Of a stretch of 50,477 nt of DNA, positions 1 through 50,477 are shown one piece after another. A program made the translations under genes and the position numbers. The notes beneath the pieces were generated by a model. It ran no database searches. It was not told the origin of the DNA and was given only the letters and a program-made list of their open reading frames with translations. The stretch is taken from the sequence record ON185586.1; one strand, given 5' to 3'. Positions within the stretch are counted from its first letter, which is position 1; every line of letters starts with the position of its first letter. Source of the stretch: Escherichia phage EC125.

Positions 1-528
1 ATGGCTAAAAATGTTGAGCCTGCTGTAAAGGCATTAAATTTCAAAGAGTTATATAATAAAACTTATGGCGATATTGTCACGCTAAACAACCGCCACAAGT
101 ACACGCCGGAACAGGTTTTTGATATGGCTATCCGCTATTTCACTTGGGCCGAAGAGAATCACATCCAGGCGGCTGAAACTGCTTCCTTTCAGGGTGACGT
201 GTACGAGAGCAGAGTTTACAAGCCTCGCGTTTTCACGGTTAACGGATTCAGCTTGTATCTCGGCGTGACTGAGGCTGCCGTAAGCAAATGGCGTAAAGAG
301 CCTGGATTCTGCGATGTGATGGAGTTTGTTGATAAAGTAATTTACGAGCAAAAATTCCAGCTTGCGGCAAATAACATGATTAATGCTGGATTTATCGGTA
401 AAGAGATCGGCGTAGAGAAGCCAGCAACAGTGAGCGTTGAAGCTAGCGCGGCAGCTAATGCAAGCATTGACGCAGTAACTGCCGATGAGGTGAAAGAGGC
501 TGTTATTGATATTCTGGAGCAACTTTAA
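1..528 (+). CDS. terS: terminase small subunit (putative)
   Basis: 175-aa ORF immediately upstream of and overlapping (TAATG) the terminase large subunit; HTH-like segment; AGGAGG at 50465-50470 sits 7 nt before this ATG if the sequence is circular. Confidence 0.55.
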   Translation: MAKNVEPAVKALNFKELYNKTYGDIVTLNNRHKYTPEQVFDMAIRYFTWAEENHIQAAETASFQGDVYESRVYKPRVFTVNGFSLYLGVTEAAVSKWRKEPGFCDVMEFVDKVIYEQKFQLAANNMINAGFIGKEIGVEKPATVSVEASAAANASIDAVTADEVKEAVIDILEQL

Positions 529-2096
529 TGATCATATGGGAAGATTTGACGGCGGCGCAAAAGCGAGCCATTAAAGAAATCAGTGAGCATTCATTCGAAA
601 AGATGATCAGAATCTGGTTTCAGTTATTGCAGGGGCAAAAATTCCAGAGCAACTGGCATTTTAGCTTATTGTGCAGTGAGGTAGAGAAGATCATCAATGG
701 AGAGTCGCAGAATGTGATTTTCAACATTACGCCAGGTAGCGGTAAGACTGAGATTTTCTCGATCCACATGTCACCCTACGCGTCATTGAAAAGTCGGAAG
801 GTGAGAAACCTTAACCTTTCGTTTAGTGATGGACTTGTCCAGCAAAACAGCAACAGGATAAAGGAGATTATCGGTTCTCCTGAGTGGCAAGAGCTATGGC
901 CAGGAAAACTGGCAAAGGCGAGCGCAAAAGATCTCATAGTTACGGATGGCGGCAAGGTTAAATTGCAAGTTAACTCACGTTCTATTGGCGGACAGGTAAC
1001 AGGTTTGCGTGGCGGCTATATGGATGATGGTTTTACTGGTATGCTGGTTCTGGACGATCCAGACAAGCCTGATGATATGCTTTCTAAGGTCAAGCGTGAG
1101 GCGATCCACATGAGGTTAAAAAACACAGTGCGATCTCGTCGAATGAAAGACACCACGCCAATTGTTATGGTGCAACAGCGACTACACGTTAATGATTCCA
1201 CCTGGTTCATGCTTAATGGCGGGATGGGCGGTATTGAGTTTAAAGTTGTGAGCATTCCTGCGCTTGTTACGAAAGAATACCGCGAAACGCTTCCTGATTG
1301 GTTGAAGCCTGAATTTGATCGTGATGTGTTGTCAAGTAAGCCAGTGATGATAGATGGAGTTGCTCATTATTCATTTTGGCCTGCAAAGGAAAGCGCGGAG
1401 GAATTGCTTGCATTGCGCAATGCAGATCCTTACACGTTCGCCAGCCAATACCAACAACAACCCATCGCGCTTGGCGGCAACGTGTTTAAAACAGAGTGGT
1501 TCCAGTATTACGGCAGCGGCGAAAAATGCGCACTTCCTAAACCGGATCGCTTTGAATACACATTTATTACTGGAGATACAGCACAGAAGGCCGGAGAGCT
1601 TAACGACTATTCAGTTTTTTGTTATTGGGGGATGTATAAAAATCGCGTTTACTTCATTGATGGCATTCGCGGCAAGTGGGAAGCGCCAGATCTTGAATTA
1701 AATTTTATTGCCTTCGTTAATCAGTGCTGGAAGCGCAATAAGGAGTGTGGCAGCTTGCGACGTATTCACATTGAGGATAAGGCCAGCGGCACGGGTTTGA
1801 TTCAGGGGGCCAAAAAGAAGATCCCGATTGATATAAATCCCGTTCAGCGAAGCAATGACAAGGTAACGCGAGCAATGGACGCCGCGCCAGTAATGAGGGC
1901 AGGACGTGTGGCACTGCCAGAAAGTCATCCCATGTTACCTGAGATACTGGCAGAGGTTGCAGCGTTCACTTTTGACGATTCTCATCCCCATGATGATATT
2001 GTCGATAATATAGTTGATGCTGTTAACGTCGAAATGAACTTGGCAGATGATCCGGTAGCAAGGATGAAAAAGCTGGCTGGTCTACGCAATAAATAG
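528..2096 (+). CDS. terL: terminase large subunit
   Basis: 522-aa ORF; ATPase N-terminal and nuclease C-terminal regions typical of phage TerL; position before portal. Confidence 0.85.
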   Translation: MIIWEDLTAAQKRAIKEISEHSFEKMIRIWFQLLQGQKFQSNWHFSLLCSEVEKIINGESQNVIFNITPGSGKTEIFSIHMSPYASLKSRKVRNLNLSFSDGLVQQNSNRIKEIIGSPEWQELWPGKLAKASAKDLIVTDGGKVKLQVNSRSIGGQVTGLRGGYMDDGFTGMLVLDDPDKPDDMLSKVKREAIHMRLKNTVRSRRMKDTTPIVMVQQRLHVNDSTWFMLNGGMGGIEFKVVSIPALVTKEYRETLPDWLKPEFDRDVLSSKPVMIDGVAHYSFWPAKESAEELLALRNADPYTFASQYQQQPIALGGNVFKTEWFQYYGSGEKCALPKPDRFEYTFITGDTAQKAGELNDYSVFCYWGMYKNRVYFIDGIRGKWEAPDLELNFIAFVNQCWKRNKECGSLRRIHIEDKASGTGLIQGAKKKIPIDINPVQRSNDKVTRAMDAAPVMRAGRVALPESHPMLPEILAEVAAFTFDDSHPHDDIVDNIVDAVNVEMNLADDPVARMKKLAGLRNK

Positions 2097-2112
2097 CACT
2101 AATTGCTAAAAA
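2092..2112 (+). promoter_or_regulatory. 21-bp element, variant AATAGCACTAATTGCTAAAAA, at terL/portal junction
   Basis: overlaps terL stop TAG; followed by TATAAT and hairpin plus T-run. Confidence 0.5.
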
Positions 2113-2125
2113 GTTATATAATCAA

Positions 2126-2150
2126 GGCTGGATTTTTCCAGCCTTTTTTA
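2126..2150 (+). terminator. hairpin plus T-run between terL and portal
   Basis: GGCTGGATTTTTCCAGCC then TTTTTTATT. Confidence 0.45.
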
Positions 2151-2166
2151 TTATGGAGATTTGACG

Positions 2167-3459
2167 ATGAGCGAAAAAACAAGGCTAGTTAAGGCCGATG
2201 GATACAACGAGATTTTCAAGGGTAGTAAGGGCAATGGGCGTGTAGAGTTGCCTTTCTTTATGCAAGGGTTCGAATACACCACGCACGCTGATTTTTACAT
2301 TCGCGACGGCCTAGCAAAACGAATTATCGACGTTGTTCCAGAAGAAATGGTGACGCCTGGATTTAATATTGATGGAGTGGAAGATGAGGAGAGTTTTAGA
2401 TCTTTGTGGGATGAGAAGCGACTAAACGATAAAATCATTGATGCGCTTTGCTGGTCGCGTCTTTTTGGTGGCGCTGCAATCGTGGCAATCGTTCAGGATG
2501 GCAGGTCGTTAAAGTCACCTGTAGCGCCTGGTGCAATCCTTGAAGATGTTCGCGTTTACGATCGCTTTCAGGTTAGGGTAGAAAAGCGCGAAACTAATCC
2601 ACGCAAGGTAAGATATGGTGAGCCATTAATTTACACCATTTCACCTGGTGCCGACTTGCCAGAATACCAGGTTCACTATTCGCGAGTCTGTATTATCGAC
2701 GGTGAGCGGCTACCAAATCAGCGGCGTCAATCAAATGATGGGTGGGGTGAGTCGATCCTGAATAAGAGACTTGTTGAGGCTATTTGTGATTATAACTACT
2801 GCGAAAACTTAGCAACTCAATTGTTGCGACGTAAGCAACAGGCGGTATGGAAAGTTAAAGGTCTTGCTGATCTTTGTGATGATGATGATGGTGTTAGTGC
2901 CGCACGTTTGCGACTTGCTCAAGTTGATGATGAGGGTGGCGTAGGCCGTGCGATCGGCATTGATGCGGAAGATGAGGAATATGATGTTTTAAATTCTGAT
3001 ATTTCTGCCGTCGATTCGTTCTTGGAAAAGAAGATGGATCGCATTGTATCTCTTTCCGGCATCCATGAAATCATCCTCAAAAACAAGAACGTTGGCGGTG
3101 TTAGCGCGAGCCAAAACACGGCGCTTGAAACCTTCTACAAGCTGATCGACCGAAAGCGAAAGGAAGAATACAAACCAATCCTTGAATTTCTGATCCCGTT
3201 CCTTATTCAAGAGGAAGAATGGAGCATTCAGTTTGCGCCGTTAAGCGTTCCAAGCGAAAAGGACCAGGCCGAAATCTTGAACAAGAACATTGATTCTTTG
3301 AGTAAGGCTATTGACGGTCAATTCATGGATGCAGAAGAGGCGCGCGACACATTGCGAGCCATTGCGCCTAACGTTAAACTAAAAGACGGCAATGACATTA
3401 AATTACCTGAGCAAGACGTAGAGCCGGAGCCAGGAACAACAGAGGGTAGCAATCAATGA
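2167..3459 (+). CDS. portal protein
   Basis: ORF track starts at a TTG (2161); first ATG at 2167 preceded by GGAG; about 430 aa between TerL and head morphogenesis gene. Confidence 0.75.
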   Translation: MSEKTRLVKADGYNEIFKGSKGNGRVELPFFMQGFEYTTHADFYIRDGLAKRIIDVVPEEMVTPGFNIDGVEDEESFRSLWDEKRLNDKIIDALCWSRLFGGAAIVAIVQDGRSLKSPVAPGAILEDVRVYDRFQVRVEKRETNPRKVRYGEPLIYTISPGADLPEYQVHYSRVCIIDGERLPNQRRQSNDGWGESILNKRLVEAICDYNYCENLATQLLRRKQQAVWKVKGLADLCDDDDGVSAARLRLAQVDDEGGVGRAIGIDAEDEEYDVLNSDISAVDSFLEKKMDRIVSLSGIHEIILKNKNVGGVSASQNTALETFYKLIDRKRKEEYKPILEFLIPFLIQEEEWSIQFAPLSVPSEKDQAEILNKNIDSLSKAIDGQFMDAEEARDTLRAIAPNVKLKDGNDIKLPEQDVEPEPGTTEGSNQ

Positions 3460-4211
3460 TAGTGAAAGGCGTCGTTAAACAATGGCGCTTTCCTGAAGCA
3501 AGCGAGCGGCAATTGCGCCGCTCAATTCAGGAGGCGATAAGGGATCTTGTTGTGCTGATGCGCAGCAAAACAAAGGAAATGAAATTTGACGCGGACACCG
3601 AAGAAATCAACGCCGCAGAGGATGAGATTAGTAGCTTCGCGTTAAAGCTAATAGCTGGCATCGCCGCATCACTTCCGGCTATCGGTCTTGCTGTTTATAA
3701 ATTCAACGCGAAGCAATTTATTAACGTAGCCAAATCAACGGGAGGCAAGTCAAATTCAGCCGTTATCATCCTTATGGCTATTGGGGCCAATGCGAATGAG
3801 AGTTGGTATAGGACGCTATACGGTCAATGGCATGACATGACGATCGCATCTCTTCAAAAGCTATTTGGAAACATCGTGTCTGACTGGTCAACCAATATTA
3901 GATTGGCAAACTTTCGCGGAATGAGAGATAGCCAGGTTAATGAATTGGCTGGTAAGAGGTTCGCAGTGTATAGCTCTTGGGGTAAGACAAGGGCGGAAAA
4001 CATCATAGGCGCTTGGAATAGTAGACTCATGCGCCAGCGTCTTTATGATTCAAAAGTAACTCATTATTTTTGGCATGGTATGCTTGATGACAGAGAGCGA
4101 TTGCAGCATGTACAATGGGAAGGTAAGCGCATTGCGCTAGATTCTGAACATGATTTTCCTGGTGAGCCTTTCGGTTGTCGTTGTTGGGCCATACCAGATT
4201 GGAACAGTTAA
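3456..4211 (+). CDS. head morphogenesis / minor capsid protein (Mu F / SPP1 gp7-like)
   Basis: 251 aa; C-terminal ...GCRCW... motif typical of Mu F-like proteins; ATGA overlap with portal stop. Confidence 0.7.
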   Translation: MIVKGVVKQWRFPEASERQLRRSIQEAIRDLVVLMRSKTKEMKFDADTEEINAAEDEISSFALKLIAGIAASLPAIGLAVYKFNAKQFINVAKSTGGKSNSAVIILMAIGANANESWYRTLYGQWHDMTIASLQKLFGNIVSDWSTNIRLANFRGMRDSQVNELAGKRFAVYSSWGKTRAENIIGAWNSRLMRQRLYDSKVTHYFWHGMLDDRERLQHVQWEGKRIALDSEHDFPGEPFGCRCWAIPDWNS

Positions 4212-4221
4212 GAGGTATTAA

Positions 4222-5337
4222 ATGAAGGCAAAACAAAGATTTGATAGCGCCAAAGTAAAGGCGCACTTTGATGATAACGGGTTTTTAGTTGATCGCCCTA
4301 TCGTGGCGCGAATTGGTTTACAAGTCTATCAGACTCCTTTCGGTGAGCGCCGAGAATTTCGCCCTGCGTCAGAAGTATTCAAGGCCGACTCGCTCGCCAC
4401 CTTTGCAGGGAAGCCGGTCACGGTTGGTCACGTCACGGTAACGCCAGAAAACGCCGAAAAGGTTGTAGTTGGTTCTTGTGCTGGCGCTGGTGTGCCGAAC
4501 GGGATCGGCGTAGAGGTTCCGTTAAGCATTTACTCAAAACGAGCAATCGAAAGCGCAAAGAAGCGAGACACGGCGGAAATTTCAGTTGGTTATACATCGG
4601 TTGATATTGATAAACCAGGCTGGGGCAATAATAAAACTGGTGAGTACGTTTTCGATGAGGACGTTAGCGAAGACTGGAAACCTGATTCTCCTGATTGGGT
4701 TAAGTTTGATGCAATCCAGACTGAAATCAAGGTAAACCACATCGCGTTAGTTTTCCGAGGTCGAGCTGGCATTGCAAAATTAAACCTTGATAGCCAGCAA
4801 GATTTTCCGTATAGTGACGACGTTATTAACAACAAAGAGGATCAAATCATGACTGTAAAAATTAAACTTGATGGCGCTGTAGAATTTGATGTGCCGAAGG
4901 CGGTTGCGGATCACATTGAGACGCTTAAAGATGATGCCAAAGCACAGAAAGAAAAGGCTGACGGCCTGGAAGCTGAGCGCGATGCGCTGCAATCCAAAGT
5001 AGATGGCATTCAGGATCAGATTGATGCCGCAGTCAAGAAGGCCAAAGAAGATGCCGAGCAATATGCTCAATTAGTGGCAGACGCTAAAGAGTTAGGCATC
5101 AAGTGCGACGGCCTGGATGCGAAAGCAATCAAGGTTGCATACATCAAAGAAGTTATGGGTAATGACGTTTCTGATAAAGCTGATGCCTATATCGAAACAG
5201 CTTTCGACATCGCCAAAAACTCTGATAAAATGGCTGCGCAGCGTAAGAGTATTAAAGGTGACTCTTTCGCGAATGAAAAGCAGGATGATGCAGGTTCTAA
5301 GCTGAATCCTAACGCTCGTTTTGAGAAACTGAAATAA
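4222..5337 (+). CDS. putative capsid scaffolding / maturation protein
   Basis: 371 aa; C-terminal charged coiled-coil-like region (KDDAKAQKEKADGLEAERDALQSK...); position between head morphogenesis and capsid genes. Confidence 0.4.
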   Translation: MKAKQRFDSAKVKAHFDDNGFLVDRPIVARIGLQVYQTPFGERREFRPASEVFKADSLATFAGKPVTVGHVTVTPENAEKVVVGSCAGAGVPNGIGVEVPLSIYSKRAIESAKKRDTAEISVGYTSVDIDKPGWGNNKTGEYVFDEDVSEDWKPDSPDWVKFDAIQTEIKVNHIALVFRGRAGIAKLNLDSQQDFPYSDDVINNKEDQIMTVKIKLDGAVEFDVPKAVADHIETLKDDAKAQKEKADGLEAERDALQSKVDGIQDQIDAAVKKAKEDAEQYAQLVADAKELGIKCDGLDAKAIKVAYIKEVMGNDVSDKADAYIETAFDIAKNSDKMAAQRKSIKGDSFANEKQDDAGSKLNPNARFEKLK

Positions 5338-5349
5338 GGAGTAATTAAA

Positions 5350-5841
5350 ATGGCTAAAATTGGAGCAAGTTATTTTGAAACTATGGCGCGTGCACTTCCT
5401 GGTCAGGTGTCTGATACTTCCGCTTATAACATTGACGGAGCTTGTGTTCTTGAAAAAGACGATGGTGTTCCGATCTTTGTTGGCGTAGCTGTTAAGCTAA
5501 AAGGCGTTGACTCTATGGGTAACAAAATCATTAATGCCATTTCAAGTGCTGGTGACAATCCTTATGGTGTAGCTGTTCGATCTCACTTCCAGACAACCAC
5601 AAATGATGGTAGAATGGTTTATGAGGCTGGTGGTGGAATCAACGTAATGACAGAGGGGCGTTGCTGGATGATTGCGGCGGATGAATCCGCGCCAGAATAC
5701 GGCAAGCCAATCAAGATCAAGCACGAAAACGGCATTGTTGACACGTCAACAGGAGACATCGCAACTAACTGGGTTGCAACTGGTGATTATACTAAGTTTG
5801 GCGACCTTAAACTGGTTGAGGTTCAGGTTTTGCCTTCATAA
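5350..5841 (+). CDS. capsid-associated protein, paralog A (possible decoration protein)
   Basis: 163 aa; N-terminal region similar to next ORF (LPGQVSDTSAYNIDGACV vs LPGCLVDTTRYNIDGCCV); followed by terminator. Confidence 0.35.
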   Translation: MAKIGASYFETMARALPGQVSDTSAYNIDGACVLEKDDGVPIFVGVAVKLKGVDSMGNKIINAISSAGDNPYGVAVRSHFQTTTNDGRMVYEAGGGINVMTEGRCWMIAADESAPEYGKPIKIKHENGIVDTSTGDIATNWVATGDYTKFGDLKLVEVQVLPS

Positions 5842-5860
5842 TTCAAAGGCTTTATAATTC

Positions 5861-5887
5861 AGGCATCCTTTATGGATGCCTTTTTTA
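5861..5887 (+). terminator. intrinsic terminator
   Basis: AGGCATCCTTTATGGATGCCT then TTTTTT. Confidence 0.6.
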
Positions 5888-5903
5888 TTATAGGAGACAA
5901 AAA

Positions 5904-6689
5904 ATGAGCGATTATAGTGTAGTTATGGGTAAGTCACTTCCTGGCTGCCTTGTTGATACGACGCGTTACAATATTGATGGTTGCTGCGTATGCACTGATG
6001 AATCAATTCTCGTCGGTAAAGCTGTATTTATTACAAAAAATGAGAATGGTTATAAGATGATTACCACAAACAAGACTGGTGATTCTGTTTTAATGGGTGT
6101 ATCAATCAGATCTCAAATTGTCACAAGCATGAATGAAGAAGATGGATATACAGACTATAAGGAAGGAGATCCAATTAGCGTAGCAACTATGGGTAAAGTA
6201 TGGGCGCTAACAGAAAGCATTGATTCAGCACCAAAGCCAGGGGATAAGGTTTATGTTGATAATGATGGTTTTATTGCAACAGTTGGAGACAACCTCGCTG
6301 ACGGCTGGAGCTTTACAGGAGACTTTGAAAAACTTGATGAAACATTCAATATTGTTGGTGTGTACGTTCGACGAAAGATTGTGCATATCCACAAATTAAC
6401 AGCAGCAATTATTGAAGACACAGAAGGAAACAAGCCAGACGGGAACAGATTTAATAATAGCCCAGTGACACTAAAGGTCACCGTTGAGCCTGATTGGGCA
6501 ACTGATAAATCAGGCAGATGGGAAATTTCTATAGGTAGTGAGCATGCTTCACTTGAAGAAATTGAGGGTGGTTCGAAGGCAAAAATCACACCTAACGGTA
6601 CGACAGGTGAGGTTTATATTAACTGGACTTCAAACGATGGTTCAGGAGTTGCAGATACGTTTCTGATAAACTTTATCGACCAAAGCTAA
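5904..6689 (+). CDS. capsid-associated protein, paralog B with C-terminal Ig-like extension
   Basis: 261 aa; shares N-terminal region with 5350-5841; beta-rich Ig-like C-terminal region. Confidence 0.35.
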   Translation: MSDYSVVMGKSLPGCLVDTTRYNIDGCCVCTDESILVGKAVFITKNENGYKMITTNKTGDSVLMGVSIRSQIVTSMNEEDGYTDYKEGDPISVATMGKVWALTESIDSAPKPGDKVYVDNDGFIATVGDNLADGWSFTGDFEKLDETFNIVGVYVRRKIVHIHKLTAAIIEDTEGNKPDGNRFNNSPVTLKVTVEPDWATDKSGRWEISIGSEHASLEEIEGGSKAKITPNGTTGEVYINWTSNDGSGVADTFLINFIDQS

Positions 6690-6710
6690 TAACAAAAAAT
6701 AGATTTGCAC

Positions 6711-6729
6711 GTTTAACAAAAAGTGCTAT
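6711..6729 (-). promoter_or_regulatory. 21-bp element, inverted copy in 5' UTR of major capsid gene
   Basis: TTTAACAAAAAGTGCTAT followed by hairpin and RBS. Confidence 0.5.
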
Positions 6730-6773
6730 CATCTAGGCCGTTACATTTAACGGCCTTTTATGGAGGAAACAAA

Positions 6774-7745
6774 ATGGCTAAAAAATATGATGAACTAGAT
6801 GCTACGATTGTAGCAAATCATTTACAGGTTCAGGGCGTTAAGGGTGATGCTTCTGATATGGGCATTTGGACCGCTCAAGAGCTACACAAGATCCGCTCTA
6901 CCGCATACGAGAAAGAGTATCCGGCAGGTTCCGCGCTTCGCGTATTCCCTGTAACAAACGAGCTTTCTGATACTGACAAGACTTTCGAATATCAGACTTT
7001 TGATAAGGTTGGATACGCGAAAATTATCGCCGACTACACCGATGATCTGCCGACTGTGGACGCGTTGATGACTTCTGAGTTTGGTAAAGTGTTCCGCCTG
7101 GGTAACGCTTACCTGATCTCCATTGATGAGATTAAAGCAGGTCAGCGAACTGGCAAGAGCCTGTCAACTCGCAAGGCTAACGCTGCGCAAAATGCGCATG
7201 ATCAGTTGATTAACTTCCTGGTGTTCAAAGGTTCCAAGCCTCATAAGATCGTTTCCGTTTTCGATCACCCTAACCTTACGAAAATTGTTTCTAAAGGATG
7301 GATGAGCAAGGATGGAAACACCAAGTTCCCTGATGTGGCAAGCGATGAACTGGAGGCTGCAATCGAAACGATCGAGGAAGTAACCAAAGGTCAGCACCGA
7401 GCGACTAACATCCTGATCCCGCCGTCCATGCGCAAAGTCCTGACGGTTCGAATGGAAAATACCACTGAAAGTTATCTGGAATACTTCCAGAAGCAAAACG
7501 GCGGTATCACTATCGACTCTATCGCAGAGCTTGAGGATATTGACGGCAAAGGTACGAAAGGTTGCTTGGTTTACGAAAAAGATCCAATGAACATGAGCAT
7601 TGAGATTCCAGAAGCGTTTAACATGCTTCCGGCGCAGCCAAAAGACCTTCACTTCAAGGTTCCTTGCACTTCCAAGTGTACTGGCCTTACGATTTACCGT
7701 CCGTTTACGATGGTGCTTATTACTGGCTTGAAAAAGGCTGAGTAA
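6774..7745 (+). CDS. major capsid protein
   Basis: ORF track extends to 6723, but ATG at 6774 follows GGAGGAAACAAA; 323 aa; followed by strong terminator. Confidence 0.7.
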   Translation: MAKKYDELDATIVANHLQVQGVKGDASDMGIWTAQELHKIRSTAYEKEYPAGSALRVFPVTNELSDTDKTFEYQTFDKVGYAKIIADYTDDLPTVDALMTSEFGKVFRLGNAYLISIDEIKAGQRTGKSLSTRKANAAQNAHDQLINFLVFKGSKPHKIVSVFDHPNLTKIVSKGWMSKDGNTKFPDVASDELEAAIETIEEVTKGQHRATNILIPPSMRKVLTVRMENTTESYLEYFQKQNGGITIDSIAELEDIDGKGTKGCLVYEKDPMNMSIEIPEAFNMLPAQPKDLHFKVPCTSKCTGLTIYRPFTMVLITGLKKAE

Positions 7746-7756
7746 TTAGATAACAT

Positions 7757-7785
7757 GGGGAGCCTTAATGGTTCCCCTTTTTTTA
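7757..7785 (+). terminator. intrinsic terminator after major capsid gene
   Basis: GGGGAGCCTTAATGGTTCCCC then T-run. Confidence 0.6.
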
Positions 7786-7802
7786 TTTATGGAGCACACA
7801 AA

Positions 7803-8069
7803 ATGAGCAAAAATTTAAAACTTAAAGTAACTGGCGTTTGCATGATTGTTATGGACGGCAAGCGTTATCATCCTGGTGATGAGATTGAAATTGAATCTGA
7901 TCGCATTAATGATTCCGCAATTGAATACCTGATCGCTCGCGGCGATGTGGAAGTTAAAGACAATTCCGAAATTAACGAGCAAATCAAGGAGAAAGCGGAG
8001 AAGAAGCGCAAAAAAGATCCTACCGAGGGCAAGAGCCGCAAAGAGCTAGAGGATGGCGGCGAATATTAA
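7803..8069 (+). CDS. hypothetical protein (small, charged C-terminus)
   Basis: track ORF begins inside terminator hairpin; ATG at 7803 after GGAG; 88 aa. Confidence 0.45.
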
Positions 8070-8115
8070 TAATTGGGGCGCTTATGCGCCCCTTGTCATA
8101 TCTGGAGAAAACAAA

Positions 8116-8535
8116 ATGGTAGATGAATTTTACACAGACGCTGAAATCGTTCAGCAAATCGTAAAGTTGGCCCCACCAATGCAGCAGGTTGATCCCGATT
8201 TAATTGTGGCATGGATTGAGCTTGCTAAAGAATTTGTTTGCAAAAAACGGTTTAAAAACTCATACCCGAAAGCGGTTGCGCTTTACACTCTTCACCTTAT
8301 GACCTTAGACTGGGCAATGAAACAGGAAGGTGAAAGCGTAGAAAGCTATTCCCGCCGCGTTGCATCGTTCACTCTGACTGGTGAGTTTAGTCAGACGTTT
8401 GATCGAATTTCTTCCGATACAAGCGGAAAGCAGATCCGACAAACGCCGTGGGGCAAAATGTACGAAGTGTTAAACCGTAAGCACGGTGGCGGCTTTGGAC
8501 TTGTAACTGGATTGCGCCGGAGATGTTGCCGATGA
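8116..8535 (+). CDS. putative head-tail connector / adaptor protein
   Basis: ATG at 8116 after GGAGAAAACAAA; 139 aa; position in head-tail joining region. Confidence 0.4.
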
Positions 8536-8906
8536 ATTACAATGAGATTGCAAGAATGGCTACTGCTGGGATTAACTTTTTCAGCGACGCTAACGGTATG
8601 TTTAAGTGCATCACGCAGCAGGGAGGGGTTGATATTATCGGCGGAGAGGAAGTTACCAAGCCTGAGATTTCAGTGATGATAAAGGGGCTTGTTAGATCTC
8701 CGAGGACTAGAGAGGTTGACGGTGAAACGATCCGAGTAACCGACAAGTTGGGGGTATTCACCAATGAAACTGAGATCAAAAATGGTTATCAGATTGAAAT
8801 TGATGGCGATCGTTATGTTGTCGTTGAAGCAAGACCAGTCAGACAGACTAACATCACGGCAGCTTATCGTCCGATATTAAGGAGGATTGCAGTGCATGGA
8901 GGATAA
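8532..8906 (+). CDS. putative head-tail joining protein
   Basis: about 124 aa; overlaps neighbours; position. Confidence 0.35.
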
Positions 8907-9339
8907 TTATAAGATCAGGGAATTTCACGGTGATATAAGCAGGTGGATTGATTCAGTAAGCAGCGGCCTTGTTGATTGCGTTGAAATGTTCGCGACAAAC
9001 GTCCACGAGGATCTTGTAAAGCGTTCGCCAGTTGATACGGGCCGATATAAAGCTAACTGGCAGGTAACAGCAAACAAGCCGCCGCTATATGCTCTCAATC
9101 AATACGATCGCGATGGTAGTAAAACCATTGCAGAAGGCAAGCGAGCAATATATGCAATCATGCGGGGCGGTGGAGCGGTGCGGTCAATCTATTTTTCAAA
9201 CATGCTTATTTACGCCAATGCGCTTGAATACGGGCATTCAAAACAAGCGCCGTCCGGCGTGCTGGGAATCGTGGCGGTAAAGCTGCGATCCTATATGACT
9301 AAGGCAATAAAGGATTCGAGGGCAAAAAATGCACTATGA
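8896..9339 (+). CDS. HK97 gp10-like tail component / neck protein
   Basis: ATG at 8896 downstream of AAGGAGG; ...VDTGRYKANWQV... resembles HK97 gp10 family. Confidence 0.55.
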   Translation: MEDNYKIREFHGDISRWIDSVSSGLVDCVEMFATNVHEDLVKRSPVDTGRYKANWQVTANKPPLYALNQYDRDGSKTIAEGKRAIYAIMRGGGAVRSIYFSNMLIYANALEYGHSKQAPSGVLGIVAVKLRSYMTKAIKDSRAKNAL

Positions 9340-9730
9340 TTTAATGTTAGCGGCAAGAAAGGCGCTGGCGGCGGAATATGAATCACGATTCAAGATCGCC
9401 TATGAAAACGTTGATTTTGTTCCGCCTGGTGATGGTTCGATGTGGTTAAAATTTGACTACATGGAAGCCGACACAGATCGCATATCTCTTGATAGAAAAT
9501 GCGTTTCTTATATCGGATTGGTTCAGGTTGGAATTGTTATGCCTCCTGGCGGCGGCACTGATAAAGCGCGTTTGCTGGCTAAAGAGATTGCGAGATTTTT
9601 CTATGATGGTAGAATGTTTGAAACTGGCTATATTAGCGATGGGGCAAAGGTCCACACATTACTAAAAAGTGAAACAGGTTGGTTCTTACCGATCCGTTTC
9701 AGTGTTAGGCTTGACACAAAGGAGGAATAA
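9329..9730 (+). CDS. putative tail terminator / tail completion protein
   Basis: 133 aa immediately upstream of major tail protein. Confidence 0.35.
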   Translation: MHYDLMLAARKALAAEYESRFKIAYENVDFVPPGDGSMWLKFDYMEADTDRISLDRKCVSYIGLVQVGIVMPPGGGTDKARLLAKEIARFFYDGRMFETGYISDGAKVHTLLKSETGWFLPIRFSVRLDTKEE

Positions 9731-9732
9731 TC

Positions 9733-10395
9733 ATGCACTTGCCTAATGGTTCTCAAATTTTCATCGGCGTTAATATGGGTGAGCCAATTAGCGCTACTGA
9801 TATTTCAAACGCTAAAGATCCGGTTTTTACTGTTAGTAATTCACAGCAGATCAAAAAAGGTGCTTATGTTCTGATTGAAACGTCTTCCTGGGGTAAACTG
9901 GTTAGTCGTGTGTTGCGGGTAAAAGAAGTATCTGATAACGCAAGCGTAACTCTTGAAGGTGTAGACACAACCGATCAAAACGTATTTCCGGCTGGTTCTA
10001 ATACAGCAACTTTCCGAGAGGTGAAATCTTGGGTAGAGGTTCCTTGCGTACAGGATCTTGCGCAGGACGGCGGCGAGCAACAGTATTACACTTATCAGTG
10101 TTTGGCTGATGACCAGGAACAGCAGTTGCCGACCTACAAGAGCGCCGTTTCTCTTACCTATACTTTCGCGCATGAATATGATAATCCGATTTATCCGATC
10201 TTGCGCGAGGCTGAGGAATCCGGCGACGTAACCGCTTTGCGTATGTACGTGCCGAAAGCTAAAGAGATGCGTTGCTGGGCTGGCGTATTGTCTTTTAATG
10301 ACATTCCGCAAACAACTATGAACGAAATGGAAACTGTTTCCCTTTCTGTATCTCTGAAAGGCCGATTCACGTTCTTACCTTCCGACGTTAAGTAA
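9733..10395 (+). CDS. major tail (tube) protein
   Basis: 220 aa; GGAGG RBS; followed by terminator and chaperone G/G-T pair. Confidence 0.55.
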   Translation: MHLPNGSQIFIGVNMGEPISATDISNAKDPVFTVSNSQQIKKGAYVLIETSSWGKLVSRVLRVKEVSDNASVTLEGVDTTDQNVFPAGSNTATFREVKSWVEVPCVQDLAQDGGEQQYYTYQCLADDQEQQLPTYKSAVSLTYTFAHEYDNPIYPILREAEESGDVTALRMYVPKAKEMRCWAGVLSFNDIPQTTMNEMETVSLSVSLKGRFTFLPSDVK

Positions 10396-10400
10396 AACAA

Positions 10401-10421
10401 GGGGCGTTGCGCCCCTTTTTT
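10401..10421 (+). terminator. intrinsic terminator after major tail gene
   Basis: GGGGCGTTGCGCCCC then TTTTTT. Confidence 0.6.
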
Positions 10422-10460
10422 CATTCCTGTAAAATCAATCTATCAAATAAATTAATTCCA

Positions 10461-10480
10461 CTTTTAACAAAAAGTGCTAT
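10461..10480 (-). promoter_or_regulatory. 21-bp element, inverted copy abutting RBS of tail chaperone gene
   Basis: TTTTAACAAAAAGTGCTAT directly followed by AAGGAG. Confidence 0.5.
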
Positions 10481-10494
10481 AAGGAGATCTTAAG

Positions 10495-10812
10495 ATGGCA
10501 AAGATGAAACTAACGTTAGGCCCACTGCCTGATTTTAAGCTGCCTGTTTCTTTCGTGCTTCCAAATGGTGATGAGCAAGTTATTGTTTTTACCGTGCGCC
10601 ACAAGAAGGCAAGCGAAATTCACGAACGATACACGGCAGAAAAGCCGATGAGCGACGTAGAAATGATCACCTTCCTTGCTTCCGGTTGGGATCTGGAAGA
10701 TGAATTTAACGAGGAAAACGTTGCTAAATTGCTGGATTATTACCCGTCTGCGTCATTATCGCTGACTGGTCATTATATGAAAGCACTTGCGGGGCAGCGG
10801 GTAAAAAACTAA
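10495..10812 (+). CDS. tail assembly chaperone (lambda gpG-like)
   Basis: 105 aa directly upstream of tape measure; ends 3 nt after slippery A_AAA_AAC. Confidence 0.65.
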   Translation: MAKMKLTLGPLPDFKLPVSFVLPNGDEQVIVFTVRHKKASEIHERYTAEKPMSDVEMITFLASGWDLEDEFNEENVAKLLDYYPSASLSLTGHYMKALAGQRVKN

Positions 10813-11129
10813 AGCGGGCGGTTTACCTGTTTTACCTCAAGCCGCCAACTGACGCACAATTAGAGGCCGTCGGCCTATCCCGTTCAGACTACGAAGGGGA
10901 GGAGCCGCCGGAGGTAATTTTTGATGAATCAATGTTTCAATCTTGGGATCTGTTTTGCGCTATGCAGACGCAATGGAGATCGACTAGCGGCAGTGTGTAT
11001 GGGTTCGACTATAACGTTTTGCCTATGCTTTTTGACATTTACAAGATTGAGGATCGGGAGATGGCGCTAAATGATTTGCGCATCATGGAACAAAAGGCGC
11101 TAGAAATGATTCATTCAAACAAAACATAA
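10495..11129 (+). CDS. tail assembly chaperone fusion (gpGT-like) via programmed -1 frameshift
   Basis: heptamer AAAAAAC at 10803-10809; the -1 frame is open from there to 11129 and includes the 65-aa track ORF 10932-11129. Confidence 0.55.
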
Positions 11130-11150
11130 GCGCCGCGAGGCGCTTTTTTA
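11129..11150 (+). terminator. intrinsic terminator / attenuator before tape measure gene
   Basis: AGCGCCGCGAGGCGCT then TTTTTT. Confidence 0.5.
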
Positions 11151-11168
11151 ATATCTGGAGGTTTTAAA

Positions 11169-13850
11169 ATGGCTGAAAAATACGCTGGCCTAACGCTAGG
11201 CGTTGACGTGTCGCAGGTCAACAATGCTGTTAAATCATTGCAGCAATTCAAGAAGGCAAACGACGACGCAAAAAAAAGCGTTAATGAATTTGTTGATTCT
11301 GAGGTTGTGGCCCGACAGCAAGCAAAACAGCTTGCCGAAGAACTGGCGCGCCAGAAAGCAGAATTTAAGAAAATCCAGGAGTCAATTGATCCCACTGCAT
11401 CAAAGATGGATAAGCTGCGAAAGGCAGCGACACAGCTTGATGCGCTATGGAAAAAGGGCGTTGTTCCTGATCAGACTTTTTTTGAGCTTGGGGCAATTCT
11501 TGAGACGCAGCAAAACAAGCTGATCGCAACCAAAAAAGCGATGACAGAGGAAGGCCGCGCGGCGCTTGAGGAATCAAAGAACAAGGCGCGTGCAGCGGAA
11601 GAGGCTAAAAAATTCGTCCAGGCTTTGCGTGAGCAGGAAGAAGCAGCAGGAAAAAGCAAGTCTGAATTGCTGGAAATGAAAGCGGCACAGCTTGGAGTTA
11701 GCCAGGAGGCAGCACCTTACATCGCAAGGCTGAAAGAGCAGGAAAAGCAGATCCAGAAACTTGGGATTTCTACAGGCCAATACAAACAAGCAATGGCGCA
11801 ATTGCCAATGCAGATCACAGACGTGGTGACTTCACTTGCTTCTGGTATGCCAGTTTGGTTGGTCGCAGTCCAGCAGGGTGGACAGATCAAGGATTCTTTT
11901 GGTGGTGCATCCAATGCTTTAAAAGCGTTGCTATCTTTCCTGAATCCGGTAAACGTGGCGTTTGGCTTGCTTTCCGGCACGCTGGCAATTGCTGCATATA
12001 ATGCCTACAAAGCACAGACAGAGTTTGAGGCAATTAAAAAAACCGTTCAGGAAACAACAGGCTTGACTGGTGATTTTGCCGAAAAGATTGCTACCGGAAT
12101 CCAGGAGCTTTCCGACAAGACAGGCGAAAGCGCCGAAGATCTGGCAAAGGCTTACATCACCACGAAAGACGGCGTGAGCGAGGCGATTAAAAAACTGGTT
12201 GACGTTGGCATGACTTATGATGACGCAAAAAAGAAAGTCAACGAGTACAAAGGCGCATCTAGCTTTGTCAGCTTGAATAACGAAATTGCAAACCACAAAA
12301 ACAAAGTCCTTGAGTTGGGCGATTCGTGGTATGAGGTTTTGAAAGCGAAGCGTGATTACGCTTCCCCGTCCGGCGGCCTGTTAGGTAAGGAGCTTGGCTA
12401 TGTTAACCCTATGCTTAAGTTTGCACTTAACACTTATGAAGACATTGGAAAGGTCGTAAAAGATGCGAATAAGGACATGGCTGAACGAGCGGAGCGAATC
12501 GACAAAGAAAACCTGGCCTTAAACAGAGTGCGCGCAGCACAGGAGGCTTTAAACAAAGCCATTGAGGATCAGAAAAATGTGGCGCGTTCGGCTGATGAAG
12601 AACTGAAAAAGCGAGCGGCTGAAAACGTGGAGTTTAGGCGCAAAGAGCTTGAGGAAATCAAGAAGCAGGAGCAGAAAAAGAAAGAGGCTAAAGGTGGAAT
12701 AGTTCGCGGCCCGACTGAGCAGCTTGATAAAGAGTTGTACGTTTTAAAAGCGCAACTGGAGATGCTTAAAGAGCATCGCACTGTTAACGATGTTATTTCT
12801 CGCCAGCGTAAATCATTATGGAGTATCGAAAAGCAGATCGAGATCCTGGAGGAAGCGCAGAGCAAGCGTAAATTGACCGGAGCGGAACAGGCGCTACTAA
12901 ACGAGCAAAAAGCCGTTCTTGAAATGGCAAGGCAAAAAGCGGAGCTAGGGGATCAGATTGTTTTACAGGAGCGCAAAAACAAGCTGGAGCAAGATAGCAT
13001 TAAGTTTATCCGTGAAACTCAGGCGGCTATTGATGTGCTTGGCCTTAAGCAACTTGGCTACACTGAAAAGCAGATCGAGCGTGAGCTAGAGTTACGCAAG
13101 CTGCGCACCGACTACGAGGCGCAAGGCGGAAGCGTTAGCGATGAAGTTTTTCAGCAAATGGAGGCGAAACTTAAGCAGTATTATCAGACACAGGATGAGG
13201 TTCAAGGCAACTGGTTGGCAGGAGCAAAAAACGCATGGGAGATGTTCGCGGAAGATGCAAACAATGCCTATGGCAATGTTCAGCAGATCGCAAGCGAGGC
13301 GTTAAACGGCCTTACAAACCAATTAGCGAATTTTATCGCTACTGGCAAGGCAAACTTTAAAGACTTCTCGACGGCTATCATCAAAATGATTATTCAGATG
13401 ATCACGAAAATGGTCGTCTTTAATGCGTTATCTGGCCTGATGGGTGGTCAAACCTGGACGATGGGGAGCTTGCTTAAGAATATTGGCGGATTTGCTGGCG
13501 GTGGATACACTGGAGACGGCGGGAAGTATGAGCCAGCCGGAATTGTCCATAAAGGTGAATTTGTCATGACGAAGGAGGCGACGCAGCGTATCGGGGTAGG
13601 AAACTTGTACCGCATGATGCGAGGCTATGCTAACGGCGGCGTTGTTGGTAGTTCCGGCTATACTGGCGGTGGCGCTGTAACTGGTGGAGCACCTCAATTT
13701 AACATCGGCGGGATTGATGTTAGCATCACTAACGGAAACGATCCGAAGGGCATCGAAACTGGTGTTAAGATGATCTTTACTGATATGATTAAACGTTCCT
13801 GTATGCAGGGCGGCGATGTTTACGAATTTGTTATGAGCAAGCGAGGTTGA
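11169..13850 (+). CDS. tail tape measure protein
   Basis: 893 aa; long coiled-coil-rich N-terminal region, Gly-rich C-terminal region; canonical position. Confidence 0.85.
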   Translation: MAEKYAGLTLGVDVSQVNNAVKSLQQFKKANDDAKKSVNEFVDSEVVARQQAKQLAEELARQKAEFKKIQESIDPTASKMDKLRKAATQLDALWKKGVVPDQTFFELGAILETQQNKLIATKKAMTEEGRAALEESKNKARAAEEAKKFVQALREQEEAAGKSKSELLEMKAAQLGVSQEAAPYIARLKEQEKQIQKLGISTGQYKQAMAQLPMQITDVVTSLASGMPVWLVAVQQGGQIKDSFGGASNALKALLSFLNPVNVAFGLLSGTLAIAAYNAYKAQTEFEAIKKTVQETTGLTGDFAEKIATGIQELSDKTGESAEDLAKAYITTKDGVSEAIKKLVDVGMTYDDAKKKVNEYKGASSFVSLNNEIANHKNKVLELGDSWYEVLKAKRDYASPSGGLLGKELGYVNPMLKFALNTYEDIGKVVKDANKDMAERAERIDKENLALNRVRAAQEALNKAIEDQKNVARSADEELKKRAAENVEFRRKELEEIKKQEQKKKEAKGGIVRGPTEQLDKELYVLKAQLEMLKEHRTVNDVISRQRKSLWSIEKQIEILEEAQSKRKLTGAEQALLNEQKAVLEMARQKAELGDQIVLQERKNKLEQDSIKFIRETQAAIDVLGLKQLGYTEKQIERELELRKLRTDYEAQGGSVSDEVFQQMEAKLKQYYQTQDEVQGNWLAGAKNAWEMFAEDANNAYGNVQQIASEALNGLTNQLANFIATGKANFKDFSTAIIKMIIQMITKMVVFNALSGLMGGQTWTMGSLLKNIGGFAGGGYTGDGGKYEPAGIVHKGEFVMTKEATQRIGVGNLYRMMRGYANGGVVGSSGYTGGGAVTGGAPQFNIGGIDVSITNGNDPKGIETGVKMIFTDMIKRSCMQGGDVYEFVMSKRG

Positions 13851-13852
13851 TA

Positions 13853-14203
13853 ATGAAGCTGGATCAGTTTAAGTGGTGTACGCAGGTTCAGAATGGTGGC
13901 GGGGCCATGACGTCATCGAATAACGATCGAGAGATTGCATTCGGTAACGGATACACACAGGTAGCATCTGGAGGTTTTAACACAATCCGGCGAGAGTTCA
14001 GCATTGTTTACGCTGGGCTTGATTACAGAGATGTTGTCAAGTTCCTGAATGAGCACAGGATAAAACCTTTCTTGTGGATCATGCCAGATGGAAGCCCTGG
14101 ATTGTTTAGGGTGAAAAGCGGTAGTGTCGGCCTTACTCCATTGTCGCCAACCGTTCAGGAAGTAAAAGCCACTTTTACGGAACAATTTACATCAATGCAG
14201 TAA
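13853..14203 (+). CDS. minor tail protein (lambda gpM-like)
   Basis: ATG at 13853 after GAGG; about 116 aa; order M-L-K-I-J. Confidence 0.7.
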   Translation: MKLDQFKWCTQVQNGGGAMTSSNNDREIAFGNGYTQVASGGFNTIRREFSIVYAGLDYRDVVKFLNEHRIKPFLWIMPDGSPGLFRVKSGSVGLTPLSPTVQEVKATFTEQFTSMQ

Positions 14204-14207
14204 TTTA

Positions 14208-14231
14208 AAGCCGCCTTTGTGCGGCTTTTTT
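14208..14231 (+). terminator. intrinsic terminator
   Basis: AAGCCGCCTTTGTGCGGCTT then TTTTT. Confidence 0.55.
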
Positions 14232-14265
14232 CTTGATGTTACAATGAGCAAAAAGGAGGTAGAAA

Positions 14266-15027
14266 ATGGCTAATAAAGAATCAGGTAGAGTTGAATTTGA
14301 GAACTGCCTACAAAGTTTGTACCCAGGCGAAATTATAACGCTTGTAGAGATTGACGGGACGAAGTTCGGAGCAAATATTTACCGATTTCACAATGAGAAC
14401 ATCTCTTATACTGCCGAAGAATTAATGCAAGCGCAGCAAACCGGAATATTGCCGCCGAAAGATATTATTTTTCAGGGTGAGGTTTACGGAGCGCGGCCTT
14501 TCGGTGTGAGCGGTATTAACTTCACAAGTAACGGCAGGGCAGATAAGCCTCAGCTTATAGTGTCAAACCTTGACAGCAGGGTGAGCGCCATGATCAGAAA
14601 TTACAATGGCATGATGCAAGCAAAGGTGACTTTCTGGATAACGGCAAAGGAATTTATCGGAGAAGGCGGAGCAATCAAAGATGGCGCTTACAGAAAATTG
14701 GTTTATTACATTGAGCGCCCAAGCCAGTACAATAGAGAGATAGCGAAATTTGATCTAACATCGCCTTACGATATGGATGGACTGATGATCCCGCCGCGCA
14801 TCACTCAAAGCGTTTGCTATTGGGCGCAAAGGGGATGGTACAGGAGCGGAAAGGGTTGCTCTTATAACGGATCGGCAATGTTCGATAAAGACAATAAGCC
14901 AGTAACAGATCCATCACAAGACTATTGCGCCGGAACTGTAACGGCTTGCAAATTGAGATTCGGTCAGCAAAACGAGTTGGATTTCGGCGGTTGCGCGGTG
15001 GCGTCACTGCTACGGAGGAATCAATAA
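14266..15027 (+). CDS. minor tail protein (lambda gpL-like)
   Basis: 253 aa; position. Confidence 0.75.
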   Translation: MANKESGRVEFENCLQSLYPGEIITLVEIDGTKFGANIYRFHNENISYTAEELMQAQQTGILPPKDIIFQGEVYGARPFGVSGINFTSNGRADKPQLIVSNLDSRVSAMIRNYNGMMQAKVTFWITAKEFIGEGGAIKDGAYRKLVYYIERPSQYNREIAKFDLTSPYDMDGLMIPPRITQSVCYWAQRGWYRSGKGCSYNGSAMFDKDNKPVTDPSQDYCAGTVTACKLRFGQQNELDFGGCAVASLLRRNQ

Positions 15028-15758
15028 TGATTAGTGCAAAAATTAAACTTGAAATAATGCAGCACGTTAAAGAGGAATACCCTAAAGAGGCTTGCGGCGT
15101 CATAACTCAAAAGTCACGGGTACAGAAATATCACCGCATAACCAACGTGCATGACGATCCAGAAAATCATTTTGAAATGGACGCCGTAGAATACGCTGAA
15201 TCGCTCGACAAAGGCGAATTAATCGCGGTGGTGCATTCCCATTGCGGGGATGGTGCTAGTACGATACCGAGCGCGCACGACTCATGTATGTGCGATGAAA
15301 TGGGTGTATCGTGGATTATAGTTTCATGGCCCGAAGGTGATATGAGAATTGTCGAGCCGCAGGAGAGGCCGCTTATCGGTCGCCCGTGGTCGCTGGGGTC
15401 GTTCGATTGCTGGGGTCTTATCATGGCATGGCATAAACAGCACGGAGTAGTATTGAATGACTTCCGAAAACCTTACGAGTGGTGGAAGTCAGAATATGGT
15501 GAAAATCTTTACCAGGATAATTATTTGAAAGAGGGATTTATTGAAACTAACGAGCCTCCAAAACCTGGTGATATGGTGATTATGCAGCTATCATCGCCAG
15601 TCTGGAATCATGCGGGGATTTATTTGGGTAACAATCAGCTATTACATCATGCGTTTGGAAAGCTATCTCGCATTGACTTGTATTCTGGATGGTATCAGGA
15701 GCACACTGTAAAAATTTGCCGACATAAGGATCTGAAATATGACATTGAAAGTAATTAA
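15027..15758 (+). CDS. tail assembly protein (lambda gpK-like, MPN/JAB + NlpC/P60)
   Basis: ATG overlapping gpL stop (TAATG); HSHCGDG...SAHDSCMCD metal-site-like motif; Cys/His peptidase-like C-terminal half. Confidence 0.75.
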   Translation: MISAKIKLEIMQHVKEEYPKEACGVITQKSRVQKYHRITNVHDDPENHFEMDAVEYAESLDKGELIAVVHSHCGDGASTIPSAHDSCMCDEMGVSWIIVSWPEGDMRIVEPQERPLIGRPWSLGSFDCWGLIMAWHKQHGVVLNDFRKPYEWWKSEYGENLYQDNYLKEGFIETNEPPKPGDMVIMQLSSPVWNHAGIYLGNNQLLHHAFGKLSRIDLYSGWYQEHTVKICRHKDLKYDIESN

Positions 15759-16335
15759 ACTATCTGGTTCCCTGGGGCGTAGATTTGGCGTCTTTCACAA
15801 AATGGCGGTTGACTCATACCCCGAAGCAATACGAGCGTTATCTTCCCAGGTTGATGGGTTCAAAGACTACATGCAAAGCGAAGTAGGATCGCGAATGAAG
15901 TATGCTGTATTTGTTGATGGAAAAAACGTTAGTCAGCATGATGAAAAATCATGGAAGTGCGCGCGAGAGGTTCGAATAGTTCCCGTTCCAACTGGTTCTA
16001 AGTCCGGCGGCCTGTTCAATGTTGTTTTTGGTGCTGTAATTATGGCTACTGCGTTCTTTACTGGTGGTGCAAGCCTGGCGGCTATGGGCGCTTTTGCATC
16101 TTCCGCATTTATGATGGGTGGGGCTATCGCGTTGGGCGGTGTAATGCAAATGATCTCACCGCAGCAGGGAGGAATGAAACTGCAAAGCCAATCAGCAGAA
16201 AACAAGCCTTCTTACGCTTTCGGCGGTGCTGTAAATACCACGGCGGCAGGTTATCCGGTTCCTTTGCCATATGGATATAGGACAGTAGGCGGCGCAATCT
16301 GGTCGGCTGGTAGCTACGCAGAAGATAAAGCATAA
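15739..16335 (+). CDS. tail assembly protein (lambda gpI-like)
   Basis: 198 aa; Gly/Ala-rich hydrophobic C-terminal half; position. Confidence 0.65.
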   Translation: MTLKVIKLSGSLGRRFGVFHKMAVDSYPEAIRALSSQVDGFKDYMQSEVGSRMKYAVFVDGKNVSQHDEKSWKCAREVRIVPVPTGSKSGGLFNVVFGAVIMATAFFTGGASLAAMGAFASSAFMMGGAIALGGVMQMISPQQGGMKLQSQSAENKPSYAFGGAVNTTAAGYPVPLPYGYRTVGGAIWSAGSYAEDKA

Positions 16336-16341
16336 AAAAAT

Positions 16342-16364
16342 ACCCGCCTTGCGCGGGTTTTTTT
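16342..16364 (+). terminator. intrinsic terminator before gene J
   Basis: ACCCGC...GCGGGT then TTTTTTT. Confidence 0.55.
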
Positions 16365-16377
16365 GTGCATTTATAAT
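16349..16377 (+). promoter_or_regulatory. possible promoter upstream of gene J (TTGCGC-17-TATAAT)
   Basis: -10 TATAAT inside palindrome TGCATTTATAATGTGCA; weak -35. Confidence 0.3.
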
Positions 16378-16413
16378 GTGCAAACCAAGAAACAGCACAA
16401 AAGGTTAAAAGTC

Positions 16414-19400
16414 ATGGCTAAATATATGATAAGCGGCAGTAAGGGCGGAAGCAAAAAGCCATACGTGCCAAAAGAGATGGAAGATAACCTGATCTCGATA
16501 AACAAGATTAAAGTTTTGCTGGCTGTATCTGATGGCGAGTGCGATCCAGATTTCACGTTGCGCGATCTTTATCTTGATGATGTTCCGGTTATTGCCAGCG
16601 ATGGCACTGTTAACTACGAGGGTGTTACTGCTGAATATCGACCAGGTACGCAGACGCAAGATTACATCCAGGGGTTTACTGACACATCAAGCGAGGTGAC
16701 AGTTGCAAGAGATATTACCGGAGACAATCCTTATGTTATTTCTGTTACAAATAAAAATCTATCTGCGGTAAGAATAAAGATCCTGATGCCAGTAGGCATT
16801 AAAACAGAGGATAACGGCGATCTTGTTGGCGTAAGGGTTGAGTATGCCGTAGATATGGCTGTTGATGGCGGTTCTTATAGCGAGGTTATGAGAGATGTAA
16901 TTGACGGCAAGACAAGATCAGGATACGACCGCAGCAGAAGGATTGATCTTCCTAAGTTTGATGAGCGCGTTTTAATCCGAGTAAAGCGACTGACTCCAGA
17001 CAGCACATCTTCAAAGGTGACTGATAAAATCAAGCTGCAAAGTTACGCTGAGGTTGTTGATGCAAAATTCCGCTATCCTCTGACTGGACTTGTATTCGTA
17101 GAATTTGACAGCGAATTGTTTCCTACGCAAATCCCTAACATTTCTATAAAAAAGAAATGGAAGATTATTAATGTGCCAAGCAACTATGATCCAATATCAA
17201 GAGAATATCACGGGTCATGGGATGGGACTTTTAAAAAAGCGTGGTCAAATAATCCTGCTTGGGTTCTTTATGATCTGGTGACAAATCAGCGTTATGGACT
17301 TGATCAGCGAGAGTTAGGAATACAGATCGACAAGTGGAGCTTATACGAGGCTGGCGTTTACTGCGATCAGAAAGTTCCAGACGGTAAAGGCGGCACTGAG
17401 CCTCGCTACCTATGCGATGTGGTGATTCAGAATCAAGTTGAGGCTTATCAGCTAATCCGTGACATTTGCTCAATCTTTCGCGGAATGAGTTTTTGGAATG
17501 GTGAGAGCTTATCAATCGTGATTGATAAGCCGCGCGATCCATCATACGTGTTTACTAATGAAAACGTCATCAACGGTGATTTTCAGTACACAAACGCAAG
17601 CGAAAAAAGCATGTACACGCAGTGTAACGTGACGTTTGACGACGAACAAAACATGTATCAGCAGGACGTAGAGGGGGTTTTTGATACTGAGGCGGCATTA
17701 CGATTTGGATACAACCCAACAAGCATTACAGCGATCGGGTGTACGCGCAGGAGCGAAGCGAATCGTCGCGGTCGTTGGGTTTTGAAAACAAACCTTAGAA
17801 GCACTACTGTAAACTTTGCTACCGGACTAGAGGGGATGATTCCATCAATAGGTGATGTTATTGCTATCGCTGATAATTTTCAGAGTAGCAACCTAACGTT
17901 AAACCTATCGGGCCGAGTAATGGAAGTTTCAGGGCTGCAGGTTTTCGTTCCGTTTAAGGTTGATGCTCGCCCTGGTGATTTTATTATCATCAACAAGCCG
18001 GACGGCAAGCCAGTTAAGCGCACGATCTCAAAGGTTAGCGCAGACGGAAAAACCATTGAGTTAAATATTGGATTTGGTTTTGATGTTAATCCTGATACTG
18101 TTTTTGCGATTGACCGTACTGATCTTGCGTTGCAGCAATACGTTGTGACAACCATCAGCAAGGGTGATGACGAAAACGAGTTTACCTATTCAATCACGGC
18201 TGTAGAGTACGATCCGAACAAATACGACGAGATTGATTATGGAGTAAACATTGATGACAGACCGACTTCAATTGTTCAGCCTGACGTGATGGCAGCGCCT
18301 GAGAACGTTAAGATCTCATCTTATTCTCGCGTCGTGCAGGGTGTTAGCGTTGAGACTATGGTTGTTTCATGGGATAAGGTTCCTTACGCATCGCTTTATG
18401 AAATGCAGTGGCGAAAAGGTGATGGTAACTGGCTGAATACGCCGCAGACCGCTAACAAAGAGATAGAGGTAGAAGGGATTTACTCTGGCAACTACCAAGT
18501 AAGGGTGAGATCCGTTTCTGCAAGCGGTAACGCTTCCCCGTGGTCAAAGATTGCAACCGCCACTCTGACAGGTAAAGTTGGCGAGCCAGGAGCGCCGATT
18601 AATCTTACGGCTTCTGATAATGAAGTTTTTGGCATTCGTGTCAAATGGGGTATGCCGGAAGGATCAGGCGATACGGCTTACATTGAGCTTCACCAATCGC
18701 CAGACGGAACGGTTGAAAACTCAAGTCTGCTTACGCTGATTCCATATCCTCAATATGAGTATTGGCATAGCACGTTACCAGCGGGGCAAGTTGTATGGTA
18801 TAGAATCCGCAGCGTTGACAGAATAGGCAACGTTTCAAGCTGGACTGACTTTGTTCGCGGCATGGCGTCAGATGACGTTGAATCTGTTTTGGGCGACATT
18901 CTGGACAAGATTTTTGATACAGAAGCTGGTCAAGAAATCAAAGAGAACGCCATAGACAGTGCCAATAAAATCAAAGACCAGGCGCAATCAATCATACAGA
19001 ACGCGTTGGCAAATGATGCAGATGTGAAGTGGACGCGAGTGCAAAACGGAAAGCGCAAGGCTGAATATGGTCATGCTCTTGAGCTTATCGCCAATGAAAC
19101 AGAAGCGCGCGTAACTCAAATCGAAGAGTTAAGGGCTTCAATTGATGGCGAGATAACATCAAGCATCAAGACAGTGCAGGAGGCAATTGCCACTGAATCA
19201 GAGACGCGAGCGACTCAAATTCAGCAGCTTGATTCTAAATTCACAAAAGAAATCGACGGCGTGCGCAAGGATACTTCTGCAAGCATTAGCGATGTAAGGC
19301 AGACAATCACTAACGAGTCAGAAGCGCGCGCTCAGGCCGTTCAGCAGCTTGACGCTAAGTTCACGAAAGAGATAAACGACCTTGACGGAGTTATCAAAAC

Positions 19401-19992
19401 AGAAGTCGAGGCTAACATCTCAGAAGTGAAACAGGCGATCGCCAATGAGACAGAGGCAAGGGTTCAGGCTGACCAGGCATTAACAGCACGATTTGGCGAC
19501 GTTGAATCTGCATTGGTTGAAAAGTTGGATTCTTGGGCGAGCGTTGATTCAGTTGGGGCTAAATACGCTATGAAACTTGGCCTTACTTACAAAGGCCAGC
19601 AATACAGCGCAGGAATGGTGATGCAGCTTTCGCAGGGTTCATCCGGCCTTATCTCGCAAATTTTGTTTGATGCTAACAGGTTCGCCATTATGACTAGCTC
19701 TACTGGAGGGACTTTTACTTTGCCTTTCGTGGTTGAGAATAATCAGGTTTTCATTAATAGTCTTTTGGTGAAGAACGGTTCAATCACTAATGCGATGATT
19801 GGTAATGTGATTCAGTCAAACAACTTTGTTCAAAACCAGCAAGGATGGAGGCTTGATAAAAACGGAATCTTTGAGAATTACGGATCAACGCCAGGAGAAG
19901 GAGCTACTAAATTCACCAATGAGGGATTGAAGGTAAAAGATGCAAACGGAGTATTGAGGGTTGAAGTCGGAAGGATTACCGGAAGCTGGTAA
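16414..19992 (+). CDS. central tail fibre / host specificity protein (lambda gpJ-like)
   Basis: track ORF starts at 16363; ATG at 16414; about 1190 aa; FN3-like region; followed by bidirectional terminator. Confidence 0.85.
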   Translation: MAKYMISGSKGGSKKPYVPKEMEDNLISINKIKVLLAVSDGECDPDFTLRDLYLDDVPVIASDGTVNYEGVTAEYRPGTQTQDYIQGFTDTSSEVTVARDITGDNPYVISVTNKNLSAVRIKILMPVGIKTEDNGDLVGVRVEYAVDMAVDGGSYSEVMRDVIDGKTRSGYDRSRRIDLPKFDERVLIRVKRLTPDSTSSKVTDKIKLQSYAEVVDAKFRYPLTGLVFVEFDSELFPTQIPNISIKKKWKIINVPSNYDPISREYHGSWDGTFKKAWSNNPAWVLYDLVTNQRYGLDQRELGIQIDKWSLYEAGVYCDQKVPDGKGGTEPRYLCDVVIQNQVEAYQLIRDICSIFRGMSFWNGESLSIVIDKPRDPSYVFTNENVINGDFQYTNASEKSMYTQCNVTFDDEQNMYQQDVEGVFDTEAALRFGYNPTSITAIGCTRRSEANRRGRWVLKTNLRSTTVNFATGLEGMIPSIGDVIAIADNFQSSNLTLNLSGRVMEVSGLQVFVPFKVDARPGDFIIINKPDGKPVKRTISKVSADGKTIELNIGFGFDVNPDTVFAIDRTDLALQQYVVTTISKGDDENEFTYSITAVEYDPNKYDEIDYGVNIDDRPTSIVQPDVMAAPENVKISSYSRVVQGVSVETMVVSWDKVPYASLYEMQWRKGDGNWLNTPQTANKEIEVEGIYSGNYQVRVRSVSASGNASPWSKIATATLTGKVGEPGAPINLTASDNEVFGIRVKWGMPEGSGDTAYIELHQSPDGTVENSSLLTLIPYPQYEYWHSTLPAGQVVWYRIRSVDRIGNVSSWTDFVRGMASDDVESVLGDILDKIFDTEAGQEIKENAIDSANKIKDQAQSIIQNALANDADVKWTRVQNGKRKAEYGHALELIANETEARVTQIEELRASIDGEITSSIKTVQEAIATESETRATQIQQLDSKFTKEIDGVRKDTSASISDVRQTITNESEARAQAVQQLDAKFTKEINDLDGVIKTEVEANISEVKQAIANETEARVQADQALTARFGDVESALVEKLDSWASVDSVGAKYAMKLGLTYKGQQYSAGMVMQLSQGSSGLISQILFDANRFAIMTSSTGGTFTLPFVVENNQVFINSLLVKNGSITNAMIGNVIQSNNFVQNQQGWRLDKNGIFENYGSTPGEGATKFTNEGLKVKDANGVLRVEVGRITGSW

Positions 19993-19996
19993 AAAA

Positions 19997-20014
19997 GGGG
20001 GCATAGCCCCCTTT
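19997..20014. terminator. bidirectional terminator between J and the leftward operon
   Basis: A-run, GGGGGCATAGCCCCC, T-run. Confidence 0.6.
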
Positions 20015-20018
20015 AATT

Positions 20019-20633
20019 TTAATCATAGTGTGATGCATTTATAACCAAAACAGATGAAGCGGTGTAAATACCAACAGGTCCAGGAGTTTGTGCAACCTGC
20101 CTAGAAAAAGAGTAGATCCCGTTACCATACGCGGCAGCTTGAGACTCAAAAATCATGAATCCACCTAAAGCCGGATTAGGAACAGAGTTTAATGCTGTCA
20201 GTGATGGCATTATGGCGCAAGGATAGCCCATGTTAACATCAAATGCGATCCCGCTTACGCCTACTTGCTTTGCATCTAGCGGCCTCATTTTTCCATGATA
20301 AACCATTTCACCATGAGCATTATAAAACGCTATGCCGTGACTACCTGGGGGAGTCACCATATTACTAAAAGCATAAACAATAACCTCACCCTGATTATCA
20401 GATCTATCAAGTCTTATTGCGTGCCTTCCACCATTGTTAAATTGCGTGAATGATATGTATGATTTAGCGGTCAATCTAACAAAGAAAAAACATACCCTAT
20501 CAACAGGAATTGACGAAGTAAAAACGGTTCCGGTATTAGCAGATATTACGGCCCGATCAATTAGATTAACTGGAGTGAAATCTGGACTTAACCATAACGA
20601 TCCGTCTGATTTTTTTATACTCATCCCGTACAT
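20019..20633 (-). CDS. hypothetical protein (third gene of lipoprotein-led operon)
   Basis: track start is TTG; ATG at 20633 follows GGGGG; about 204 aa; no motif recognised. Confidence 0.5.
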   Translation of the reverse strand: MYGMSIKKSDGSLWLSPDFTPVNLIDRAVISANTGTVFTSSIPVDRVCFFFVRLTAKSYISFTQFNNGGRHAIRLDRSDNQGEVIVYAFSNMVTPPGSHGIAFYNAHGEMVYHGKMRPLDAKQVGVSGIAFDVNMGYPCAIMPSLTALNSVPNPALGGFMIFESQAAAYGNGIYSFSRQVAQTPGPVGIYTASSVLVINASHYD

Positions 20634-20635
20634 TA

Positions 20636-20914
20636 TCACCCCCAAAAAGTATATATATATCTTGAATCAGATCCAGAAAGCCCACTCCATGTAACGGTGT
20701 CGCCACTCACCCCTAAGTTTGGTGCGCCAGGGTCGCCACCACGCCAGGAATTCATGCCAACATATATTGCTTTCAATGATTTACCTGGCGGCCTGTTTTG
20801 GTAAGTCTTGCTACCTGATGGCTGAGTGAATTTATCAAGGAAGAAAACAGGCGTTAAAAGTCCTGTAACTTCCCTTCCTCGATCGTCATATATTGCATAA
20901 CCATATTGCGCCAT
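20636..20914 (-). CDS. hypothetical protein
   Basis: 92 aa; stop/start overlap with the lipoprotein gene (TAATG on minus strand). Confidence 0.5.
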   Translation of the reverse strand: MAQYGYAIYDDRGREVTGLLTPVFFLDKFTQPSGSKTYQNRPPGKSLKAIYVGMNSWRGGDPGAPNLGVSGDTVTWSGLSGSDSRYIYTFWG

Positions 20915-21183
20915 TAATTACACCTCAAATCAATAAATTTACTTTCATTTTGCCAACGGTTGATAAATTTAACTTCTTTATTGTCAACGCTCAACCTGTA
21001 TTGCTTTTGGCTGAATCTGTTTTCGCGGACTGCATTAATTTTGACTTCATGGAATCCGTTAACAGGGAATGTTTTAACGTTAAATTTTGCCGTGCAATCG
21101 ATCTCCTTGAAGTTGCCAGTAGGCGACGCTGCGCATCCTGTCAGAGCGGCTACAGTGGCGATAACTGCGATTAACTTTTTCAT
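20914..21183 (-). CDS. small lipoprotein, candidate Cor/Llp-like superinfection exclusion protein
   Basis: 89 aa; signal peptide with lipobox LTGC; two further Cys; adjacent to receptor-binding gene J. Confidence 0.5.
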   Translation of the reverse strand: MKKLIAVIATVAALTGCAASPTGNFKEIDCTAKFNVKTFPVNGFHEVKINAVRENRFSQKQYRLSVDNKEVKFINRWQNESKFIDLRCN

Positions 21184-21238
21184 CTTTATATCTCCTTAGT
21201 TGTTGTTGTTTTCAACTATACACGATCTTGGGCATCGC

Positions 21239-21259
21239 GTTTAGCAAAAAGTGCTATTT
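21239..21259 (-). promoter_or_regulatory. 21-bp element with promoter-like module for leftward lipoprotein operon
   Basis: minus-strand reading AATAGCACTTTTTGCTAAAC, then TATAGT at the fixed distance. Confidence 0.5.
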
Positions 21260-21626
21260 GTTATTTTTTGTTTTCCGGTGTTATCGAATTTAAGTCGGCG
21301 TAAATTTAGCGCAAATTTTATACAACATAAGATCAATAAACAATCAATAAAATAGATATATACATATAAAATCAATAGTTTATTTATTTATGTATGTATA
21401 TTTGTTTTTTCTTGTTATCTGCGTTTCTTGTGGTTTTGGTTGTTTGTGGTGATTTTTCTTTCTGAGTATCTGTATGTGCCATCATTCATGTGTATGTATA
21501 TAATCCGGCGTATCTGAGAGAACAGGGGAACAAGAAAAATAACACATATTAATCATTAACTTATGAGTCAAATCTGTTTTCTTGCCATCTGAGAACGTTT
21601 AGAAAACAGAAAAAACAAAACAGCTA

Positions 21627-21654
21627 TTGACTAAATCAACCAAATGGCTACAAT
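21627..21654 (+). promoter_or_regulatory. near-consensus sigma70 promoter (TTGACT-16-TACAAT) for the recombination operon
   Basis: hexamers read directly about 30 nt upstream of the exonuclease ATG. Confidence 0.5.
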
Positions 21655-21684
21655 GCACGCATAAAGCAACAAGGAGCATTAAAG

Positions 21685-22740
21685 ATGAGTGATTTTAACG
21701 CCTACACTAGCGAAGAAATGAGCAACGAGCTTTATCATGATCCTAACGCGTGGACGGCTGAATATGTCAGCGGTTCCAGCCTGGCGGAGATTTACAGCAC
21801 TTGCCCGGCGTACTGGAAGTACAAGCCGCGCCAGGAAACTAAAGCACTTGTTTTCGGTACGCAGTCGCATACCAACTTTGAAAGCAAGGAGCTATTCGAA
21901 AAAACATATCGCCGCGCACCGTCGCAGGATGATTTTAAAGATCTGATCACTAGCCAAACGGCGTTAGCATCAAAGCTGAAATCTTTTGGCCTGAAAGGTA
22001 CGACGGGTAAACAATACCCTGAATTACTGGAAATGCTGTACAAGTGCGGCGAGGATCTCAATGTGTGGTGGCTTATCGAAATGATGGCAGAATGCCAGGC
22101 CGCAGCGGACGGAGTGCAGTTAATAGACGCTAAAGATTATGATGCCTGTGTAGCGATGCGGCGCGTACTTGAGGCCATACCGGAGCATAACGCTTGCATG
22201 AACAGCCCAACCGCGCAGCGTGAAATGTCAATATTTGGGATCATCAACGGCGTAAAAGTAAAAGTGCGTCTTGATCACGTTGACGTAAACAAGGATGTAA
22301 AGGCAACAATCATTAACGGTTACGACGAAAAAGGCAGGCCGATTTATGAAGAAGTCACCTATCCAGAAGCGGTGATTATCACTGACTACAAAACAACGGT
22401 TAGCGCAAATCCGGTTGACTTCCAGCGACTGGCTTACAATCACGGCTATTATCTTAAAATGGCTTTGCAACATGACTTATTCAAAAAGGCTTATCCAGAC
22501 GAGGAAAGGCCAGTAATTGTAAGATTGCTTGCGCAGGAGAAGAAAGAGCCTTACTTGCCGCTTGCTTTCCGCATGAATATTGAGCAATTGAAGATCGGGC
22601 GCATCCAGTACATGAGCGTGATCAACAAGTTCAACGTTTGCCAGCAGTTATACGAATGGCCTTCGTATGCAAACGGGCAACCGGAAATTGATCTTGATAC
22701 TCCTGATTGGGTTCGTGCTCAATTCAGGCATTATCTTTGA
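21685..22740 (+). CDS. PD-(D/E)XK recombination exonuclease (putative)
   Basis: 351 aa; ...IITDYKTT... and ...YYLKMALQ... motifs; first gene after a strong promoter; followed by Erf-like and SSB. Confidence 0.6.
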   Translation: MSDFNAYTSEEMSNELYHDPNAWTAEYVSGSSLAEIYSTCPAYWKYKPRQETKALVFGTQSHTNFESKELFEKTYRRAPSQDDFKDLITSQTALASKLKSFGLKGTTGKQYPELLEMLYKCGEDLNVWWLIEMMAECQAAADGVQLIDAKDYDACVAMRRVLEAIPEHNACMNSPTAQREMSIFGIINGVKVKVRLDHVDVNKDVKATIINGYDEKGRPIYEEVTYPEAVIITDYKTTVSANPVDFQRLAYNHGYYLKMALQHDLFKKAYPDEERPVIVRLLAQEKKEPYLPLAFRMNIEQLKIGRIQYMSVINKFNVCQQLYEWPSYANGQPEIDLDTPDWVRAQFRHYL

Positions 22741-22815
22741 TAAACTAAACAAATAGCTAAACTTTTATAATGGTTGGTGATATAATTCGCCAACCAGATA
22801 ACGGGAGAATGAGAA

Positions 22816-23073
22816 ATGACAGACAAAGACAATGCCACATTATTGCATTTAGAACGATTCATTGATCGAGTAACCATTGCAATGAAAGAATTTATTAAGC
22901 CGATGAACATTAAAGAGTCGGAAGAAATGAAGACTTACATCAAGGACGTGGTTGCATCCATTGACAACGTTATCCTTGTTGCAACGATGAGCAAGGGAAA
23001 CAAAGAGCGCGAGAGGTTGGTTGCTGAATCAACAGAAGAATTTATTAAAATGCTTGAAAGCGAGAAGGAATAA
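22816..23073 (+). CDS. hypothetical protein
   Basis: 85 aa, helical and charged. Confidence 0.45.
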   Translation: MTDKDNATLLHLERFIDRVTIAMKEFIKPMNIKESEEMKTYIKDVVASIDNVILVATMSKGNKERERLVAESTEEFIKMLESEKE

Positions 23074-23730
<657 letters not shown>

Positions 23731-23773
23731 TAAACGTGGCGCTTGCGCCCCTTTTGTCATAGGAGAAAACAAA

Positions 23774-24226
23774 ATGCACGTTATTACAGGTGAGATTAGA
23801 AAAGAGCCAAAAGTAAAGCAAATGCCTAACGGCAGCACGCTATATGTTATTGAGCTTTCCGAACGATACAAAGACCGAGAAGGAAATTGGCAGTATACAA
23901 ACTATGTGTTTTTCTTTAACGCGAAAACAGACGGCCTGAATGGTTGGTATGCTGAGGCGTTCCAGGTGGGCAAGGTTATTTCTGTTTCCTGCGATACCTT
24001 GCGAGTTGAAACGCGAGAATACAACGGAAAGATTTACAGTACCGTGCAGCCTGGCGGATTTGCAAACTTGCTATTTAGCCAGAGAGGTGAAAGCCAGCAA
24101 CAATATCAGCAGCGAACGCAAGGAGGATGGGGGCAACCACAACAGCAACAGCAACAAAATACTCAACAGCAGCCGCAGCAAAGCAATCAGCCTCCGATTG
24201 ACTTTGACGACGATATACCATTCTGA
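23774..24226 (+). CDS. ssb: single-stranded DNA-binding protein
   Basis: ATG at 23774; OB-fold-like N-terminal region, Gln-rich linker, acidic tail DFDDDIPF. Confidence 0.8.
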   Translation: MHVITGEIRKEPKVKQMPNGSTLYVIELSERYKDREGNWQYTNYVFFFNAKTDGLNGWYAEAFQVGKVISVSCDTLRVETREYNGKIYSTVQPGGFANLLFSQRGESQQQYQQRTQGGWGQPQQQQQQNTQQQPQQSNQPPIDFDDDIPF

Positions 24227-24236
24227 TAACAAAAAG

Positions 24237-24258
24237 CCCCGCATATGCGGGGAATTTT
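24237..24258. terminator. bidirectional terminator between ssb and tail-fibre cassette
   Basis: A-run, CCCCGCATATGCGGGG, T-run. Confidence 0.6.
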
Positions 24259-24261
24259 TTA

Positions 24262-24471
24262 GTCTAACGTGGTTGGTTTGTTTACCAGTGCCGCTACAAC
24301 CGCTTTTAGCTCGTCAATTTCTTTTCTCATCTCATCGTTTTCCGCTTTCAGTTTCTTAACGTGGTGAATCAGTGGAACAGTGAGGCGGTCATACATAACG
24401 CCTTCCGCCACCATGCCATTACTTGAAGCAATGGCAGGATCTTCTCCTTCTTGCAGCGGTCGCCAGTGAAC
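24262..24471 (-). pseudogene. in-frame continuation of the chaperone domain downstream of the TAA at 24472-24474
   Basis: same frame stays open for 70 codons (VHWRPLQEGEDPAIASSNGMVAEGVMYDRLTVPLIHHVKKLKAENDEMRKEIDELKA...) up to a TAA just before the terminator. Confidence 0.5.
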
Positions 24472-24996
24472 TTACTCCGGCGCAATTTCTCCAACCTCTT
24501 CCGCGATTAGCCCGTACCATCCCCAATCTTTACGGTCGCTTTCACAAGTTGACCGATACCAAACAGGACGCATTTCAAGCATCAGATCCGCATATTCATC
24601 AATAACCGATTCTACGCTGCTCTTATAACGAGAAGAGGAAGTGGAGCGTAAAACTTGCGACACTCCAGCATTTGGATCAAGCCATAAGTTTGCTGATTGA
24701 GCGGTTGTGCTTAGTCTAAACAAATAAAATTTCTCGTTACCAGTCAGGGGGTAAAAACTGCCACCATACCTTCCGCTACCCAACTCGGACGATAGATCAT
24801 TTTGTTTTAGATACAACTTCAACTTATTGTCAACATCAGTAGTTGATGCTTTTCCTGCAACATCCTGTTTTAGTGTCGAAACATCACTTTTCAGCTTCGT
24901 TATATCACCAGGAATAGTAGCAACATCCTGTTTTAGTGTTGAAACGTCATTTTTCAGATTCGTTATATCACTAGGTATAACAGTGACTGTAGCCAT
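24472..24996 (-). CDS. tail-fibre-like protein with C-terminal S74-type intramolecular chaperone domain (truncated by TAA)
   Basis: 174 aa; AAGGAG RBS; repeats DITNLKNDVSTLKQDVA x2; ...YGLIAEEVGEIAPE then stop where chaperone domains have PELV. Confidence 0.6.
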   Translation of the reverse strand: MATVTVIPSDITNLKNDVSTLKQDVATIPGDITKLKSDVSTLKQDVAGKASTTDVDNKLKLYLKQNDLSSELGSGRYGGSFYPLTGNEKFYLFRLSTTAQSANLWLDPNAGVSQVLRSTSSSRYKSSVESVIDEYADLMLEMRPVWYRSTCESDRKDWGWYGLIAEEVGEIAPE

Positions 24997-25008
24997 TTTC
25001 CTAACTCC

Positions 25009-25287
25009 TTAAGCCCATTCTCTAATAGGCTGATCTAACTCAACCACGTATCCATTAAAAATTACGGCATCAAACTTATCATCAATGATTCGCAAATTGA
25101 CGAAATAGCCGTCGTTCTTTCGCGCAATCTCATCGCCATCGTCAGATCGTGCAATTACTGTGTAAGTATTGCCGATTACATCGAGCATGATTGCATCCTG
25201 AATGGATTCGTTTTCGTTCCATTCAATTTCTTCCAGAAAGGCGGAAAACTCCGCCTTGTCTACAAATTTCAGTGTTAAATCACGCAT
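25009..25287 (-). CDS. hypothetical protein (possible tail-fibre accessory)
   Basis: 92 aa; start overlaps tail-fibre stop (TAATG). Confidence 0.45.
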   Translation of the reverse strand: MRDLTLKFVDKAEFSAFLEEIEWNENESIQDAIMLDVIGNTYTVIARSDDGDEIARKNDGYFVNLRIIDDKFDAVIFNGYVVELDQPIREWA

Positions 25288-27263
25288 TATACAATTTCCC
25301 CCAATTGATGATCTGTTAGTGCCTTGTGCCATATACGGAAGTTTCTAACGTGCCCGAAAAGATGGCGTTCGCCTGTACTTGTTTGTCCGCCAATCCTTAT
25401 AGTAGCCGTTGATACTATATATCTCCATTCCGTTTTTGTTTCGCTTGATATTCTGGCATTACTTACACAACAAGTATTGTAATCACTCTTTACTCTCATT
25501 CCTATGATCATCTTTTTTAGTTTCGCATTCTCGTTAACCCTTCTGTTTGATTTACCTATATCGCAATAAGGGAATCCATCATTATCGCCCTCGGCAGATC
25601 CGAAAGCAAGAATAATTGCCGCACCAGATTGATGACCTCCAGTATCAAAAACACGAGGAGCAGCATTTGGCGTTATACTCCAGTTTTTATTAGCTTCCAC
25701 AAGTAATGTAAACGGCAAATTGTAAAGGTTGTTTTTTATTGGTAATGTAACCATATCGCTTGCCCGTGTTACTGGAGTCCCTTCTGTAATAATAAAGGAT
25801 GAAGCGCACGCCCCACCTTCAACTTGAGGTGTCGCAATATAAATATAATCATCCGCGCCAGTGCCCACTCCTTTTGCCGGGGCATACTGAATCATTCCAC
25901 CTATCATATTTTCTGTATCAAGTGCCTTAATTGTCGCCTCAAGAAAGATCCATTTGCTTGCTTCATCTTTAACAGCCCTTGCAGTAATACGATTTGCAGC
26001 GACGCCAGTTTTTTCAATTGATAAATCTGTCAGATTTACGTAAGCATCACCCAAAAATGTATAAGCAGATCCATCGTAGTTTTCAAATCGTAATCGGCAT
26101 CTTAAATTTGGAGTCCCACTTTGCGCCCTGCATGATATGGTTACATACTTTTCATTTCCTGTTACATCAAAACCTCTACTGCTGGAAACGGTTACTATGT
26201 TAATCGCTGAAGTTTGTCCTACCATTTCTGGTTTTAATGTAAATTTTGCGTACTGGAATCCGAAATCATCTACACCTGATCTATCTAAGATCATATTTGA
26301 TGACTTGTTCCATTTTGAAGGATTGGTACTATTTATAAGAAGGTTTGTTCTTTGCCCCTCAATGAGCAGACCATCCTTTTCAAATCTAGGTTCATCAATA
26401 GCAGCATTAGTAAGCACCCCAGACTTATTAATGTAAGTAGCGGTTGATGCGCGTTTAAACTTAACAATCTTGTCACCTGGCATCGTGATCTCATCGTCAC
26501 CTATAACAATCTTTTTATATGACGGAGAGAATCCGGTGATCATATCCAGGGAATCATTAAACGGTATCCACACGTCCGGCAACGGTTGCAATAAATCTTT
26601 GTAAGGTTCTGCGGCCTGCTTTGCGTATTCCTCCGCTTGATCTCGCGCACTTTCAGCTCCTGCCTTTGCAGTGTTCGCAGCGTCACGCGCTGATTCAGCG
26701 CCAGACTTTGCTGCTTCAGCGCCAGTCTTTGCAGTGTTTGCAGCGTCGCGCGCGGATTCAGCGGCAGCCTTTGCAGTATCAGCACCTTTCTTGCTATTCG
26801 CTGCATTTGTTTCGCTTGTCTTCGCTTTATTCTCGCTGGTTTTAGCTGCCTGCTGGCTTGCTGCTGCTGCGTCAGCATTTGTCTTTACGTCTTCCTGGAT
26901 CTTCTGTAGCTTATCCCAATCAAAATCCTTGATGATCTCAATAAATCCAGCAAACTCCGATTCCTTCCCATGGTAATAACGCAGCGTTTCCGCTACGTCT
27001 TGCGCAAGACCGTCAACCGTTAACGAGTCATGAAGCAAGATCAGGTAATTTGTCTTCTGGACTACAGCGCCGCCAGTAGTAATTGCGCGAATGCTTGTAT
27101 CGCTAATCACTTCTGTAATCACAGCAGCTTGCAAAGGTTGAGCAAGAAAGAAAATAGTTGCGCCTGGGCGAATCAATGTTAATTGCTCACGCCATTTTGT
27201 ACCGTAACCAGTTACATAACCTTGCGCGTCCATAGACGCTTGGCCTTGTCTGTAAATCGCCAT
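25287..27263 (-). CDS. tail fibre protein (Ala-rich repeat region, LamG-like C-terminus)
   Basis: track start is GTG at 27287; ATG at 27263 after AGGAGG; about 658 aa; ...RNFRIWHKALTDHQL... C-terminus. Confidence 0.7.
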   Translation of the reverse strand: MAIYRQGQASMDAQGYVTGYGTKWREQLTLIRPGATIFFLAQPLQAAVITEVISDTSIRAITTGGAVVQKTNYLILLHDSLTVDGLAQDVAETLRYYHGKESEFAGFIEIIKDFDWDKLQKIQEDVKTNADAAAASQQAAKTSENKAKTSETNAANSKKGADTAKAAAESARDAANTAKTGAEAAKSGAESARDAANTAKAGAESARDQAEEYAKQAAEPYKDLLQPLPDVWIPFNDSLDMITGFSPSYKKIVIGDDEITMPGDKIVKFKRASTATYINKSGVLTNAAIDEPRFEKDGLLIEGQRTNLLINSTNPSKWNKSSNMILDRSGVDDFGFQYAKFTLKPEMVGQTSAINIVTVSSSRGFDVTGNEKYVTISCRAQSGTPNLRCRLRFENYDGSAYTFLGDAYVNLTDLSIEKTGVAANRITARAVKDEASKWIFLEATIKALDTENMIGGMIQYAPAKGVGTGADDYIYIATPQVEGGACASSFIITEGTPVTRASDMVTLPIKNNLYNLPFTLLVEANKNWSITPNAAPRVFDTGGHQSGAAIILAFGSAEGDNDGFPYCDIGKSNRRVNENAKLKKMIIGMRVKSDYNTCCVSNARISSETKTEWRYIVSTATIRIGGQTSTGERHLFGHVRNFRIWHKALTDHQLGEIV

Positions 27264-27278
27264 TTGTAAAATCCTCCT

Positions 27279-27299
27279 AAATAGCACTTTTTGCTAATG
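27279..27299 (+). promoter_or_regulatory. 21-bp element, inverted relative to and abutting RBS of the leftward tail-fibre gene
   Basis: AATAGCACTTTTTGCTAATGA next to CCTCCT (AGGAGG on minus strand). Confidence 0.5.
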
Positions 27300-27327
27300 A
27301 CAATGCAGATAATAGCATTTTCAAGTG

Positions 27328-27352
27328 CAAAAAAAAACCCCGCATAAGCGGG
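27328..27352 (-). terminator. terminator after primase (leftward)
   Basis: A-run on plus strand then CCCCGCATAAGCGGGG. Confidence 0.55.
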
Positions 27353-27369
27353 GCAATACTAGCGGAGTT

Positions 27370-28299
27370 TTATAGCAGTGATTCGGGATTGTAGAGTTTT
27401 CTTTCTACTCCCTGTTTAAAATTATCGTTAACATGCATCATTATGTCAAGCCCTCTTTCCTCTGCCGCGATTATCACATCACGATCATCTTTCCGGCAGA
27501 CTACGCGCATTCTTCTTTCTCCTTTATATCTATGCGCAACCATTTCAAGATTTGAAGGAGTAAAACAGGCCCACACCTCTTGACCAGTTGATAAATGAAC
27601 ATGCTGAGAATCAACCCAATCAAGGCACAAATAGATCGTCTTATCTGTGCTACCTGTTTTAACAACAGATCCGCGCGTGTAGTCGCGAGCTAAAAACCAA
27701 TCATTTCCATCCTCATCAATGAAAAGCACGTTACACATTTCATCATCCAGCCCGTCATCATGCACCAGGTGACAAGGTAGCGCGTGAATGTATCGACCAT
27801 CCTTGACGCCGCAATCATAATGACAATCTTCCGGCGGATATATCCCCTCATAAACGCTTAAAGGTGTGCGATCGAATTTTAATGTTTTTGCCATCACTTT
27901 TTCGCAACATTCATGACTTGCCTGTTTCCCGAACGAGTAACCAGAAGAACGCGAAGCGCGTTTGTTTGCTCTGATCCTGTAATCTTGTGGCACTTTTCCG
28001 AGGAAGCGGCCCAAAATGTTGATGGCCTCGCTGTAAGGTTCGCCAGTTAATTTCATTAACCAACCGATCCCCGTGTCGTTTCCGCATACGTTGCAGATCG
28101 CGCCGCCGTCGCCATCTTCATTTAGCTTATCAGTCCATCTAAAACGATCCTTACCGCCGCAGTGTGGGCAAGGTTGATGCTTTTTGTTGAAAACATCGCT
28201 ATGCAGTCCGCAAATGCTTTGTAGTGCTTCACGCCATAACCCCTTCATATATGGCAAAACATCTTCTTTCTGATAGGTCATAAAGTTTTCAGTATTCAT
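27370..28299 (-). CDS. DNA primase (zinc-binding, putative)
   Basis: track start GTG at 28377; ATG at 28299 after GAGG; CPHCGG...CNVCG zinc-finger-like motif. Confidence 0.65.
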   Translation of the reverse strand: MNTENFMTYQKEDVLPYMKGLWREALQSICGLHSDVFNKKHQPCPHCGGKDRFRWTDKLNEDGDGGAICNVCGNDTGIGWLMKLTGEPYSEAINILGRFLGKVPQDYRIRANKRASRSSGYSFGKQASHECCEKVMAKTLKFDRTPLSVYEGIYPPEDCHYDCGVKDGRYIHALPCHLVHDDGLDDEMCNVLFIDEDGNDWFLARDYTRGSVVKTGSTDKTIYLCLDWVDSQHVHLSTGQEVWACFTPSNLEMVAHRYKGERRMRVVCRKDDRDVIIAAEERGLDIMMHVNDNFKQGVERKLYNPESLL

Positions 28300-28354
28300 G
28301 GCAAACCTCAATAAAAAAGCCCAGCAAATATTATCATTTCGCTGAGCCTTATCA

Positions 28355-28831
28355 TTAGCTATTTGTGCTGTTATCACCTTTGTAGAATCGTCCGCCTGGT
28401 TCGTAGTCTGAATTTTTGACTACGCGCAACATCTCGTATTTGTCGCAACGGGTAGTAAGAGGCTTACCGTTAGAATCAAACCGCAGATCTGGACGACAAA
28501 ATGATGCGCGGTATCCTTTGCATCCATTATATTTGTAGTCGTTATGCACCTTTTGTGCTCCAGCGGCTGAAATCATACCACGCTTTCGCCATTGGTTAAC
28601 GACTTGCTGAGATACGCGTAGACGTCGAGCCATAGCAGGAACACCGCCATAATACTCGATCAGAATATCCAGGCGAGATTTCAGGCTTGCTTTTACCTCA
28701 TCTCGCAGGATAAGAAATCCGGTTCGGTGTTTTCGTGGCTTTTTGTCTTTACCTCGTCGCGTTCCGTTGTTACCGTTAATAGTGCGCTTGTCGATCTCAC
28801 CCGTAGACACTGCAATTCGTGCATCTTTCAT
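28355..28831 (-). CDS. putative DNA-binding protein (HTH)
   Basis: 158 aa; ...MARRLRVSQQVVNQWRKRG... helix-turn-helix-like; basic N-terminus. Confidence 0.4.
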   Translation of the reverse strand: MKDARIAVSTGEIDKRTINGNNGTRRGKDKKPRKHRTGFLILRDEVKASLKSRLDILIEYYGGVPAMARRLRVSQQVVNQWRKRGMISAAGAQKVHNDYKYNGCKGYRASFCRPDLRFDSNGKPLTTRCDKYEMLRVVKNSDYEPGGRFYKGDNSTNS

Positions 28832-28841
28832 CTAGTCACCT

Positions 28842-28862
28842 CATAGCATTTTTTGTTAAAAC
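28842..28862 (+). promoter_or_regulatory. 21-bp element with promoter-like module upstream of helicase
   Basis: CATAGCATTTTTTGTTAAAAC then TATTAT 22 nt after TTGTTA. Confidence 0.55.
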
Positions 28863-28918
28863 AGTTTATTGTAATGAGTCTATTATATACTCCAAATGGC
28901 ATTTTTTAAAGGTTTAAG

Positions 28919-30916
28919 ATGATTCTAAATATCGAAAAACAAATATCAGCGTTAGGCGAGGCAGTAATAAAAAGCATCCAAGAGCGATTCACGGTTGGCA
29001 ATATAGTGCCTTATCCTTATCAGTGCGTTGCGTATGCTGAGATCGCAAAGCGCATGAAAAACTATGAGCATCCTTTCTTTGTTAAGGCTTCTGTGTCGGC
29101 TGGCAAAACATTGATGTTTGCGATGGTTGCGGCGCAATGCCGCAAAATGGGATTGAAAATGATGGTCCTTGCTCGCCAGGCTGAAATTGTTGATCAGGAT
29201 TCGGAAGAGATCAGCAATCTTGGAGTGCCAAACTCAATCTATTGCGCCGGACTGAAAACAAAAAGCGCATACTTTCCGATCGTGGTCGGTTCTGAGGGCA
29301 CTGTAGTAAACGGATTGTTTAAGTCGTTAGGTGATTATGTTCCGCACGTTATCGGTATTGATGAATGTCACCAGGTGGATTGGGAGGATCTCGCGGACGC
29401 GATAGAAAATAATGAATCTTACCAGCAGATGACCACTAAGAAGGATTTGCCTGTACTGATTGGAGAAGAACAGCAATTTGATTCCAATGGCGATCCAATG
29501 TTCGGAACAGGGCGCACACAGTACACCGTAATAATCATGGAAATGATGCGTAGGTGTCGCGAGGCATACGGGCACGAATTGCGAATATTCGGCATGACTG
29601 GATCTGAGTTTCGCGGCGTGGTTCCAATACTGGTTGAAGATAAGAACAAAAAGGGATTCTGGCGTGAGCAGGTGACTAACATAGACACAAACTACTTAAT
29701 CAAATTCGGTTCGGTAGTGCCAACAAACTTCGGCGACGTAGGCGACCTGGGTTATGACCTTTCAGAGTTCGAAGCCAGTAGCGAGGATGGCGTTTCAGAC
29801 TTTGACGCTAAAACATTGCGCAAGATGGAAGAAAAGATCCATCAAGACGCAACAATGACACAGAAAATCATGGCTAAAGTCCATGAGATATGCAAAGACA
29901 GGAACGGAGTTTTAGTTACATGCGCAGGGGAAAGGCACTGCAAGGAGGCCGCCGCCGCACTGCCGCCAGGCGTTGAATACAGGATCATAACTGGCAAGAC
30001 TGGAGATAATCAGCGTAAAGAGTGGCTGAGGGAGGCATACGAGGGAAAAGTAAAATACATCTTCCAGGTACAGGCGCTTACCACTGGCGTTAACGTTCCG
30101 TTTTGGGATACTTCTGTAATACTGAGAAAGATAGGATCTCTAACATTGCTTATCCAGCTTTTGGGGCGCGGCATGCGACTGCTTAAGCAATGGCACATTG
30201 AGCAGGGATTCAAGAAAAAAGATCATCTTGTATTGGATTTTGCAGGTACTATGGATGAGTTAGGTGATTTGTATTTCGATCCAATCCTTGAGCAAGCGCA
30301 ATTCCAAAAGAGATTTACAAACGGGAAAGAGCCTAAGACTTGTCCGATATGTGGAACGCTAAACAGCTTTTACGCTCGCCGATGTATGCACGTAGACGAT
30401 AACGGGAAGCGATGTGAGCATTTTTGGACTTACAGAATTTGCGAGGACCAGGTAGATCAGAGAACGAAAAAGATAATCAAGCGCGGTTGCGGAACAAAAA
30501 ACGACGTAGTGGCGAGAGTATGCCGTTGTTGCGATATTTCTCTTGTCGATCCTAACGAGAAGTTAAGCGGTAAGCACTACACCAAAAACGATTGGTGCAA
30601 CGTTAAATCTTTCCGCGTTGATATGACGAAAAACCAGAAAGGAATTATTTTTTGCTATGAGCTTGAGGCCAACGGCGACACGTTCAAGGCATACGAAAGA
30701 TTTTTCCCTGAGTCAGAAAGCAACATTTGCCGGACGATATGGAGAAAAATAGCATTGCAGCACATACCGGATCGCAAGATTGCTGGTATGGTGGCGAGCT
30801 ATAGAAATGCTCGTAAAATAATGTCATACGCTCATCACATCATGCCGCCTGTACGCGTAACGCATCGCAAAAACGGCAAAGGTGAGGATAACATTGCAAA
30901 ACGGGAGTTTGTTTAA
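28919..30916 (+). CDS. SF2 helicase with C-terminal zinc-ribbon region
   Basis: 665 aa; Walker A-like SAGKT, DECH box, Cys clusters near C-terminus. Confidence 0.8.
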   Translation: MILNIEKQISALGEAVIKSIQERFTVGNIVPYPYQCVAYAEIAKRMKNYEHPFFVKASVSAGKTLMFAMVAAQCRKMGLKMMVLARQAEIVDQDSEEISNLGVPNSIYCAGLKTKSAYFPIVVGSEGTVVNGLFKSLGDYVPHVIGIDECHQVDWEDLADAIENNESYQQMTTKKDLPVLIGEEQQFDSNGDPMFGTGRTQYTVIIMEMMRRCREAYGHELRIFGMTGSEFRGVVPILVEDKNKKGFWREQVTNIDTNYLIKFGSVVPTNFGDVGDLGYDLSEFEASSEDGVSDFDAKTLRKMEEKIHQDATMTQKIMAKVHEICKDRNGVLVTCAGERHCKEAAAALPPGVEYRIITGKTGDNQRKEWLREAYEGKVKYIFQVQALTTGVNVPFWDTSVILRKIGSLTLLIQLLGRGMRLLKQWHIEQGFKKKDHLVLDFAGTMDELGDLYFDPILEQAQFQKRFTNGKEPKTCPICGTLNSFYARRCMHVDDNGKRCEHFWTYRICEDQVDQRTKKIIKRGCGTKNDVVARVCRCCDISLVDPNEKLSGKHYTKNDWCNVKSFRVDMTKNQKGIIFCYELEANGDTFKAYERFFPESESNICRTIWRKIALQHIPDRKIAGMVASYRNARKIMSYAHHIMPPVRVTHRKNGKGEDNIAKREFV

Positions 30917-31335
30917 TGGCTATAACTGATAAAGGAGATTATCTTGAGTTTTACGAAAGAGATCCAACCGACACGAGAAAGGAAGTTAATCACCAGATAG
31001 ATAGCTTTCAGTGGTTGACTTATGCTCATCCTTATTTGCTAGCGTGGCATACGGTAAACGAGAATGAGAAGTCGAAAGTAACGGCGATGATTGATCAGCA
31101 GTCCGGCTTGGTTAAGGGGGTAAGCGATTTCATCATCCTGATTGGTTCAAACGGAAAATACCCCTTTGCAGCGATTGAGATCAAACGAGTTAATAAATCA
31201 GGCAAGGGGAAAGCATCACCAGTCAGCGATGAACAAAAGGCTTTTTTGCGTCGCGTTCGCAGTTTAGGAGGATTCGCTGCGGTCGCCTACGGATTTAATC
31301 AGTTTAAGTTAGCTATTGAATACATGCTTAAATAG
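30916..31335 (+). CDS. VRR-NUC domain nuclease
   Basis: 139 aa; ...SDFIILIGSNGKYPFAAIEIKR... PD-(D/E)XK-like core; ATGA overlap with helicase stop. Confidence 0.65.
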   Translation: MAITDKGDYLEFYERDPTDTRKEVNHQIDSFQWLTYAHPYLLAWHTVNENEKSKVTAMIDQQSGLVKGVSDFIILIGSNGKYPFAAIEIKRVNKSGKGKASPVSDEQKAFLRRVRSLGGFAAVAYGFNQFKLAIEYMLK

Positions 31336-31351
31336 CACTTTTTGTTAAAAC
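31331..31351 (+). promoter_or_regulatory. 21-bp element with promoter-like module upstream of dam
   Basis: overlaps stop TAG of VRR-NUC gene; hairpin GGCGC...GCGCC; CATAAT at fixed distance. Confidence 0.55.
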
Positions 31352-31414
31352 TGGCGCGATGGATTGCGCCATAATTCAATAACACGAGATAGCTTTTAAT
31401 AGCGGAGAAATGAA

Positions 31415-32140
31415 ATGGCTAAAGATATTTTAGATAAAGACACCCATGACGCATTCGTTAGCTTTGAGCAGTTGGAGAGAGAAACATTTATAGGGAATGC
31501 CCTTGCAACTGGAGGCCATTACCAGGCAGTAAAGCCAAATCAATATTATAAGGTAAGCGGCAACCGATACGCTGGAAGCACTACGCCGGACGTTGTGCGC
31601 GATATGTGGAGCACGCCTCAAGAGATCGTGGAGTGGATGGAATCAGAATTTGGTGAATACGATCTCGACGCGGCAGCAAGCCATGAAAACGCAGTTTGCG
31701 AGAAGTTCTATAGCAAGGAAACAAACTGCTTAAAGCGTTGGTGGGGTAGCAACAAGCACGTATGGCTTAACCCGCCGTACAGCAACCCAACTCCATTTAT
31801 CAAGAAAGCAATTGAGCAAATGGAGCACAACAACCAAATTGATGTTTTGTTGCCATCCGACAACTCTACAGCATGGTTTTATGAGGCGCAGAAAAACGCG
31901 GCTGAAATCATCTGGATCACTGGCGAGGTTTACGAAGAGGGGGGAGTGGAATATTCCCGCACCGGAAGAATCGCCTTTGTGTCTGGATTGACTGGCGAGC
32001 CTGTACAGGGCAACAATAAGGGAAGCGTGATTTTTGTCATGCGCAAACTTAAAGAAGGCGAGGAGCAGAAAACGCGATACGTTAAGATCAGCGATATTTG
32101 CCCCTCTGTAACCGAACGCCGCGCGCGCAAACGGAGCTAA
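31415..32140 (+). CDS. dam: DNA N6-adenine methyltransferase (phage Dam family)
   Basis: 241 aa; NPPY motif (WLNPPYS); DLDAAAS motif. Confidence 0.8.
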   Translation: MAKDILDKDTHDAFVSFEQLERETFIGNALATGGHYQAVKPNQYYKVSGNRYAGSTTPDVVRDMWSTPQEIVEWMESEFGEYDLDAAASHENAVCEKFYSKETNCLKRWWGSNKHVWLNPPYSNPTPFIKKAIEQMEHNNQIDVLLPSDNSTAWFYEAQKNAAEIIWITGEVYEEGGVEYSRTGRIAFVSGLTGEPVQGNNKGSVIFVMRKLKEGEEQKTRYVKISDICPSVTERRARKRS

Positions 32141-32144
32141 CACG

Positions 32145-32402
32145 ATGAAAAAAGAGAGAAGCGTTTATTTAAATGAAACTGGCGAGTGGTTGTTATTTCG
32201 CGCTATGGTGTGCGATGCACTTGATAAAAACCCTAACGTGAAAAAGATGATTGATTGCGATCCGTGGGAATTTTCAAGCGCATTAGATATGAGCTTTGAT
32301 GAGACAAGGAAACTCCCTCTTGAAAAATGGCACGAACAAATCAGAAATGATATGCAAGAGTTTGTAGATTCGTGGAATTTTCAGAACGGAATGATACACT
32401 AA
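32145..32402 (+). CDS. hypothetical protein
   Basis: 85 aa; GGAG RBS. Confidence 0.5.
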   Translation: MKKERSVYLNETGEWLLFRAMVCDALDKNPNVKKMIDCDPWEFSSALDMSFDETRKLPLEKWHEQIRNDMQEFVDSWNFQNGMIH

Positions 32403-32421
32403 TAGCACTTTTTGTTAAAAC
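32401..32421 (+). promoter_or_regulatory. 21-bp element with promoter-like module
   Basis: overlaps stop TAA; hairpin CCCGGC...GTCGGG; CATAAT at fixed distance. Confidence 0.55.
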
Positions 32422-32477
32422 GCCCGGCATTTTGTCGGGCATAATTATTTCATCGAAACGAACGTGAGGAAATGAAA

Positions 32478-32657
32478 ATGGTAGTATATAGCAAGAAAGC
32501 ATTTGACCAGGCGCAACAAGCCGCACGCGAGGCGGTAAAAGGTGGAACGAAAAACAATATGCAGCTTGATTGGGGCGCTGCAATGATTCTACTTCGCGTT
32601 GCATATGGTCACTACCCATTAGAATTTGCGGAGGCATATTATAAGCATGAAGGTTGA
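32478..32657 (+). CDS. hypothetical protein
   Basis: second in-frame ATG chosen for RBS spacing; about 59 aa. Confidence 0.4.
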   Translation: MVVYSKKAFDQAQQAAREAVKGGTKNNMQLDWGAAMILLRVAYGHYPLEFAEAYYKHEG

Positions 32658-32889
32658 GCAAGGTAGAGAGGCGGTATGGAATCACGCTAAAGAATGCGGA
32701 ATAGCCGACGATATAAAGAAGATCGCGCAATACTTTGATATTGCAGATGTGAGCATAATTAGCGGAGATAAGATGACTTTCCTCAAGGAAAGGCCGCGAA
32801 AAATGGTAAGAGTTCCAGCAGTTCCAACAAAAATTGATTTCAAAGAGGCAATGGCTAAAATCCGAGAGCCTCGCAAATATTATAAATGA
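32647..32889 (+). CDS. hypothetical protein
   Basis: about 80 aa; track start is TTG; start uncertain. Confidence 0.4.
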   Translation: MKVEQGREAVWNHAKECGIADDIKKIAQYFDIADVSIISGDKMTFLKERPRKMVRVPAVPTKIDFKEAMAKIREPRKYYK

Positions 32890-32983
32890 GGATAGTTATC
32901 ATGTGGCGCTTGTTTGTTCTACCGTTACCCGTTATCATCGCTGTTACAGTTATGTACCATATAGTGATGAGATAGGTAGCAGA

Positions 32984-34099
32984 ATGAAAAATGTAAAAAT
33001 TACAGATGAGCAATTCAAGATCGAACGGGCGGCGGGTAAGACATATAAACAGATCGCTCAAGAGTACGGAATGAATGTGAGAAGCGTCGAGCGTCGCGCG
33101 GCGCGACTTGCAAAGCAAGGCCAAGTATCCACAATTGGAGCGCCTGGTTTTGGCGTTCATGGTGAGTCAGTAATGACTGACAAAGAAGGCAACATAATCC
33201 TAAAGTGGACTAAAACCAGCAAGGATAAAGAGCAATTAGAAGCATTAATGCGCGCAGCAATGGAGGCATTTAGCGAGGAAGTGCCGCGATTAGATCCGGT
33301 TCCATTACAGGAGCGCGACTATAACGAAACGCTTTCCTTGTATCCGATCTTTGACATGCACTTAGGCGCTATGGCCCATAAGCACGAATGCGGCGAAAAT
33401 TGGGATACTGCCACAGCAGAGCGCGTTATGAATAACTTTATCGACTATGCTTTAATGTGCGCACCGGATAGCGAAAAGGCTGTCATCCTGATTGGTGGCG
33501 ATATGCTGCATAGCGACGGCCTGGAGGCGGTTACACCTGCAAGCGGTCACGTACTGGATCAAGATAGTCGATATGCAAAATTGGTTTACGTTGCCATCCG
33601 TGCAATGCGACGCGCAATCAATAAAATGTTGTTAAAGCATAAACATGTTGAAGTCCAGATCGTAGAGGGCAATCATGACCAATCAGGAATGATTTGGCTA
33701 CGCGCAGCAATGGCGGCAGCATATGAAAACGAGCCGCGCGTTTACGTTGATGTTTCCCCTCGCGTTGTGCACCACACGCAATACGGAAAAACTTTCCTTG
33801 CGTACCATCACGGGCACACAGTGCGTAAACCGGAGGCTTTGCTAATGATGTGCGCGTCAGATTGGCGGGAGGACTTCGGAAACTCAAAAACGATGTATGC
33901 GCACGTAGGGCACTGGCATCACCAGACCGTGACAGAAACGTCGCTTGGCATCGTTGAGGTGCATAGCACCCTGGCGGCAAAAGACGCATACGCAGCGCGC
34001 GGTGGCTGGCGATCTCTACGCCGTGCGGCGGTTATCATTTACGACAAAGAGCATGGAGAGGTTGGGCGATTTGTTCACTATCCAGAAATGATGAATTGA
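32984..34099 (+). CDS. calcineurin-like metallophosphatase with N-terminal HTH-like region
   Basis: ATG at 32984; motifs IFDMHLG, GGDMLH, GNHD; N-terminal ...KTYKQIAQEYGMNVRSVERR... Confidence 0.7.
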   Translation: MKNVKITDEQFKIERAAGKTYKQIAQEYGMNVRSVERRAARLAKQGQVSTIGAPGFGVHGESVMTDKEGNIILKWTKTSKDKEQLEALMRAAMEAFSEEVPRLDPVPLQERDYNETLSLYPIFDMHLGAMAHKHECGENWDTATAERVMNNFIDYALMCAPDSEKAVILIGGDMLHSDGLEAVTPASGHVLDQDSRYAKLVYVAIRAMRRAINKMLLKHKHVEVQIVEGNHDQSGMIWLRAAMAAAYENEPRVYVDVSPRVVHHTQYGKTFLAYHHGHTVRKPEALLMMCASDWREDFGNSKTMYAHVGHWHHQTVTETSLGIVEVHSTLAAKDAYAARGGWRSLRRAAVIIYDKEHGEVGRFVHYPEMMN

Positions 34100-34244
34100 T
34101 GAATTTTTATTTAAATCAATGACAAATTAAATCAAAAACTTGCAAAGGGGCGGCGTTTGTCGCCTCTTTTTTTTGTTTAATTTTTTACCATGTACGTTTA
34201 TCATGCGGTCAATATATTGACTTTAATTAATATGGAGAATAAAA

Positions 34245-34460
34245 ATGAAAGATTTTATTAACGCAGCTACCGCTGGATCTGGCGGTTCATCTATCGCAAG
34301 CGCCGCTACAGGGCAGTTAACCATTGCTATTGCCAGCTTTGTTTTAATGGCTGCATTCGGTGCATGGGGCGCTTACCTTCGCTGGCGTGATAGTAAAAAA
34401 TTCCACGAGGCGATCGAAAAAGGTGATATTCAAAAAGCTATTGAAATCAGGGGCAAGTAA
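34245..34460 (+). CDS. holin (putative)
   Basis: 71 aa; hydrophobic segment and charged C-terminus; directly upstream of endolysin. Confidence 0.6.
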
Positions 34461-34951
34461 TGAGCATAAAGAACAGGGTAGCGGCGGCGGCCTTTGGCGT
34501 TGCGGTTGCCTTGACTTCTCCACTTCTTGAAGAGATCGAAGGGGTAAGATACAAGCCATACAAAGATATTGCTGGAGTATGGACGGTTTGCGCAGGAATC
34601 ACCGGACCAGATGTTATCCTGGGGAAAACGTACACTAAAAAAGAGTGTGATGCTTTGTTGGCTAAGCATATCCAGGTTGCTAAAAAGGAAGTTGACAAGC
34701 AAGTTAAGGTTGATATTCCTGATAGTATGCGTGCAGCAATGTACTCATTCACTTACAATGCAGGTGTGGGAGCTTTCAGAAATTCAACAATGCTGAAACT
34801 CATCAACCAGGGGAAATTAAACGAGGCTTGCGATCAGCTTTATCGTTGGACTTATTACCATAACCCAAAAACAGGAAAGCGCGAGAAGTCTAAAGGCTTA
34901 CTTAACAGGCGCAAGGTCGAATACAAATATTGCACAATGGATCTGAAATGA
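34460..34951 (+). CDS. endolysin (lysozyme-like muramidase)
   Basis: 163 aa; lysozyme-like sequence; TAATG overlap with holin. Confidence 0.8.
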
Positions 34952-35343
34952 TGAAGAAATTTTTAATCGCACCAATCGCAATGGCGGTGATCTTGTCTGG
35001 ATGTTCAAGCGTTACGCCACTGACCGGATTAATCGGCAGTAAGCCGGAAATCACAGCGCAGGCTGGCGCGGAGAACGTGAAGCAGACAGTTGGCATTACA
35101 GCAAGGCAGGACGCCAGCACAAAACAGGAAACCACAATAAAGGAATCTGCGGTTGACAAGGTGGACACGTCCAGCAAGAAGGATTTCACAACATCAACTA
35201 TTCAGGCCAATACCATCAAGGCAGACAAAATTCAGGTCGTGCAGGGTAATAACGGCAGATGGTACGATCCGGTAATCATATGCGTGGTTGTGTTAATTGT
35301 GCTGATTTGTCTTTACTGGAGAGAAAAGAAAAAGGAGGCTTAA
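34948..35343 (+). CDS. unimolecular spanin (T1 gp11-like)
   Basis: N-terminal lipoprotein signal (LSGC) plus C-terminal transmembrane segment; ATGA overlap with endolysin; followed by terminator. Confidence 0.65.
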
Positions 35344-35358
35344 TGCCTCCTTTATTTT
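35332..35358. terminator. bidirectional terminator between lysis cassette and leftward early block
   Basis: AGGAGGCTTAATGCCTCCT flanked by A-run and T-run. Confidence 0.55.
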
Positions 35359-35582
35359 TATGCGTCGGGCCACATATGAGTTTCGTTTGTTGGCTTGTTC
35401 GATTCGTCGTACTGCCTTACTTCAATGCTGCAAGTGTCGCCGTACATTTCTGCAATCTTGCGCTCATTTTCAACCGCCGATTGCTCACTCCAGCCTGAAT
35501 CATTATCGTAAACTGTCGGGATTTCAGAAGAAGATCCATTTGCATGATTGTATACGCGAACTACTAAAAACTTGCTGGACAT
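35358..35582 (-). CDS. hypothetical protein
   Basis: about 74 aa; internal ATG chosen after AAGGAAAAA. Confidence 0.45.
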   Translation of the reverse strand: MSSKFLVVRVYNHANGSSSEIPTVYDNDSGWSEQSAVENERKIAEMYGDTCSIEVRQYDESNKPTNETHMWPDA

Positions 35583-35645
35583 AATTTTTCCTTTTTTGTT
35601 GGTTCGTTTCGATGAAACAAATATACCCGACACAAGGTCGGGAGT

Positions 35646-35666
35646 TTTAACAAAAAATGCTATTCC
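35646..35666 (-). promoter_or_regulatory. 21-bp element with promoter-like module (leftward)
   Basis: minus-strand reading AATAGCATTTTTTGTTAAAAC, hairpin, TATATT. Confidence 0.5.
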
Positions 35667-35780
35667 ATACGCTTTACTGTAACCAATAACACACCATCAT
35701 CATTGCATAAAACGTGTTCAGTGGTGCTAAAAGCTCGCATATCTGAATAAAGTAGCGTAAGTAAAGCATGAATAAAATCA

Positions 35781-36176
35781 TCATGTGATATTGAATTTAC
35801 GGCGCAGTGCTTCAAGATCTTGTCTATTAGCTTTTGCCTGCAACAATTCATCATCGCCCATCTCCCCTATTCTAGCCATATCCCTGATCCAGTCGTTGCG
35901 CATACCATCCAGGCTATAAAATTCGAATCCGAAAGGCCGCTTTGACGATCCTTTGGACCAGTATTTACCGCATACCCCATCTATATAGCCAGCCGTCATC
36001 ATTCTTGCGCAAAATTCCTTAGATGCAAGGCTGGCGAACATTCGCGGAGTAAGTCCGGCGGCCCGTGCGAGCCGCTCACATTCTCTATGCTGATAGATAA
36101 ATTTGGCTATGTGCTGCCTGTTAAACCAGTCGTATGACTCACACCATTTATACAGATCAAGCAAAAACATAATCAT
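35781..36176 (-). CDS. hypothetical protein
   Basis: 131 aa; ATGA overlap with upstream gene. Confidence 0.45.
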   Translation of the reverse strand: MIMFLLDLYKWCESYDWFNRQHIAKFIYQHRECERLARAAGLTPRMFASLASKEFCARMMTAGYIDGVCGKYWSKGSSKRPFGFEFYSLDGMRNDWIRDMARIGEMGDDELLQAKANRQDLEALRRKFNIT

Positions 36177-37753
36177 CCCAGCAGTATTGGATTGACAAAA
36201 ATAACACCATTAATCACACAAACATAATTTCTCTCTTCCAGCATTGGCAGTAAGTGCCCTTCTATCCTTTTCATTACGCCAGCCTGACCAACGAAAGGTT
36301 TTACCTTTCTCGCTGATTCGTACAGGGCGCGGATATTCAGAATCCCTTTATTAGCCTTGCCGTGCCTCGTGATCAATTCAATCAATTTACCCATTTCAGC
36401 ATCATCACCAGCATAACCAGAAGCATTGGCGGCGCTAATGTATGTTTTGCTCAATTCCTGAAACATGATCAACGCCTCTTGCATTGTTTCCACGTCGATC
36501 TCTTTCGACTTCTGCGGGTATCCGGCAGGATTAAACCAGTTACGGATAACATGCAGGACGGAAGCAAGCCTGATCACCTGTTTATCAATTTTACCCAGCG
36601 CACCGCGTAACATTGTATGAGAATACTTTCCTCCGTCTGCAAGATGCGGTTCCATATCCTGGCGAGCAATGTTGAGCACTCGCATAGCTGAACGGCTTAT
36701 TTTCAGCGATATATTTGATTCGCTCATGATGTTATGCACCAATTGATAATATTGGGCTTTCAATTCAGAATCCACCGCCTCATAGGTAGAATCACCATTT
36801 TCATCAATGAATGAGCGACGGCCTAAGAATGATTCCTCTCGGACCAACAAAAAACGCTCACTAACACCGATTCCTCGCGATCCAGCGTCCATGATTCCGC
36901 TTATCGTTTCATCCTGGGCTATGACGCTCATACATCCAAGCGCGCGAAAACTCATATTATTGTCAGCATTAGCACGGGCAATTGATACGTGACCATTATC
37001 CCACGCCTTAAGCACTAACTCACTGTTAGTCTTCCTTTCGCTATTTGCATAGGTCAAGCCTAACAGACTGTTAATACTTGTTGCTTCATCAGATATTACG
37101 GCAAAGTTACCTTGCTTGTTGTTGATTTTCGCCAAGCCTTCTGGAGTTGTATCTGAAACAGGAAAAGTTATATCACACATTTTTTCCAGCTTTTCCTCCA
37201 GATCCTCTTTTTCCTGGTATAGAGATTCCATATCAGCGCCGGATCTTTCGCTTTTCATCTCCTTTGCAAGACCTGCCAGCTTTGCCTGTATTTTCTTTCT
37301 TTCCTTGCGGCGTTGCTCGTTGATCTTCTCAACTTCCGCAATCATCGGAGCAATAGCCATGCTGTTGATCGCAGATTTACCAGTTGACGGCGGCTGGCTT
37401 GTAACGACGTAAAGCGCAGTCGGCTGATCGGTTCCGTGATAGTCAACCGTAAAGCGTCCAAGCATAGCGGCAGAAATGCAGCCGATAAAGTGCATGTAAG
37501 CCGATGATTCAGGGAATTGAACGGATCGCGCAATGCTGCGTGATAACTTGCCGACAACATCAATATCATTACCAAGAGAAATAACGGGGTAGCGATCGTG
37601 ACCGCTATTCACATCCTTTACGTCGCCCCAAAAGCTGGACGACTGGCGATAGCCGTTAGCCTGAATTGATACGCGAACTGGCGAAAGGTTCTGGCTTTCA
37701 GCCATAGCGATTATTTGTTGTGGAGTTAATTTGTTCGTTTCTAATGAAAACAT
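36173..37753 (-). CDS. large hypothetical protein with deviant P-loop (possible DUF3987-type replication NTPase)
   Basis: 526 aa; ...SQPPSTGKS...; AGGAG RBS; family assignment from memory only. Confidence 0.45.
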   Translation of the reverse strand: MFSLETNKLTPQQIIAMAESQNLSPVRVSIQANGYRQSSSFWGDVKDVNSGHDRYPVISLGNDIDVVGKLSRSIARSVQFPESSAYMHFIGCISAAMLGRFTVDYHGTDQPTALYVVTSQPPSTGKSAINSMAIAPMIAEVEKINEQRRKERKKIQAKLAGLAKEMKSERSGADMESLYQEKEDLEEKLEKMCDITFPVSDTTPEGLAKINNKQGNFAVISDEATSINSLLGLTYANSERKTNSELVLKAWDNGHVSIARANADNNMSFRALGCMSVIAQDETISGIMDAGSRGIGVSERFLLVREESFLGRRSFIDENGDSTYEAVDSELKAQYYQLVHNIMSESNISLKISRSAMRVLNIARQDMEPHLADGGKYSHTMLRGALGKIDKQVIRLASVLHVIRNWFNPAGYPQKSKEIDVETMQEALIMFQELSKTYISAANASGYAGDDAEMGKLIELITRHGKANKGILNIRALYESARKVKPFVGQAGVMKRIEGHLLPMLEERNYVCVINGVIFVNPILLG

Positions 37754-37805
37754 TCGTTAGCTTCTCCTTTGTGGGCCGTAAATTTTAACGGCCCAATACT
37801 ACCCC

Positions 37806-37826
37806 GTTTTGTCAAAAAGTGCTATT
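37806..37826 (-). promoter_or_regulatory. 21-bp element with promoter-like module upstream of 526-aa gene (leftward)
   Basis: variant with TTGACA; hairpin GGGCCG...CGGCCC; TAAAAT. Confidence 0.5.
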
Positions 37827-38043
37827 TGATCCGCTCTATTGCAACCAGGAGTCGATCAGGCTGGCGGTCGCTGTAGCATTCTCCTGTAATCCCATCCTTA
37901 AACGTAAAGTAAAGCGCCTTATGATATGAAAAACCAATCAGCCAACCTACCGCCGTTTTTTTGATGGGCCTGACTATATCGCCAGGCTTGAAAGTCTTTG
38001 TGGTAGAATGCGTTACTTTGTAACGGTTTTCACTGTTTATCAC
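37822..38043 (-). CDS. hypothetical protein
   Basis: 73 aa; apparent GTG start overlapping upstream stop. Confidence 0.4.
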   Translation of the reverse strand: MINSENRYKVTHSTTKTFKPGDIVRPIKKTAVGWLIGFSYHKALYFTFKDGITGECYSDRQPDRLLVAIERIK

Positions 38044-38426
38044 AGATATTTGCCCTCAAACAGATAACAGCCGCCAGCAGAGAATCCGACCTCTTCACGG
38101 TACATGTTCCAGCGGTCGCCGCACTCATCAAAAACATAACCCGCAACGCTTCCAAGCGGTCGCCCTTTCTCGATCTGGTATCGCTTGCCCTGCTTAAAGT
38201 GCTTTTTGCACGGCATGTTATGATCTACAAACGTGCAAAGAACGGTCTTTGTGTTAATGGAGCGGTAATCATCTCGGTTTGCTGGAAGCCAACGGCTACC
38301 CTTAACAAGCGTCTTAACCTGGAACTCTTCCACCTCGATCATATCATTACTTCCTGCAATCTTCTGATAAACCGTTTTAAAACGGCCTTTCATCAATACG
38401 TTGGTTTCATTACAGATAACATTCAT
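38040..38426 (-). CDS. hypothetical protein
   Basis: 128 aa; AAGGAG RBS. Confidence 0.5.
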   Translation of the reverse strand: MNVICNETNVLMKGRFKTVYQKIAGSNDMIEVEEFQVKTLVKGSRWLPANRDDYRSINTKTVLCTFVDHNMPCKKHFKQGKRYQIEKGRPLGSVAGYVFDECGDRWNMYREEVGFSAGGCYLFEGKYL

Positions 38427-38480
38427 GATTAGATCTCCTTTGTTTGTTCGATGTGATTATGCCAGGTTTTTACACCTGGC

Positions 38481-38500
38481 TTTTAACAAAAAGTGCTATT
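38481..38500 (-). promoter_or_regulatory. 21-bp element with promoter-like module (leftward)
   Basis: overlaps stop of C5-MTase gene; hairpin CCAGGTG...; CATAAT. Confidence 0.55.
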
Positions 38501-39206
38501 TTGAGTTTGACTCAAAGACTGCGCGAGCAAAGCCGCGCGGAGTGAGGGAGCGGATCATCTTTGTGCGCGATGACTTGCCGCCAGTTTTGGCCCAGCCTGG
38601 ATTATCTTTGTCTTCCTCTTTCGGCAGGATTAAAGCGCGTGGAGGAATAACAAAGCCGTTGCCAGTCCAGAGGCACGTTTTCTTAAAATAGCGATCACGC
38701 GCCGGAATAATATCAGGGAAGTCGGGATGTTTATCATCTTCCGGCAGATAGCCAGCGTAATCGCACGGATGGAACGTATAATCAGGCTTACGCCATAACG
38801 TTGACAACTTGCCAACCGGATTTTCGATCATGTAAGGAACACCGAAATAATCAGCTATATCAGCCGCGATTCTGCAAGTGTCGGCGGCCTCATCCTGGAA
38901 CGATGGATTCTCAAGGCGTTTTTTGACCCAATGGCGAGATCCGCTATTTGCAAGGTCGGTGCAAGGAGGGAACGCCATAATAAAATCAGGATTGCCCCAC
39001 TCATTATTGATTGCCTTAACATAAAAAGCATCATCAATCCAGACGTTAACGTATTCGATATTCTCATGCTGTATGCGCACTGACTGGTAATCACCGTGAT
39101 CGCCACCGTCAGCATTAAAGCAAATGCACTTATATCCATTATCAGCCCAATCTTTAACGGCTTTACCAGATCCATCAAATAGGGAGAATATTAAACCTTT
39201 ATACAT
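38496..39206 (-). CDS. DNA cytosine-C5 methyltransferase
   Basis: ATG at 39206 chosen for RBS spacing; motifs LFDGSG (SAM binding), FPPC (catalytic Cys), ENP (ENV-like). Confidence 0.7.
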   Translation of the reverse strand: MYKGLIFSLFDGSGKAVKDWADNGYKCICFNADGGDHGDYQSVRIQHENIEYVNVWIDDAFYVKAINNEWGNPDFIMAFPPCTDLANSGSRHWVKKRLENPSFQDEAADTCRIAADIADYFGVPYMIENPVGKLSTLWRKPDYTFHPCDYAGYLPEDDKHPDFPDIIPARDRYFKKTCLWTGNGFVIPPRALILPKEEDKDNPGWAKTGGKSSRTKMIRSLTPRGFARAVFESNSK

Positions 39207-39216
39207 CGTCATTACC

Positions 39217-39441
39217 TCAAAACGGAAAACAGCGCGGACAACCAGGATCGAAATCGCATCCACAATCATTAACAATCATAGTGGGATCTGCAAATATTGC
39301 GCTTGATTCAAGATCCATATCCATATCACCTAAAGCCTCATCAAGACTCTTAATTTTATATGCCACTTCAAGCGCCGCCTCTTTATTTAGTCCGGCATCT
39401 TCTGCCATTTGAAGGCGCTCAAAAAATCCGTCTTGACTCAT
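39217..39441 (-). CDS. hypothetical acidic protein with C-terminal Cys cluster
   Basis: 74 aa; D/E-rich; ...CGCDFDPGCPRC... Confidence 0.45.
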   Translation of the reverse strand: MSQDGFFERLQMAEDAGLNKEAALEVAYKIKSLDEALGDMDMDLESSAIFADPTMIVNDCGCDFDPGCPRCFPF

Positions 39442-39554
39442 CGTATAATCCCCTTAATAACAGCCAATATAATAGCCAGGCCAGCAGCAGTAACCAAAAA
39501 GCCAACCGCGCCAATAATCGAATAAAAAAAGAAATCAATAGCCTTATCTATCAT
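39438..39554 (-). CDS. small hydrophobic membrane protein (38 aa, not in ORF track)
   Basis: ATG after GAGGTGGAA; MIDKAIDFFFYSIIGAVGFLVTAAGLAIILAVIKGIIR; stop overlaps next start (ATGA). Confidence 0.4.
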   Translation of the reverse strand: MIDKAIDFFFYSIIGAVGFLVTAAGLAIILAVIKGIIR

Positions 39555-39595
39555 TTCCACCTCATTTAAAAGGCGGCAAAACGCCGCCATATTAA

Positions 39596-39823
39596 TTAAA
39601 GAGCACGCCAACTTTGAATATAGAAAGCGTTTTCTTCCAGTAATTCTTTTAACTGATCTTTATTGTATTTGCGCACCTTACCGCCTGGATGGATACCAAT
39701 AAGATAGCCGCCTTTGCCCTCGGTGATAGTGATTTGGCTAATTCCACAAGACTTATCAAGTTTTACAGCCACGCGGTGATGAGCGTCAATAGTTGACATA
39801 ATGTTTAAAACTTTTGCTTTCAT
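39596..39823 (-). CDS. hypothetical protein
   Basis: 75 aa; GAGGA RBS. Confidence 0.45.
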   Translation of the reverse strand: MKAKVLNIMSTIDAHHRVAVKLDKSCGISQITITEGKGGYLIGIHPGGKVRKYNKDQLKELLEENAFYIQSWRAL

Positions 39824-39930
39824 TTAAATATCCTCAATTGAAATATGAATGGCGTCGTGCTCTTTTTCCGTCGCCGCCGTAATGGTCATTTGCAACCGCT
39901 ACCATCCAGGCATTTTGAAAATAAATAGCC

Positions 39931-40143
39931 TCATTTCTTATTTTTCATCTTAAATTTATGGCCTGGAACACCGGCACCAATATAGCCATCGTTGTATTCC
40001 ATTAAATAAAGGTGAAGGCCATTATCTGAAATTACATGAGGATCTTCTTTGAGATTTCCCATTAGCGGGTATTCTTTTCCGCGCGTAAATCTCCAAGTTG
40101 AGTTATAAGTTTCTACGCATTTAAGTTTTAATTGCTTTGCCAT
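39931..40143 (-). CDS. hypothetical protein
   Basis: 70 aa; GGAG RBS. Confidence 0.45.
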   Translation of the reverse strand: MAKQLKLKCVETYNSTWRFTRGKEYPLMGNLKEDPHVISDNGLHLYLMEYNDGYIGAGVPGHKFKMKNKK

Positions 40144-40385
40144 TAGATGATCTCCATGTATGTTTCAAAGCCATTTAACTTGAACAGGCCGTTTTCACAT
40201 TTGCGAACGTTCCAAGTTAGCCATGAGTGGTACGCCTCCATATCATCAAGGTCAATGGTTATTTCAGCACCTTTCTTAAACAAACCTTTTTCGTGAGACT
40301 TGTCGCGCTTAACAACTTTAACATCAACCTGATTTTCCATCTTTAAATCCTCGTTTGTTGTCGATGCGCTTACTATACCAATCAT
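40143..40385 (-). CDS. hypothetical protein
   Basis: 80 aa; preceded by motif-type promoter. Confidence 0.45.
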   Translation of the reverse strand: MIGIVSASTTNEDLKMENQVDVKVVKRDKSHEKGLFKKGAEITIDLDDMEAYHSWLTWNVRKCENGLFKLNGFETYMEII

Positions 40386-40396
40386 CAGCGCATCGT

Positions 40397-40416
40397 TTTT
40401 AACAAAAAGTGCTATT
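40397..40416 (-). promoter_or_regulatory. 21-bp element with promoter-like module (leftward)
   Basis: overlaps upstream stop; TATAGT at fixed distance. Confidence 0.55.
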
Positions 40417-40679
40417 TAGTCCAGAAATTCGATTTCACGCTCTCCAGTTAACGGATCTACAAGCCAGAATCCGAGCGGTTCGCCGTGAACACCGCCATAG
40501 AATCCAAGAGCCGTCAGATCTTCACCTTTAACGAATACCAGGTTTCCGCTACGGCTTACGTGAGACACGTTAACGATAACCGGAAATGTGCGAGCCTTAA
40601 ATGCAGGCCGCAGGGCGTAACACCCGTTATTGAGCAAACGTGCTTTGCGCTTAACTGGAATAGGTGCATTAATTTTCAT
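40416..40679 (-). CDS. hypothetical protein
   Basis: 87 aa; AAGGAG RBS. Confidence 0.45.
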   Translation of the reverse strand: MKINAPIPVKRKARLLNNGCYALRPAFKARTFPVIVNVSHVSRSGNLVFVKGEDLTALGFYGGVHGEPLGFWLVDPLTGEREIEFLD

Positions 40680-40905
40680 GGTTATTACTCCTTATCGTAA
40701 AGATTTAAAGACGTATAGTTTATTGCGGTAACTATATATCCGCATTGTTATTTCTCGCAGCGCAATATATTCCTTCCTGTTTTCCGGCAGACTGGCGAGC
40801 AACAACAGGCAGTATTTATAAGCGCGGTCAAGATTCCTTTCCGTGCCCCTGCAATATCCCTTATTGCTCCTGGAGCGGTACAGCCATAACAATTTCTTGA
40901 ACATT

Positions 40906-41115
40906 TCAGATCCGCCCATACAGATCGCAAACTTCGTTGATAAAACAGCGTTGAGACTCTTTATCCTGCTTCTCAAACATCGCACGGCACTCATAGCGGT
41001 GATTATGCACGATGACAACAACCATATTTTCAGGCGCTGACGGGTGACGCGCGGAAGCGTCGCAGATTGAAACATCCATACCCATCTCATGTGCTTTCTT
41101 GATCACATCCAACAT
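40906..41115 (-). CDS. hypothetical protein
   Basis: about 69 aa; ATG at 41115 after AGGAG; preferred over overlapping 132-aa ORF 40692-41090. Confidence 0.4.
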   Translation of the reverse strand: MLDVIKKAHEMGMDVSICDASARHPSAPENMVVVIVHNHRYECRAMFEKQDKESQRCFINEVCDLYGRI

Positions 41116-41369
41116 TTTTTCTTCTCCTGCAATAAGCAAACATCATTGATAAAATCAGCACGGCCCTTAATGTTGCTGATGTGGAACGTCTTTTCAGCGT
41201 ACAGGCCATCACCTTCAATCACGATCATTACGCTAGTCGGTTTATTCACGGGCGCACGAGAAAAGGGTTGGCGCACCGGAAGAAATTTAGTCATCACATC
41301 CAGGTTAGACCTGGCGGCCCTGCAAAATGCCTCCGCCAGATCCAAATCATTTTCTGTAATCACCGCCAT
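41103..41369 (-). CDS. hypothetical protein
   Basis: 88 aa; AAGGAG RBS. Confidence 0.45.
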   Translation of the reverse strand: MAVITENDLDLAEAFCRAARSNLDVMTKFLPVRQPFSRAPVNKPTSVMIVIEGDGLYAEKTFHISNIKGRADFINDVCLLQEKKKCWM

Positions 41370-41641
41370 TACTTTTTGATCTCCTTACTGATAAATTTCA
41401 GCACCTGGCGCAAGTAAACTTCGTTGTTGATAGTCGCTGGCAATTCTTCTTTCACTTCTTGCGGCAGATAGATATTGCCGTGCCAGGTCAAGCAATCGTA
41501 GTTGATACGATAAGAGCAAAGCCACTCGCAATCGTTATCTGCTTCCCAAATGCAGAGTTGCAGAACATCGCCAAAATCTTCAACAGTCAGTTCCAGACCG
41601 TGACGCTTAGCGAAATTGAAAGTGGTTTTGCTGATGTTCAT
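41369..41641 (-). CDS. hypothetical protein (first gene of leftward early operon)
   Basis: 90 aa; preceded by motif-type promoter at about 41702. Confidence 0.45.
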   Translation of the reverse strand: MNISKTTFNFAKRHGLELTVEDFGDVLQLCIWEADNDCEWLCSYRINYDCLTWHGNIYLPQEVKEELPATINNEVYLRQVLKFISKEIKK

Positions 41642-41701
41642 TTACTATCTCCTGAGCGGTTCGTTTCGATGTGTGTAATGTACCCGATCAGGTGGCATGA
41701 G

Positions 41702-41721
41702 TTTTAACAAAAGGTGCTATT
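41702..41721 (-). promoter_or_regulatory. 21-bp element with promoter-like module heading the leftward early operon
   Basis: variant ...CACCTTTTGTTAAAAC; TACATT at fixed distance. Confidence 0.5.
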
Positions 41722-42275
41722 TGACGGTTATCGCCAGGATTGCGATCGAAATAATCAAAAGTAATCATTAGTAATCAAATCACGTCAAAATGATGATTGC
41801 CTTTGCAAATTTGATGAGAAAAGCAATCACGTTTAATCATTGGTTGCAGGGGAGATAGTGAAACCTTCCCCTCTTGCCTCACTTTTCCGCCTGGCTGTCA
41901 GCGGTTGTTGTCTTTTGTTCACCCCTGTTACCGATTTCAGGCGGCGTGTTTCCGCGCGGTTTTCCGGTGTATCGAAAACGGAAAAAACAAAAAAAATCCT
42001 TTATAATACATTGAAAATAAAGATTATTTATTTATATATATCTATAATGTTTTCTTTTTGTTCTCACTGTTACAGTGCTTTTTGTTGGGTGTGGTGTGGT
42101 TGTGTGTTGGTATATATGGATAGTTGCGCGCGCGGCGGATTGCATATGTATATATACTTTTTCCGGCGGATTGCGTTAACAGCGTGAACAGAAAAATAAC
42201 AGCCCTGAAATCAATAACTTGCGCATGATTTTGTAGTTTTTCGATATTGGTAACGTTTTGAATACAACAAAAACA

Positions 42276-42303
42276 TTGACACGCACCAAATAGCTTTTAT
42301 AAT
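42276..42303 (+). promoter_or_regulatory. near-consensus sigma70 promoter (TTGACA-16-TATAAT) for the rightward early operon
   Basis: hexamers read directly; homologous in layout to the promoter at 21627. Confidence 0.55.
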
Positions 42304-42334
42304 GCGCCAACAGTCAACAACTGGAGGAAAGGAA

Positions 42335-42799
42335 ATGGAACAGAAGACCACTAAGGACTATTGCGATTGGCTTCGCGAGCTTGGTCGCCGCCTGGCTAGT
42401 GGCGATATTGAAGAGTATAAAATGTCACTAATTGACCTGGCCGGAATGTTAAGCGGTGACGACTGCTACAAGATCACGCGCAGTTCATCCTACAGCCGGA
42501 CCATTATCAACCGCGTTCCAGAAGTAAGGGCCGCAGGTCGGGTAAGCATCAAGGTAGAGGAAACGGAAGATGATAAATTTTACGTTTTCCGCATGGTCCG
42601 CGAATCGAAAAGGAAAATCATCACACCCGAAGAATTGCCAGCCATCAAGGCAAGGGCGATCAAAAAGTTTGCCGATCGCATACTGGCAGCAATCCCGAAT
42701 ATCGTGGACCTGGAAGGGGATAAACTGGCTGGGGCTTGCGAGGGCGTAAGCCGCTACCAGGATATGATCCGCGAAATCATCAAAGAGGAAGAGCAATGA
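42335..42799 (+). CDS. hypothetical protein (first gene after strong early promoter)
   Basis: ATG at 42335 after GGAGGAAAGG; about 154 aa. Confidence 0.5.
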   Translation: MEQKTTKDYCDWLRELGRRLASGDIEEYKMSLIDLAGMLSGDDCYKITRSSSYSRTIINRVPEVRAAGRVSIKVEETEDDKFYVFRMVRESKRKIITPEELPAIKARAIKKFADRILAAIPNIVDLEGDKLAGACEGVSRYQDMIREIIKEEEQ

Positions 42800-43068
42800 A
42801 AAAGGCATTAATCAGCGTTTTGGCGGCAATGGCATTCCTGACCGGATGTAAAGAAGATGGCGCGCATGTTGGCAATGTGCAGATGGCTAACCCTGGCGAT
42901 GACTACAGCGTAAGGGAGCTATTCACCGCTGACGGTTGCACCGTTTACCGATTCTATGACGATCGCACTGTTTACTTCACCAACTGTAAGGGCACGACTA
43001 GCTGGGAAGTGTCGAAAAGCAATGGCAAAGGCACGAAGACAGAACATATGACCGTCGAGACAAAATAG
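42796..43068 (+). CDS. small lipoprotein (second candidate superinfection-exclusion factor)
   Basis: ATG at 42796 overlapping upstream stop; signal peptide with lipobox LTGC; CTVYRFYDDRTVYFTNC. Confidence 0.5.
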   Translation: MKKALISVLAAMAFLTGCKEDGAHVGNVQMANPGDDYSVRELFTADGCTVYRFYDDRTVYFTNCKGTTSWEVSKSNGKGTKTEHMTVETK

Positions 43069-43084
43069 CACTTTTTGTTAAAGC
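43064..43084 (+). promoter_or_regulatory. 21-bp element with promoter-like module
   Basis: overlaps lipoprotein stop TAG; CATAAT at fixed distance. Confidence 0.55.
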
Positions 43085-43162
43085 TCGAAAACGATAACCA
43101 GGCATAATAAATCACATAGGGCGGCACGGCGTCGCCCACAAAACCAATCAGGAGAAAGCACC

Positions 43163-44056
43163 ATGTTAAAACTTGCTGACATTAAATTCCCGATCACCTT
43201 CGAATCTCGCGGCATTGGTCATTACATTTTTACTGATGAAAAAACATGCCATAAAGTTGATCTTCATAGCTACAAGCGTGCGCCATCAGACATGGAGATT
43301 GAACACTTTATTGATGCGCACAATACGCAGTACAACGCACTTAAAGACTATGGCTATGCAATGCCAGGCTACACATGTTTGCACTACAAGCCATATAAGG
43401 GCCAAGTTTTACCAGTGCGCTCACCGGAACGCGCAGAGATTCCGATGGTTCATATGAAAACCTGCGACTACAAAAAGCTGTGGTGCTTAAGTCTGGACAA
43501 TATCAAGTATCCGATCACGTTCCGCACGACTGCTAAGTCAACGATTCGCTACACATCGCGCGAAAATGGCGTTTATAGCGATGGTACGAAATCAGGGTTG
43601 AAAGTTGATTTCTTTGTCAACGGTCACAATAGATACAATCCGCACAACGAAGAGGATAAAGTGTACTACGTGGAAGACATTACAAAACACTTATTTGGAG
43701 AAACTCCATTCGGCGGCGGTAAGACGTCAATTCAAAAAATCATTGGCGATGAGATCCACAAAGCGGCTGCCGAAATGAAAGCGCCTGGAGGCTGGCGTAT
43801 TGACAAGAGCGCATTTGCAAATCAAGAAATCGTAACGCAGGGCGCAATTGAAGATATGCCAGTTGCAGCCACTCTAAAAGGAGTCCGGCTTGATGACGGC
43901 ACCTGGTATGAAGTAACGGCTACACCAAAGACGATCGAGATTCATGATGACGTTGTTATCCTTCTGCTTCACTACGGCGGCTATAAAAACCGGACGATTG
44001 CAGGTGAGATCAGCATTAAGCGCGGAACGATGGTTAAGTGGAAGGTGAAGATTTGA
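43163..44056 (+). CDS. hypothetical protein with internal duplication
   Basis: 297 aa; LADIKFPITFESRG... repeated as LDNIKYPITFRTTA... Confidence 0.5.
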   Translation: MLKLADIKFPITFESRGIGHYIFTDEKTCHKVDLHSYKRAPSDMEIEHFIDAHNTQYNALKDYGYAMPGYTCLHYKPYKGQVLPVRSPERAEIPMVHMKTCDYKKLWCLSLDNIKYPITFRTTAKSTIRYTSRENGVYSDGTKSGLKVDFFVNGHNRYNPHNEEDKVYYVEDITKHLFGETPFGGGKTSIQKIIGDEIHKAAAEMKAPGGWRIDKSAFANQEIVTQGAIEDMPVAATLKGVRLDDGTWYEVTATPKTIEIHDDVVILLLHYGGYKNRTIAGEISIKRGTMVKWKVKI

Positions 44057-44132
44057 GTTTTCTCACTGCGGCGCACGTCGCCGCATGGATCGGATTGTTT
44101 TCCTACCTGTTTAGCTTTTATTGAGGTGAGAG

Positions 44133-44285
44133 ATGGCTACCTGGATTTTGCTGATTCTTATGATTGATGGCGGCGTTGACAATATCGAAATGAATAGCCA
44201 GCAATCTTGCATTGAGGCACGAGAGCAGATCAAGAACAACAACAGGTTTTATGCGTACACTCACACGCTATGTATTAAGAAATAG
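44133..44285 (+). CDS. small membrane protein (50 aa, not in ORF track)
   Basis: ATG after GAGGTGAGAG; MATWILLILMIDGG...; stop TAG lies inside motif copy at 44281. Confidence 0.35.
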   Translation: MATWILLILMIDGGVDNIEMNSQQSCIEAREQIKNNNRFYAYTHTLCIKK

Positions 44286-44301
44286 CACTTTTTGTTAAAA
44301 C
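44281..44301 (+). promoter_or_regulatory. 21-bp element with promoter-like module
   Basis: overlaps stop of 50-aa ORF; TATAAT 21 nt after TTGTTA. Confidence 0.55.
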
Positions 44302-44354
44302 TCAAATGTGGGTCCAGGTATAATGGCCTCACTTTCAACGAAGGAGATAAAACG

Positions 44355-44576
44355 ATGTACATTAAAAAGAAGATGAAATGCGTTTCCGTTAACTATGCTT
44401 GCTCTGGCATGTTCAAGCCTGGCGAAATCTATACGGCGCAAAAACTGAAAACATCAACCGGATCTTTTTACGTGAGCAATAGTAAGGGGCATCGCATGTT
44501 CCTGAACGGCGGCGAAGGCACTAAGGTTATGGCACACGCTATGGTATTGGCTGAATTTGAGGAAGTGAAACAATGA
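44355..44576 (+). CDS. hypothetical protein, tandem paralog 1
   Basis: ATG after AAGGAG; shares ...FYVSNSKGHRMFLNGGEGT...AEFEEVK pattern with next ORF. Confidence 0.5.
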   Translation: MYIKKKMKCVSVNYACSGMFKPGEIYTAQKLKTSTGSFYVSNSKGHRMFLNGGEGTKVMAHAMVLAEFEEVKQ

Positions 44577-44818
44577 TCATTGAAAACAATTTTCTTTGCG
44601 TTAAGAGCAATAGACCATTCTTCACACCTGGCAAGGTGTACCAGGGCAAGAAGGACACAAGAGATGGTCACTCTTATCATGTTCACTGCAACAACGGATA
44701 CAAGTTTTACCTTAACGGCGAGAATGGAACTGAGATTGTTGCGTTTGAAAACGTAGTTGCCGAGTTCGAGCAGATTACAGACGCGGAATTTGAGGAAGTG
44801 AAAGATGAAAACAAATAA
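44573..44818 (+). CDS. hypothetical protein, tandem paralog 2
   Basis: 81 aa; ...YHVHCNNGYKFYLNGENGT...AEFE...AEFEEVK; ATGA overlap. Confidence 0.5.
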   Translation: MIIENNFLCVKSNRPFFTPGKVYQGKKDTRDGHSYHVHCNNGYKFYLNGENGTEIVAFENVVAEFEQITDAEFEEVKDENK

Positions 44819-45026
44819 GCGCGTCAAGCACAGGTTTACTGATAACCACGGCGACGCGATTGATGTATACAAGTTCGGCGATCGCGTGTTTATTGATGGC
44901 ACGTTTGAAGGTGGTCGTAGGCCGGATTTTAGGTCGATACTTACCGTTGACCAAGTGCGCAAGCTGGCAGATAAGTTAAATGATCTGGCAGATGAAATAG
45001 AATACAAGCAAATCCATTTTAATTGA
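44805..45026 (+). CDS. hypothetical protein
   Basis: 73 aa. Confidence 0.45.
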   Translation: MKTNKRVKHRFTDNHGDAIDVYKFGDRVFIDGTFEGGRRPDFRSILTVDQVRKLADKLNDLADEIEYKQIHFN

Positions 45027-45037
45027 TAGGTTTTATA

Positions 45038-45748
45038 ATGAAAAAATACACTTTCGAACTATGGGGCAATAAGTACGAATTTACGACAAGCAAGCCTATT
45101 GTTGTGTGCGATCTCGACGGCACACTATCGGACGGATCGCATCGTTTGCATTTGCTGCCAACTGAAAACTTACACCTTACGGAATCGTGGAGCGAATTTA
45201 ACAGGGCCGCCGCCGGAGATTCACCGATTAAAAGCACGATCGCGGTTATTAACGGTTTATGGGTGTCGGGATTTGCCATCGTCATCTTGACCGGACGCAG
45301 CGACGAGGTTCGCTACGAAACCTGCAAATGGTTGAATGAGAACGGCGTGAAGTTTGACGAAATCATCATGCGCCGCCAGGATGACAACCGAAAGGATACG
45401 GTTATTAAAGAGGAAGCCTTGCGCGCTATTTGCCTGGACAACATTGTTTGCGCCTTTGACGATTCGCCGAACGTGGTTAAGCACTTCCGCAGCTTGGGGA
45501 TCACAACCTATCAGGTCACGGAATACGACAAGCCACACGCTCACATACAATCTCACGGCGTGGAATCAATAAAGATCACGAAGCGCGCCCGATTCGTCGG
45601 CAGCAAAGACAGCCTGGTTAATGCCAGCTTTATCAAAGGCAAGGTTTATGATGTTAATAGCCATGATAAAAACCGATTCTTTTTGTGGGATGAAAAAGGT
45701 TTTGGCTGGTGCTTTGAACACGACGACGGCGATTTTGTTAATGCGTAA
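45038..45748 (+). CDS. HAD-superfamily phosphatase (putative nucleotidase / polynucleotide 3'-phosphatase)
   Basis: ATG at 45038; motif VVCDLDGTL (DxDGT), later ILTGR and FDDS; about 236 aa. Confidence 0.55.
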   Translation: MKKYTFELWGNKYEFTTSKPIVVCDLDGTLSDGSHRLHLLPTENLHLTESWSEFNRAAAGDSPIKSTIAVINGLWVSGFAIVILTGRSDEVRYETCKWLNENGVKFDEIIMRRQDDNRKDTVIKEEALRAICLDNIVCAFDDSPNVVKHFRSLGITTYQVTEYDKPHAHIQSHGVESIKITKRARFVGSKDSLVNASFIKGKVYDVNSHDKNRFFLWDEKGFGWCFEHDDGDFVNA

Positions 45749-45767
45749 TAGCACTTTTTGTTAAAAC
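45747..45767 (+). promoter_or_regulatory. 21-bp element with promoter-like module
   Basis: overlaps stop of HAD phosphatase; hairpin GGGCTT...AAGCCC; TATAGT. Confidence 0.55.
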
Positions 45768-45822
45768 ATCTTAACGGGCTTGCGGTATAGTAAGCCCATC
45801 AACAACAAGCGAGGATTAAATC

Positions 45823-46086
45823 ATGGCTAACAAGATCGAATTTTTCAAAGCGGTAGACATTATTGATGGCGCTCCTAGCTTCTTTGCCATCCATTCCATT
45901 GACGGCAAGGATATTGGGTACAACGTTATCCGTCGAGATGGAATCTCAAAACTTAGCGATCTGGTAGGGAATATTGTGTCAAACGGGAAATGCGCATGGC
46001 CCGATTCGCCACGAGAGCCACGCCGCCGCGACATGGTAGAGCCTGTTCTGCTTTACACTCTGGTAGTAGAAGGAGAAAATAAATGA
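45823..46086 (+). CDS. hypothetical protein
   Basis: 87 aa; GAGGA RBS; preceded by motif-type promoter. Confidence 0.5.
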   Translation: MANKIEFFKAVDIIDGAPSFFAIHSIDGKDIGYNVIRRDGISKLSDLVGNIVSNGKCAWPDSPREPRRRDMVEPVLLYTLVVEGENK

Positions 46087-46327
46087 TTTGGTTACTTGCT
46101 TTTTTGGTTGTTTTTCTTTACATTTAAGGCTTGTTTACGTTCCGCGCGTTGGTGAAATATTCTGACGCGACAGACAAAGACGATAAAATCGTTCTCGCTT
46201 TCTGGTTTGTTTGGGTGTGGTTAGCAATTTACGAGATCATCAGAGACAAACAGAAATTTGAGTGGTGATTCTTGCTATGGCGCATTCATGCAGTGCGCCA
46301 TGTTGAGAAAACCTAAATGGGGAGACG

Positions 46328-46477
46328 ATGCGTAACTTTGAAAAAATCATTACCAAAAAGAAGCGTCGCGGGTACGATGAGCATGTGGAGCTTGTGAAAA
46401 AGCAACGCAAGAAGCGCAACGAAGACAAGAAGCGCGGGAAAAAATTTAATGCGATTTTTCGCTATGGAGATCATTAA
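46328..46477 (+). CDS. small highly basic protein (49 aa, not in ORF track)
   Basis: MRNFEKIITKKKRRGYDEHVELVKKQRKKRNEDKKRGKKFNAIFRYGDH; GGAG 3 nt upstream. Confidence 0.3.
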   Translation: MRNFEKIITKKKRRGYDEHVELVKKQRKKRNEDKKRGKKFNAIFRYGDH

Positions 46478-46479
46478 TC

Positions 46480-47070
46480 ATGAAGCGAGACATTATCATC
46501 CTTAATGGGCCGCCAGGTTGCGGGAAGGACACTATTGCAGCTTACCTAACGGGCCATCGTTACCCAGCGGTTAAGGCGTCATTCAAACAGCCGATGTTCG
46601 ATATTGCGTTTTCCATGCTTGGCCCGACTCGATATGATGAGTTTATTGACCTGTACAACGACCGAGAGCAAAAAGAAAAGCCTCAAGTTATCTTAGGCGG
46701 CAAGTCACCTCGACAATTCATGATCTGGATTAGCGAGGATGTAATGAAGCCAGTCTTTGGGGAGCAGTATTTCGGGCGTCGAATGGTTGAAAAGATTAAC
46801 GAGATGTACCGAGATTTGGCGGTTGTGATCAGTGATGGCGGATTCCCCGAAGAAATCAAGCCGCTTGTTAAGGCAGGGCATGAAGTGCATATTTGCCGAT
46901 TGCATCGCGACGGCTTCACGTTTGCTGGCGATTCGAGAGACTACATTGACCTGAGCGGTTATCACTATAGAATCCATCACTATGACTTCCACTTGCAGGA
47001 CGGCAAGCCGGAACTGGCTGTAAACGAGATCGTCAATGCTGTCAAATGGAAGCACACACAGATTAAATAG
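46480..47070 (+). CDS. P-loop kinase (resembles T4 gp1 dNMP-kinase family; nucleotide or polynucleotide kinase)
   Basis: 196 aa; Walker A GPPGCGKDT; family assignment from memory of the GKDT-type P-loop. Confidence 0.5.
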   Translation: MKRDIIILNGPPGCGKDTIAAYLTGHRYPAVKASFKQPMFDIAFSMLGPTRYDEFIDLYNDREQKEKPQVILGGKSPRQFMIWISEDVMKPVFGEQYFGRRMVEKINEMYRDLAVVISDGGFPEEIKPLVKAGHEVHICRLHRDGFTFAGDSRDYIDLSGYHYRIHHYDFHLQDGKPELAVNEIVNAVKWKHTQIK

Positions 47071-47086
47071 CACGAATTGCTAAACG
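47066..47086 (+). promoter_or_regulatory. 21-bp element (variant AATAGCACGAATTGCTAAACG) with promoter-like module
   Basis: overlaps kinase stop TAG; TATAAT at fixed distance. Confidence 0.5.
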
Positions 47087-47140
47087 CGGGGCGCAATGCC
47101 TCGCTATAATGCAAACACCAATCAACGAGAGGAAACAATC

Positions 47141-47542
47141 ATGGTGGAGTTAAACGACATTCGCGTTGGAACAAAATTTCGCGTAACCTGGGCAGATAAA
47201 TATTGTGGCGTTAGCAAGGGCCAGGTTGTTGCGGTGGATAGTATTTATCGTGGTGTTAGTGGTGACTTTTGCCGTCCGCGCATCAATAATGGCTATATCA
47301 TTACTCGCCGTATTGGCTTTGATAATTATTGCGTAGTGGCGACTCAAGGAGTTTTGATTGAGCTTAAGAGAATCAGCGATCATCTCGGTCGTCATGTTAA
47401 GGCAATGAAAACACCATTTCAGCGAGCGAGATACGATGCGCGACGTATGCGCCGACTTGCGCGAAATGCGATCAAGTTCAAAAAGCCTGGCGATGATTTT
47501 TACGGCATGTATAAGGGGATTGCGCGCAATGCTGGGAAATAA
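47141..47542 (+). CDS. hypothetical protein
   Basis: ATG at 47141 after GAGAGGAAA; about 133 aa; preceded by motif-type promoter. Confidence 0.5.
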   Translation: MVELNDIRVGTKFRVTWADKYCGVSKGQVVAVDSIYRGVSGDFCRPRINNGYIITRRIGFDNYCVVATQGVLIELKRISDHLGRHVKAMKTPFQRARYDARRMRRLARNAIKFKKPGDDFYGMYKGIARNAGK

Positions 47543-47641
47543 CAATAACGCAACGAATCCTAAGCCACCTTTTGATTTTCATTCCGCAATGATTGCGGTA
47601 TTATCAATGCTACTTTTTCTTTATAGCATGAGGGCGCTACT

Positions 47642-47890
47642 ATGGTTTTTAACGCATTGAAACGACTGTTTAAGCCGGAATACCGGATCGTATTTTGCCG
47701 CGACTGTTCTACTTATCATGTGCAGCGACGCAGCTTAGGCGGCAATTGGCACTATGTTACAGACGACTTTTTCGGCATCATTGCCACTGAATTTAAGTAT
47801 TACAGCGATGCTTATATGTACGTCAAGAAGCGCCACCGCTTACGCAAGTGTCGTTTTTCCGTGCTGATTCACGTTAATGATTGTTACTGA
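47642..47890 (+). CDS. hypothetical protein
   Basis: 82 aa. Confidence 0.4.
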   Translation: MVFNALKRLFKPEYRIVFCRDCSTYHVQRRSLGGNWHYVTDDFFGIIATEFKYYSDAYMYVKKRHRLRKCRFSVLIHVNDCY

Positions 47891-47897
47891 GGTGAAA

Positions 47898-48080
47898 ATG
47901 AAAACTGGTATTATTATTCTTTTCCTGATTTTTTTCGGCAGTCATTTAACCATTAACTATGAGGGCATTATGGCCTTTTGGGGCAACTTGATGATGTTTG
48001 TCGCTGGTTCAATTGCTGGCTACTCTGACGGGAAAAAGGATGGTGTGCGCAAGATGCTGATGGGGCTTAAACAAAAATAA
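47898..48080 (+). CDS. small membrane protein
   Basis: about 60 aa; two hydrophobic segments; GAGG RBS. Confidence 0.4.
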   Translation: MKTGIIILFLIFFGSHLTINYEGIMAFWGNLMMFVAGSIAGYSDGKKDGVRKMLMGLKQK

Positions 48081-48091
48081 GGGGATATGAA

Positions 48092-48382
48092 ATGGCAAAC
48101 AAAACTTACCGCAAGCTACTGGTTAACGCTTTTGAAAACATCGCGCAGTGTAACAAGTGGAACGACTCTAAACACTCGCCAATCACAATGAAGCGCGCCG
48201 GATTCAAAAATACTCGTTCATGGGCGCGAGCTTTCGCAGCTTGCTATATGCCGGATGGCGGACTAGGGGTGATGAACGATTTTTTGATCAACATGATAGA
48301 GGAAGCGGCGCGAGAGGATCGACCGCTGACACAGCGAGATTTTGACGGCTTCGCGCGCGATGAGCTTTACTATCTGAGTTAA
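48092..48382 (+). CDS. hypothetical protein
   Basis: 96 aa; stop overlaps motif copy. Confidence 0.5.
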   Translation: MANKTYRKLLVNAFENIAQCNKWNDSKHSPITMKRAGFKNTRSWARAFAACYMPDGGLGVMNDFLINMIEEAAREDRPLTQRDFDGFARDELYYLS

Positions 48383-48401
48383 TAGCACTTTTTGTTAAAA
48401 C
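48381..48401 (+). promoter_or_regulatory. 21-bp element with promoter-like module
   Basis: overlaps stop TAA; hairpin AAGGGCA...TGCCCTT; TAAAGT. Confidence 0.55.
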
Positions 48402-48457
48402 TTCCGCAAGGGCATTTGGTAAAGTGCCCTTATTGAAGCGAAACAGAGGAAAGCGCA

Positions 48458-48670
48458 ATGAAAATCAAAATCACCAAAATCGACACTATCAACGGCGACG
48501 GATCAATCACTCTTGAGCAATGTGGCTTGGTTGTTGGTGATGTGCTGGAAGTTGACGGACATTTCAGCGACGGATCTTATTGTGTTATTGCGCCGCGCAA
48601 CAGCGAGTTTATCAAGGCTGGCGACAATATTAGTGTTAACCATGACGAATGCGAGGTAGTAGAAGAATGA
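48458..48670 (+). CDS. hypothetical protein
   Basis: 70 aa; preceded by motif-type promoter. Confidence 0.5.
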   Translation: MKIKITKIDTINGDGSITLEQCGLVVGDVLEVDGHFSDGSYCVIAPRNSEFIKAGDNISVNHDECEVVEE

Positions 48671-48900
48671 TCACGATTAACCTTTCAGAGAAGCAAGCAT
48701 ATCAAGTGATGCGCTACATTTCTGGCTTTGGTATGGAAGGCGCTATGGGTGAAGTTGCGGATCAGATTTGCCGTCAACTTACACCAGCACCAACGCGAGC
48801 GGCAGAAACTGCCGCATGGCGCAACGAGGCTGGATACATCCAGAAAGCTATTGAAGACTGGAAGCGCATAAACGAGACTATGGAGGAATCAGGTTTATGA
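48667..48900 (+). CDS. hypothetical protein
   Basis: about 77 aa; ATGA overlap. Confidence 0.45.
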   Translation: MITINLSEKQAYQVMRYISGFGMEGAMGEVADQICRQLTPAPTRAAETAAWRNEAGYIQKAIEDWKRINETMEESGL

Positions 48901-49211
48901 TTTATATTCACTACTACCAAATCGGAACTAACGAGAACAAGAAAGAGCATCGTTTCATCCATGATGATTTGGACAAGGCAAAGGCACAGCAACAGGTTTT
49001 AGGCGGTGTCATTCAGGCTTTTGAGCCTGTAGAAGATATTGAGTACCGCGAGCATTTAAAAGATGTTGTTATTGATGAGATCTCTTGCTTGATTGATGAT
49101 ATGACAAATCACGGCCCTGGTTCCCCGTGGGAAGATGCAGGATCTGTAACGTGGGATAAGGCCAAAGTTAAGACGCTAAACAACTTTCGAGAGATTCTCG
49201 ACGGTTTTTAA
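48897..49211 (+). CDS. hypothetical protein
   Basis: 104 aa. Confidence 0.45.
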   Translation: MIYIHYYQIGTNENKKEHRFIHDDLDKAKAQQQVLGGVIQAFEPVEDIEYREHLKDVVIDEISCLIDDMTNHGPGSPWEDAGSVTWDKAKVKTLNNFREILDGF

Positions 49212-49281
49212 TTAAAAACGCATAGCCGTTAGAGCGCCTAAATCGCATTCTAACGAGCTATTTTTCTGGTAAGGTGATTTA

Positions 49282-49410
49282 ATGGATGAGTACAAACAAC
49301 CCTCGCAATGGTGCAAAGAGAAGCAGGAGGAAGCACTTGAGCGCGGAGATGTAGAAGAAGCTATGAACTATTTCAAACTTGCGGAAGAATGGAAGGGGAG
49401 AGGATACTGA
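49282..49410 (+). CDS. small protein (42 aa, not in ORF track)
   Basis: MDEYKQPSQWCKEKQEEALERGDVEEAMNYFKLAEEWKGRGY; stop overlaps next ATG (TGATG). Confidence 0.3.
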   Translation: MDEYKQPSQWCKEKQEEALERGDVEEAMNYFKLAEEWKGRGY

Positions 49411-49640
49411 TGTTCGGCATGAACGAGGCGCAATTCAACGCAGCTAAACGCCAGGCTAAAAAGTGCGGCGAGGCAATGAAAGCGGATGTGGAAAAGCGCG
49501 GGAAGTATGTTGATGAAGTAATGAAGGGCATCATTGCAGAACACTACCAGCCAATCGCGCCAATGTTGACGATCACTCAATTCATTTGGCTATGTGGTTA
49601 CTTGCGCGGACGTTGGGGGAACGCTTTCGACAGGGAATGA
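49410..49640 (+). CDS. hypothetical protein
   Basis: ATG at 49410 after GGGGAGAGGA; about 76 aa. Confidence 0.45.
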   Translation: MFGMNEAQFNAAKRQAKKCGEAMKADVEKRGKYVDEVMKGIIAEHYQPIAPMLTITQFIWLCGYLRGRWGNAFDRE

Positions 49641-49802
49641 TTGACAACTCTTTCCTGATTGGTTAGCATGGCGTCGTTTACATAAGAGCGGCTTTGTCCG
49701 AACGCGTGACGCGATAGTCACACAACAACGGCGATATGCAGGAGGTTTTTGCAATGCAAAATAATCCGTAAGACGTATCGCCTTTTTTAATGTAGATCCA
49801 AA

Positions 49803-50036
49803 ATGATTAAATACAAATTAACCGTTTCTTTCCGTGATACCGTTATTCATTCTTTCTACAATAGCTTTGTTAACAGCTTTACAGTAGAAGCGACAAGTGA
49901 TCAGCTTGGCGGTGACGAAACTTGCATTTCTATCGGCAATGTTGCTTATCCGATTCACAACATTACCAGCATTAAGCGTGAGGTTGTCGCTGATGAATTA
50001 CAAAGTGAAGATGACGATCCGGCGAATGGGGCGTAA
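49803..50036 (+). CDS. hypothetical protein with acidic C-terminus
   Basis: 77 aa. Confidence 0.4.
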   Translation: MIKYKLTVSFRDTVIHSFYNSFVNSFTVEATSDQLGGDETCISIGNVAYPIHNITSIKREVVADELQSEDDDPANGA

Positions 50037-50178
50037 CTGCCAATCATGCAAACAGGAATATGAATGCGTAGTTGATGCTCTTGATGAACTGGAAGCAGTA
50101 GCAAAAGCAAAAGAGCAATCGGGCGCTAATCCTGAAACACATCAATTTTCAATTAATCTTGTGAGGGCTTTACAATGA
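50011..50178 (+). CDS. hypothetical Cys-containing protein (start uncertain)
   Basis: ...CQSCKQEYECVVDALDELEAVAKAK...; internal ATG chosen, alternative ATG at 49993. Confidence 0.35.
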   Translation: MTIRRMGRNCQSCKQEYECVVDALDELEAVAKAKEQSGANPETHQFSINLVRALQ

Positions 50179-50399
50179 TCGCATTATCTTTCTGCATTGG
50201 TTTTATCATGGCTATCATTATCTTTTCCGTTGTCATGCGCTTTGCTTATAAGTTCGTGATTAATAAAGGTTGGTACGCTTCTGCAATCTGTAGCGAAAAA
50301 CAAAAGAAATGGCTTGTACGTGGTCAATACCTGATGATCGGCAGCAAGATCCTAAATTCCATTCGAGCCAAAGATGGAAAAGTAAAATATACAGCTTAA
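50175..50399 (+). CDS. small membrane protein
   Basis: 74 aa; N-terminal hydrophobic segment; ATGA overlap; followed by terminator. Confidence 0.45.
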   Translation: MIALSFCIGFIMAIIIFSVVMRFAYKFVINKGWYASAICSEKQKKWLVRGQYLMIGSKILNSIRAKDGKVKYTA

Positions 50400-50404
50400 A
50401 AATT

Positions 50405-50427
50405 ACCCGCCGCACGGCGGGTTTTTT
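50405..50427 (+). terminator. intrinsic terminator at end of rightward early block
   Basis: ACCCGCCGCACGGCGGGT then TTTTTT. Confidence 0.6.
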
Positions 50428-50440
50428 ATTGCCCGTTGTC

Positions 50441-50449
50441 TGGTATAAT
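50441..50449 (+). promoter_or_regulatory. extended -10 element TGgTATAAT upstream of terS (across the circular junction)
   Basis: lies between terminator at about 50405-50427 and the AGGAGG RBS. Confidence 0.35.
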
Positions 50450-50477
50450 CAGGCATCTAACCAAAGGAGGATTAATA

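What the first reader, a model, noticed from the sequence alone, without database searches (positions are those of the whole stretch)
10495..11129. Programmed -1 frameshift site (A_AAA_AAC) joining the two tail assembly chaperone ORFs
ORF 10495-10812 ends 3 nt after the heptamer AAAAAAC (10803-10809). The 65-aa track ORF 10932-11129 is in the -1 frame, and that frame is open all the way back to the heptamer. This is the conserved G/G-T arrangement immediately upstream of tape measure genes. The slippery sequence and a stop-free -1 frame are both directly visible.
Basis: partly seen in the sequence, partly recalled or inferred. Interest (0 to 1): 0.45.

Follow-up and report, generated by a model that had tools for sequence, protein, structure and literature searches.

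The report
Tail chaperone G/GT frameshift site
This is the well-known programmed -1 frameshift that lets a T1-like E. coli phage make a short and a long form of its tail assembly chaperone from one gene pair; the sequence evidence is solid, but the feature is ordinary and already annotated in close relatives.

Summary
The window is Escherichia phage EC195 (Drexlerviridae, Warwickvirus). ORF 10495-10812 (105 aa, Pfam Phage_TAC_4) ends GTA AAA AAC TAA, so A_AAA_AAC (10803-10809) is in the zero-frame register. The -1 frame is open from 10728 to 11129 and has no ATG/GTG/TTG before 10932.

A -1 slip gives a 211-aa fusion, join(10495..10809,10809..11129). Three results show the -1 frame is translated from the heptamer onward:
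- Pfam DUF1799 begins 19 codons upstream of the annotated ATG.
- A PHROG profile of 213 positions matches the fusion end to end.
- The 41 codons before that ATG, which have no start codon, evolve as coding sequence (dN/dS 0.085; variable sites 14/10/37 by codon position).

GTA AAA AAC CTA shows no synonymous variation in 30 distinct relatives. Distant relatives keep X_XXA_AAC plus a stop, including G_GGA_AAC TGA in Ralstonia-type phages. That pattern favours ribosomal over transcriptional slippage.

A hairpin 7 nt downstream is present in some lineages and lost in others. Citrobacter phage Stevie (same subfamily, 74% identical fusion) already carries the joined CDS. Only EC195's own record lacks it.

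Verdict: real, correctly interpreted, already known. Whether the fusion is made, and at what rate, was not tested.

The parts
10481..10486 (+). Shine-Dalgarno sequence AAGGAG of the chaperone gene, 8 nt before ATG 10495
   Evidence: Read directly from the sequence.
10495..10812 (+). G-like tail assembly chaperone ORF (105 aa), the product of standard decoding
   Evidence: Translation. Pfam PF08748 Phage_TAC_4, E=5e-31, profile positions 1-124 of 124.
10803..10809 (+). Slippery heptamer A_AAA_AAC in the zero-frame register (GT|A AAA AAC)
   Evidence: Codons GTA/GCA AAA AAC are invariant at synonymous sites in 30 distinct relatives. The same heptamer is present in T1, Rtp, Stevie and Dhillonvirus, and G_GGA_AAC in Ralstonia-type phages.
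10810..10812 (+). Zero-frame stop TAA directly 3' of the heptamer; a possible stimulator through slow termination
   Evidence: A stop directly follows X_XXA_AAC in every A_AAA_AAC lineage and in 19 Ralstonia-type loci. The stimulatory role is inference.
10809..11129 (+). -1 frame T segment (106 codons plus stop). With 10495..10809 it gives the 211-aa GT-like fusion, join(10495..10809,10809..11129)
   Evidence: The frame is open. PF08809 DUF1799 covers fusion residues 128-206. phrog_17368 matches residues 1-209 over 211 of 213 profile positions, E=6e-99. The first 41 codons have dN/dS 0.085.
10817..10846 (+). Candidate stimulatory hairpin: 8-bp stem (10817-10824 with 10839-10846), 14-nt loop, 7 nt after the heptamer
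   Evidence: Folding gives -13.2 kcal/mol, z = -1.8 in EC195. It is stronger in T1, Hanrivervirus-type and Stevie-type sequences (z -3.6 to -5.6) and absent in three lineages. There is no convincing covariation. Status: inconclusive.
10932..11129 (+). ORF annotated as a separate 65-aa gene in the EC195 record; in fact the C-terminal two thirds of the T segment
   Evidence: The Pfam domain starts 19 codons upstream of its ATG. The Met is replaced by Thr in Webervirus.
9733..10395 (+). Major tail (tube) protein gene, the upstream neighbour and presumed partner of the T domain
   Evidence: PF08813 Phage_tail_3, E=6e-64. The binding role is inferred from lambda.
11169..13850 (+). Tape measure protein gene, the downstream neighbour and presumed client of the G domain
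   Evidence: PF06791 TMP_2 and PF09718 Tape_meas_lam_C. The client role is inferred from lambda.

Best explanation
Most ribosomes translating the chaperone mRNA of phage EC195 decode GTA AAA AAC and terminate at TAA (10810-10812). This makes the 105-aa G-like tail assembly chaperone.

A small fraction slip one base backwards on A_AAA_AAC (10803-10809). The tRNA-Lys re-pairs from AAA to AAA and the tRNA-Asn from AAC to AAA. Translation then continues with CTA (10809-10811) in the -1 frame to TAA at 11127-11129. The product is a 211-aa fusion whose C-terminal 106 residues carry the DUF1799 'T' domain.

By analogy with lambda gpG/gpGT (review PMC5009743), many G copies and a few GT copies would coat the tape measure protein through the shared G part. 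The T part would recruit the major tail protein, and neither chaperone would stay in the virion.

Shown here: the signal, the open frame, translation of the -1 frame from the heptamer onward (evolutionary and domain evidence), and conservation of the site. Inferred: that the shift is ribosomal, that its rate is low, that the adjacent stop and/or the downstream hairpin raise it, and the assembly role.
For: Register and open frame.

No canonical start codon occurs in the -1 frame before 10932. Yet DUF1799 begins at fusion residue 128, while the ATG is residue 147. phrog_17368 matches the fusion end to end.

The 41 codons without a start codon have variable sites of 14/10/37 by codon position and dN/dS 0.085. 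The other two frames carry stops in all sequences.

Codons 107-111 (KRAVY), directly after the slip site, keep their amino acids while their codons change.

The junction falls in the same ungapped alignment column in seven lineages down to 29% identity.

GTA AAA AAC CTA shows zero synonymous variation, against 0.41 overall and 0.47-0.70 in the six preceding codons.

In Dhillonvirus a -1-frame TGA lies directly 5' of the heptamer. The shift is therefore confined to 10 nt that contain A_AAA_AAC.

Ralstonia-type relatives use G_GGA_AAC TGA, with only three A's. What is conserved is tRNA re-pairing potential, not a homopolymer.

1,148 phage records carry the two-frame arrangement.

Stevie carries a two-piece joined CDS at the same heptamer. 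Genome announcements for the T1-like phages Stevie and Skenny, for Solomon (structural proteins most like T1's) and for the E. coli phage U136B note the frameshift.
Against: No protein or reporter data exist for EC195, and none was found for any T1-like phage.

In E. coli reporters A_AAA_AAC is a weak heptamer: 0.16% alone and only 0.74% with the strong IS3 pseudoknot.

No conserved upstream Shine-Dalgarno-like stimulator is present.

The downstream hairpin lacks covariation and is lost in three lineages.

Webervirus relatives have no canonical heptamer (GCA AAA GTY TAA), so the exact mechanism is not uniform across the family.

An A6 run leaves some room for transcriptional slippage in the E. 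coli phages.
Confidence: 0.88

Rival explanations
1. Transcriptional slippage. RNA polymerase adds one extra A in the A6 run (10803-10808). A minority of mRNAs then encode G and T in one continuous frame, and the ribosome does not shift.
For: Six consecutive A's are conserved in all E. coli, Citrobacter and Enterobacter lineages examined. The predicted product (…VKKLKR…) differs by one residue from the ribosomal product (…VKNLKR…). Sequence analysis alone cannot separate the two within this phage.
Against: Homologous sites in distant relatives are G_GGA_AAC (three A's) or CAAAAG (four A's), still with the same junction column. Selection is thus on the X_XXA_AAC pattern in the zero-frame register, not on run length. 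The register itself (always GTA/GCA/GAA AAA AAC) and the adjacent stop matter only to a ribosome. From my own knowledge, productive bacterial transcriptional slippage generally uses runs longer than six A/T.
Confidence: 0.06
2. Two independent genes, as in the deposited annotation. T is a separate 65-aa protein started at ATG 10932, or at a non-canonical codon such as CTG 10827 by termination-reinitiation, and no fusion is made.
For: The EC195, T1, Rtp, JLBYU and RefSeq records annotate two separate CDS. GGAGG lies at 10910-14 upstream of ATG 10932.
Against: The GGAGG-to-ATG spacing is 17 nt, which is too long, and the motif is made of conserved Glu/Pro/Val codons. The ATG is not conserved (Thr in Webervirus). 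The Pfam domain and strong purifying selection extend 41 codons upstream of the ATG, right to the heptamer. They include codons 107-111, which lie upstream of CTG 10827. There is no ATG/GTG/TTG in that frame.
Confidence: 0.03
3. Artefact. A homopolymer sequencing error or a recent frameshift mutation split one ordinary gene in two.
For: Two IMG/VR contigs (L011, L027) do show A5 instead of A6 together with other indels, so the run is error-prone in sequencing.
Against: The two-frame arrangement with the same stop position recurs in 1,095 of 1,148 matching phage records and in every good-quality locus examined.
Confidence: 0.01

Closest known systems
Bacteriophage lambda gpG/gpGT programmed -1 frameshift (Levin, Hendrix & Casjens 1993; Xu, Hendrix & Duda 2004, 2013, 2014; summarised in PMC5009743)
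   Same: Two overlapping ORFs sit between the major tail protein and tape measure genes. The second ORF is in the -1 frame without its own start codon. An X_XXA_AAN heptamer lies near the end of G. The outcome is a short product and a low-abundance C-terminally extended product.
   Different: Lambda uses G_GGA_AAG, an efficient heptamer in E. coli (3.8-43% with stimulators). EC195 uses A_AAA_AAC (0.19-0.74%), followed directly by the stop. The proteins belong to different Pfam families (PF08748/PF08809), and no hit to any other Pfam family was found even at E<=10.
Citrobacter phage Stevie CPT_Stevie15/16 tape measure chaperones (KM236241; PMC4319613), with the similar notes for Solomon, U136B and Skenny
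   Same: Same subfamily (Tempevirinae), same heptamer GTA AAA AAC TAA, same junction, and a fusion 74% identical. The frameshift product is annotated as a two-piece joined CDS.
   Different: The differences are sequence divergence and EC195's own record, which lists two 'hypothetical proteins'. Stevie-type sequences have a stronger downstream hairpin.
IS1 insA-insB' -1 frameshift
   Same: The same A_AAA_AAC heptamer is used in E. coli. It is a proven low-level frameshift with no established stimulator (PMC4066793).
   Different: IS1 produces a transposase fusion, not a chaperone. This report did not check whether a stop codon adjoins the IS1 heptamer.
g-t frameshift sites of haloarchaeal siphoviruses HCTV-1 and HCTV-2
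   Same: The review PMC5009743 reports G_GGA_AAC and A_AAA_AAC as their g-t shift sites. These are the same two heptamers found in this chaperone family.
   Different: The hosts are archaea and the proteins are unrelated. No comparison was made here.

Membership tests
Conserved G/GT-type tail assembly chaperone frameshift of long-tailed phages (Xu, Hendrix & Duda 2004) | Two ORFs located between the major tail protein gene and the tape measure gene | tested here: met
   PF08813 tube protein at 9733-10395, then G at 10495-10812 and T to 11129, then PF06791/PF09718 tape measure at 11169-13850.
Conserved G/GT-type tail assembly chaperone frameshift of long-tailed phages (Xu, Hendrix & Duda 2004) | The second ORF overlaps the end of the first in the -1 frame and lacks its own start codon at its true N-terminus | tested here: met
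   The -1 frame is open from 10728 to 11129. There is no ATG/GTG/TTG before 10932, although the domain and purifying selection start at the heptamer.
Conserved G/GT-type tail assembly chaperone frameshift of long-tailed phages (Xu, Hendrix & Duda 2004) | A slippery sequence (X_XXY_YYZ) in the zero-frame register inside the overlap | tested here: met
   A_AAA_AAC at 10803-10809. It shows no synonymous variation in 30 relatives.
Conserved G/GT-type tail assembly chaperone frameshift of long-tailed phages (Xu, Hendrix & Duda 2004) | The arrangement is conserved among relatives despite sequence divergence | tested here: met
   1,148 phage records. Seven lineages down to 29% identity share the junction column. 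Slip sites are listed.
Conserved G/GT-type tail assembly chaperone frameshift of long-tailed phages (Xu, Hendrix & Duda 2004) | The fusion protein is made at a low ratio to G, is required for tail assembly, and is absent from virions | not testable with these tools
   This needs a western blot, mass spectrometry, a reporter assay and phage genetics. No such data for T1-like phages were found in the literature searches.
Lambda gpG / gpT protein families (by sequence) | A detectable sequence match to a Pfam family other than PF08748/PF08809, which would include the lambda gpG and gpT families | tested here: not met
   Only PF08748 and PF08809 are reported, even at E<=10. NCBIfam gives nothing. 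No solved structure matches by sequence. EC195 therefore works like lambda G/GT by position and architecture but is not a sequence-level member.
Pfam PF08748 Phage_TAC_4 and PF08809 DUF1799 | A score above the Pfam gathering threshold | tested here: met
   104.7 bits against a cutoff of 21.1, and 45.8 bits against 26.
dnaX/IS911-type stimulated -1 frameshift signal | A conserved Shine-Dalgarno-like element about 10 nt upstream and/or a conserved stable structure 5-9 nt downstream | tested here: inconclusive
   No conserved SD-like element is present (GCG GGG / GCA GGG / GCT GGT / GCC GGA vary). The hairpin 7 nt downstream is present in 10 of 13 lineages, but it lacks covariation and is lost in three.
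Programmed transcriptional slippage | A homopolymer run long enough for RNA polymerase realignment, conserved as a run | tested here: not met
   EC195 has only A6. Homologous sites have A3 (G_GGA_AAC) or A4.

The most novel reading that the evidence does not exclude
The whole PF08748/PF08809 chaperone family, from E. coli T1-like phages to Ralstonia-type phages, keeps heptamers of the X_XXA_AAC class. In E. coli reporters these give only 0.16-0.9% frameshifting even with strong stimulators. In most lineages a zero-frame stop codon directly adjoins the heptamer. This pattern does not exclude a termination-coupled mechanism, in which the slowly decoded stop in the A site drives slippage of the Lys and Asn tRNAs after translocation. 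It also does not exclude that these phages need a far lower GT:G ratio than lambda's 1:30. Either would be a modest refinement of the G/GT paradigm.
Probability: 0.3. Interest if true: 0.35.

Novelty: already known. Interest (0 to 1): 0.15.

Why it matters
The practical value is annotation. EC195's record, and most T1-like records including T1 and the RefSeq entries, list two separate small genes. Some are misnamed 'tail length tape measure protein', and the 211-aa fusion product is missed. The correct CDS is join(10495..10809,10809..11129).

In biological terms, the site confirms that the G/GT strategy extends through the Drexlerviridae. It also gives a clean comparative dataset: the slip site is invariant at synonymous positions, and in one lineage it is pinned to 10 nt.

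The one open point of wider interest is why an E. coli phage family conserves a heptamer that is inefficient in E. coli, always next to a stop codon.

Tried and rejected
1. Protein database search with the fusion returned only three T-part hits and added little.

2. The search for related loci with the seven-lineage alignment failed because no stretch was conserved enough. Single distant proteins were used instead.

3. The RNAalifold consensus fold of the slip region gave only a weak long-range helix (-4.8 kcal/mol) with no useful covariation. The locally predicted hairpin was tested explicitly. It pairs in 89% of cells, against about 50% for slid controls. However, it was derived from one of the sequences, is confounded by conserved amino acids (RAV / KPP), and is broken in three lineages. 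I therefore do not claim it as a proven stimulator.

4. Rfam found nothing at the slip site.

5. There is no sequence-level link to solved structures, to NCBIfam, or to any Pfam family other than PF08748/PF08809.

6. A genome-wide scan for heptamer plus -1 extension showed that such coincidences occur elsewhere in the window, mostly inside real genes or at ordinary gene overlaps. The heptamer alone was therefore rejected as sufficient evidence.

7. The Xu et al. 2013 paper was not available, so the 2016 review was used for the lambda model. Whether Xu et al. 2004 list T1 explicitly could not be checked.

8. Structure prediction was not run, because it would not bear on the frameshift question.

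Full report
IDENTITY OF THE WINDOW. A 2.2-kb query around the finding matches Escherichia phage EC195 (ON185588.1, 50,477 bp) at 100% at the same coordinates. EC195 belongs to Drexlerviridae, Tempevirinae, Warwickvirus, so it is a T1-like siphovirus. Its record annotates 10495-10812 and 10932-11129 as two separate 'hypothetical proteins'.

CHECK OF THE OBSERVATION. The sequence reads ...CAG CGG GTA AAA AAC TAA AGC GGG.... ORF 10495-10812 translates to 105 aa ending ...AGQRVKN*. AAAAAAC occupies 10803-10809 and is phased A_AAA_AAC relative to the zero frame. TAA follows at 10810-10812.

The -1 frame is free of stops from 10728 to the TAA at 11127-11129. The +1 frame is full of stops. The ORF listing starts the -1-frame ORF at ATG 10932, so there is no ATG, GTG or TTG in that frame between 10728 and 10932. 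A -1 slip after AAC gives join(10495..10809,10809..11129), which is 105 + 106 = 211 aa.

From base composition, 106 stop-free codons have a probability of about 0.0016. In-register X_XXY_YYZ heptamers are not rare in themselves: 40 occur in 10,758 codon positions, five of them AAAAAAC. The case therefore rests on the evidence below, not on the heptamer alone.

WHAT THE PROTEINS ARE. The upstream gene (9733-10395) is a tail tube protein (PF08813). The downstream gene (11169-13850) is a tape measure protein (PF06791 + PF09718). The 105-aa ORF is a full-length Pfam tail assembly chaperone (PF08748, E=5e-30).

In the conceptual fusion, PF08809 (DUF1799) covers residues 128-206, while the annotated ATG is residue 147. 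Nineteen residues of the domain therefore lie where no canonical initiation is possible. phrog_17368, a profile of 213 positions, matches the fusion over residues 1-209 at E=6e-99, which fits a family built from full-length fusion proteins. phrog_680 matches from residue 114.

EVIDENCE THAT THE -1 FRAME IS TRANSLATED FROM THE HEPTAMER ONWARD. Twenty-two good-quality IMG/VR relatives (62-100% identical in G) all end G with GTAAAAAACTAA. All have about 103-104 open -1 codons beyond it.

The 41 codons between the heptamer and the ATG give 16 distinct nucleotide sequences. Their variable sites are 14, 10 and 37 at codon positions 1, 2 and 3 of the -1 frame. Mean dN is 0.085 and mean dS is 0.99, a ratio of 0.085. 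The other two frames contain stops in all sequences.

The peptide LKRAVYL(F/Y)YQKPPTDAELEAVGL... is better conserved than the G domain. Codons 107-111, directly after the slip site, keep their amino acids while their codons vary: AAG/AAA, CGG/AGG/CGC/CGA, GCG/GCC, GTT/GTC/GTG, TAC/TAT. This excludes initiation further downstream, for example at CTG 10827.

CONSERVATION OF THE SIGNAL ITSELF. In 30 distinct sequences the codons GTA (27 of 27 Val), AAA, AAC and the overlapping -1 codon CTA show zero synonymous variation. The overall figure is 0.41, and the six preceding codons show 0.47-0.70.

T1 (GCA AAA AAC TAA), Rtp, Hanrivervirus aalborv and Stevie have the same site. A tblastn search with the fusion finds 1,148 phage records, and 1,095 of them cover at least 80% of the fusion. 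Every full-length match listed was in two pieces, meaning two reading frames.

More distant lineages show these sites:
- Dhillonvirus has GAA AAA AAC TAA with a -1-frame TGA directly 5' of the heptamer. The frame change must therefore occur within 10 nt.
- Nineteen Ralstonia-type loci have CGG GGA AAC TGA, which is G_GGA_AAC plus a stop.
- Four metagenomic loci have CTG GGA AAC TCC TAA.
- Fuzzy_ER39 has CAA AAG CAC TAA, an A_AAG site.
- Thirty-eight Webervirus loci have GCA AAA GTY/GCC TAA, which is only A_AAA.

An alignment of seven fusions down to 29% identity is ungapped across the junction, with invariant R102, L106 and A109.

MECHANISM. The conserved feature is a zero-frame-phased X_XXA_AAC motif, not the length of the A run. 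It therefore points to tandem tRNA re-pairing on the ribosome rather than RNA polymerase slippage. The latter cannot be excluded for the A6 lineages from sequence alone.

In E. coli reporter assays A_AAA_AAC is weak: 0.163% alone, 0.189% with the IS911 stimulators and 0.739% with the IS3 pseudoknot. G_GGA_AAC gives 0.164, 0.222 and 0.888%. Lambda's G_GGA_AAG gives 0.277, 3.80 and 43.0% (Sharma et al. 2014, Table S3). The same paper notes that A_AAA_AAC is nevertheless used by IS1, where a low level is the aim. A low GT:G ratio is therefore expected.

Possible enhancers:
(a) The directly adjacent stop codon, conserved in most lineages (inference).
(b) A hairpin at 10817-10824/10839-10846, 7 nt after the heptamer. 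In EC195 it folds at -13.2 kcal/mol with z = -1.8. In T1, Hanrivervirus-type and Stevie-type sequences an extra inner stem gives -15 to -16 kcal/mol with z from -3.6 to -5.6. In lineages L020, L023 and Rtp synonymous changes remove it.

Pair counting shows 89% of cells paired, against about 50% for slid controls, but almost no compensatory change. RNAalifold does not recover the hairpin. EC195 itself has CTC (Leu115) where relatives have CAG (Gln), which removes the inner stem. I rate the hairpin as an optional, lineage-specific stimulator at best. No conserved upstream SD-like element is visible, and Rfam finds nothing at the site.

FUNCTION. Lambda is the model (PMC5009743). There, gpG and the G part of gpGT bind the tape measure protein, the T part binds the major tail protein, the required ratio is about 30:1, and neither is in the virion. 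By analogy, EC195's G and GT would chaperone its 893-aa tape measure protein and start tube polymerisation. This is inference from synteny and architecture. The EC195 proteins matched no Pfam family other than PF08748 and PF08809, even at E<=10.

COMPARISON WITH WHAT IS KNOWN. The phenomenon has been textbook knowledge since 1993 and 2004. It has been noted specifically for T1-like and related phages:
- Solomon, whose structural proteins most resemble T1's.
- U136B, an E. coli phage.
- Skenny.

The Stevie record carries a two-piece joined CDS (10144..10775) at the identical heptamer, and its product is 74% identical to EC195's fusion. In contrast, no join was found in EC195, T1, Rtp, tunzivis, aalborv, JLBYU16/19, vB_EcoS-95, SegesCirculi, VAC9, SSL-2009a or Fuzzy_ER39. 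RefSeq names both ORFs 'tail length tape measure protein'.

VERDICT. The feature is already known, and for EC195 it amounts to an annotation correction. Interest is low (0.15). The only mildly open question is why this family conserves an E. coli-inefficient heptamer next to a stop codon.

Noticed in passing
window 10462-10481 and 17 other sites (e.g. 2092-2111, 31331-31350, 38481-38500, 48381-48400): A 20-nt repeat, TTTTAACAAAAAGTGCTATT, occurs 18 times at up to 2 mismatches, against 0.05 expected. One copy lies directly 5' of the chaperone gene's ribosome binding site. It corresponds to the 22-bp repeat reported in T1 and Stevie, whose role is unknown (PMC4319613).
   Followed up: partly
window 10399-10417 and 11128-11145: Terminator-like GC hairpins with T tracts bracket the G/T gene pair. 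The second overlaps the T stop codon and sits just before the tape measure gene. T1's record annotates rho-independent terminators at both equivalent positions. Rfam's only hits in the region are sub-threshold matches on the first hairpin.
   Followed up: partly
L074-L111 (Webervirus, Klebsiella phages), L031, L034: The homologous junction reads GCA AAA GTY (or GCC) TAA. There is no X_XXY_YYZ heptamer, only A_AAA, yet the two-frame architecture is intact in 38 loci. How these phages shift frame is unclear.
   Followed up: partly
L035, L059-L073 (Dhillonvirus): A -1-frame TGA lies directly 5' of A_AAA_AAC (cgT GAA AAA AAC TAA), so the two frames overlap by only 10 nt. This is a natural experiment that pins the shift to the heptamer.
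   Followed up: yes
L011 and L027 (IMG/VR contigs): These contigs have A5 instead of A6 at the slip site and further indels elsewhere in G/T. They are most likely homopolymer sequencing errors. This is a caution for automated frameshift calls.
   Followed up: partly
window 9733-10395; relatives NC_048132, NC_005833: There are annotation problems. EC195's tube protein (PF08813) is labelled 'tail fiber'. RefSeq relatives label both chaperone ORFs 'tail length tape measure protein'.
   Followed up: yes
window 10910-11070: GGAGG (10910-10914) lies 9 nt before an ATG at 10924 in the zero frame, which opens a Cys-rich 48-49-aa ORF (listed from TTG 10921 to 11070). It is probably spurious, because the SD-like motif is formed by conserved Glu-Pro-Pro-Glu-Val codons of the T frame.
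   Followed up: no
window 45040-45046 (- strand) and window 38924-38930 (- strand): A scan for an in-register heptamer plus a -1 extension of at least 60 codons also flags T_TTT_TTC at the end of minus-strand ORF 45019-45285 and an A_AAA_AAC in minus-strand ORF 38855-39178. The first region has competing ORFs on both strands. Neither was examined further.
   Followed up: no

Follow-up and report, generated by a model that had tools for sequence, protein, structure and literature searches.

A probable BtuB-type receptor-recognition cassette, with a Cor-like lipoprotein and a putative two-part receptor-binding protein, downstream of J in a T1-like Escherichia phage

In the Drexlerviridae, variable "bona fide RBP loci" are positioned directly 3' of gpJ, and the alleles found there match the terminal receptor of the phage, be it FhuA, BtuB, YncD, or LptD (PMC8594841). 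[quoted passage not shown] For the BtuB allele, the phages Bas04, JK16, and MartyMcPhage are experimentally BtuB-dependent (PMC8594841 S5 Table; bioRxiv 10.64898/2026.04.02.716166 Table S1, RB-TnSeq). AlphaFold3 models of the BtuB-RBP complex reach an ipTM of 0.81 for JK16 and MartyMcPhage (bioRxiv 10.64898/2026.04.02.716166); going by an apparent gene-numbering offset, the RBP of these models would correspond to the 204-aa protein described here as p204.

The locus described here lies within a window of 50,477 nucleotides, the whole stretch of Escherichia phage EC125 DNA (ON185586.1) that was analysed. The correspondence to the described BtuB-allele RBP locus (PMC8594841; bioRxiv 10.64898/2026.04.02.716166) is immediate: the position, the three genes, and their order are the same, identity to Bas04, JK16, and MartyMcPhage is 99–100%, nothing material differs, and receptor dependence is known from these near-identical phages. 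Identity over the locus is 99.1% to JK16 and 99.1–99.7% across JK16 and other Warwickviruses; the MartyMcPhage p204 is 100% identical, and FritzSarasin (Bas04) possesses the same three-gene layout with a lipoprotein that is 98.9% identical. The 1.5 kb surrounding the locus are 100% identical to Escherichia phage EC195 (ON185588.1, 50,477 bp), which is classified as a virulent T1-like siphovirus (Drexlerviridae, Tempevirinae, Warwickvirus). The locus stretch finds matches in 68 phage records, with at least 99% identity in 28 phage records. In Bas06, a BtuB phage of another genus, the layout is kept at 64/72/56% identity (p92, the 92-aa protein, 72%; p204, 64%), while the FhuA-using Bas05, the YncD-using Bas10, and the LptD-using Bas18 carry different cassettes. 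We consider it probable that the operon is the already described BtuB-type receptor-recognition cassette, made up of a Cor-like lipoprotein and a two-part RBP.

Table 1. Positions of the receptor-recognition cassette, its genes, and its predicted transcription signals in the window.
Feature	Position	Strand	Description
Tail-tip protein J	16414-19992	plus	Annotation; presumed docking platform
Bidirectional hairpin terminator	19994-20014	both strands	Common to J (rightward) and the operon (leftward)
Exchangeable cassette	19995-21129	n/a	Sole J-region stretch without homology to the FhuA-using congener PeterMerian (Bas05); whole-genome blastn
p204, 204-aa all-beta protein	20019-20633	minus	Putative BtuB-binding RBP
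p92, 92-aa soluble beta protein	20636-20914	minus	Putative N-terminal (J-docking/adaptor) half of a split RBP
Lipoprotein, 89 aa	20914-21183	minus	Cor-like; candidate BtuB-directed superinfection-exclusion factor, by analogy
Operon promoter	21215-21257	minus	Upstream block ATAGCACTTTTTGCTAAAC (21257-21239) and -10-like TATAGT (21220-21215)

The initial annotation of this DNA had described a compact leftward operon of three genes, with a promoter and with a terminator after J, and this anatomy is borne out. The three minus-strand reading frames are present where it had placed them and are annotated by GenBank in the identical record ON185588.1. The proteins of the locus are conserved down to 40–50% identity in unrelated phages; the three genes are therefore not chance open reading frames. 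Of the overlapping stops and starts that had been claimed, the lipoprotein stop and the p92 start do share one base (TAATG, 20914), but p92 and p204 do not overlap; a 2-nt gap separates the p92 stop from the p204 ATG (TGA-TA-ATG). All three genes are preceded by a Shine-Dalgarno sequence (AAGGAG, GAGGTG, and GGGGTG). Translation of p204 appears to begin at the ATG at 20633 rather than at the upstream TTG at 20645, because 14 of 14 homologues begin with MYGM.

The promoter, which had been placed at about 21239 as a motif-type promoter, is one of 13 genome copies of the motif ATAGCACTTTTTGTTAAAA-N17-19-TATAAT-like, most of which precede replication and small early-region genes. In Bas05 and Bas06, both blocks of the operon promoter are invariant and the intervening spacer has diverged, a pattern that reads as the footprint of a functional promoter. 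It is on these two grounds, the 13-copy motif and the invariant blocks in two other phages, that we call the promoter real. The motif family emerged only once the spacer was relaxed; a generic sigma-70 consensus scan called no leftward promoter upstream of the operon, and the whole 33-nt promoter, used as a query, matched only itself. The hairpin that follows J has folding energies of -15.1 kcal/mol (minus strand) and -15.6 kcal/mol (plus strand), with flanking U-runs in either orientation, so that J as well as the operon can end here, in agreement with the bidirectional terminator annotated there. The three genes would thus be transcribed leftward from one of the early/middle-type promoters of the phage itself, with transcription stopping at the hairpin held in common with J.

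Sequence searches returned little for p204: no match was found in Pfam, in NCBIfam, or among PDB sequences (none at E ≤ 1), and the protein belongs to PHROG 425, which bears the name "membrane associated protein". Neither p92 nor p204 possesses a signal peptide, a lipobox, or a transmembrane segment; both N-termini are polar, and in 19-residue windows the Kyte-Doolittle mean peaks at 0.55 and 1.18. The names "outer membrane" and "membrane associated" that databases attach to p92 and p204 are accordingly unsupported, as there is neither an export signal nor a hydrophobic segment. The AlphaFold2 model of p204, built with 14 homologues, is all-beta with a pLDDT of 87 and a pTM of 0.84, and the modelled fold matches that of the experimentally verified RBP of the same locus type, the Oekolampad (Bas18) RBP (PDB 9rpt chain C). 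A BFVD fold search returned only uncharacterised phage proteins. Within the p204 family, conservation is highest in the first 25 and the last 10 residues, with variable loops in between, which would fit a tail-anchored adhesin. We infer that p204 binds BtuB; in the proposed mechanism, it would be the adhesin that engages this outer-membrane vitamin-B12 transporter.

The smaller protein, p92, is less readily placed. It has no known domain in Pfam or NCBIfam, its comparison with PDB chains gave one chance-level match (E 0.66, a collagen adhesin) and neither pb5 nor Llp, its structure model reaches a mediocre pLDDT of 70, and no informative match came from the fold search. Its likely role emerges from longer relatives. 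A profile search with the p204 family against 1.8 billion representatives recovered 125 relatives, about a dozen of which are 309–325 aa long. In these 12 proteins, a p92-like domain is followed by a p204-like domain, keeping the gene order: the C-terminal two-thirds align with the p204 family (hhalign 99.5%, E 6e-23) and the first ~95 residues with the p92 family (hhalign 96.3%, E 1.7e-9), and the cross-comparisons, of p92 with the C-terminal part and of p204 with the N-terminal part, were null. One fusion protein is encoded in a prophage directly 3' of J and on the J strand, next to a convergent gene for an 84-aa Cor-like lipoprotein. Because p92-like and p204-like domains are joined in these fusions, one of them encoded after J, and because Oekolampad encodes its RBP as one chain of 321 aa, p92 and p204 most likely constitute a split virion RBP in which p92 is the tail-proximal domain. 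The N-terminal part of the Oekolampad chain is weak or absent in the cryo-EM map (PMC12685063). Mechanistically, p92 would be the detached N-terminal domain of the p204 adhesin and would be present in the virion. In the T1 cryo-EM structure, the distal region of J and any protein attached to it are not resolved (PMC11945409).

Both proteins of the pair, together with both proteins of the FhuA-allele pair, start with the motif YG-x-x-I/W-x-D/N-x-x-G, and p204 has a motif resembling it in its central part, as does J at its C-terminus; speculatively, it may serve as a docking hairpin. Paralogy of p92 and p204 is unsupported: BLASTP and hhalign give only a common 20-residue hairpin motif (hhalign probability 5%).

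It could also be that p204 is the RBP while p92, like the assembly proteins of tail fibres, is a non-structural chaperone and no part of the virion; a small protein gene adjoining an adhesin gene is a common chaperone arrangement, p92 modelled alone has low confidence, and its fold search found nothing specific. Furthermore, the expressed Oekolampad RBP needed no partner to bind its receptor (PMC12685063). We nonetheless judge a chaperone unlikely: the p92-like domain is covalently N-terminal to the p204-like domain in the 12 relatives, which a structural domain fits better; p92 is more conserved than p204 both in Bas06 (72% versus 64%) and in the Stx phages (50% versus 44%), as would be expected of a tail-docking part; and the N-terminal hairpin motif is common to both proteins.

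At the head of the operon, the 89-aa lipoprotein with the lipobox LTGC is as annotated: the signal peptide MKKLIAVIATVAALTG precedes the lipobox cysteine, Ala occupies position +2, and the mature protein is 73 aa long. The protein matches PHROG 1119 (Cor) over its full length (E 8.4e-8), but scores 19.2 bits against the NCBIfam Cor model NF047972, under the cut-off of 31, and a Pfam search gave no family at threshold. The BLASTP similarity to the Cor protein of Bas05 lies mostly in the signal peptide, with additional motifs flanking the cysteines. Residues C17, C30, and C88 are invariant among 13 sequences, and cysteines equivalent to C30 and C88 are also found in Bas05 Cor and in the lipoprotein of prophage L006; a C30–C88 disulfide would be expected in the mature lipoprotein. 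The protein thus appears, from these comparisons, to be a divergent and distant relative of Cor.

The idea that the lipoprotein is a superinfection-exclusion factor of the Cor/Llp type finds support as a predicted role. The match to the Cor PHROG, the lipobox, the cysteine pair, and the position of the gene, which is the slot of the structurally solved Oekolampad/Rtp exclusion lipoprotein, are in its favour; the score under the NCBIfam cut-off is not, and the role is predicted by analogy. The characterised Cor targets FhuA, not BtuB. The lipoprotein gene adjoins its cognate predicted RBP gene, and an exclusion role is plausible; by analogy with the action of Llp on FhuA and of Rtp45 on LptD, the lipoprotein should act on BtuB. 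A literature search retrieved no report of exclusion by a BtuB-type Drexlerviridae lipoprotein. In the proposed sequence of events, i) the lipoprotein would undergo export and lipidation and be sorted to the outer membrane, ii) it would engage the receptor from the periplasmic side, as Llp does with FhuA and Rtp45 with LptD, and iii) infected cells and debris would then stop adsorbing phages that use that receptor.

The initial annotation had gone further and proposed that p92 and p204 could be extra exclusion or receptor-modifying components, that is, that all three proteins form one system in which the lipoprotein blocks the receptor and the other two assist. The same assumption was made for the FhuA-type pair by the authors of the KanT1 study, who found no structural match for it (PMC13164509), which makes the proposal a reasonable one. 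A single transcript with the lipoprotein gene first, and database names invoking the outer membrane and membrane association, would suit such a system. The cassette also co-varies with the receptor, a correlation that is expected of an exclusion system as well. Homologues of the pair are, moreover, dispensable for infection in an Stx podophage. The Stx pair ORF72/ORF73 (ECs1234/ECs1235; L0126/L0127 in 933W) comprises 92 and 205 aa in the same order as here, at 50% and 44% identity, and lies directly after the J-like (DUF1983) tail gene L0125 (Sp5 ORF71) and before lom; there is no Cor-like lipoprotein. When ORF72 and ORF73 of Sp5 were deleted singly, neither proved to be one of the nine genes that plaque formation or lysogeny on K-12 requires (PMC5155283), so that an essential adhesin is not what this family provides in every phage. 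The proposed receptor of the Stx phages is BamA, reached via the tail fibre ORF67.

The remaining evidence makes a three-protein exclusion system improbable, and the annotated role for p92 and p204 is probably wrong. Lacking a signal peptide or membrane segment, p92 and p204 have no way of getting from the cell interior to a receptor in the outer membrane, and the modelled fold of p204 is that of a verified RBP. The pair also occurs independently of the lipoprotein: it is found in 277–283 phage records against 89 for the lipoprotein, none of these an Stx phage, and ~190 Stx-type podophage records carry the pair without a detectable lipoprotein. In the FhuA allele, the corresponding pair shares the strand of J, and cor alone runs leftward, a layout that separates the tail-gene pair from the exclusion gene, and fusion proteins are encoded directly after J. 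Lastly, if the pair were not the adhesin, the swapped cassette would contain nothing else to account for the change of receptor, J being 96% identical between the phages using FhuA and BtuB. Two published readings of the pair disagree, between adhesin and exclusion factor; this analysis favours the adhesin. Taken together, the homology and structure searches that the initial annotation had suggested relate p204 to a verified RBP fold and p92 and p204 to the FhuA-allele pair as remote homologues; the fold search was uninformative for p92.

The boundaries of the cassette indicate where receptor choice is encoded. Against Bas05, blastn gives a nucleotide identity of 92–94% all the way from the terminase up to and including the J stop codon; homology resumes within the lipoprotein signal peptide. 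J itself is 95.8% identical to that of the FhuA-using Bas05 and 89.4% identical to that of the BtuB-using Bas06, and at the extreme C-terminus (last 30 residues) Bas06 is closer to Bas05 than to this phage; J therefore does not encode the receptor difference. From this comparison, it appears to be the cassette, rather than J, that encodes the difference between BtuB and FhuA use. A reading in which the C-terminal tip of J recognises the receptor, as in lambda and the TolC-type Drexlerviridae, and the cassette proteins are dispensable decorations can draw on lambda J and the TolC/LamB/NupG-type J extensions, which bind receptors directly, and on receptor-associated k-mers in the J tip (bioRxiv 10.64898/2026.04.02.716166), but is scarcely credible given that the near-identity of the two J proteins, the last 30 residues, which differ more from those of Bas06 than those of Bas06 do from Bas05, and the nucleotide homology unbroken to the J stop codon all stand against it. 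A second tail-related difference to Bas05, of 516 nt, lies inside the side-fibre gene; the side tail fibre is assigned to surface glycans (PMC8594841). The genes 3' of the side tail fibre (24259-25287), considered as possible relatives of the module, are unrelated to it.

As the cassette sets which outer-membrane protein is needed, it predicts host range and a route to resistance, namely btuB loss. It is also a natural unit for receptor-swap engineering, and its boundaries, the J stop codon and the lipoprotein lipobox, are usable as cloning junctions.

Beyond the BtuB allele, the closest comparison is with the FhuA allele (T1, phi80, N15, HK022, and Bas05), in which J is likewise followed by genes for a small protein, a ~200-aa protein, and the Cor lipoprotein. 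The Bas05 103-aa protein aligns over its full length with the p92 family (hhalign 93.8%, E 1.7e-7), the Bas05 197-aa protein aligns with the first 150 residues of the p204 family (hhalign 96.2%, E 2e-9), and Cor shares its signal peptide and cysteine pattern with the lipoprotein described here. Apart from the strand layout, the FhuA allele differs in the C-terminal third of the large protein, which is unrelated, and in the receptor, FhuA. By profile comparison, the BtuB and FhuA RBP families thus appear to be remote homologues, contrary to their published description as unrelated.

The Oekolampad locus (Bas18) is found in the same place and, as here, is a leftward operon of a lipoprotein gene followed by the RBP gene, convergent with J. 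Its RBP (bas18_0025) is, in contrast, one chain in place of the 92 and 204 aa here, its receptor is LptD, which is not a TonB-dependent transporter, and its exclusion lipoprotein (bas18_0026/Rtp45) is not detectably related to the lipoprotein of this locus. Rtp45, a relative of the Oekolampad lipoprotein, excludes by binding the periplasmic side of LptD (PMC12685063). Judged from its model, the BtuB RBP has the fold of the LptD RBP; hhalign gave no sequence link between the BtuB module and either the LptD-type (Bas18) or the YncD-type (Bas10) proteins, and the link to Bas18 is structural only.

The logic of T5 pb5 and Llp, and of their BF23 equivalents for BtuB, is the same, with a non-covalent adhesin at the tip of the central fibre and a small lipoprotein that closes the receptor from the periplasmic side. 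Compared with PDB chains, p204, p92, and the lipoprotein gave no match to pb5 or Llp, and the lipoprotein, like p204, matched no chain at E ≤ 1. T5 pb5 is a single chain of ~640 aa. The pb5 gene lies elsewhere in the T5 genome, unlike the RBP genes here.

Three observations point to one portable family of adhesins: the FhuA and BtuB modules are homologous, fused versions exist, and the modelled p204 fold is that of the LptD RBP. Tentatively, p92 and p204 may be the halves of one ancestral adhesin of ~310 aa, which would also have been the source of the single-chain LptD RBPs, the FhuA-type pair, the fused prophage versions, and Stx ORF72/73. Were this so, the "four unrelated" RBP families would form a single modular family whose members dock on J-like proteins via a common N-terminal hairpin, and in the Stx phages the BamA-binding fibre would be accompanied by a second adhesin, which is dispensable and might target a TonB-dependent transporter. 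Set against the described systems, the locus itself is ordinary and already known; what goes modestly beyond the literature are the fold and profile links between the LptD, BtuB, and FhuA alleles, the split and fused architecture, and the exact recombination boundaries.

The recombination junctions of the cassette seem to lie at the coding sequence of the lipoprotein signal peptide on one side and at the stop codon of the tail-tip gene J on the other. When EC195, the record identical to the window, is compared with the FhuA-using phage Bas05, the return of homology falls exactly at the lipoprotein signal peptide, and the FhuA-type Cor encoded by Bas05 has exactly the same 17-residue signal peptide as the BtuB-type lipoprotein encoded by Bas06. 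Elsewhere in the window, 516 nt inside the side tail fibre gene lack homology to Bas05 while both flanks are homologous; this segment is a second, smaller mosaic patch among the host-recognition genes.

The cassette and its parts extend beyond these phages. Four records labelled as Campylobacter jejuni phages contain a complete BtuB cassette of the coliphage type, with 52-72% protein identity; their size is that of T1-like phages, so the stated host may be an error or stem from contamination. Short-tailed Stx-converting phages carry a homologous pair of 92 and 205 aa (50% and 44% identity to the cassette pair), located between a J-like DUF1983 tail gene directly 5' and lom 3'. GenBank gives the 933W protein L0126 as 75 aa; the homologous frame reaches upstream to ~92 aa, with a non-ATG start. 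In deletion mutants of Sp5, each gene of the pair was dispensable (PMC5155283). More distantly, a BFVD fold search matched the 204-aa protein to uncharacterised proteins of 200-330 aa from widely differing phages (Pectobacterium phages DU_PP_V and My1, Proteus 3H10_20, Providencia PSTCR7, an Acinetobacter myovirus and Xanthomonas phiL7 p23), and this recurrence of the predicted fold hints at what would be a widespread, unannotated adhesin family.

Features of the cassette, its relatives and the promoter-like motif
Feature	Sequence	Position or identifier
BtuB-type cassette	'Campylobacter phage' E6, A143, A113, A139 (49,946 bp)	MG065643, MG065649, MG065680, MG065681
92-aa + 205-aa pair	933W (L003)	6768-7618
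92-aa + 205-aa pair	Sp5	ECs1234/ECs1235
Lipoprotein signal peptide	window	21130-21183
Lipoprotein signal peptide	comparison locus L005	7160-7213
Lipoprotein signal peptide	comparison locus L004	6762-6815
Side tail fibre patch	window	25827-26342
YncD-type cassette (leftward)	IsaakIselin (L010)	6099-7473
ATAGCACTTTTTGTTAAAA motif, (-)	window	6721, 10472, 21249, 35655, 38491, 40407, 41712
ATAGCACTTTTTGTTAAAA motif, (+)	window	28851, 31340, 32410, 44290, 45756, 48390

The motif ATAGCACTTTTTGTTAAAA, followed 17-19 nt on by a TATAAT-like hexamer, occurs 13 times in the window, mostly ahead of early or replication genes. Because the conserved block is too far from the hexamer for a normal -35, it suggests a phage-specific activator site or UP-like element. 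The copies at 6721(-) and 10472(-) run antisense to the structural operon in which they lie, and their -10 hexamers are poor.

According to an RB-TnSeq study (bioRxiv 10.64898/2026.04.02.716166), sdaC and dcrB mutants were also selected by the BtuB-type phages Bas04 and Bas06; with FhuA-type Bas05, dcrB was selected and sdaC was not, among the rows listed. Phages with a BtuB-type cassette therefore need inner-membrane or periplasmic factors for infection after BtuB binding.

The YncD-type cassette of IsaakIselin is likewise a unit of three leftward genes, but in another order than the BtuB type, with products of 101 aa, 217 aa and lastly 110 aa. The third of these carries no lipobox but an ordinary cleavable signal peptide (…PLNAMA|L), and the putative exclusion factor of this cassette is thus not a lipoprotein.

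What the first reader, a model, noticed from the sequence alone, without database searches (positions are those of the whole stretch)
24262..24996. Tail-fibre-like gene with an S74-type chaperone domain interrupted by an in-frame TAA at a conserved Leu position
The 174-aa ORF ends ...WYGLIAEEVGEIAPE-stop. The same frame continues without further stops for 70 codons (VHWRPLQEGEDPAIASSNGMVAEGVMYDRLTVPLIHHVKKLKAENDEMRKEIDELKAVV...) and ends at the terminator. Together this matches the usual layout of intramolecular chaperone domains (...GLIAQEV..PELV......Y..L..LLI.AIKEL...). The TAA sits where PELV normally has Leu, consistent with a single TTA to TAA change. Possibilities: a recent nonsense mutation in an accessory fibre, a sequencing error, or low-level stop-codon readthrough.
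Basis: seen in the sequence. Interest (0 to 1): 0.6.

Follow-up and report, generated by a model that had tools for sequence, protein, structure and literature searches.

The report
Nonsense-broken accessory tail-fibre gene
In coliphage EC195 a single base change (TAC Tyr to TAA stop) has knocked out a small side-fibre gene by cutting its self-folding C-terminal chaperone domain in half; this is ordinary in itself, but about half of the sequenced sister phages carry different, independent knock-outs of the same gene.

Summary
On the minus strand, a 174-codon ORF (24996..24475) ends at TAA (24474..24472). The frame then continues for 70 codons to the natural stop (24261..24259) and a bidirectional terminator. 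The window is Escherichia phage EC195 (Warwickvirus, Drexlerviridae).

Intact orthologues of 224-245 aa have TAC (Tyr175) at this site, not TTA (Leu).

The C-terminal 126 aa form a Peptidase S74 / intramolecular-chaperone domain:
- The Ser120-Lys125 dyad is invariant.
- The predicted structure best matches MyRF ICA, the endoNF chaperone domain and the GA-1 neck-appendage chaperone.
- The stop removes the trimerising C-terminal helix, so the product is most likely a null (inferred).

Sequencing error is excluded, because sister phage EC125 encodes the identical truncated protein (coverage 485x and 2617x). Readthrough has no support: the stop is not conserved, and the phage has no tRNA genes.

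Of 25 Warwickvirus alleles checked, 12 are broken by 10 different lesions, each on a terminal branch. The neighbouring Stf and 92-aa genes are intact in 25/25. Intact alleles show purifying selection (pN/pS 0.19). This points to recurrent, recent loss of a conditionally dispensable or costly fibre, as with lambda stf. The recurrence, not the single stop, is the interesting part.

The parts
24475..24996 (-). 5' part of the broken gene: 174 sense codons (annotated URC25655.1, 'hypothetical protein'). Contains the N-terminal docking motif MATVTVIP.DIT, 21-aa coiled-coil repeats, a short beta-rich segment and the first 55 residues of the S74 domain.
   Evidence: Pfam PF13884 matches aa 120-174; PHROG tail-fibre families match the N-terminal 26 aa and the C-terminal module
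24472..24474 (-). Premature TAA at codon 175. The ancestral codon is TAC (Tyr). The mutated base is 24472 (A on the minus strand, ancestral C; T on the plus strand, ancestral G).
   Evidence: 22 of 25 orthologous alleles have TAC here. JLBYU07 has the same TAA on a haplotype that differs from EC195 at 38 other sites.
24262..24471 (-). 70 untranslated codons encoding the C-terminal half of the S74/ICA domain (two beta-strands and the long terminal helix, aa 202-238 in the model). GenBank annotates part of it (24259-24396) as a separate 45-aa 'hypothetical protein', URC25654.1.
   Evidence: profile alignment to MyRF ICA (7dc3) and the S16 long tail fibre (6f45) runs across the stop position to the C-terminus; 0 nucleotide differences from intact alleles
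24259..24261 (-). Natural stop codon (TAA) of the intact gene
24237..24252 (.). Bidirectional intrinsic terminator stem (CCCCGCATATGCGGGG) between this gene and the convergent ssb gene
24637..24639 (-). Codon of Ser120, the predicted autocleavage nucleophile (equivalent to endoNF S911 and MyRF S587)
   Evidence: invariant in 36 homologues; numbering; equivalence from PMC8326128
24622..24624 (-). Codon of Lys125, the predicted general base of the Ser-Lys dyad (spacing of 5 residues as in endoNF S911/K916)
24857..24979 (-). Two copies of a 63-nt (21-aa) tandem repeat encoding the N-terminal coiled coil. Relatives carry in-frame 63-nt or 42-nt deletions here, giving 224- and 231-aa intact forms.
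24747..24751 (-). C5 run (TTTTTACCCCC). It is intact in EC195 but expanded to C6, giving a frameshift, in AV105, JLBYU19 and orkinos on three different branches.
25005..25010 (-). Shine-Dalgarno AAGGAG, 8 nt upstream of the ATG
25009..25287 (-). 92-aa gene of unknown function (phrog_1361), the middle gene of the three-gene cassette. Intact in all 25 relatives.
25287..27263 (-). Side/lateral tail fibre Stf (658 aa), the first gene of the cassette. Full length (1953-1995 nt) in all 25 relatives.

Best explanation
The interrupted ORF is the third gene of the lateral tail-fibre cassette (Stf, a 92-aa protein, then a 245-aa protein) of Warwickvirus phage EC195.

The intact protein is a small, probably trimeric, fibre-like virion protein. 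It has an N-terminal docking motif, 21-aa coiled-coil repeats and a short beta-segment (aa 1-119). These are followed by a C-terminal Peptidase S74 / intramolecular-chaperone autocleavage domain (aa 120-245). By analogy with endosialidase, T5 pb1 and MyRF, that domain trimerises through its terminal helix, templates folding of the upstream part, and then cuts itself off at Ser120 using Lys125.

In EC195 a genuine, very recent C>A substitution changed Tyr175 (TAC) to TAA. Translation stops after 55 of the ~126 chaperone-domain residues. The two last beta-strands and the trimerising helix are lost. The product can therefore neither trimerise, nor fold its passenger, nor self-cleave, which makes this a null allele (inferred, not measured).

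The phage is viable because this fibre is accessory. The lesion is one case of a recurrent pattern: the gene is kept under purifying selection over the long term, but is repeatedly and independently knocked out in individual isolates. The most likely reason is that losing it is neutral or advantageous on the hosts and plating conditions on which these phages were caught, as with loss of the side tail fibres in laboratory lambda.

Shown: the lesion, its ancestral state, the domain identity, and the recurrence. Inferred: loss of function, virion location, and selection for loss.
For: The lesion and its ancestral state:
- TAC is present at the site in 22/25 aligned orthologues. Intact proteins of 224/231/245 aa occur in 13 phages.

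The lesion is real:
- The identical 174-aa product is in EC125 (URC25490.1), which came from another sample and host.
- Illumina coverage was 485x (EC195) and 2617x (EC125).

The lesion is recent:
- The 212 nt downstream of the stop show 0 differences from intact alleles.
- EC195 carries no second lesion.

Domain identity:
- PF13884 scores at or above its cut-off on the bridged and intact sequences.
- S120 and K125 are invariant among 36 homologues.
- A profile search hits MyRF ICA (7dc3, E 8e-4) and the S16 long tail fibre (6f45), with alignments that span the stop.
- The AF2 model has pLDDT 85-98 over aa 120-240. Its top Foldseek hits are 7dc3 (E 7e-5, probability 1.0), 3gw6 and 3gud.

Functional consequence:
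- In MyRF the C-terminal triple coiled coil is the main driver of trimerisation, and cleavage occurs only in the trimer (PMC8326128).

Fibre context:
- PHROG tail-fibre families match the protein.
- The same tip-plus-chaperone module is fused to the C-terminus of a fibre of at least 684 aa, next to ssb, in related uncultured phages (L027/L028).
- The Stf / 89-aa / 227-aa cassette is conserved in E. coli prophages at 47/30/56% identity, and is found in 742 of 5426 complete genomes.

Recurrence:
- 12/25 alleles are broken by 10 lesion types, all on terminal branches. Stf and the 92-aa gene are broken in 0/25 (Fisher p = 8.6e-5).
- Further lesions occur in other assemblies: W137* in L036 and a +2 TA insertion in L037/L038.
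- pN/pS among intact alleles is 0.19.

Precedent:
- In lambda, 19 of 21 large-plaque variants had mutated stf (PMC2762979).
Against: - No experimental data exist for this protein. Virion incorporation, trimerisation, autocleavage and the phenotype of the null allele are all inferred.
- The Pfam score is only marginally above threshold. The N-terminal 119 aa are modelled with low confidence (pLDDT 46-72).
- If loss of the lateral fibre as a whole were favoured, the 2.7-fold larger Stf gene should also be hit, but it never is. The benefit or neutrality is therefore specific to this gene, and its relation to Stf is unknown.
- EC195 was isolated on a wild-type ECOR strain, not on K-12. Lesions also occur in what look like metagenome assemblies. 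'Laboratory adaptation' is therefore not established as the cause.
- EC125 and EC195 come from the same laboratory and have the same genome length, so cross-contamination cannot be excluded as the reason they share the allele.
Confidence: 0.85

Rival explanations
1. Sequencing or assembly error: the phage really has TAC and the gene is intact.
For: It is a single-base difference from the consensus of relatives. Some other broken alleles are homopolymer length changes (C5>C6), which can be artefacts.
Against: The genome was assembled from MiSeq 2x250 reads at 485x. EC125, sequenced separately at 2617x, encodes the identical 174-aa truncated protein. JLBYU07 from an unrelated laboratory has the same TAA. 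Substitution errors do not survive consensus calling at such depth (established knowledge).
Confidence: 0.03
2. Programmed or low-level stop-codon readthrough (or host ochre suppression) yields some full-length protein, so the gene is still functional at a reduced dose.
For: The downstream frame is perfectly preserved. The 116 nt around and after the stop fold somewhat better than shuffles (z = -2.46). An ochre-suppressing tRNA-Tyr would restore the wild-type residue (knowledge).
Against: The stop is absent in 22/25 orthologues, so it is not a conserved recoding site. The same RNA sequence is present in intact alleles, so the structure is not specific to the stop. The phage has no tRNA gene and the region has no Rfam element. 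UAA-G is an efficient terminator in E. coli, and wild ECOR hosts are not known suppressor strains (knowledge). Preservation of the downstream frame is explained by the youth of the mutation.
Confidence: 0.04
3. The recurrent lesions are not neutral decay but positively selected loss. The intact mini-fibre is costly under the conditions of capture. One possible cost is over-adsorption or decoy binding, which slows spread in soft agar or on hosts lacking its receptor. Another is that the protein triggers a host defence. Under this reading EC195's stop is an adaptive knock-out.
For: 12/25 isolates carry single lesions on terminal branches. +1C occurs on three branches and Y175* on two. None occurs in the larger neighbouring Stf gene. 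pN/pS is 0.19, so the gene is useful in the long run. The sister pair EC195/AV105 differs by 5 substitutions yet carries different lesions. Neutral mutants should be far too rare (about 1e-5 per replication for the whole target; knowledge) to be caught in half of triple-plaque-purified stocks. In lambda, stf loss is reproducibly selected in plaques.
Against: There are no phenotypic data. Intact alleles were also isolated on the same K-12 host in the same study (tunzivis, tinuso, tonn). Only about four clearly environmental alleles are available for comparison. Publication or assembly biases are unknown.
Confidence: 0.35
4. The 174-aa truncated protein has a function of its own, for example an uncleaved coiled-coil protein acting in trans. 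On this view the stop at codon 175, seen in EC195, EC125 and JLBYU07, is a selected new C-terminus rather than a knock-out.
For: The same codon is hit on two distant haplotypes (38 differences). The truncated product keeps the N-terminal docking motif and the coiled coil.
Against: Other phages carry lesions scattered from codon ~25 to ~231, including frameshifts. This fits loss of function, not a specific new end. A half S74 domain lacking its trimerising helix is expected to misfold (and knowledge of endosialidase chaperone-domain deletions).
Confidence: 0.04

Closest known systems
C-terminal intramolecular chaperone domain of phage K1F endosialidase endoNF (Peptidase S74; PDB 3GW6) and of the GA-1 neck appendage (3GUD)
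   Same: C-terminal position after a trimeric fibre segment. Ser-Lys dyad with 5-residue spacing (S120/K125 versus S911/K916). GLIAxEV..P.(L/Y)V motif. Fold match by Foldseek.
   Different: The passenger is only ~119 aa (a coiled coil plus a short beta-segment) with no enzymatic or obvious receptor-binding head. The Pfam score is marginal (22.5-23.3 versus a cut-off of 22). In EC195 the domain is cut after 55 residues and cannot be made.
MyRF intramolecular chaperone autocleavage (ICA) domain (PDB 7DC3)
   Same: Best sequence-profile hit (E 8e-4) and best structural hit (E 7e-5, TM 0.60-0.65 normalised to the target). The long C-terminal helix corresponds to the trimerising coiled coil.
   Different: MyRF is a eukaryotic membrane-bound transcription factor, so the biology is unrelated. 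Only the domain is shared.
Fibres with a cis IMC domain: T5 L-shaped tail fibre pb1 and the Salmonella phage S16 long tail fibre distal subunit (PDB 6F45)
   Same: Lateral or long tail fibres whose tip is folded by an S74-type domain. The profile hit to 6f45 spans the stop position. In related uncultured Drexlerviridae the identical module ends a lateral fibre of at least 684 aa.
   Different: In Warwickvirus the module is a stand-alone 224-245-aa gene downstream of a separate Stf that ends in a different domain. T5 pb1 itself was not compared here.
Loss of side tail fibres in laboratory lambda (stf frameshift of lambda PaPa; large-plaque stf mutants in Gallet et al. 2009, PMC2762979)
   Same: An accessory side-fibre function is repeatedly inactivated by independent frameshift or point lesions in cultured phage, while the intact gene persists in nature.
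   Different: Here the lesions hit only the small third gene of the cassette, never Stf itself. Selection for loss has not been demonstrated. Some broken alleles come from wild-type hosts and possibly from metagenomes.
E. coli prophage 'tail fiber domain-containing protein' (227-234 aa; clusters P0022/P0024) in an Stf / 89-aa / S74 cassette next to the integrase
   Same: Same three-gene order and homologous proteins (47%, 30%, 56% identity). Same N-terminal MAT.TVIPGDIT motif and S74 domain.
   Different: The context is a temperate lambdoid prophage, present in 742/5426 complete E. coli genomes. The residue at the EC195 stop position is Phe. By cluster sizes the gene appears mostly intact, although a frameshifted allele (P0028) exists.

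Membership tests
Peptidase S74 / intramolecular chaperone autocleavage domain (Pfam PF13884) | Profile HMM match at or above Pfam's gathering score | tested here: met
   The intact orthologue P0001 scores 22.5 bits, the bridged EC195 sequence 23.3 bits and prophage P0024 26.7 bits, against a cut-off of 22. The EC195 174-aa product alone scores 20.0 bits, below the cut-off.
Peptidase S74 / intramolecular chaperone autocleavage domain (Pfam PF13884) | Catalytic Ser-Lys dyad five residues apart at the start of the domain | tested here: met
   S120 and K125 are invariant in 36 homologues down to 21% identity. They are equivalent to endoNF S911/K916 and MyRF S587/K592.
Peptidase S74 / intramolecular chaperone autocleavage domain (Pfam PF13884) | Characteristic fold ending in a long helix that forms the trimeric coiled coil | tested here: met
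   This holds for the intact orthologue. The AF2 model has pLDDT 85-98 over aa 120-240 and a helix at 202-238. Foldseek hits are 7dc3, 3gw6 and 3gud. Only a monomer was modelled, so trimer formation itself was not tested.
Peptidase S74 / intramolecular chaperone autocleavage domain (Pfam PF13884) | The complete domain is translated as one polypeptide with its passenger | tested here: not met
   In EC195 the TAA at codon 175 ends translation after 55 of ~126 domain residues. The EC195 allele is a disrupted member, not a functional one.
Peptidase S74 / intramolecular chaperone autocleavage domain (Pfam PF13884) | Autoproteolytic release of the domain after trimer assembly | not testable with these tools
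   This needs SDS-PAGE or MS of the expressed intact orthologue and of S120A/K125A mutants.
Programmed stop-codon readthrough / recoding site | The stop codon is conserved at the site among orthologues | tested here: not met
   TAC is present in 22 of 25 alleles. TAA is present only in EC195 and JLBYU07 among the aligned genomes, plus EC125 by protein identity.
Programmed stop-codon readthrough / recoding site | A cognate suppressor tRNA or a known recoding RNA element is present | tested here: not met
   The whole 50,477-bp genome has no tRNA gene. No Rfam match with E below 0.5 occurs in 24100-25400. The local structure (z = -2.46) is shared with intact alleles.
Recent nonsense pseudogene | Orthologues are intact with a sense codon one substitution away, the downstream frame is undecayed, and the allele is reproducible | tested here: met
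   TAC>TAA is a single change. 13 orthologues are intact. The downstream 212 nt show 0 differences. The identical product is found in the independently sequenced EC125.
Lambda-type culture-associated loss of side tail fibres | Multiple independent loss-of-function lesions in a side-fibre gene among cultured isolates | tested here: met
   12/25 alleles are broken by 10 lesion types on terminal branches. The lesions are in the third cassette gene only, and Stf itself is broken in 0/25.
Lambda-type culture-associated loss of side tail fibres | Null allele gives lower adsorption, larger plaques and a fitness gain on plates | not testable with these tools
   This needs isogenic TAC/TAA phages and adsorption, plaque-size and competition assays.

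The most novel reading that the evidence does not exclude
The small S74 'mini-fibre' gene of Warwickvirus phages is a hot spot of adaptive, conditionally beneficial knock-out. It is maintained by purifying selection across the genus, but is lost again and again by nonsense mutations, by slippage at a C5 run and by small indels. This happens whenever a lineage grows on hosts or in structured media where the fibre is a liability, or where the protein is sensed by a host defence. EC195's TAA would then be a selected escape or adaptation allele rather than decay. The gene would behave as a de facto contingency locus for host-range or adsorption tuning in a lytic siphovirus.
Probability: 0.3. Interest if true: 0.6.

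Novelty: new member of a known kind. Interest (0 to 1): 0.35.

Why it matters
For EC195 itself the result is mainly an annotation fix. Two 'hypothetical proteins' (URC25655.1 and URC25654.1) are fragments of one disrupted tail-fibre-locus gene. This matters when such phages are compared for host range or chosen for biocontrol.

The wider pattern is more useful. A gene under long-term purifying selection is independently inactivated in roughly half of the sequenced isolates of a genus, while its two cassette neighbours never are. That marks this protein as a conditionally costly adsorption accessory, a natural counterpart of the lambda stf story. It also warns that deposited 'wild' phage genomes may systematically under-represent their natural receptor-binding equipment.

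The pattern offers a directly testable system (isogenic TAC/TAA phages on the ECOR panel) for asking what a minimal S74-folded fibre does and why it is shed.

Tried and rejected
- **Leu TTA>TAA origin.** Rejected. Alignment of 25 alleles shows TAC (Tyr).
- **Sequencing error.** Rejected on coverage and on the identical allele in EC125. I could not fetch the EC125 record itself because it is not in the phage collection. Identity is therefore known only at protein level.
- **Readthrough or suppression.** No tRNA genes, no Rfam element and no conservation of the stop. The modest RNA structure is also present in intact alleles.
- **Single-sequence search of PDB.** It gave only coiled-coil noise such as P22-like gp26 and Lpp. 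The profile search was needed to reach the ICA domains.
- **Environmental alleles, to test 'laboratory artefact' against 'natural polymorphism'.** IMG/VR and the metagenome scan returned only two full-length Warwickvirus-like loci, both intact (L026, L031). ENA/Logan contigs with lesions (L036-L038) could not be classified as isolate or metagenome. The question stays open.
- **Association of broken alleles with K-12 isolation hosts.** No clear pattern. Both intact and broken alleles came from MG1655 in the same study, and EC195 and AV105 came from wild-type or ESBL hosts.
- **Literature.** Searches found no report of this gene's function or of its recurrent disruption. BASEL only annotates the orthologue as 'putative lateral tail fiber chaperone'.
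- **Pseudogene rate in prophage copies.** This could only be roughed out from cluster sizes, not counted.
Full report
**1. What is in the sequence**

The window is the complete 50,477-bp genome of Escherichia phage EC195 (ON185588.1; Drexlerviridae, Tempevirinae, Warwickvirus). The feature is on the minus strand:

- A good Shine-Dalgarno (AAGGAG, 25010..25005) precedes the ATG at 24996.
- 174 sense codons follow, ending ...GLIAEEVGEIAPE.
- A TAA lies at 24474..24472.
- 70 more sense codons follow in the same frame (24471..24262).
- The natural stop is TAA at 24261..24259.
- A bidirectional hairpin terminator lies at 24237-24252, shared with the convergent ssb gene.

GenBank annotates the two pieces as separate hypothetical proteins.

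**2. Is it one gene, and what was the ancestral codon?**

Megablast finds the region in 47 phage records, all Warwickvirus-like. I pulled 25 of them and aligned the gene.

- Thirteen phages have an uninterrupted gene of 245, 231 or 224 aa. The length differences are in-frame 42- or 63-nt changes in a 63-nt tandem repeat.
- At the EC195 stop, 22 of 25 alleles read TAC (Tyr175). EC195 and JLBYU07 read TAA.
- Closer prophage homologues have Tyr or Phe there.
- In a wider 36-member alignment the column consensus is Leu, between invariant Pro173 and Val176.

The mutation, however, is TAC>TAA (C>A), not TTA>TAA.

The 212 nt after the stop are identical to those of intact alleles, and EC195 has no second lesion. 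The event is very recent.

**3. Real mutation or artefact?**

EC195 was isolated on ECOR34 from pond water after overnight enrichment and at least three plaque purifications. It was sequenced on a MiSeq at 485x (PMC9583813).

The exact 174-aa truncated protein is also encoded by EC125 (URC25490.1). That phage comes from the same study but from wastewater on ECOR13, and was sequenced at 2617x. A consensus substitution error is therefore excluded. The only caveat is possible cross-contamination between the two stocks.

**4. What the protein is**

- Pfam PF13884 (Peptidase_S74) matches aa 120-176 at threshold level.
- Ser120 and Lys125 are invariant in homologues down to 21% identity. They have the same five-residue spacing as the endoNF S911/K916 and MyRF S587/K592 dyads.
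- A profile of the family hits the MyRF ICA domain (7dc3) and the phage S16 long-tail-fibre distal subunit (6f45). Both alignments run through the stop position to the C-terminus.
- An AlphaFold2 model of the intact orthologue P0001 is confident over aa 120-240 (pLDDT 85-98). It ends in a helix at 202-238.
- Foldseek ranks 7dc3 first (E 7e-5), followed by the endoNF chaperone (3gw6) and the GA-1 appendage chaperone (3gud).
- The N-terminal 119 aa are 21-aa coiled-coil repeats plus a short beta-segment, modelled at low confidence.
- The first 26 residues (MATVTVIP.DIT...) match the N-termini of other tail-fibre families. This suggests a docking motif.

Context:

- The gene is the last of a three-gene cassette, Stf (658 aa), a 92-aa protein, then this gene. 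The cassette lies in the Drexlerviridae lateral-tail-fibre locus between the primase/helicase and recombination genes.
- The same cassette occurs in E. coli lambdoid prophages at 47/30/56% identity. It is found in 742 of 5426 complete genomes.
- In related uncultured Drexlerviridae the same tip-plus-chaperone module is the C-terminus of a lateral fibre of at least 684 aa.

**5. Consequence of the stop (inferred)**

In MyRF the C-terminal triple coiled coil is the main driver of trimerisation, and cleavage occurs only in the trimer. For endosialidases the domain is required for folding of the fibre (established knowledge).

EC195's product keeps the dyad but lacks the last two strands and the trimerising helix. 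It should neither assemble nor process, which makes it a null allele.

Readthrough is not supported:

- The stop is not conserved among orthologues.
- The phage has no tRNA gene.
- No Rfam element is present.
- The mild local RNA structure (z = -2.46) is shared with intact alleles.

**6. The unexpected part: recurrent independent knock-outs**

Twelve of the 25 alleles are broken, each by a single lesion:

| Lesion | Phages |
|---|---|
| Y175* (TAC>TAA) | EC195, JLBYU07 |
| E167* | tuinn |
| E219* | JLBYU01 |
| G159* | Phunderstruck |
| +1 C in a C5 run | AV105, JLBYU19, orkinos |
| -1 nt | ityhuna |
| -1 nt near the C-terminus (possibly mild) | SECphi27 |
| +2 nt | JLBYU10 |
| -13 nt | KMB46 |

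- On a neighbour-joining tree every lesion sits on a terminal branch. The +1C lesion occurs on three branches and Y175* on two. The EC195 and JLBYU07 haplotypes differ at 38 sites. Sister pairs differ in state: tonn is intact and ityhuna broken, while EC195 and AV105 carry different lesions.
- Additional lesions are present in other public assemblies: W137* in a 52-kb ENA contig, and a +2 TA insertion in two Logan runs.
- By contrast, Stf (about 2 kb) and the 92-aa gene are full length in all 25 (Fisher p = 8.6e-5).
- Intact alleles show pN/pS = 0.19.
- Nine further listed records look intact by annotation but were not sequence-checked. The fraction is therefore at least 12 of 34.

A gene that is conserved in the long term yet carries fresh, single, independent null lesions in a third to a half of isolates is hard to explain by neutral drift through three plaque purifications. 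It suggests that loss is favoured, or at least free, under the conditions of capture.

The experimental precedent is lambda, where 19 of 21 large-plaque variants had mutated stf (PMC2762979). Three things stop me from calling it laboratory adaptation:

- EC195 and AV105 were isolated on non-K-12 hosts.
- Intact and broken alleles came from the same K-12 host in one study.
- Some broken alleles may be environmental.

The papers I searched and read do not mention this pattern.

**7. Verdict**

The finding is a genuine, recent nonsense mutation (Tyr175 TAC>TAA). It disrupts the S74 intramolecular-chaperone domain of a small accessory protein of the lateral-tail-fibre cassette. In itself it is an ordinary pseudogene and an annotation issue.

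Its proposed codon history is wrong, and two of its three possibilities (sequencing error and readthrough) can be set aside.

The added value is the genus-wide recurrence of independent knock-outs confined to this one gene. That is a new instance of a known phenomenon (shedding of accessory side fibres) and gives a clean, testable system.

Noticed in passing
window 24747-24751 (minus strand), compared with L002, L003, L008: The C5 run in TTTTTACCCCC is expanded to C6 (a frameshift) in three relatives on three different branches of the allele tree (AV105, JLBYU19, orkinos). Downstream-fragment proteins starting just after this site on yet another haplotype exist in Logan assemblies (P0016). This could be a slippage hot spot or a sequencing-prone site. 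A 2025 preprint reports that Warwickvirus has the highest homopolymer density among BASEL genera.
   Followed up: partly
alleles in L001, L005, L007, L017, L023 (aligned): All five nonsense substitutions among the 25 Warwickvirus alleles are G:C>T:A transversions (TAC>TAA twice, GAG>TAG, GAA>TAA, GGA>TGA). Only 34% of the possible single-step nonsense routes in this gene are of that type (p about 0.005 for 5/5). The more distant ENA contig L036 has a transition (TGG>TAG). This may be an oxidative-damage signature or chance.
   Followed up: partly
window 24857-24979 and 26652-26774: Both the mini-fibre gene and Stf contain a two-copy 63-nt (21-aa) tandem repeat in their coiled-coil regions. In relatives the mini-fibre repeat varies by in-frame 63-nt and 42-nt indels, giving 245/231/224-aa forms. 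Rod length is evidently variable.
   Followed up: partly
L027 / L028 (IMG/VR UViG_3300045988 contigs), ORF 124-2178 of L028: In related uncultured Drexlerviridae the same ~190-aa tip-plus-S74 module is fused to the C-terminus of a lateral fibre of at least 684 aa, directly upstream of ssb. This is evidence of module shuffling between a stand-alone gene and a fibre C-terminus at the same locus.
   Followed up: partly
L034 (E. coli GCA_001647315.1 contig LRHQ01000038.1) 1-3244; window 24259-27263: The three-gene cassette Stf / 89-92-aa / S74 mini-fibre is shared between lytic Warwickvirus phages and E. coli lambdoid prophages. In the prophage it sits next to dinI and the integrase. It is present in 742 of 5426 complete E. 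coli genomes, including E. coli B derivatives such as C41(DE3). A frameshifted prophage allele, broken within a few codons of the EC195 stop position (...EIA|LSLYTG...), forms a 138-member cluster (P0028).
   Followed up: partly
window 25009-25287 (minus strand): The 92-aa middle gene of the cassette (phrog_1361, no Pfam hit) is intact in all 25 relatives and conserved at 30% identity in the prophage cassette. Its role is unknown; it could be an adaptor or an assembly factor.
   Followed up: no
whole window versus the EC125 record (ON185586.1): EC125 and EC195 were isolated from different sources on different ECOR hosts. They have exactly the same genome length (50,477 bp) and the same truncated protein. 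They are either near-clonal in the Copenhagen environment or one stock contaminated the other. The EC125 record could not be retrieved for comparison.
   Followed up: partly

Follow-up and report, generated by a model that had tools for sequence, protein, structure and literature searches.

The window analysed here is the complete 50,477-nt genome of Escherichia phage EC125 (ON185586.1), a T1-like coliphage (Drexlerviridae, Warwickvirus). Across the whole genome we detected 18 copies of the element ATAGCACTTTTTGTTAAAAC (Table 1): the pattern ATAGCACTTTTTGTTAAAA has 17 matches at up to three mismatches, compared with 0.04 expected, and a diverged copy, ATAGCACGAATTGCTAAAC at 47067, brings the total to 18. 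The 14 copies listed in the original prediction are all present, with coordinates offset by about one base, and four more were found outside the range given there (2093+, 6729-, 10480-, and 27281+). The 21-bp element itself is real and far above chance. Fourteen of the 18 copies are oriented toward a downstream gene and carry a -10-like hexamer, and all 14 of these functional-looking modules lie within 20.9-48.5 kb, in the half that holds early and replication genes.

Table 1. Element copies and neighbouring features in the phage genome, in coordinate order (in the text, copies are named by marbox position and strand).
Feature	Coordinates	Strand	Marbox	-10-like hexamer	Remarks
Marbox copy	2093..2112	+			No proper -10 at 18 bp
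Reversed marbox copy	6710..6729	-			No -10 at module distance
Reversed copy, late region	10430..10480	-	10461-10480	TAGATT 10437-10442	Has its own -10
Module, 17-bp spacer	21208..21257	-	21238-21257	TATAGT 21215-21220	
Marbox copy	27281..27300	+			No -10 at module distance
T1 Pir orthologue	28355..28831	-			HTH regulator; 58% identity
Module 5' of helicase gene	28843..28893	+	28843-28862 (ATAGCATTTTTTGTTAAAAC)	TATTAT 28881-28886	18-bp spacer
Module 5' of dam methyltransferase gene	31332..31382	+	31332-31351	CATAAT 31370-31375	Hairpin TGGCGCGA/TTGCGCCA fills spacer; upstream gene's TAG stop inside marbox
Module	32402..32452	+	32402-32421	CATAAT 32440-32445	Predicted start A at 32452; hairpin 32422-32440 flagged terminator-like
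Module	35613..35663	-	35644-35663	TATATT 35620-35625	Hairpin 35626-35642 flagged terminator-like
Module, TTGACA-variant marbox	37775..37825	-	37806-37825	TAAAAT 37782-37787	
Module	38449..38499	-	38480-38499	CATAAT 38456-38461	TG before -10; hairpin GCCAGGT/ACCTGGC in spacer
Module	40365..40415	-	40396-40415	TATAGT 40372-40377	9-bp hairpin CGATGCGCT/AGCGCATCG flanking -10
Module, first of leftward early cluster	41670..41720	-	41701-41720	TACATT 41677-41682	
Canonical sigma70 promoter TTGACA-16-TATAAT	42276..42303	+			Head of rightward early cluster; contrast class
Module	43065..43115	+	43065-43084	CATAAT 43103-43108	No strong hairpin
Module, 17-bp spacer	44282..44331	+	44282-44301	TATAAT 44319-44324	
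Module	45748..45798	+	45748-45767	TATAGT 45786-45791	Hairpin GGGCTTGC/GTAAGCCC on both sides of -10, ending at -1
Module, GAA-type marbox ATAGCACGAATTGCTAAACG	47067..47117	+	47067-47086	TATAAT 47105-47110	
Module	48382..48432	+	48382-48401	TAAAGT 48420-48425	Hairpin AAGGGCA/TGCCCTT flanks -10; compensatory change relative to T1, VAC6, and DTL orthologues

The hexamer (TAnnnT or cATAAT) begins 22 nt after TTGnTA in 12 of the 14 gene-oriented copies and 21 nt after it in the other two (21257- and 44282+), with marbox-to-hexamer spacers of 18 bp (12/14) and 17 bp (2/14). Conservation of this spacing thus held with exact coordinates, although of the 22-23 nt offset first described, 23 nt occurs in no copy. 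When 64 copies from four Drexlerviridae genomes were pooled, TANNNT stood exactly 18 bp past the 20-mer in 41, against a background frequency of 1%-1.7% and no more than six copies at any other offset. As predicted, the modules lack a canonical -35, the best match averaging only 2.5/6; G is found at -14 in 12 of 14 and TG in three. They had been contrasted with two TTGACA-16-TATAAT promoters, of which the one at 42276 is exact and the one at 21627 is not (TTGACT-16-TACAAT, 10/12). An upstream stop codon in or against the element, also anticipated, was found for all 11 copies with an annotated co-directional upstream gene, either as TAG inside ATAG or as TAA overlapping or abutting ATAG.

Several copies have noteworthy neighbours. 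Module 28843+, with a predicted start at about 28893, lies in a divergent region, directly against the ribosome-binding site of the opposite-strand pir-like gene; the candidate promoter of that gene (TTTAAA-17-TATAAT, 28910..28882) has a -10 overlapping that of the helicase module. Module 21257- is upstream of a leftward cluster (20019-21183) that includes, by annotation, a putative outer membrane protein gene, and an unannotated leftward ORF, with ribosome-binding site and ATG, follows module 35663-. The T1 Pdam fragment, syntenic with module 31332+, bears the same module. The four copies that lack module geometry or face the wrong way fall outside the class II model considered below. Among them, 2093+ contains the large terminase gene's TAG stop and precedes an intrinsic terminator. 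The ribosome-binding site of the leftward side-tail-fibre gene lies directly against 27281+ (syntenic in T1, 34902+), and that of a rightward gene at 10495 lies against 10480- (syntenic in T1, 18850-), whose own -10 is directed into a bidirectional terminator.

T1, TLS, Klebsiella Webervirus VAC6, and Braunvirinae DTL all carry the conserved module, which was absent from helicase-sharing Skatevirus and Vibrio-phage relatives. The repeat is already known: 21-nt direct repeats of the same element, aaATAGCACnnnTTGnTAAAA, were described in phage TLS by Ramsey, Kropinski, Misra et al. in 2024 (PMC11447400), oriented with transcription and about 76 nt ahead of start codons, similar to the 72-83 nt (one at 98) separating element and start codon here. 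Those authors treated function as an open question, suggesting stoperators, enhancer-binding sites, or UP elements, and their paper reports no fixed -10, marbox identity, or hairpin (PMC11447400). What is new here is the predicted marbox identity of the published repeat, which in sequence fits the E. coli marbox perfectly.

In the phage genome, the published marbox forms GCAHWWWWTGYYAAA and GCANNWWNTGNNAAA have 14 and 17 perfect matches, compared with 0.12 and 1.44 expected, respectively. The form reportedly given by Martin et al. in 1999, AYNGCACNNWNNRYYAAAYN, has 17 matches at up to one mismatch (1.12 expected). Of its 20 bases, the phage consensus has 15 in common with the micF marbox and likewise 15 with the mar marbox of E. 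coli MG1655, the positions that the TLS authors independently reported as variable (nnn and n in aaATAGCACnnnTTGnTAAAA) coincide with those at which the host consensus is degenerate, and the most invariant bases (GCAC, TG, and AAA) are marbox contact positions. In MG1655, the micF marbox is followed after 18 bp by TAGAAT, with the start 7 nt on, and the phage modules have the same orientation and distance as this class II promoter. With the start predicted 7 nt past the hexamer, the phage GCAC comes to lie at -47 to -44, with the element centred near -40.5. Promoters of class II contain a forward marbox close to -41 that overlaps the -35 position, no recognizable -35, and a canonical -10, and the Rob-RNAP-micF structure places GCAC at G-47/A-45, with sigma R4 occluded by Rob. 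The phage modules therefore resemble micF and other class II MarA/SoxS/Rob (RamA) promoters in their forward asymmetric 20-bp marbox with GCAC at -47 to -44, (C/T)AAA over -35, and 18 bp to a canonical -10 with no usable -35. However, they reside in a virulent phage genome at 14-20 copies per 50 kb, their boxes are near consensus whereas host boxes are degenerate, each box is fused to an upstream stop codon and combined with a hairpin, and their activator dependence is putative.

Marbox fit and micF class II geometry together support the promoter class originally proposed, namely one that keeps an ordinary -10, lacks a usable -35, and has a site further upstream for something other than sigma70 region 4. 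Based on these features, we consider it likely that the modules are class II MarA/SoxS/Rob-type sigma70 early promoters. The 20-bp element would be a forward consensus marbox at about -50 to -31 relative to the predicted start, with TAAA overlapping the usual -35 position, bound by a monomeric host AraC-family activator; candidates are Rob (constitutively present), MarA and SoxS (stress-induced), and, in Klebsiella, RamA. The activator would replace the sigma region 4/-35 contact, touching both sigma R4 and alpha-CTD, and RNA polymerase would be recruited to a near-consensus -10 (TAnnnT, G at -14), with transcription starting at a conserved A 7 nt past the hexamer. Fourteen such promoters, one per 1-2 kb, would occupy the half of the genome devoted to early genes and DNA metabolism, each beginning in or right against the preceding gene's stop codon. 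The consensus match, the geometry, the conservation, the lack of a phage AraC gene, and the hairpin statistics are shown by this analysis; from these sequence features and from indirect reporter data we infer the identity of the binding protein, dependence on it, the start sites, and hairpin function.

An infected-cell extract had originally been envisaged as the source of the factor. The activator site stands, but the factor is most likely a host protein, because no phage AraC-type protein was detected (six-frame translation searched by phmmer --max, queries MarA and the N-terminal domain of Rob; best E 0.27) and because T1 fragments bearing the module were used as promoters in uninfected cells or lysate. 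In the T1 reporter study (PMC6737242), the promoter assay of the 101-bp Porf65-gfp insert, whose upstream sequence consists of only the module and 9 nt, was done in uninfected E. coli, and that of the module-bearing Pdam fragment in E. coli lysate. It is unlikely, in our view, that a non-AraC phage protein binds the 21-bp element as a middle-class activator or stoperator-like repressor and that the marbox likeness is coincidence or mimicry, although conservation of the element far exceeds that of host marboxes, it occurs together with Drexlerviridae-specific genes such as pir (present in this phage, T1, VAC6, and DTL), and it is absent from relatives in which those genes are missing. Stoperators and enhancer-binding sites are among the TLS authors' suggestions, and in T1, Orf65 increases expression from its own module-only fragment and reduces that of Ppir, which carries a reversed copy. 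Nonetheless, Orf65 has no homologue in this phage, even though the element is conserved there, and no Pfam domain, while Pir regulates Phol and PrecE, both without the element, and leaves Porf65 unaffected. Moreover, a chance fit to a 15-position host consensus combined with exact micF spacing would be very unlikely.

Activator supply at infection is uncertain, because Rob reportedly stays mostly sequestered and inactive unless inducers are present, and levels of MarA and SoxS are low in the absence of stress. The mutations of classical T1-resistant E. coli map to fhuA and tonB rather than to rob, and no rob mutants are known among them; strict dependence on Rob alone is therefore unlikely, and one would have to suppose redundancy among MarA, SoxS, and Rob, or sufficient basal activity. 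Given the good -10 hexamers and G at -14, sometimes with TG, activator-free firing could occur. Taken further, the modules would be factor-independent sigma70 promoters in which a near-consensus -10 with G-14/TG is combined with the A/T-rich TTTTTGTTAAAA as a proximal UP-like element, MarA/SoxS/Rob binding being incidental or only modulatory. Reporter use in uninfected cells does not alone show activator dependence, and UP elements were mentioned for TLS; even so, we find this account quite improbable, given that a generic A/T tract cannot account for invariant GCAC, TG, and AAA at marbox contacts, that a fixed 18-bp distance and single orientation match activator geometry, and that UP elements sit further upstream and tolerate sequence variation. 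Of the earlier suggestion of an UP element or activator site, the activator site is retained; the invariant GCAC, not being A/T-rich, makes an UP element the poorer explanation.

The GC-rich inverted repeats reported near the hexamer were recovered and are significantly enriched, with a mean MFE of -11.5 kcal/mol compared with -5.7 kcal/mol for random 40-nt windows (mean z -2.9; z < -2 in 38/56 modules). Compensatory changes were found in these hairpins, the sense-strand fold was more stable in 33 of 44 modules (antisense in 5), and some hairpins are annotated or flagged as terminators. Together with the consistent stop codon overlap, these observations would favour an RNA-level role for the 21-nt element, as a signal for processing, termination, or insulation where genes end, with the hexamer forming part of it. 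We regard this as highly improbable for the element: its distance to the hexamer stays fixed while the hairpin position shifts, copies occur in divergent regions without an upstream co-directional gene (28843, 41720, and 21257) and in reverse orientation, an Rfam search gave no match, and the 101-bp module-only fragment of T1 was used as a promoter reporter. The RNA-level alternative raised originally seems right for the hairpins, not for the 21-mer. Within the class II promoter model, the hairpins would form a separate layer, most likely acting in transcripts that come from upstream promoters. In one putative class, the spacer is taken up by the stem, and the -10 with its T-rich discriminator would serve as U-tract, so that terminator and promoter overlap; in the other, the -10 lies between the arms and the stem ends at -1, perhaps as a 3'-end stabilizer. 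The best reading is that some hairpins would be terminators whose U-tract is the -10.

T4 middle promoters rely on a MotA box centred near -30 and on AsiA, both activator and co-activator being phage-encoded. Similar to the modules here, they combine a normal -10 with an activator box in place of the -35 at fixed spacing, but the box in this phage is centred near -40.5 and resembles a host regulator's site, with no phage AraC-type activator detected. The element also recalls the stoperators of mycobacteriophage L5, which are many short, asymmetric, intergenic copies in a single orientation relative to transcription. However, stoperators bind a phage repressor, silence transcription, and have no fixed -10 downstream, whereas no such repressor was seen in this genome and the element has promoter geometry. 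Based on the marbox match and class II position, a host factor probably drives most of the early genes of this phage; if true, these genes would be run via a host antibiotic- and stress-response factor.

The window (50,477 bp) holds the whole genome of Escherichia phage EC195 (ON185588.1; Drexlerviridae, Tempevirinae, Warwickvirus), a virulent siphovirus of the T1 type. Structural genes lie on the + strand at roughly 1-20 kb, and outside this block are replication, recombination and lysis genes together with small early genes in two divergent clusters. Searching the EC195 genome with the 19-mer ATAGCACTTTTTGTTAAAA recovered 17 copies at up to three mismatches, against 0.04 expected, and a diverged 18th copy is present at 47067 (ATAGCACGAATTGCTAAAC). 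Fourteen copies are directed toward a gene, and a -10-like hexamer (TATAAT, TATAGT, CATAAT, TATTAT, TAAAGT, TAAAAT, TACATT or TATATT) begins 22 nt past TTGnTA in 12 of them and 21 nt past it in the other two. The fixed pairing of element and hexamer put forward in the original prediction was thus confirmed in the 14 copies it listed, although none shows the 23-nt spacing it also allowed and four additional copies fall outside its range. Start codons lie 72-83 nt from the element, with a single copy at 98. The upstream gene's stop codon, said to be very often embedded in the element, was found in or against ATAG in all 11 copies with an annotated co-directional upstream gene, either as the TAG within ATAG or as a TAA overlapping or abutting ATAG. 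A -35/-10 scan of 28.6-48.6 kb recovered essentially no modules (element, spacer and hexamer) and one perfect promoter, TTGACA-16-TATAAT at 42276; the second canonical promoter that had been claimed, at 21627, proved to be TTGACT-16-TACAAT, matching at 10 of 12 positions. Scans of the window for Rfam families and for tRNAs found none.

A 2024 re-annotation of phage TLS reported a 21-nt direct repeat, aaATAGCACnnnTTGnTAAAA, in 21 copies (18 intergenic) that follows the direction of transcription, lies ~76 nt ahead of start codons and was noted also in T1, Rtp and Rogue1; only three sigma70-like promoters were found in TLS (PMC11447400). The EC195 element fits this Drexlerviridae repeat family in consensus, orientation and distance to the start codon. 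Stoperators, enhancer-binding sites and UP elements were suggested by the TLS authors, who posed the function of the repeat as an open question (PMC11447400). Their report mentions no fixed -10, hairpin or host regulator, whereas the EC195 modules have a fixed -10, hairpins and a match to the marbox, the binding site of host AraC-family activators.

The marbox is an asymmetric site that MarA, SoxS and Rob bind as monomers, as does RamA in Klebsiella and Salmonella. Its published form, GCANNWWNTGNNAAA, has 17 perfect matches in the window against 1.44 expected, and the stricter GCAHWWWWTGYYAAA has 14 against 0.12; every one of the 15 positions of the latter is satisfied by GCACTTTTTGTTAAA, the form seen most often in the phage. 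The 20-mer consensus AYNGCACNNWNNRYYAAAYN, reportedly given by Martin et al. in 1999, matches 17 times in the window with at most one mismatch (1.12 expected). The phage consensus is identical at 15 of 20 bases both to the micF marbox (ACAGCACTGAATGTCAAAAC) and to the mar marbox (ATGCCACGTTTTGCTAAATC) of MG1655, and it has the features of the marbox consensus, namely GCA(C/H), an A/T-rich center, TG, YY and AAA in an asymmetric site of ~20 bp. Variable positions in the TLS repeat coincide with degenerate positions of the host consensus; each consensus was derived independently of the other, so the comparison is not circular. At the level of sequence, the phage repeat matches the marbox of E. 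coli. The repeat itself was already known; its putative marbox identity, as an answer to the question of its function, is new here. A literature search covering mainly non-subscription journals returned no paper that connects T1-like phages with the marbox or with Rob, MarA or SoxS, and the literature searched yielded no mapped transcription starts for Drexlerviridae.

In class II promoters of the literature, forward marboxes cluster at about -41 over an unrecognizable -35 (1.9 matches on average), with a canonical -10. The reference promoter of this class, micF of MG1655, has TAGAAT 18 bp past its marbox and a start 7 nt on. All 14 gene-oriented phage copies share the micF orientation, with AAA on the side of the -10 and GCAC away from it, and the spacer measures 18 bp in 12 modules and 17 bp in two. 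With +1 numbered from a predicted start 7 nt past the hexamer, the box covers the -35 position from -50 to -31, centered at -40.5, and GCAC falls at -47 to -44; the cryo-EM structure of Rob, RNA polymerase and micF has contacts at G-47 and A-45, and Rob occludes sigma region 4 from the -35. The best -35 match in EC195 averages 2.5 of 6, the -10s are canonical (TATAAT, TATAGT, CATAAT and similar), and 12 of the 14 modules have G-14, as TG in three.

Other identities were considered for the element. Reading TTGnTA as a -35 was rejected because 21-22 nt separate it from the -10, and no alternative -10 occurs at 17 nt. A sigma54 promoter would be TGGCAC-N5-TTGC with GG and GC doublets exactly 10 nt apart; the element is TAGCAC-N3-TTGC, with AG for GG and 8 nt, and the sigma70-type -10 downstream runs counter to that reading. 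An UP element, an A/T tract at about -38 to -59 bound by alpha-CTD, has no specific G/C, whereas GCAC and TG are invariant here and the element extends to -31. Compared by eye with consensus sequences for IHF, Fis, CRP, DnaA and ArcA sites, the element fitted none. Judged by sequence and spacing, the modules would be new members of a known promoter class, class II, in an unexpected place.

The same spacing recurs in T1, which has ~20 modules, and modules are also found in the Klebsiella Webervirus VAC6 (~15) and the Braunvirinae phage DTL (~11). When these three genomes and EC195 were pooled, TANNNT lay exactly 18 bp downstream in 41 of 64 perfect marbox-pattern matches, compared with a background of 1-1.7% and with six or fewer at every other offset. 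The spacer sequence is not conserved, so the constant distance from marbox to hexamer points to selection and not to recent duplication. No modules were found in Salmonella Skatevirus VSt472 or Vibrio phage K172, non-Drexlerviridae with helicases of 37-44% identity.

No AraC- or MarA-like protein was detected in the phage by phmmer --max against the six-frame translation (best E 0.27). In the T1 reporter study, inserts carried up to 150 bp of upstream sequence plus 15 bp of coding sequence; uninfected E. coli served as the host for assaying the fusions, and for Pdam a lysate of E. coli was used as well (PMC6737242). Mapping of the study's primers to T1 shows that Porf65-gfp is a 101-bp fragment of only 9 nt, marbox, 18-bp spacer, TATGAT and leader; Pdam contains a module, Phol and PrecE none, and in Ppir the 5' UTR holds a copy in reverse. 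The HTH regulator Pir has an EC195 orthologue at 28355-28831 (58% identity to T1 Pir). It was rejected as the element's factor because, in the same study, T1 Pir leaves the module-only Porf65 unaffected and regulates promoters without the element (PMC6737242). T1 Orf65 is there described as activating its own module-only fragment and repressing Ppir (PMC6737242). For Orf65 (T1, 4418-4864) neither an EC195 homologue nor a Pfam domain was found, and it was rejected as a universal factor; it could act via host marbox activators instead of on DNA. Given that the phage shows no AraC-type protein, that the reporters were assayed in uninfected cells and that Pir and Orf65 are discounted, a host activator would be the economical reading of the element's factor. 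Rob is constitutive and abundant, yet reported to be largely sequestered without inducers. Classical T1 resistance maps to fhuA or tonB and is not known to map to rob, and dependence on Rob alone would therefore not be absolute; a good -10 together with G-14 may give activity without an activator.

In the pir/helicase divergent region (see table), the -10s of the helicase module and of the candidate pir promoter overlap in a palindromic TATTATA, and T1 is arranged alike (36432-36524). Because of this overlap the two promoters should compete; once an activator fires the helicase promoter, pir transcription would be excluded, and such competition would explain the lowered T1 pir whenever module promoters are boosted.

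Predicted structure is a further feature of the modules. Across the 40-nt window of spacer, -10 and discriminator the MFE averages -11.5 kcal/mol, compared with -5.7 kcal/mol in random genomic windows, and z averages -2.9 versus shuffles (z < -2 in 38 of 56 modules). In one class of hairpin (class 1), the stem begins right at the marbox end and closes on the first bases of the -10, several loops are GAAA or GCGA, and the next 12 nt average 4.85 T. Two such stems in the window, 32422-32440 and 35642-35626, were flagged as terminator-like, and three module hairpins of T1 are annotated in GenBank as rho-independent terminators. U-tracts in class 1 are interrupted, and we read these hairpins as putative overlapping terminator-promoters. 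In class 2, the arms lie on both sides of the -10, and the 3' arm is the discriminator, mostly ending at -1 with a conserved A next; tails average 0.86 T. Neither arm would be included in RNA begun at the +1 of the module itself, so that the structure would exist only in upstream read-through RNA or in DNA. Ten modules with a single register show 98% pairing versus 73% in shuffles, with slid controls far lower, a percentage biased upward since the modules were picked for stems in that register, while pair-type diversity remains informative: two-sided changes occur in four of six pairs, with 19 compensatory cells. The sense fold is more stable than the antisense in 33 of 44 modules and less stable in five; G-U asymmetry as a strand test was uninformative (48 sense vs 45 antisense), whereas the MFE asymmetry favored sense. 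Resemblance of GCACTTT to boxA had raised lambda nut sites (boxA-boxB), a reading that was dropped because no hairpin loop is conserved and the -10 is tied to the element, not to the hairpin. We consider it likely that the modules are family-wide early promoters of the class II MarA/SoxS/Rob type, each joined to the stop codon of the preceding gene and with RNA hairpins superimposed.

Coordinates of off-pattern marbox copies and neighboring features in EC195
Feature	Position	Strand	Description
Marbox copy	2093	+	Holds terminase stop codon, then terminator; without proper -10
Reversed marbox copy	6729	-	Late region; without -10 at module distance
Reversed module	10396-10495 (marbox 10461-10480)	-	-10 TAGATT aimed at bidirectional terminator after major tail gene
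Diverged marbox-like copy	16392-16413		ACAGCACAAAAGGTTAAAA; directly before tail-tip J-like gene start
Marbox copy	27281	+	Without -10 at module distance; adjoins ribosome-binding site of opposite-strand gene
pir/helicase divergent region	28832-28918	both	TATTAT 28881-28886 overlaps candidate pir -10 (TTTAAA-17-TATAAT, 28910..28882)
Unannotated leftward ORF	35358-35633	-	Overlaps annotated + CDS 35343-35498 (51-aa 'hypothetical protein')
Long non-coding AT-rich regions	21184-21684; 41721-42334		At gene-cluster divergence points
Predicted leaders (examples)	32452-32477; 35588-35613; 41642-41670		Conserved, A/C-rich, G/U-poor

The marbox of the reversed module adjoins the ribosome-binding site of the rightward gene that follows and is syntenic in T1 (18850 on the - strand, ~18770-18872); the putative promoter at 10480(-) would yield an antisense RNA of roughly 45-60 nt. 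The diverged copy before the J-like gene has a counterpart in T1 (25021-25042, ATAGCACAAAAAGGTAAAC) and is similar in sequence to TLS DR8 (aaatagcacaaaagggttaaaa, 24906-24926); its AAAGG appears to be the ribosome-binding site of the J-like gene. Past the module at 35663(-), a ribosome-binding site at the usual distance (AAGGAAAA) and an ATG open the unannotated leftward ORF, and the annotation that it overlaps may be on the wrong strand. The AT-rich regions, candidates for a replication origin or early control region, contain TATATA tracts and short repeats, both direct and inverted, e.g., TTTTCCGG(T/C)G(T/G)AT twice. The predicted leaders run as ATCGAAACGAAC... into the ribosome-binding site and are common to paralogous modules and to T1, VAC6 and DTL; they could serve translation as an unstructured leader, or act as a signal in the initial transcribed sequence.

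On the marbox reading, the 2024 question about the intergenic 21-base repeat of T1-like phages receives a specific answer that is cheap to test, a MarA/SoxS/Rob site in class II placement. A broader proposal, which we hold tentatively and regard as rather unlikely when all its parts are taken jointly, is that early expression in all Drexlerviridae, T1 included, is wired to host MarA, SoxS, Rob and RamA, together with the stress response, titration and a boost by Orf65. If this is true, salicylate, bile salts, redox drugs and antibiotics would alter how efficiently the phages infect, and host activators might be boosted by accessory proteins of the phage, T1 Orf65 for example. With 15-20 consensus marboxes in each genome and replication multiplying them, the phage DNA could titrate MarA, SoxS, Rob and RamA, in which case the host mar/sox/rob response (AcrAB-TolC efflux, micF/OmpF) would collapse, coupling infection to antibiotic susceptibility. 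The putative overlapping terminator-promoters and the fusion of marbox and stop codon are compact designs of interest to synthetic biology. Should the marbox answer alone be correct, it would bear on promoter annotation in hundreds of deposited genomes, in which almost no promoters are recovered by standard -35/-10 scans. On that answer, a large family of therapeutic phages infecting E. coli, Klebsiella, Shigella and Salmonella would launch via the regulators of multidrug efflux and porins, which would bear on phage-antibiotic combinations and on the possible dependence of infection on the stress state of the host.

Follow-up and report, generated by a model that had tools for sequence, protein, structure and literature searches.

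A Dam-type and a small Dcm-like DNA methyltransferase gene in the T1-like Escherichia phage EC125

The stretch analysed here, 50,477 nt from Escherichia phage EC125 (ON185586.1; hereafter the window), carries two genuine DNA methyltransferase genes, one of the Dam type for N6-adenine and one Dcm-like for C5-cytosine. Neither is new to this phage family. The initial annotation had assigned two ORFs with such motifs to positions 31415-32140 and 38496-39206, and we found them with their motifs at exactly these positions, in agreement with the GenBank record of EC195 (ON185588.1), which gives the same coordinates for both. The phage belongs to the Drexlerviridae, genus Warwickvirus, and is thus a T1-like coliphage. 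T1-like phages routinely carry annotated dam and dcm-like genes as a pair, and since both genes are known in the family the finding is correct but ordinary. One point is unusual, namely a family of proteins of about 230 aa that represents a compact C5-methyltransferase scaffold, for which there is neither a curated (Pfam or NCBIfam) model nor a solved structure and in which motif X is not detectable. The annotation and partial characterisation of these genes in close relatives had not been known to the initial annotation, which also overlooked the liability side of the methyltransferases, the triggering of retron Ec86 by the Dcm.

The adenine methyltransferase gene and the neighbourhood of both genes

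The following features were assigned at and next to the adenine methyltransferase gene:

30916..31335, plus strand: VRR-NUC nuclease-fold gene directly 5' of Dam; context, not a cognate restriction enzyme (PF08774, E = 2.2e-10)
31404..31407, plus strand: GGAG Shine-Dalgarno sequence 7 nt 5' of the Dam ATG (read from the sequence)
31415..32140, plus strand: phage Dam-type N6-adenine DNA methyltransferase, 241 aa (PF05869, TIGR01712, phrog_111, identity to T1 Dam, GenBank)
31661..31681, plus strand: DLDAAAS motif, Dam residues 83-89 (translation; identical in T1 Dam)
31769..31780, plus strand: NPPY catalytic motif, Dam residues 119-122 (translation; WLNPPYS identical in T1 Dam)

The proposed identity of this ORF as an N6-adenine methyltransferase holds, as it is a T1-type Dam by Pfam PF05869 (E = 2e-61, 207 bits versus a cut-off of 28.1) and by the equivalog model TIGR01712 phage_N6A_met (180 bits versus a cut-off of 97.05). 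It also matches phrog_111 and is labelled 'DNA adenine methyltransferase' in GenBank. T1 Dam (M.EcoT1Dam ST20) is 66% identical, shares both motifs and the length class and occupies the same place, 3' of an SNF2-type helicase and a small ORF, although T1 is a Tunavirus and the window phage a Warwickvirus. A sequence search yielded no solved structure for the phage Dam family. From the work of Auer and Schweiger in 1984 and later work, T1 Dam is said to be specific for GATC, and by analogy the window enzyme most likely makes N6-methyladenine at the same site.

Both methyltransferases had been described as orphan, and this is borne out by their surroundings. The sole nuclease-type neighbour is the VRR-NUC protein, which is part of a conserved helicase/small-ORF/Dam arrangement common to T1, SRT8, IME347 and Vc1; the small ORF carries an explicit VRR-NUC label in swan01 and Vc1. 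Based on Pfam, phrog and the GenBank annotation of the neighbours, no cognate restriction endonuclease gene adjoins either methyltransferase, the neighbours being small ORFs of unknown function, helicases, an exonuclease and lysis genes. The adjoining endonuclease of a Type II restriction-modification system is therefore absent in both cases.

The small Dcm-like protein and its relatives

The features of the second gene, which GenBank still labels 'hypothetical protein' in this phage, a label that can be corrected, are as follows:

39215..39218, minus strand: GAGG Shine-Dalgarno sequence 8 nt 5' of ATG 39206, overlapping the stop codon (39217-39219) of an upstream 74-aa ORF (read from the sequence)
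38496..39206, minus strand: small Dcm-like C5-cytosine DNA methyltransferase, 236 aa, 711 bp (fold, profile matches, orthologue identity)
39165..39182, minus strand: motif I LFDGSG, residues 9-14, FxGxG SAM loop (hhalign to HhaI LFAGLGG)
38961..38972, minus strand: motif IV FPPC, residues 79-82, with catalytic Cys82 (aligned to HhaI GFPCQ and DNMT3B PCNDLS)
38817..38825, minus strand: motif VI ENP, residues 128-130, equivalent of ENV with Glu128 (aligned to ENV of HhaI and Dcm)
38679..38684, minus strand: K175-K176, likely counterpart of the motif VIII basic residues (K175 nearly invariant; DNMT3A superposition in a preprint)
38526..38555, minus strand: IRSLTPRGFA, residues 218-227, motif IX-like, 9 residues before the C-terminus (hhalign to HhaI/consensus iRrLTPRE)

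The start giving 236 aa was favoured over a TTG at 39275 because of the Shine-Dalgarno sequence located 8 nt before ATG 39206. For the swan01 orthologue RefSeq gives a longer start (257 aa).

With either start, Pfam and NCBIfam scans of the ORF gave no match; the protein stays below the gathering threshold of PF00145 and is not matched by this model even at E ≤ 1. Among the family members compared with PF00145, 5 of 32 reach E ≤ 1 (best 0.0067). The match to phrog_757, in turn, has an E-value of 1.2e-84. The catalytic motifs were assigned by hhalign with a C5-methyltransferase profile of 82 sequences (HhaI, HaeIII and 80 viral loci), for which the HhaI reference matched its PDB chain exactly and the HaeIII reference matched except at the deposited C71S position. 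The probability was 83-90% with E-values from 9e-6 to 1.6e-7, and F10-x-G12-x-G14, P81-C82 and E128-N-P were aligned to F18/G20/G22, P80-C81 and E119-N-V of HhaI, so that motifs I, IV and VI all find their counterparts. Against E. coli Dcm alone hhalign returned a correct but insignificant alignment, which is usable only with the 82-sequence profile. Searching the PDB by sequence, either with the protein or with two family profiles, yielded only matches below threshold (E 0.1-0.7), the more diverse family profile performing worse. The product of 38496-39206, for which the initial annotation had proposed a C5-cytosine methyltransferase, does have a C5-methyltransferase fold with the catalytic Cys and Glu.

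Conservation is strongest at the catalytic positions. PPC, ENP and the DGSG of motif I are invariant among close homologues, while G12 is not conserved in distant ones; in a homologue set reaching down to 31% identity, conservation at C82, E128 and N129 is 90% or higher and P130 does not vary. Judged from these sequence comparisons, the motifs of both methyltransferases are not chance matches. The conserved K175-K176 pair stands before the last core strand, and motif VIII QxRxR was not detectable by profile alignment. About 30 residues separate the last core strand from the C-terminal motif, whose IRSLTPR run aligned with motif IX when the C-terminus alone was used (hhalign, E = 0.004); for motif X, a GN motif that contributes to the SAM pocket, hhalign found no alignment. 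Clustering at 50% identity divides the family into 1166 clusters; it occurs in about 1500 phage records, and one member is fused to a D12 adenine methyltransferase.

Compared with E. coli Dcm and M.EcoRII, the phage enzyme probably has the chemistry and possibly the target in common; motifs IV and VI can be aligned at the expected spacing. However, E. coli Dcm has 472 aa and passes PF00145, whereas the phage enzyme with its 236 aa does not, comes without a Vsr partner and without a detectable QxRxR or GN, and its target-recognition region is far smaller. In Foldseek the catalytic domains of DNMT3A and DNMT3B came out best (E = 4e-6), and no other PDB entries were matched at sequence level. Like the phage enzyme, they have motif IV in the form PCxDLxN and a small region for target recognition; these are oligomeric eukaryotic CpG enzymes, and at 13-18% identity and a TM-score of about 0.5 no evolutionary closeness is implied. 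We also considered CmoX of Synechococcus phage S-B43 (PDB 8yf3), a DNA cytosine C5-carboxymethyltransferase recognised by SPPC and by Arg350 in place of HhaI Asn304, and found together with phage CmoA and often CmoY. This identity was rejected: the window protein has FPPC, the Asn304 position could not be aligned, and neither CmoA nor CmoY is annotated in the genome.

The closest characterised relative is the Dcm of phage K42, a near-identical strain of KarlJaspers (95.4% identical genome-wide; bioRxiv 10.1101/2023.08.16.553469). The window protein and that of KarlJaspers (Bas06) can be aligned without gaps at 211 of 236 identical residues (89%), both genes have 711 bp, and C82, E128, K175 and K176 are at the same positions; the differing 11% lie mainly between motifs II and IV. 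The gene order (Dcm-like, 128-aa ORF, 73-aa ORF, DUF3987 helicase) is also the same. According to the same preprint (bioRxiv 10.1101/2023.08.16.553469), K42 Dcm raises 5mC in msDNA, 5-methylcytosine was measured by LC-MS after expression, and activity was lost in a C82A/E128A/K175A/K176A quadruple mutant, for which K175 and K176 had been picked as substrate-binding residues by superposition with DNMT3A. K42 Dcm was further reported there to trigger retron Ec86, for which a CCTGG site in the msDNA is required, and escaper phages lose dcm; its CCWGG specificity was assumed from the host Dcm and is supported only by the msDNA mutants. By analogy with the K42/KarlJaspers orthologue, the window protein would have C5-methyltransferase activity. 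Because Dcm triggers Ec86 the methyltransferases are also a liability, and the phage should be sensitive to Ec86-carrying hosts such as BL21.

Site retention in the Drexlerviridae and the role of the two enzymes

Retention of the putative target sites was compared across about 100 related loci. For GATC, the 79 Dam carriers among the helicase-anchored Drexlerviridae loci show a median observed/expected ratio (O/E) of 0.97 (range 0.51-1.16) and the 10 Dam-less Rtp-like loci a median of 0.30 (range 0.17-0.36), a contrast that amounts to essentially one evolutionary event because the Dam-less loci form one clade. The window has 308 GATC sites (O/E 1.00). It also retains 127 CCWGG sites (O/E 1.04), while CCSGG is found 3 times against 20.8 expected and 23 of 64 palindromic hexamers are absent. 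Loci with an intact Dcm-like gene usually have a CCWGG O/E of about 0.8-1.4, the exception being Vibrio phage Vc1 with an intact orthologue and 22 sites versus 77.6 expected (O/E 0.28). At the DNA level the Vc1 gene shares about 97% identity with its STSR3 counterpart and about 95.5% with that of HCF1, while the flanks diverge. Strong depletion was noted in SRT8 (8 versus 65 expected) and IME347 (4 versus 72), both without the Dcm-like gene and isolated on BL21, and in HCF1 (1 versus 59.5), whose copy is truncated; truncated copies occur only in this CCWGG-purged lineage. T1, the Rtp-like clade and two Webervirus-level loci also do without the gene, and here CCWGG is not purged (O/E 0.8-1.2). 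L131, which seemed to be a further carrier avoiding CCWGG, proved to be a scrambled assembly in which the gene is truncated like that of HCF1; its relative Vc1, however, is a true counter-example. The contig of L109 ends at the helicase.

The initial annotation held that the specificity of the cytosine enzyme cannot be read from the sequence. This stands for the window taken alone, where statistics on 4-mer and 6-mer palindromes gave no clean answer: sites containing CG do not differ in behaviour from those containing GC, and the picture in T1 is similar. It does not stand wholly, as the literature and the comparative data point to CCWGG as the most likely, though not conclusively established, target. 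Comparing site avoidance between carriers and non-carriers is a cheap way to guess methyltransferase targets.

The explanation that we consider probable as a whole is that the two orphan methyltransferases act on the phage's own replicating DNA, with GATC and CCWGG as the inferred targets, and protect it from restriction at the price of retron sensing. Dam would place N6-methyladenine at GATC. The Dcm-like protein would be a pared-down enzyme in which Cys82 attacks C6 of the target cytosine, most likely the inner C of CCWGG, and a methyl group is taken from SAM, with Glu128 and K175/K176 holding the flipped base. With enzymes of its own the phage would release fully methylated progeny regardless of the dam/dcm status of the host or the speed of replication. 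Hundreds of GATC and CCWGG sites could thereby be kept, safe from methylation-sensitive cutting of the MboI/DpnII or EcoRII type, and nearly all other palindromes would be handled by site avoidance. The cost would lie in the methyltransferases being sensed by retron defences, as in the case of Dcm and Ec86. Term searches of the literature gave no direct methylome data on Drexlerviridae. Anyone working with the phage should reckon with m6A and 5mC in its DNA when cloning, mapping restriction sites or base-calling nanopore reads.

That the genes were selected for anti-restriction is plausible, and it is indirectly supported by the site-avoidance comparison. It has to be weighed against the proposal that the methyltransferases mainly serve phage DNA transactions, for instance by full GATC methylation that keeps MutH and mismatch repair from nicking replicating or recombining DNA, or by timing packaging or gene expression; in phage P1, packaging at pac is timed by Dam. 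Dam is already present in the usual E. coli hosts and Dcm in K-12 strains as well; GATC and CCWGG are thus methylated by the usual hosts themselves. Moreover, both genes lie in the replication/recombination module beside helicases, an exonuclease and the VRR-NUC protein. In the BASEL study, the presence of these genes could not simply be linked with resistance to a panel of six RM systems, most Drexlerviridae being RM-sensitive. Against this, Dam-less genomes purge GATC and several genomes without the Dcm-like gene purge CCWGG, which is a signature of site-specific cleavage pressure and not of a regulatory role, and the absence of the Dcm-like gene from T1 indicates that it is dispensable for core replication. 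We therefore regard a main role in DNA transactions as unlikely, if deserving of some weight.

Two further proposals concern the small enzyme itself. It could be a C5-cytosine transferase whose target or chemistry differs from that of Dcm, recognising a very short or relaxed site, as its tiny target-recognition region would permit, or transferring a non-methyl group such as carboxymethyl from Cx-SAM, in the manner of CmoX. The shortness of the segment that joins the last core strand to the C-terminal motif would fit this, as would Vc1, which keeps the gene yet avoids CCWGG; in addition, the motif X Asn that stands beside the transferred group could not be located, and Cx-SAM is produced in E. 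coli by CmoA. However, the 5-methylcytosine detected for the K42 orthologue, the differences from CmoX described above and the purging of CCSGG next to retained CCWGG, which fits a Dcm-like target, make a deviating target or chemistry rather improbable. Still harder to sustain is the proposal of an enzyme that has decayed to inactivity or, like DNMT3L, serves as a DNA-binding pseudo-enzyme; to this we give hardly any credence. The ORF does fail every curated methyltransferase model, is about 100 residues shorter than HhaI (327 aa) and HaeIII (330 aa), has no detectable motif X, and distant relatives have lost the glycine of motif I, but the catalytic Cys and Glu are conserved across the 1166 clusters of the family, the K42 orthologue is active and its activity depends on these residues, with the KarlJaspers protein being 89% identical to that of the window, and truncated copies are confined to the CCWGG-purged lineage.

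Going beyond the favoured anti-restriction explanation, the proteins of about 230 aa could tentatively be viewed as a distinct minimal structural class of C5-methyltransferases, a reading that we find somewhat doubtful with all its parts taken jointly. In such a class KK may stand in place of QxRxR, motif X may be missing or merged into motif IX, and only a few dozen residues may be left for target recognition. The patchy presence in Drexlerviridae may then reflect a trade-off, in which the enzyme is kept together with CCWGG sites and exposure to Ec86, or is lost with CCWGG being purged. SRT8 and IME347 are cited for this trade-off, as BL21, on which they were isolated, carries Ec86.

Gene coordinates, neighbours and existing annotation

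Both ORFs were found exactly where the initial annotation had placed them, with the motifs it had named. The features are:

30916-31335, plus strand: VRR-NUC (PD-(D/E)xK-type) nuclease gene, directly between the SNF2-type helicase gene and Dam
31415-32140, plus strand: Dam, 241 aa, with DLDAAAS at residues 83-89 and NPPY at residues 119-122
7 nt upstream of the Dam ATG, plus strand: Shine-Dalgarno GGAG, read from the sequence
38496-39206, minus strand: Dcm-like gene, 236 aa, with LFDGSG at residues 9-14, FPPC at 79-82 and ENP at 128-130
8-nt spacer to ATG 39206, minus strand: Shine-Dalgarno GAGG of the Dcm-like gene, just past the stop of the upstream ORF

Because of this Shine-Dalgarno sequence and the start positions of homologues, most of which use the equivalent start, we prefer ATG 39206 over TTG 39275 as the probable start of the Dcm-like gene. 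Position 39206 is also the start in the record of Escherichia phage EC195 (ON185588.1, 50,477 bp), and the RefSeq start of the swan01 orthologue (locus L001, 10437-11210) gives a longer protein of 257 aa that overlaps the upstream gene.

An 8.5-kb region of the window is 100% identical to EC195 and about 99% identical to swan01, tonn, tuinn and orkinos, all of the genus Warwickvirus (Drexlerviridae, subfamily Tempevirinae). In these ~99% relatives both methyltransferase genes carry the labels dam and dcm, or 'DNA methyltransferase (x2)', while the GenBank record of EC195 lists the Dam gene as 'DNA adenine methyltransferase' and the Dcm-like gene as 'hypothetical protein'. The finding of the initial annotation is correct and already known: close relatives carry the annotation, and the literature treats it. 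Two points remain curious: in structural terms, a minimal C5-methyltransferase that lacks a family model and a solved structure, and in evolutionary terms, a possible trade-off between enzyme and site avoidance.

Around Dam lie the helicase gene, the VRR-NUC gene, small ORFs and the gene of a phosphoesterase-type exonuclease; the Dcm-like gene is flanked by small ORFs with no assigned function and by a DUF3987 helicase gene. VRR-NUC proteins have a restriction-endonuclease-like fold. The order helicase, small ORF, Dam recurs in T1, SRT8, IME347 and Vc1, and the intervening ORF is labelled VRR-NUC in swan01 and Vc1; we read the VRR-NUC protein as a probable recombination nuclease and not as a cognate restriction enzyme. 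With no cognate restriction endonuclease among the neighbours and the VRR-NUC position conserved across relatives, the description of both methyltransferases as orphan holds. Unlike the window, T1 (L083, 44105-47037) lacks a Dcm-like gene at the syntenic spot upstream of the DUF3987 helicase gene and carries the HNH endonuclease gene ST8 instead.

The adenine methyltransferase

The proposed Dam-type N6-adenine identity of 31415-32140 is confirmed by Pfam PF05869 (E 2e-61, 207 bits, cut-off 28), by the equivalog model TIGR01712 (180 bits, cut-off 97) and by 66% identity to T1 Dam, with the same DLDAAAS and NPPY motifs in both proteins. The gene also shares its position with that of T1, downstream of an SNF2-type helicase and a small ORF, which in the window encodes the VRR-NUC protein. 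T1 Dam is reportedly a GATC-specific N6-adenine methyltransferase, a specificity said to go back to Auer and Schweiger in 1984 and to later biochemistry. A PDB sequence search with Dam found no related solved structure, only chance matches to snake toxins (E>0.5). Among T1-type Dam enzymes, that of the window is unremarkable.

The cytosine methyltransferase and its K42 orthologue

No Pfam or NCBIfam model matched the Dcm-like protein, and its motif reading therefore needed a real test. The sole family match is phrog_757 ('DNA methyltransferase'). The family is large and compact (3030 close clusters, 1166 clusters at 50% identity), with nearly all members 210-260 aa long; none of the 120 close homologues listed carries a precomputed Pfam domain. 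Homologues are present in 1498 of 50,697 phage records, the carriers including Drexlerviridae, Dhillonvirus, rV5-like myoviruses, phiKO2 and Vibrio phages. In one homologue, P0236 (563 aa), a small N-terminal Dcm-like domain is naturally fused to a D12-class N6-adenine methyltransferase (PF02086, 303-546), which fits a DNA-methylation role.

PDB sequence searches with the protein or family profiles yielded sub-threshold matches only; those of the protein and the close-family profile were all C5-methyltransferases (DNMT3B, M.HaeIII), over motifs I to IV, and a more diverse profile matched unrelated proteins too. The AlphaFold model (20 homologues) is confident (pLDDT 85, pTM 0.86), and its best 35 Foldseek matches are all DNMT3A/B catalytic domains (top E 4e-6). 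Profile-profile comparison of the family with a C5-methyltransferase profile, composed of HhaI (sequence exact against the PDB), HaeIII (the same except for the deposited C71S mutation) and 80 viral homologues, gave a probability of 83-90% and E 9e-6 to 1.6e-7.

The C5-cytosine motifs of the initial annotation were borne out by this alignment, in which F10-x-G12-x-G14 (motif I), P81-C82 (motif IV) and E128-N-P (motif VI) are in register with F18/G20/G22, P80-C81 and E119-N-V of HhaI. Outside these motifs the protein is atypical. Near the C-terminus, IRSLTPRGFA pairs with motif IX, the protein ending 9 residues further, and a conserved K175-K176 sits before the last core strand; neither QxRxR nor motif X (GN) was detectable by profile alignment. 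The Dcm-like enzyme shares fold and catalytic residues with C5-methyltransferases and probably works like a Dcm. As its score is below the cut-off of the curated family and these two classical motifs were not found, we class it with the small Dcm-like proteins of phages (phrog_757, K42 Dcm) and not with canonical PF00145 proteins.

In the family alignment including distant members (A2), G12 of motif I is substituted in distant members, the FxGxG loop decaying from DGSG to DFTG, DYTG, DKST, NKSP or SKSI, and the catalytic Cys and ENP are kept where motif I degenerates. The family member P0265 has SPPS in place of PPC.

A preprint on retron Ec86, a retron carried by BL21, examined the dcm gene (711 bp) of phage K42, a strain 95.4% identical to KarlJaspers (Bas06) (10.1101/2023.08.16.553469). 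Its expression led to more 5mC in retron msDNA by LC-MS, with no such rise for a C82A/E128A/K175A/K176A mutant; in escaper phages dcm was lost or silenced, defence disappeared when the CCTGG site of the msDNA stem was altered, and 34 of the 35 phages sensitive to Ec86 have a gene for this Dcm (10.1101/2023.08.16.553469). The KarlJaspers protein is 89% identical to the window protein, without gaps and with shared residue numbers and gene order. Given this identity and the K42 5mC data, C5 activity is shown for a close orthologue, K42 Dcm. Its presumed CCWGG target, assumed from the host Dcm, is supported only indirectly.

Site frequencies in the window and in related phages

Palindromes are strongly avoided in the window: of the 64 palindromic hexamers, 23 are missing and another 7 are single-copy (516 observed in total, 806 expected from base composition), and CCSGG has 3 sites where 20.8 would be expected. 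GATC (308 sites, observed/expected (O/E) 1.00) and CCWGG (127 sites, O/E 1.04) are not avoided.

We scored the presence of the methyltransferase genes against site frequency in about 100 helicase-anchored Drexlerviridae loci. The median GATC O/E is 0.97 (range 0.51-1.16) in Dam-carrying loci (n=79, within L084-L185) and 0.30 (0.17-0.36) in Dam-less loci (n=10, within L140-L153), all of which form a single Rtp-like clade, so that few independent events lie behind this contrast; Rtp-like members with Dam reach 0.94 (L145) and 0.51 (L139).

Loci with an intact Dcm-like gene show a CCWGG O/E of ~0.8-1.4, with the exception of Vc1. Genome-wide, SRT8 (L188) and IME347 (L192), both without the gene, have 8 CCWGG sites against 65 expected and 4 against 72, and HCF1 (L186+L187), with a gene copy that is cut short at both ends, has a single site for 59.5 expected. 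The isolation host of both SRT8 and IME347 was BL21, which carries Ec86 and is dcm-negative. This is in keeping with a trade-off in which a phage either carries the enzyme or purges CCWGG. Vc1 (L189) misfits this simple story, with an intact copy yet 22 CCWGG sites against 77.6 expected (O/E 0.28), and CCWGG is unpurged despite the lack of a Dcm-like gene in T1, the Rtp-like clade and two Webervirus-level loci; only a few independent lineages underlie the gene-versus-site contrasts. As to anti-restriction, which the initial annotation had suggested, these genes show no simple link in BASEL to resistance against six tested RM systems.

The assemblies of HCF1 and L131, an IMG/VR copy of Salmonella virus STSR3, look rearranged, with the helicase gene split, duplicated or inverted. 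Their Dcm-like ORFs have lost the C-terminal motif, and that of HCF1 also motif I, through either assembly or sequencing error or real decay.
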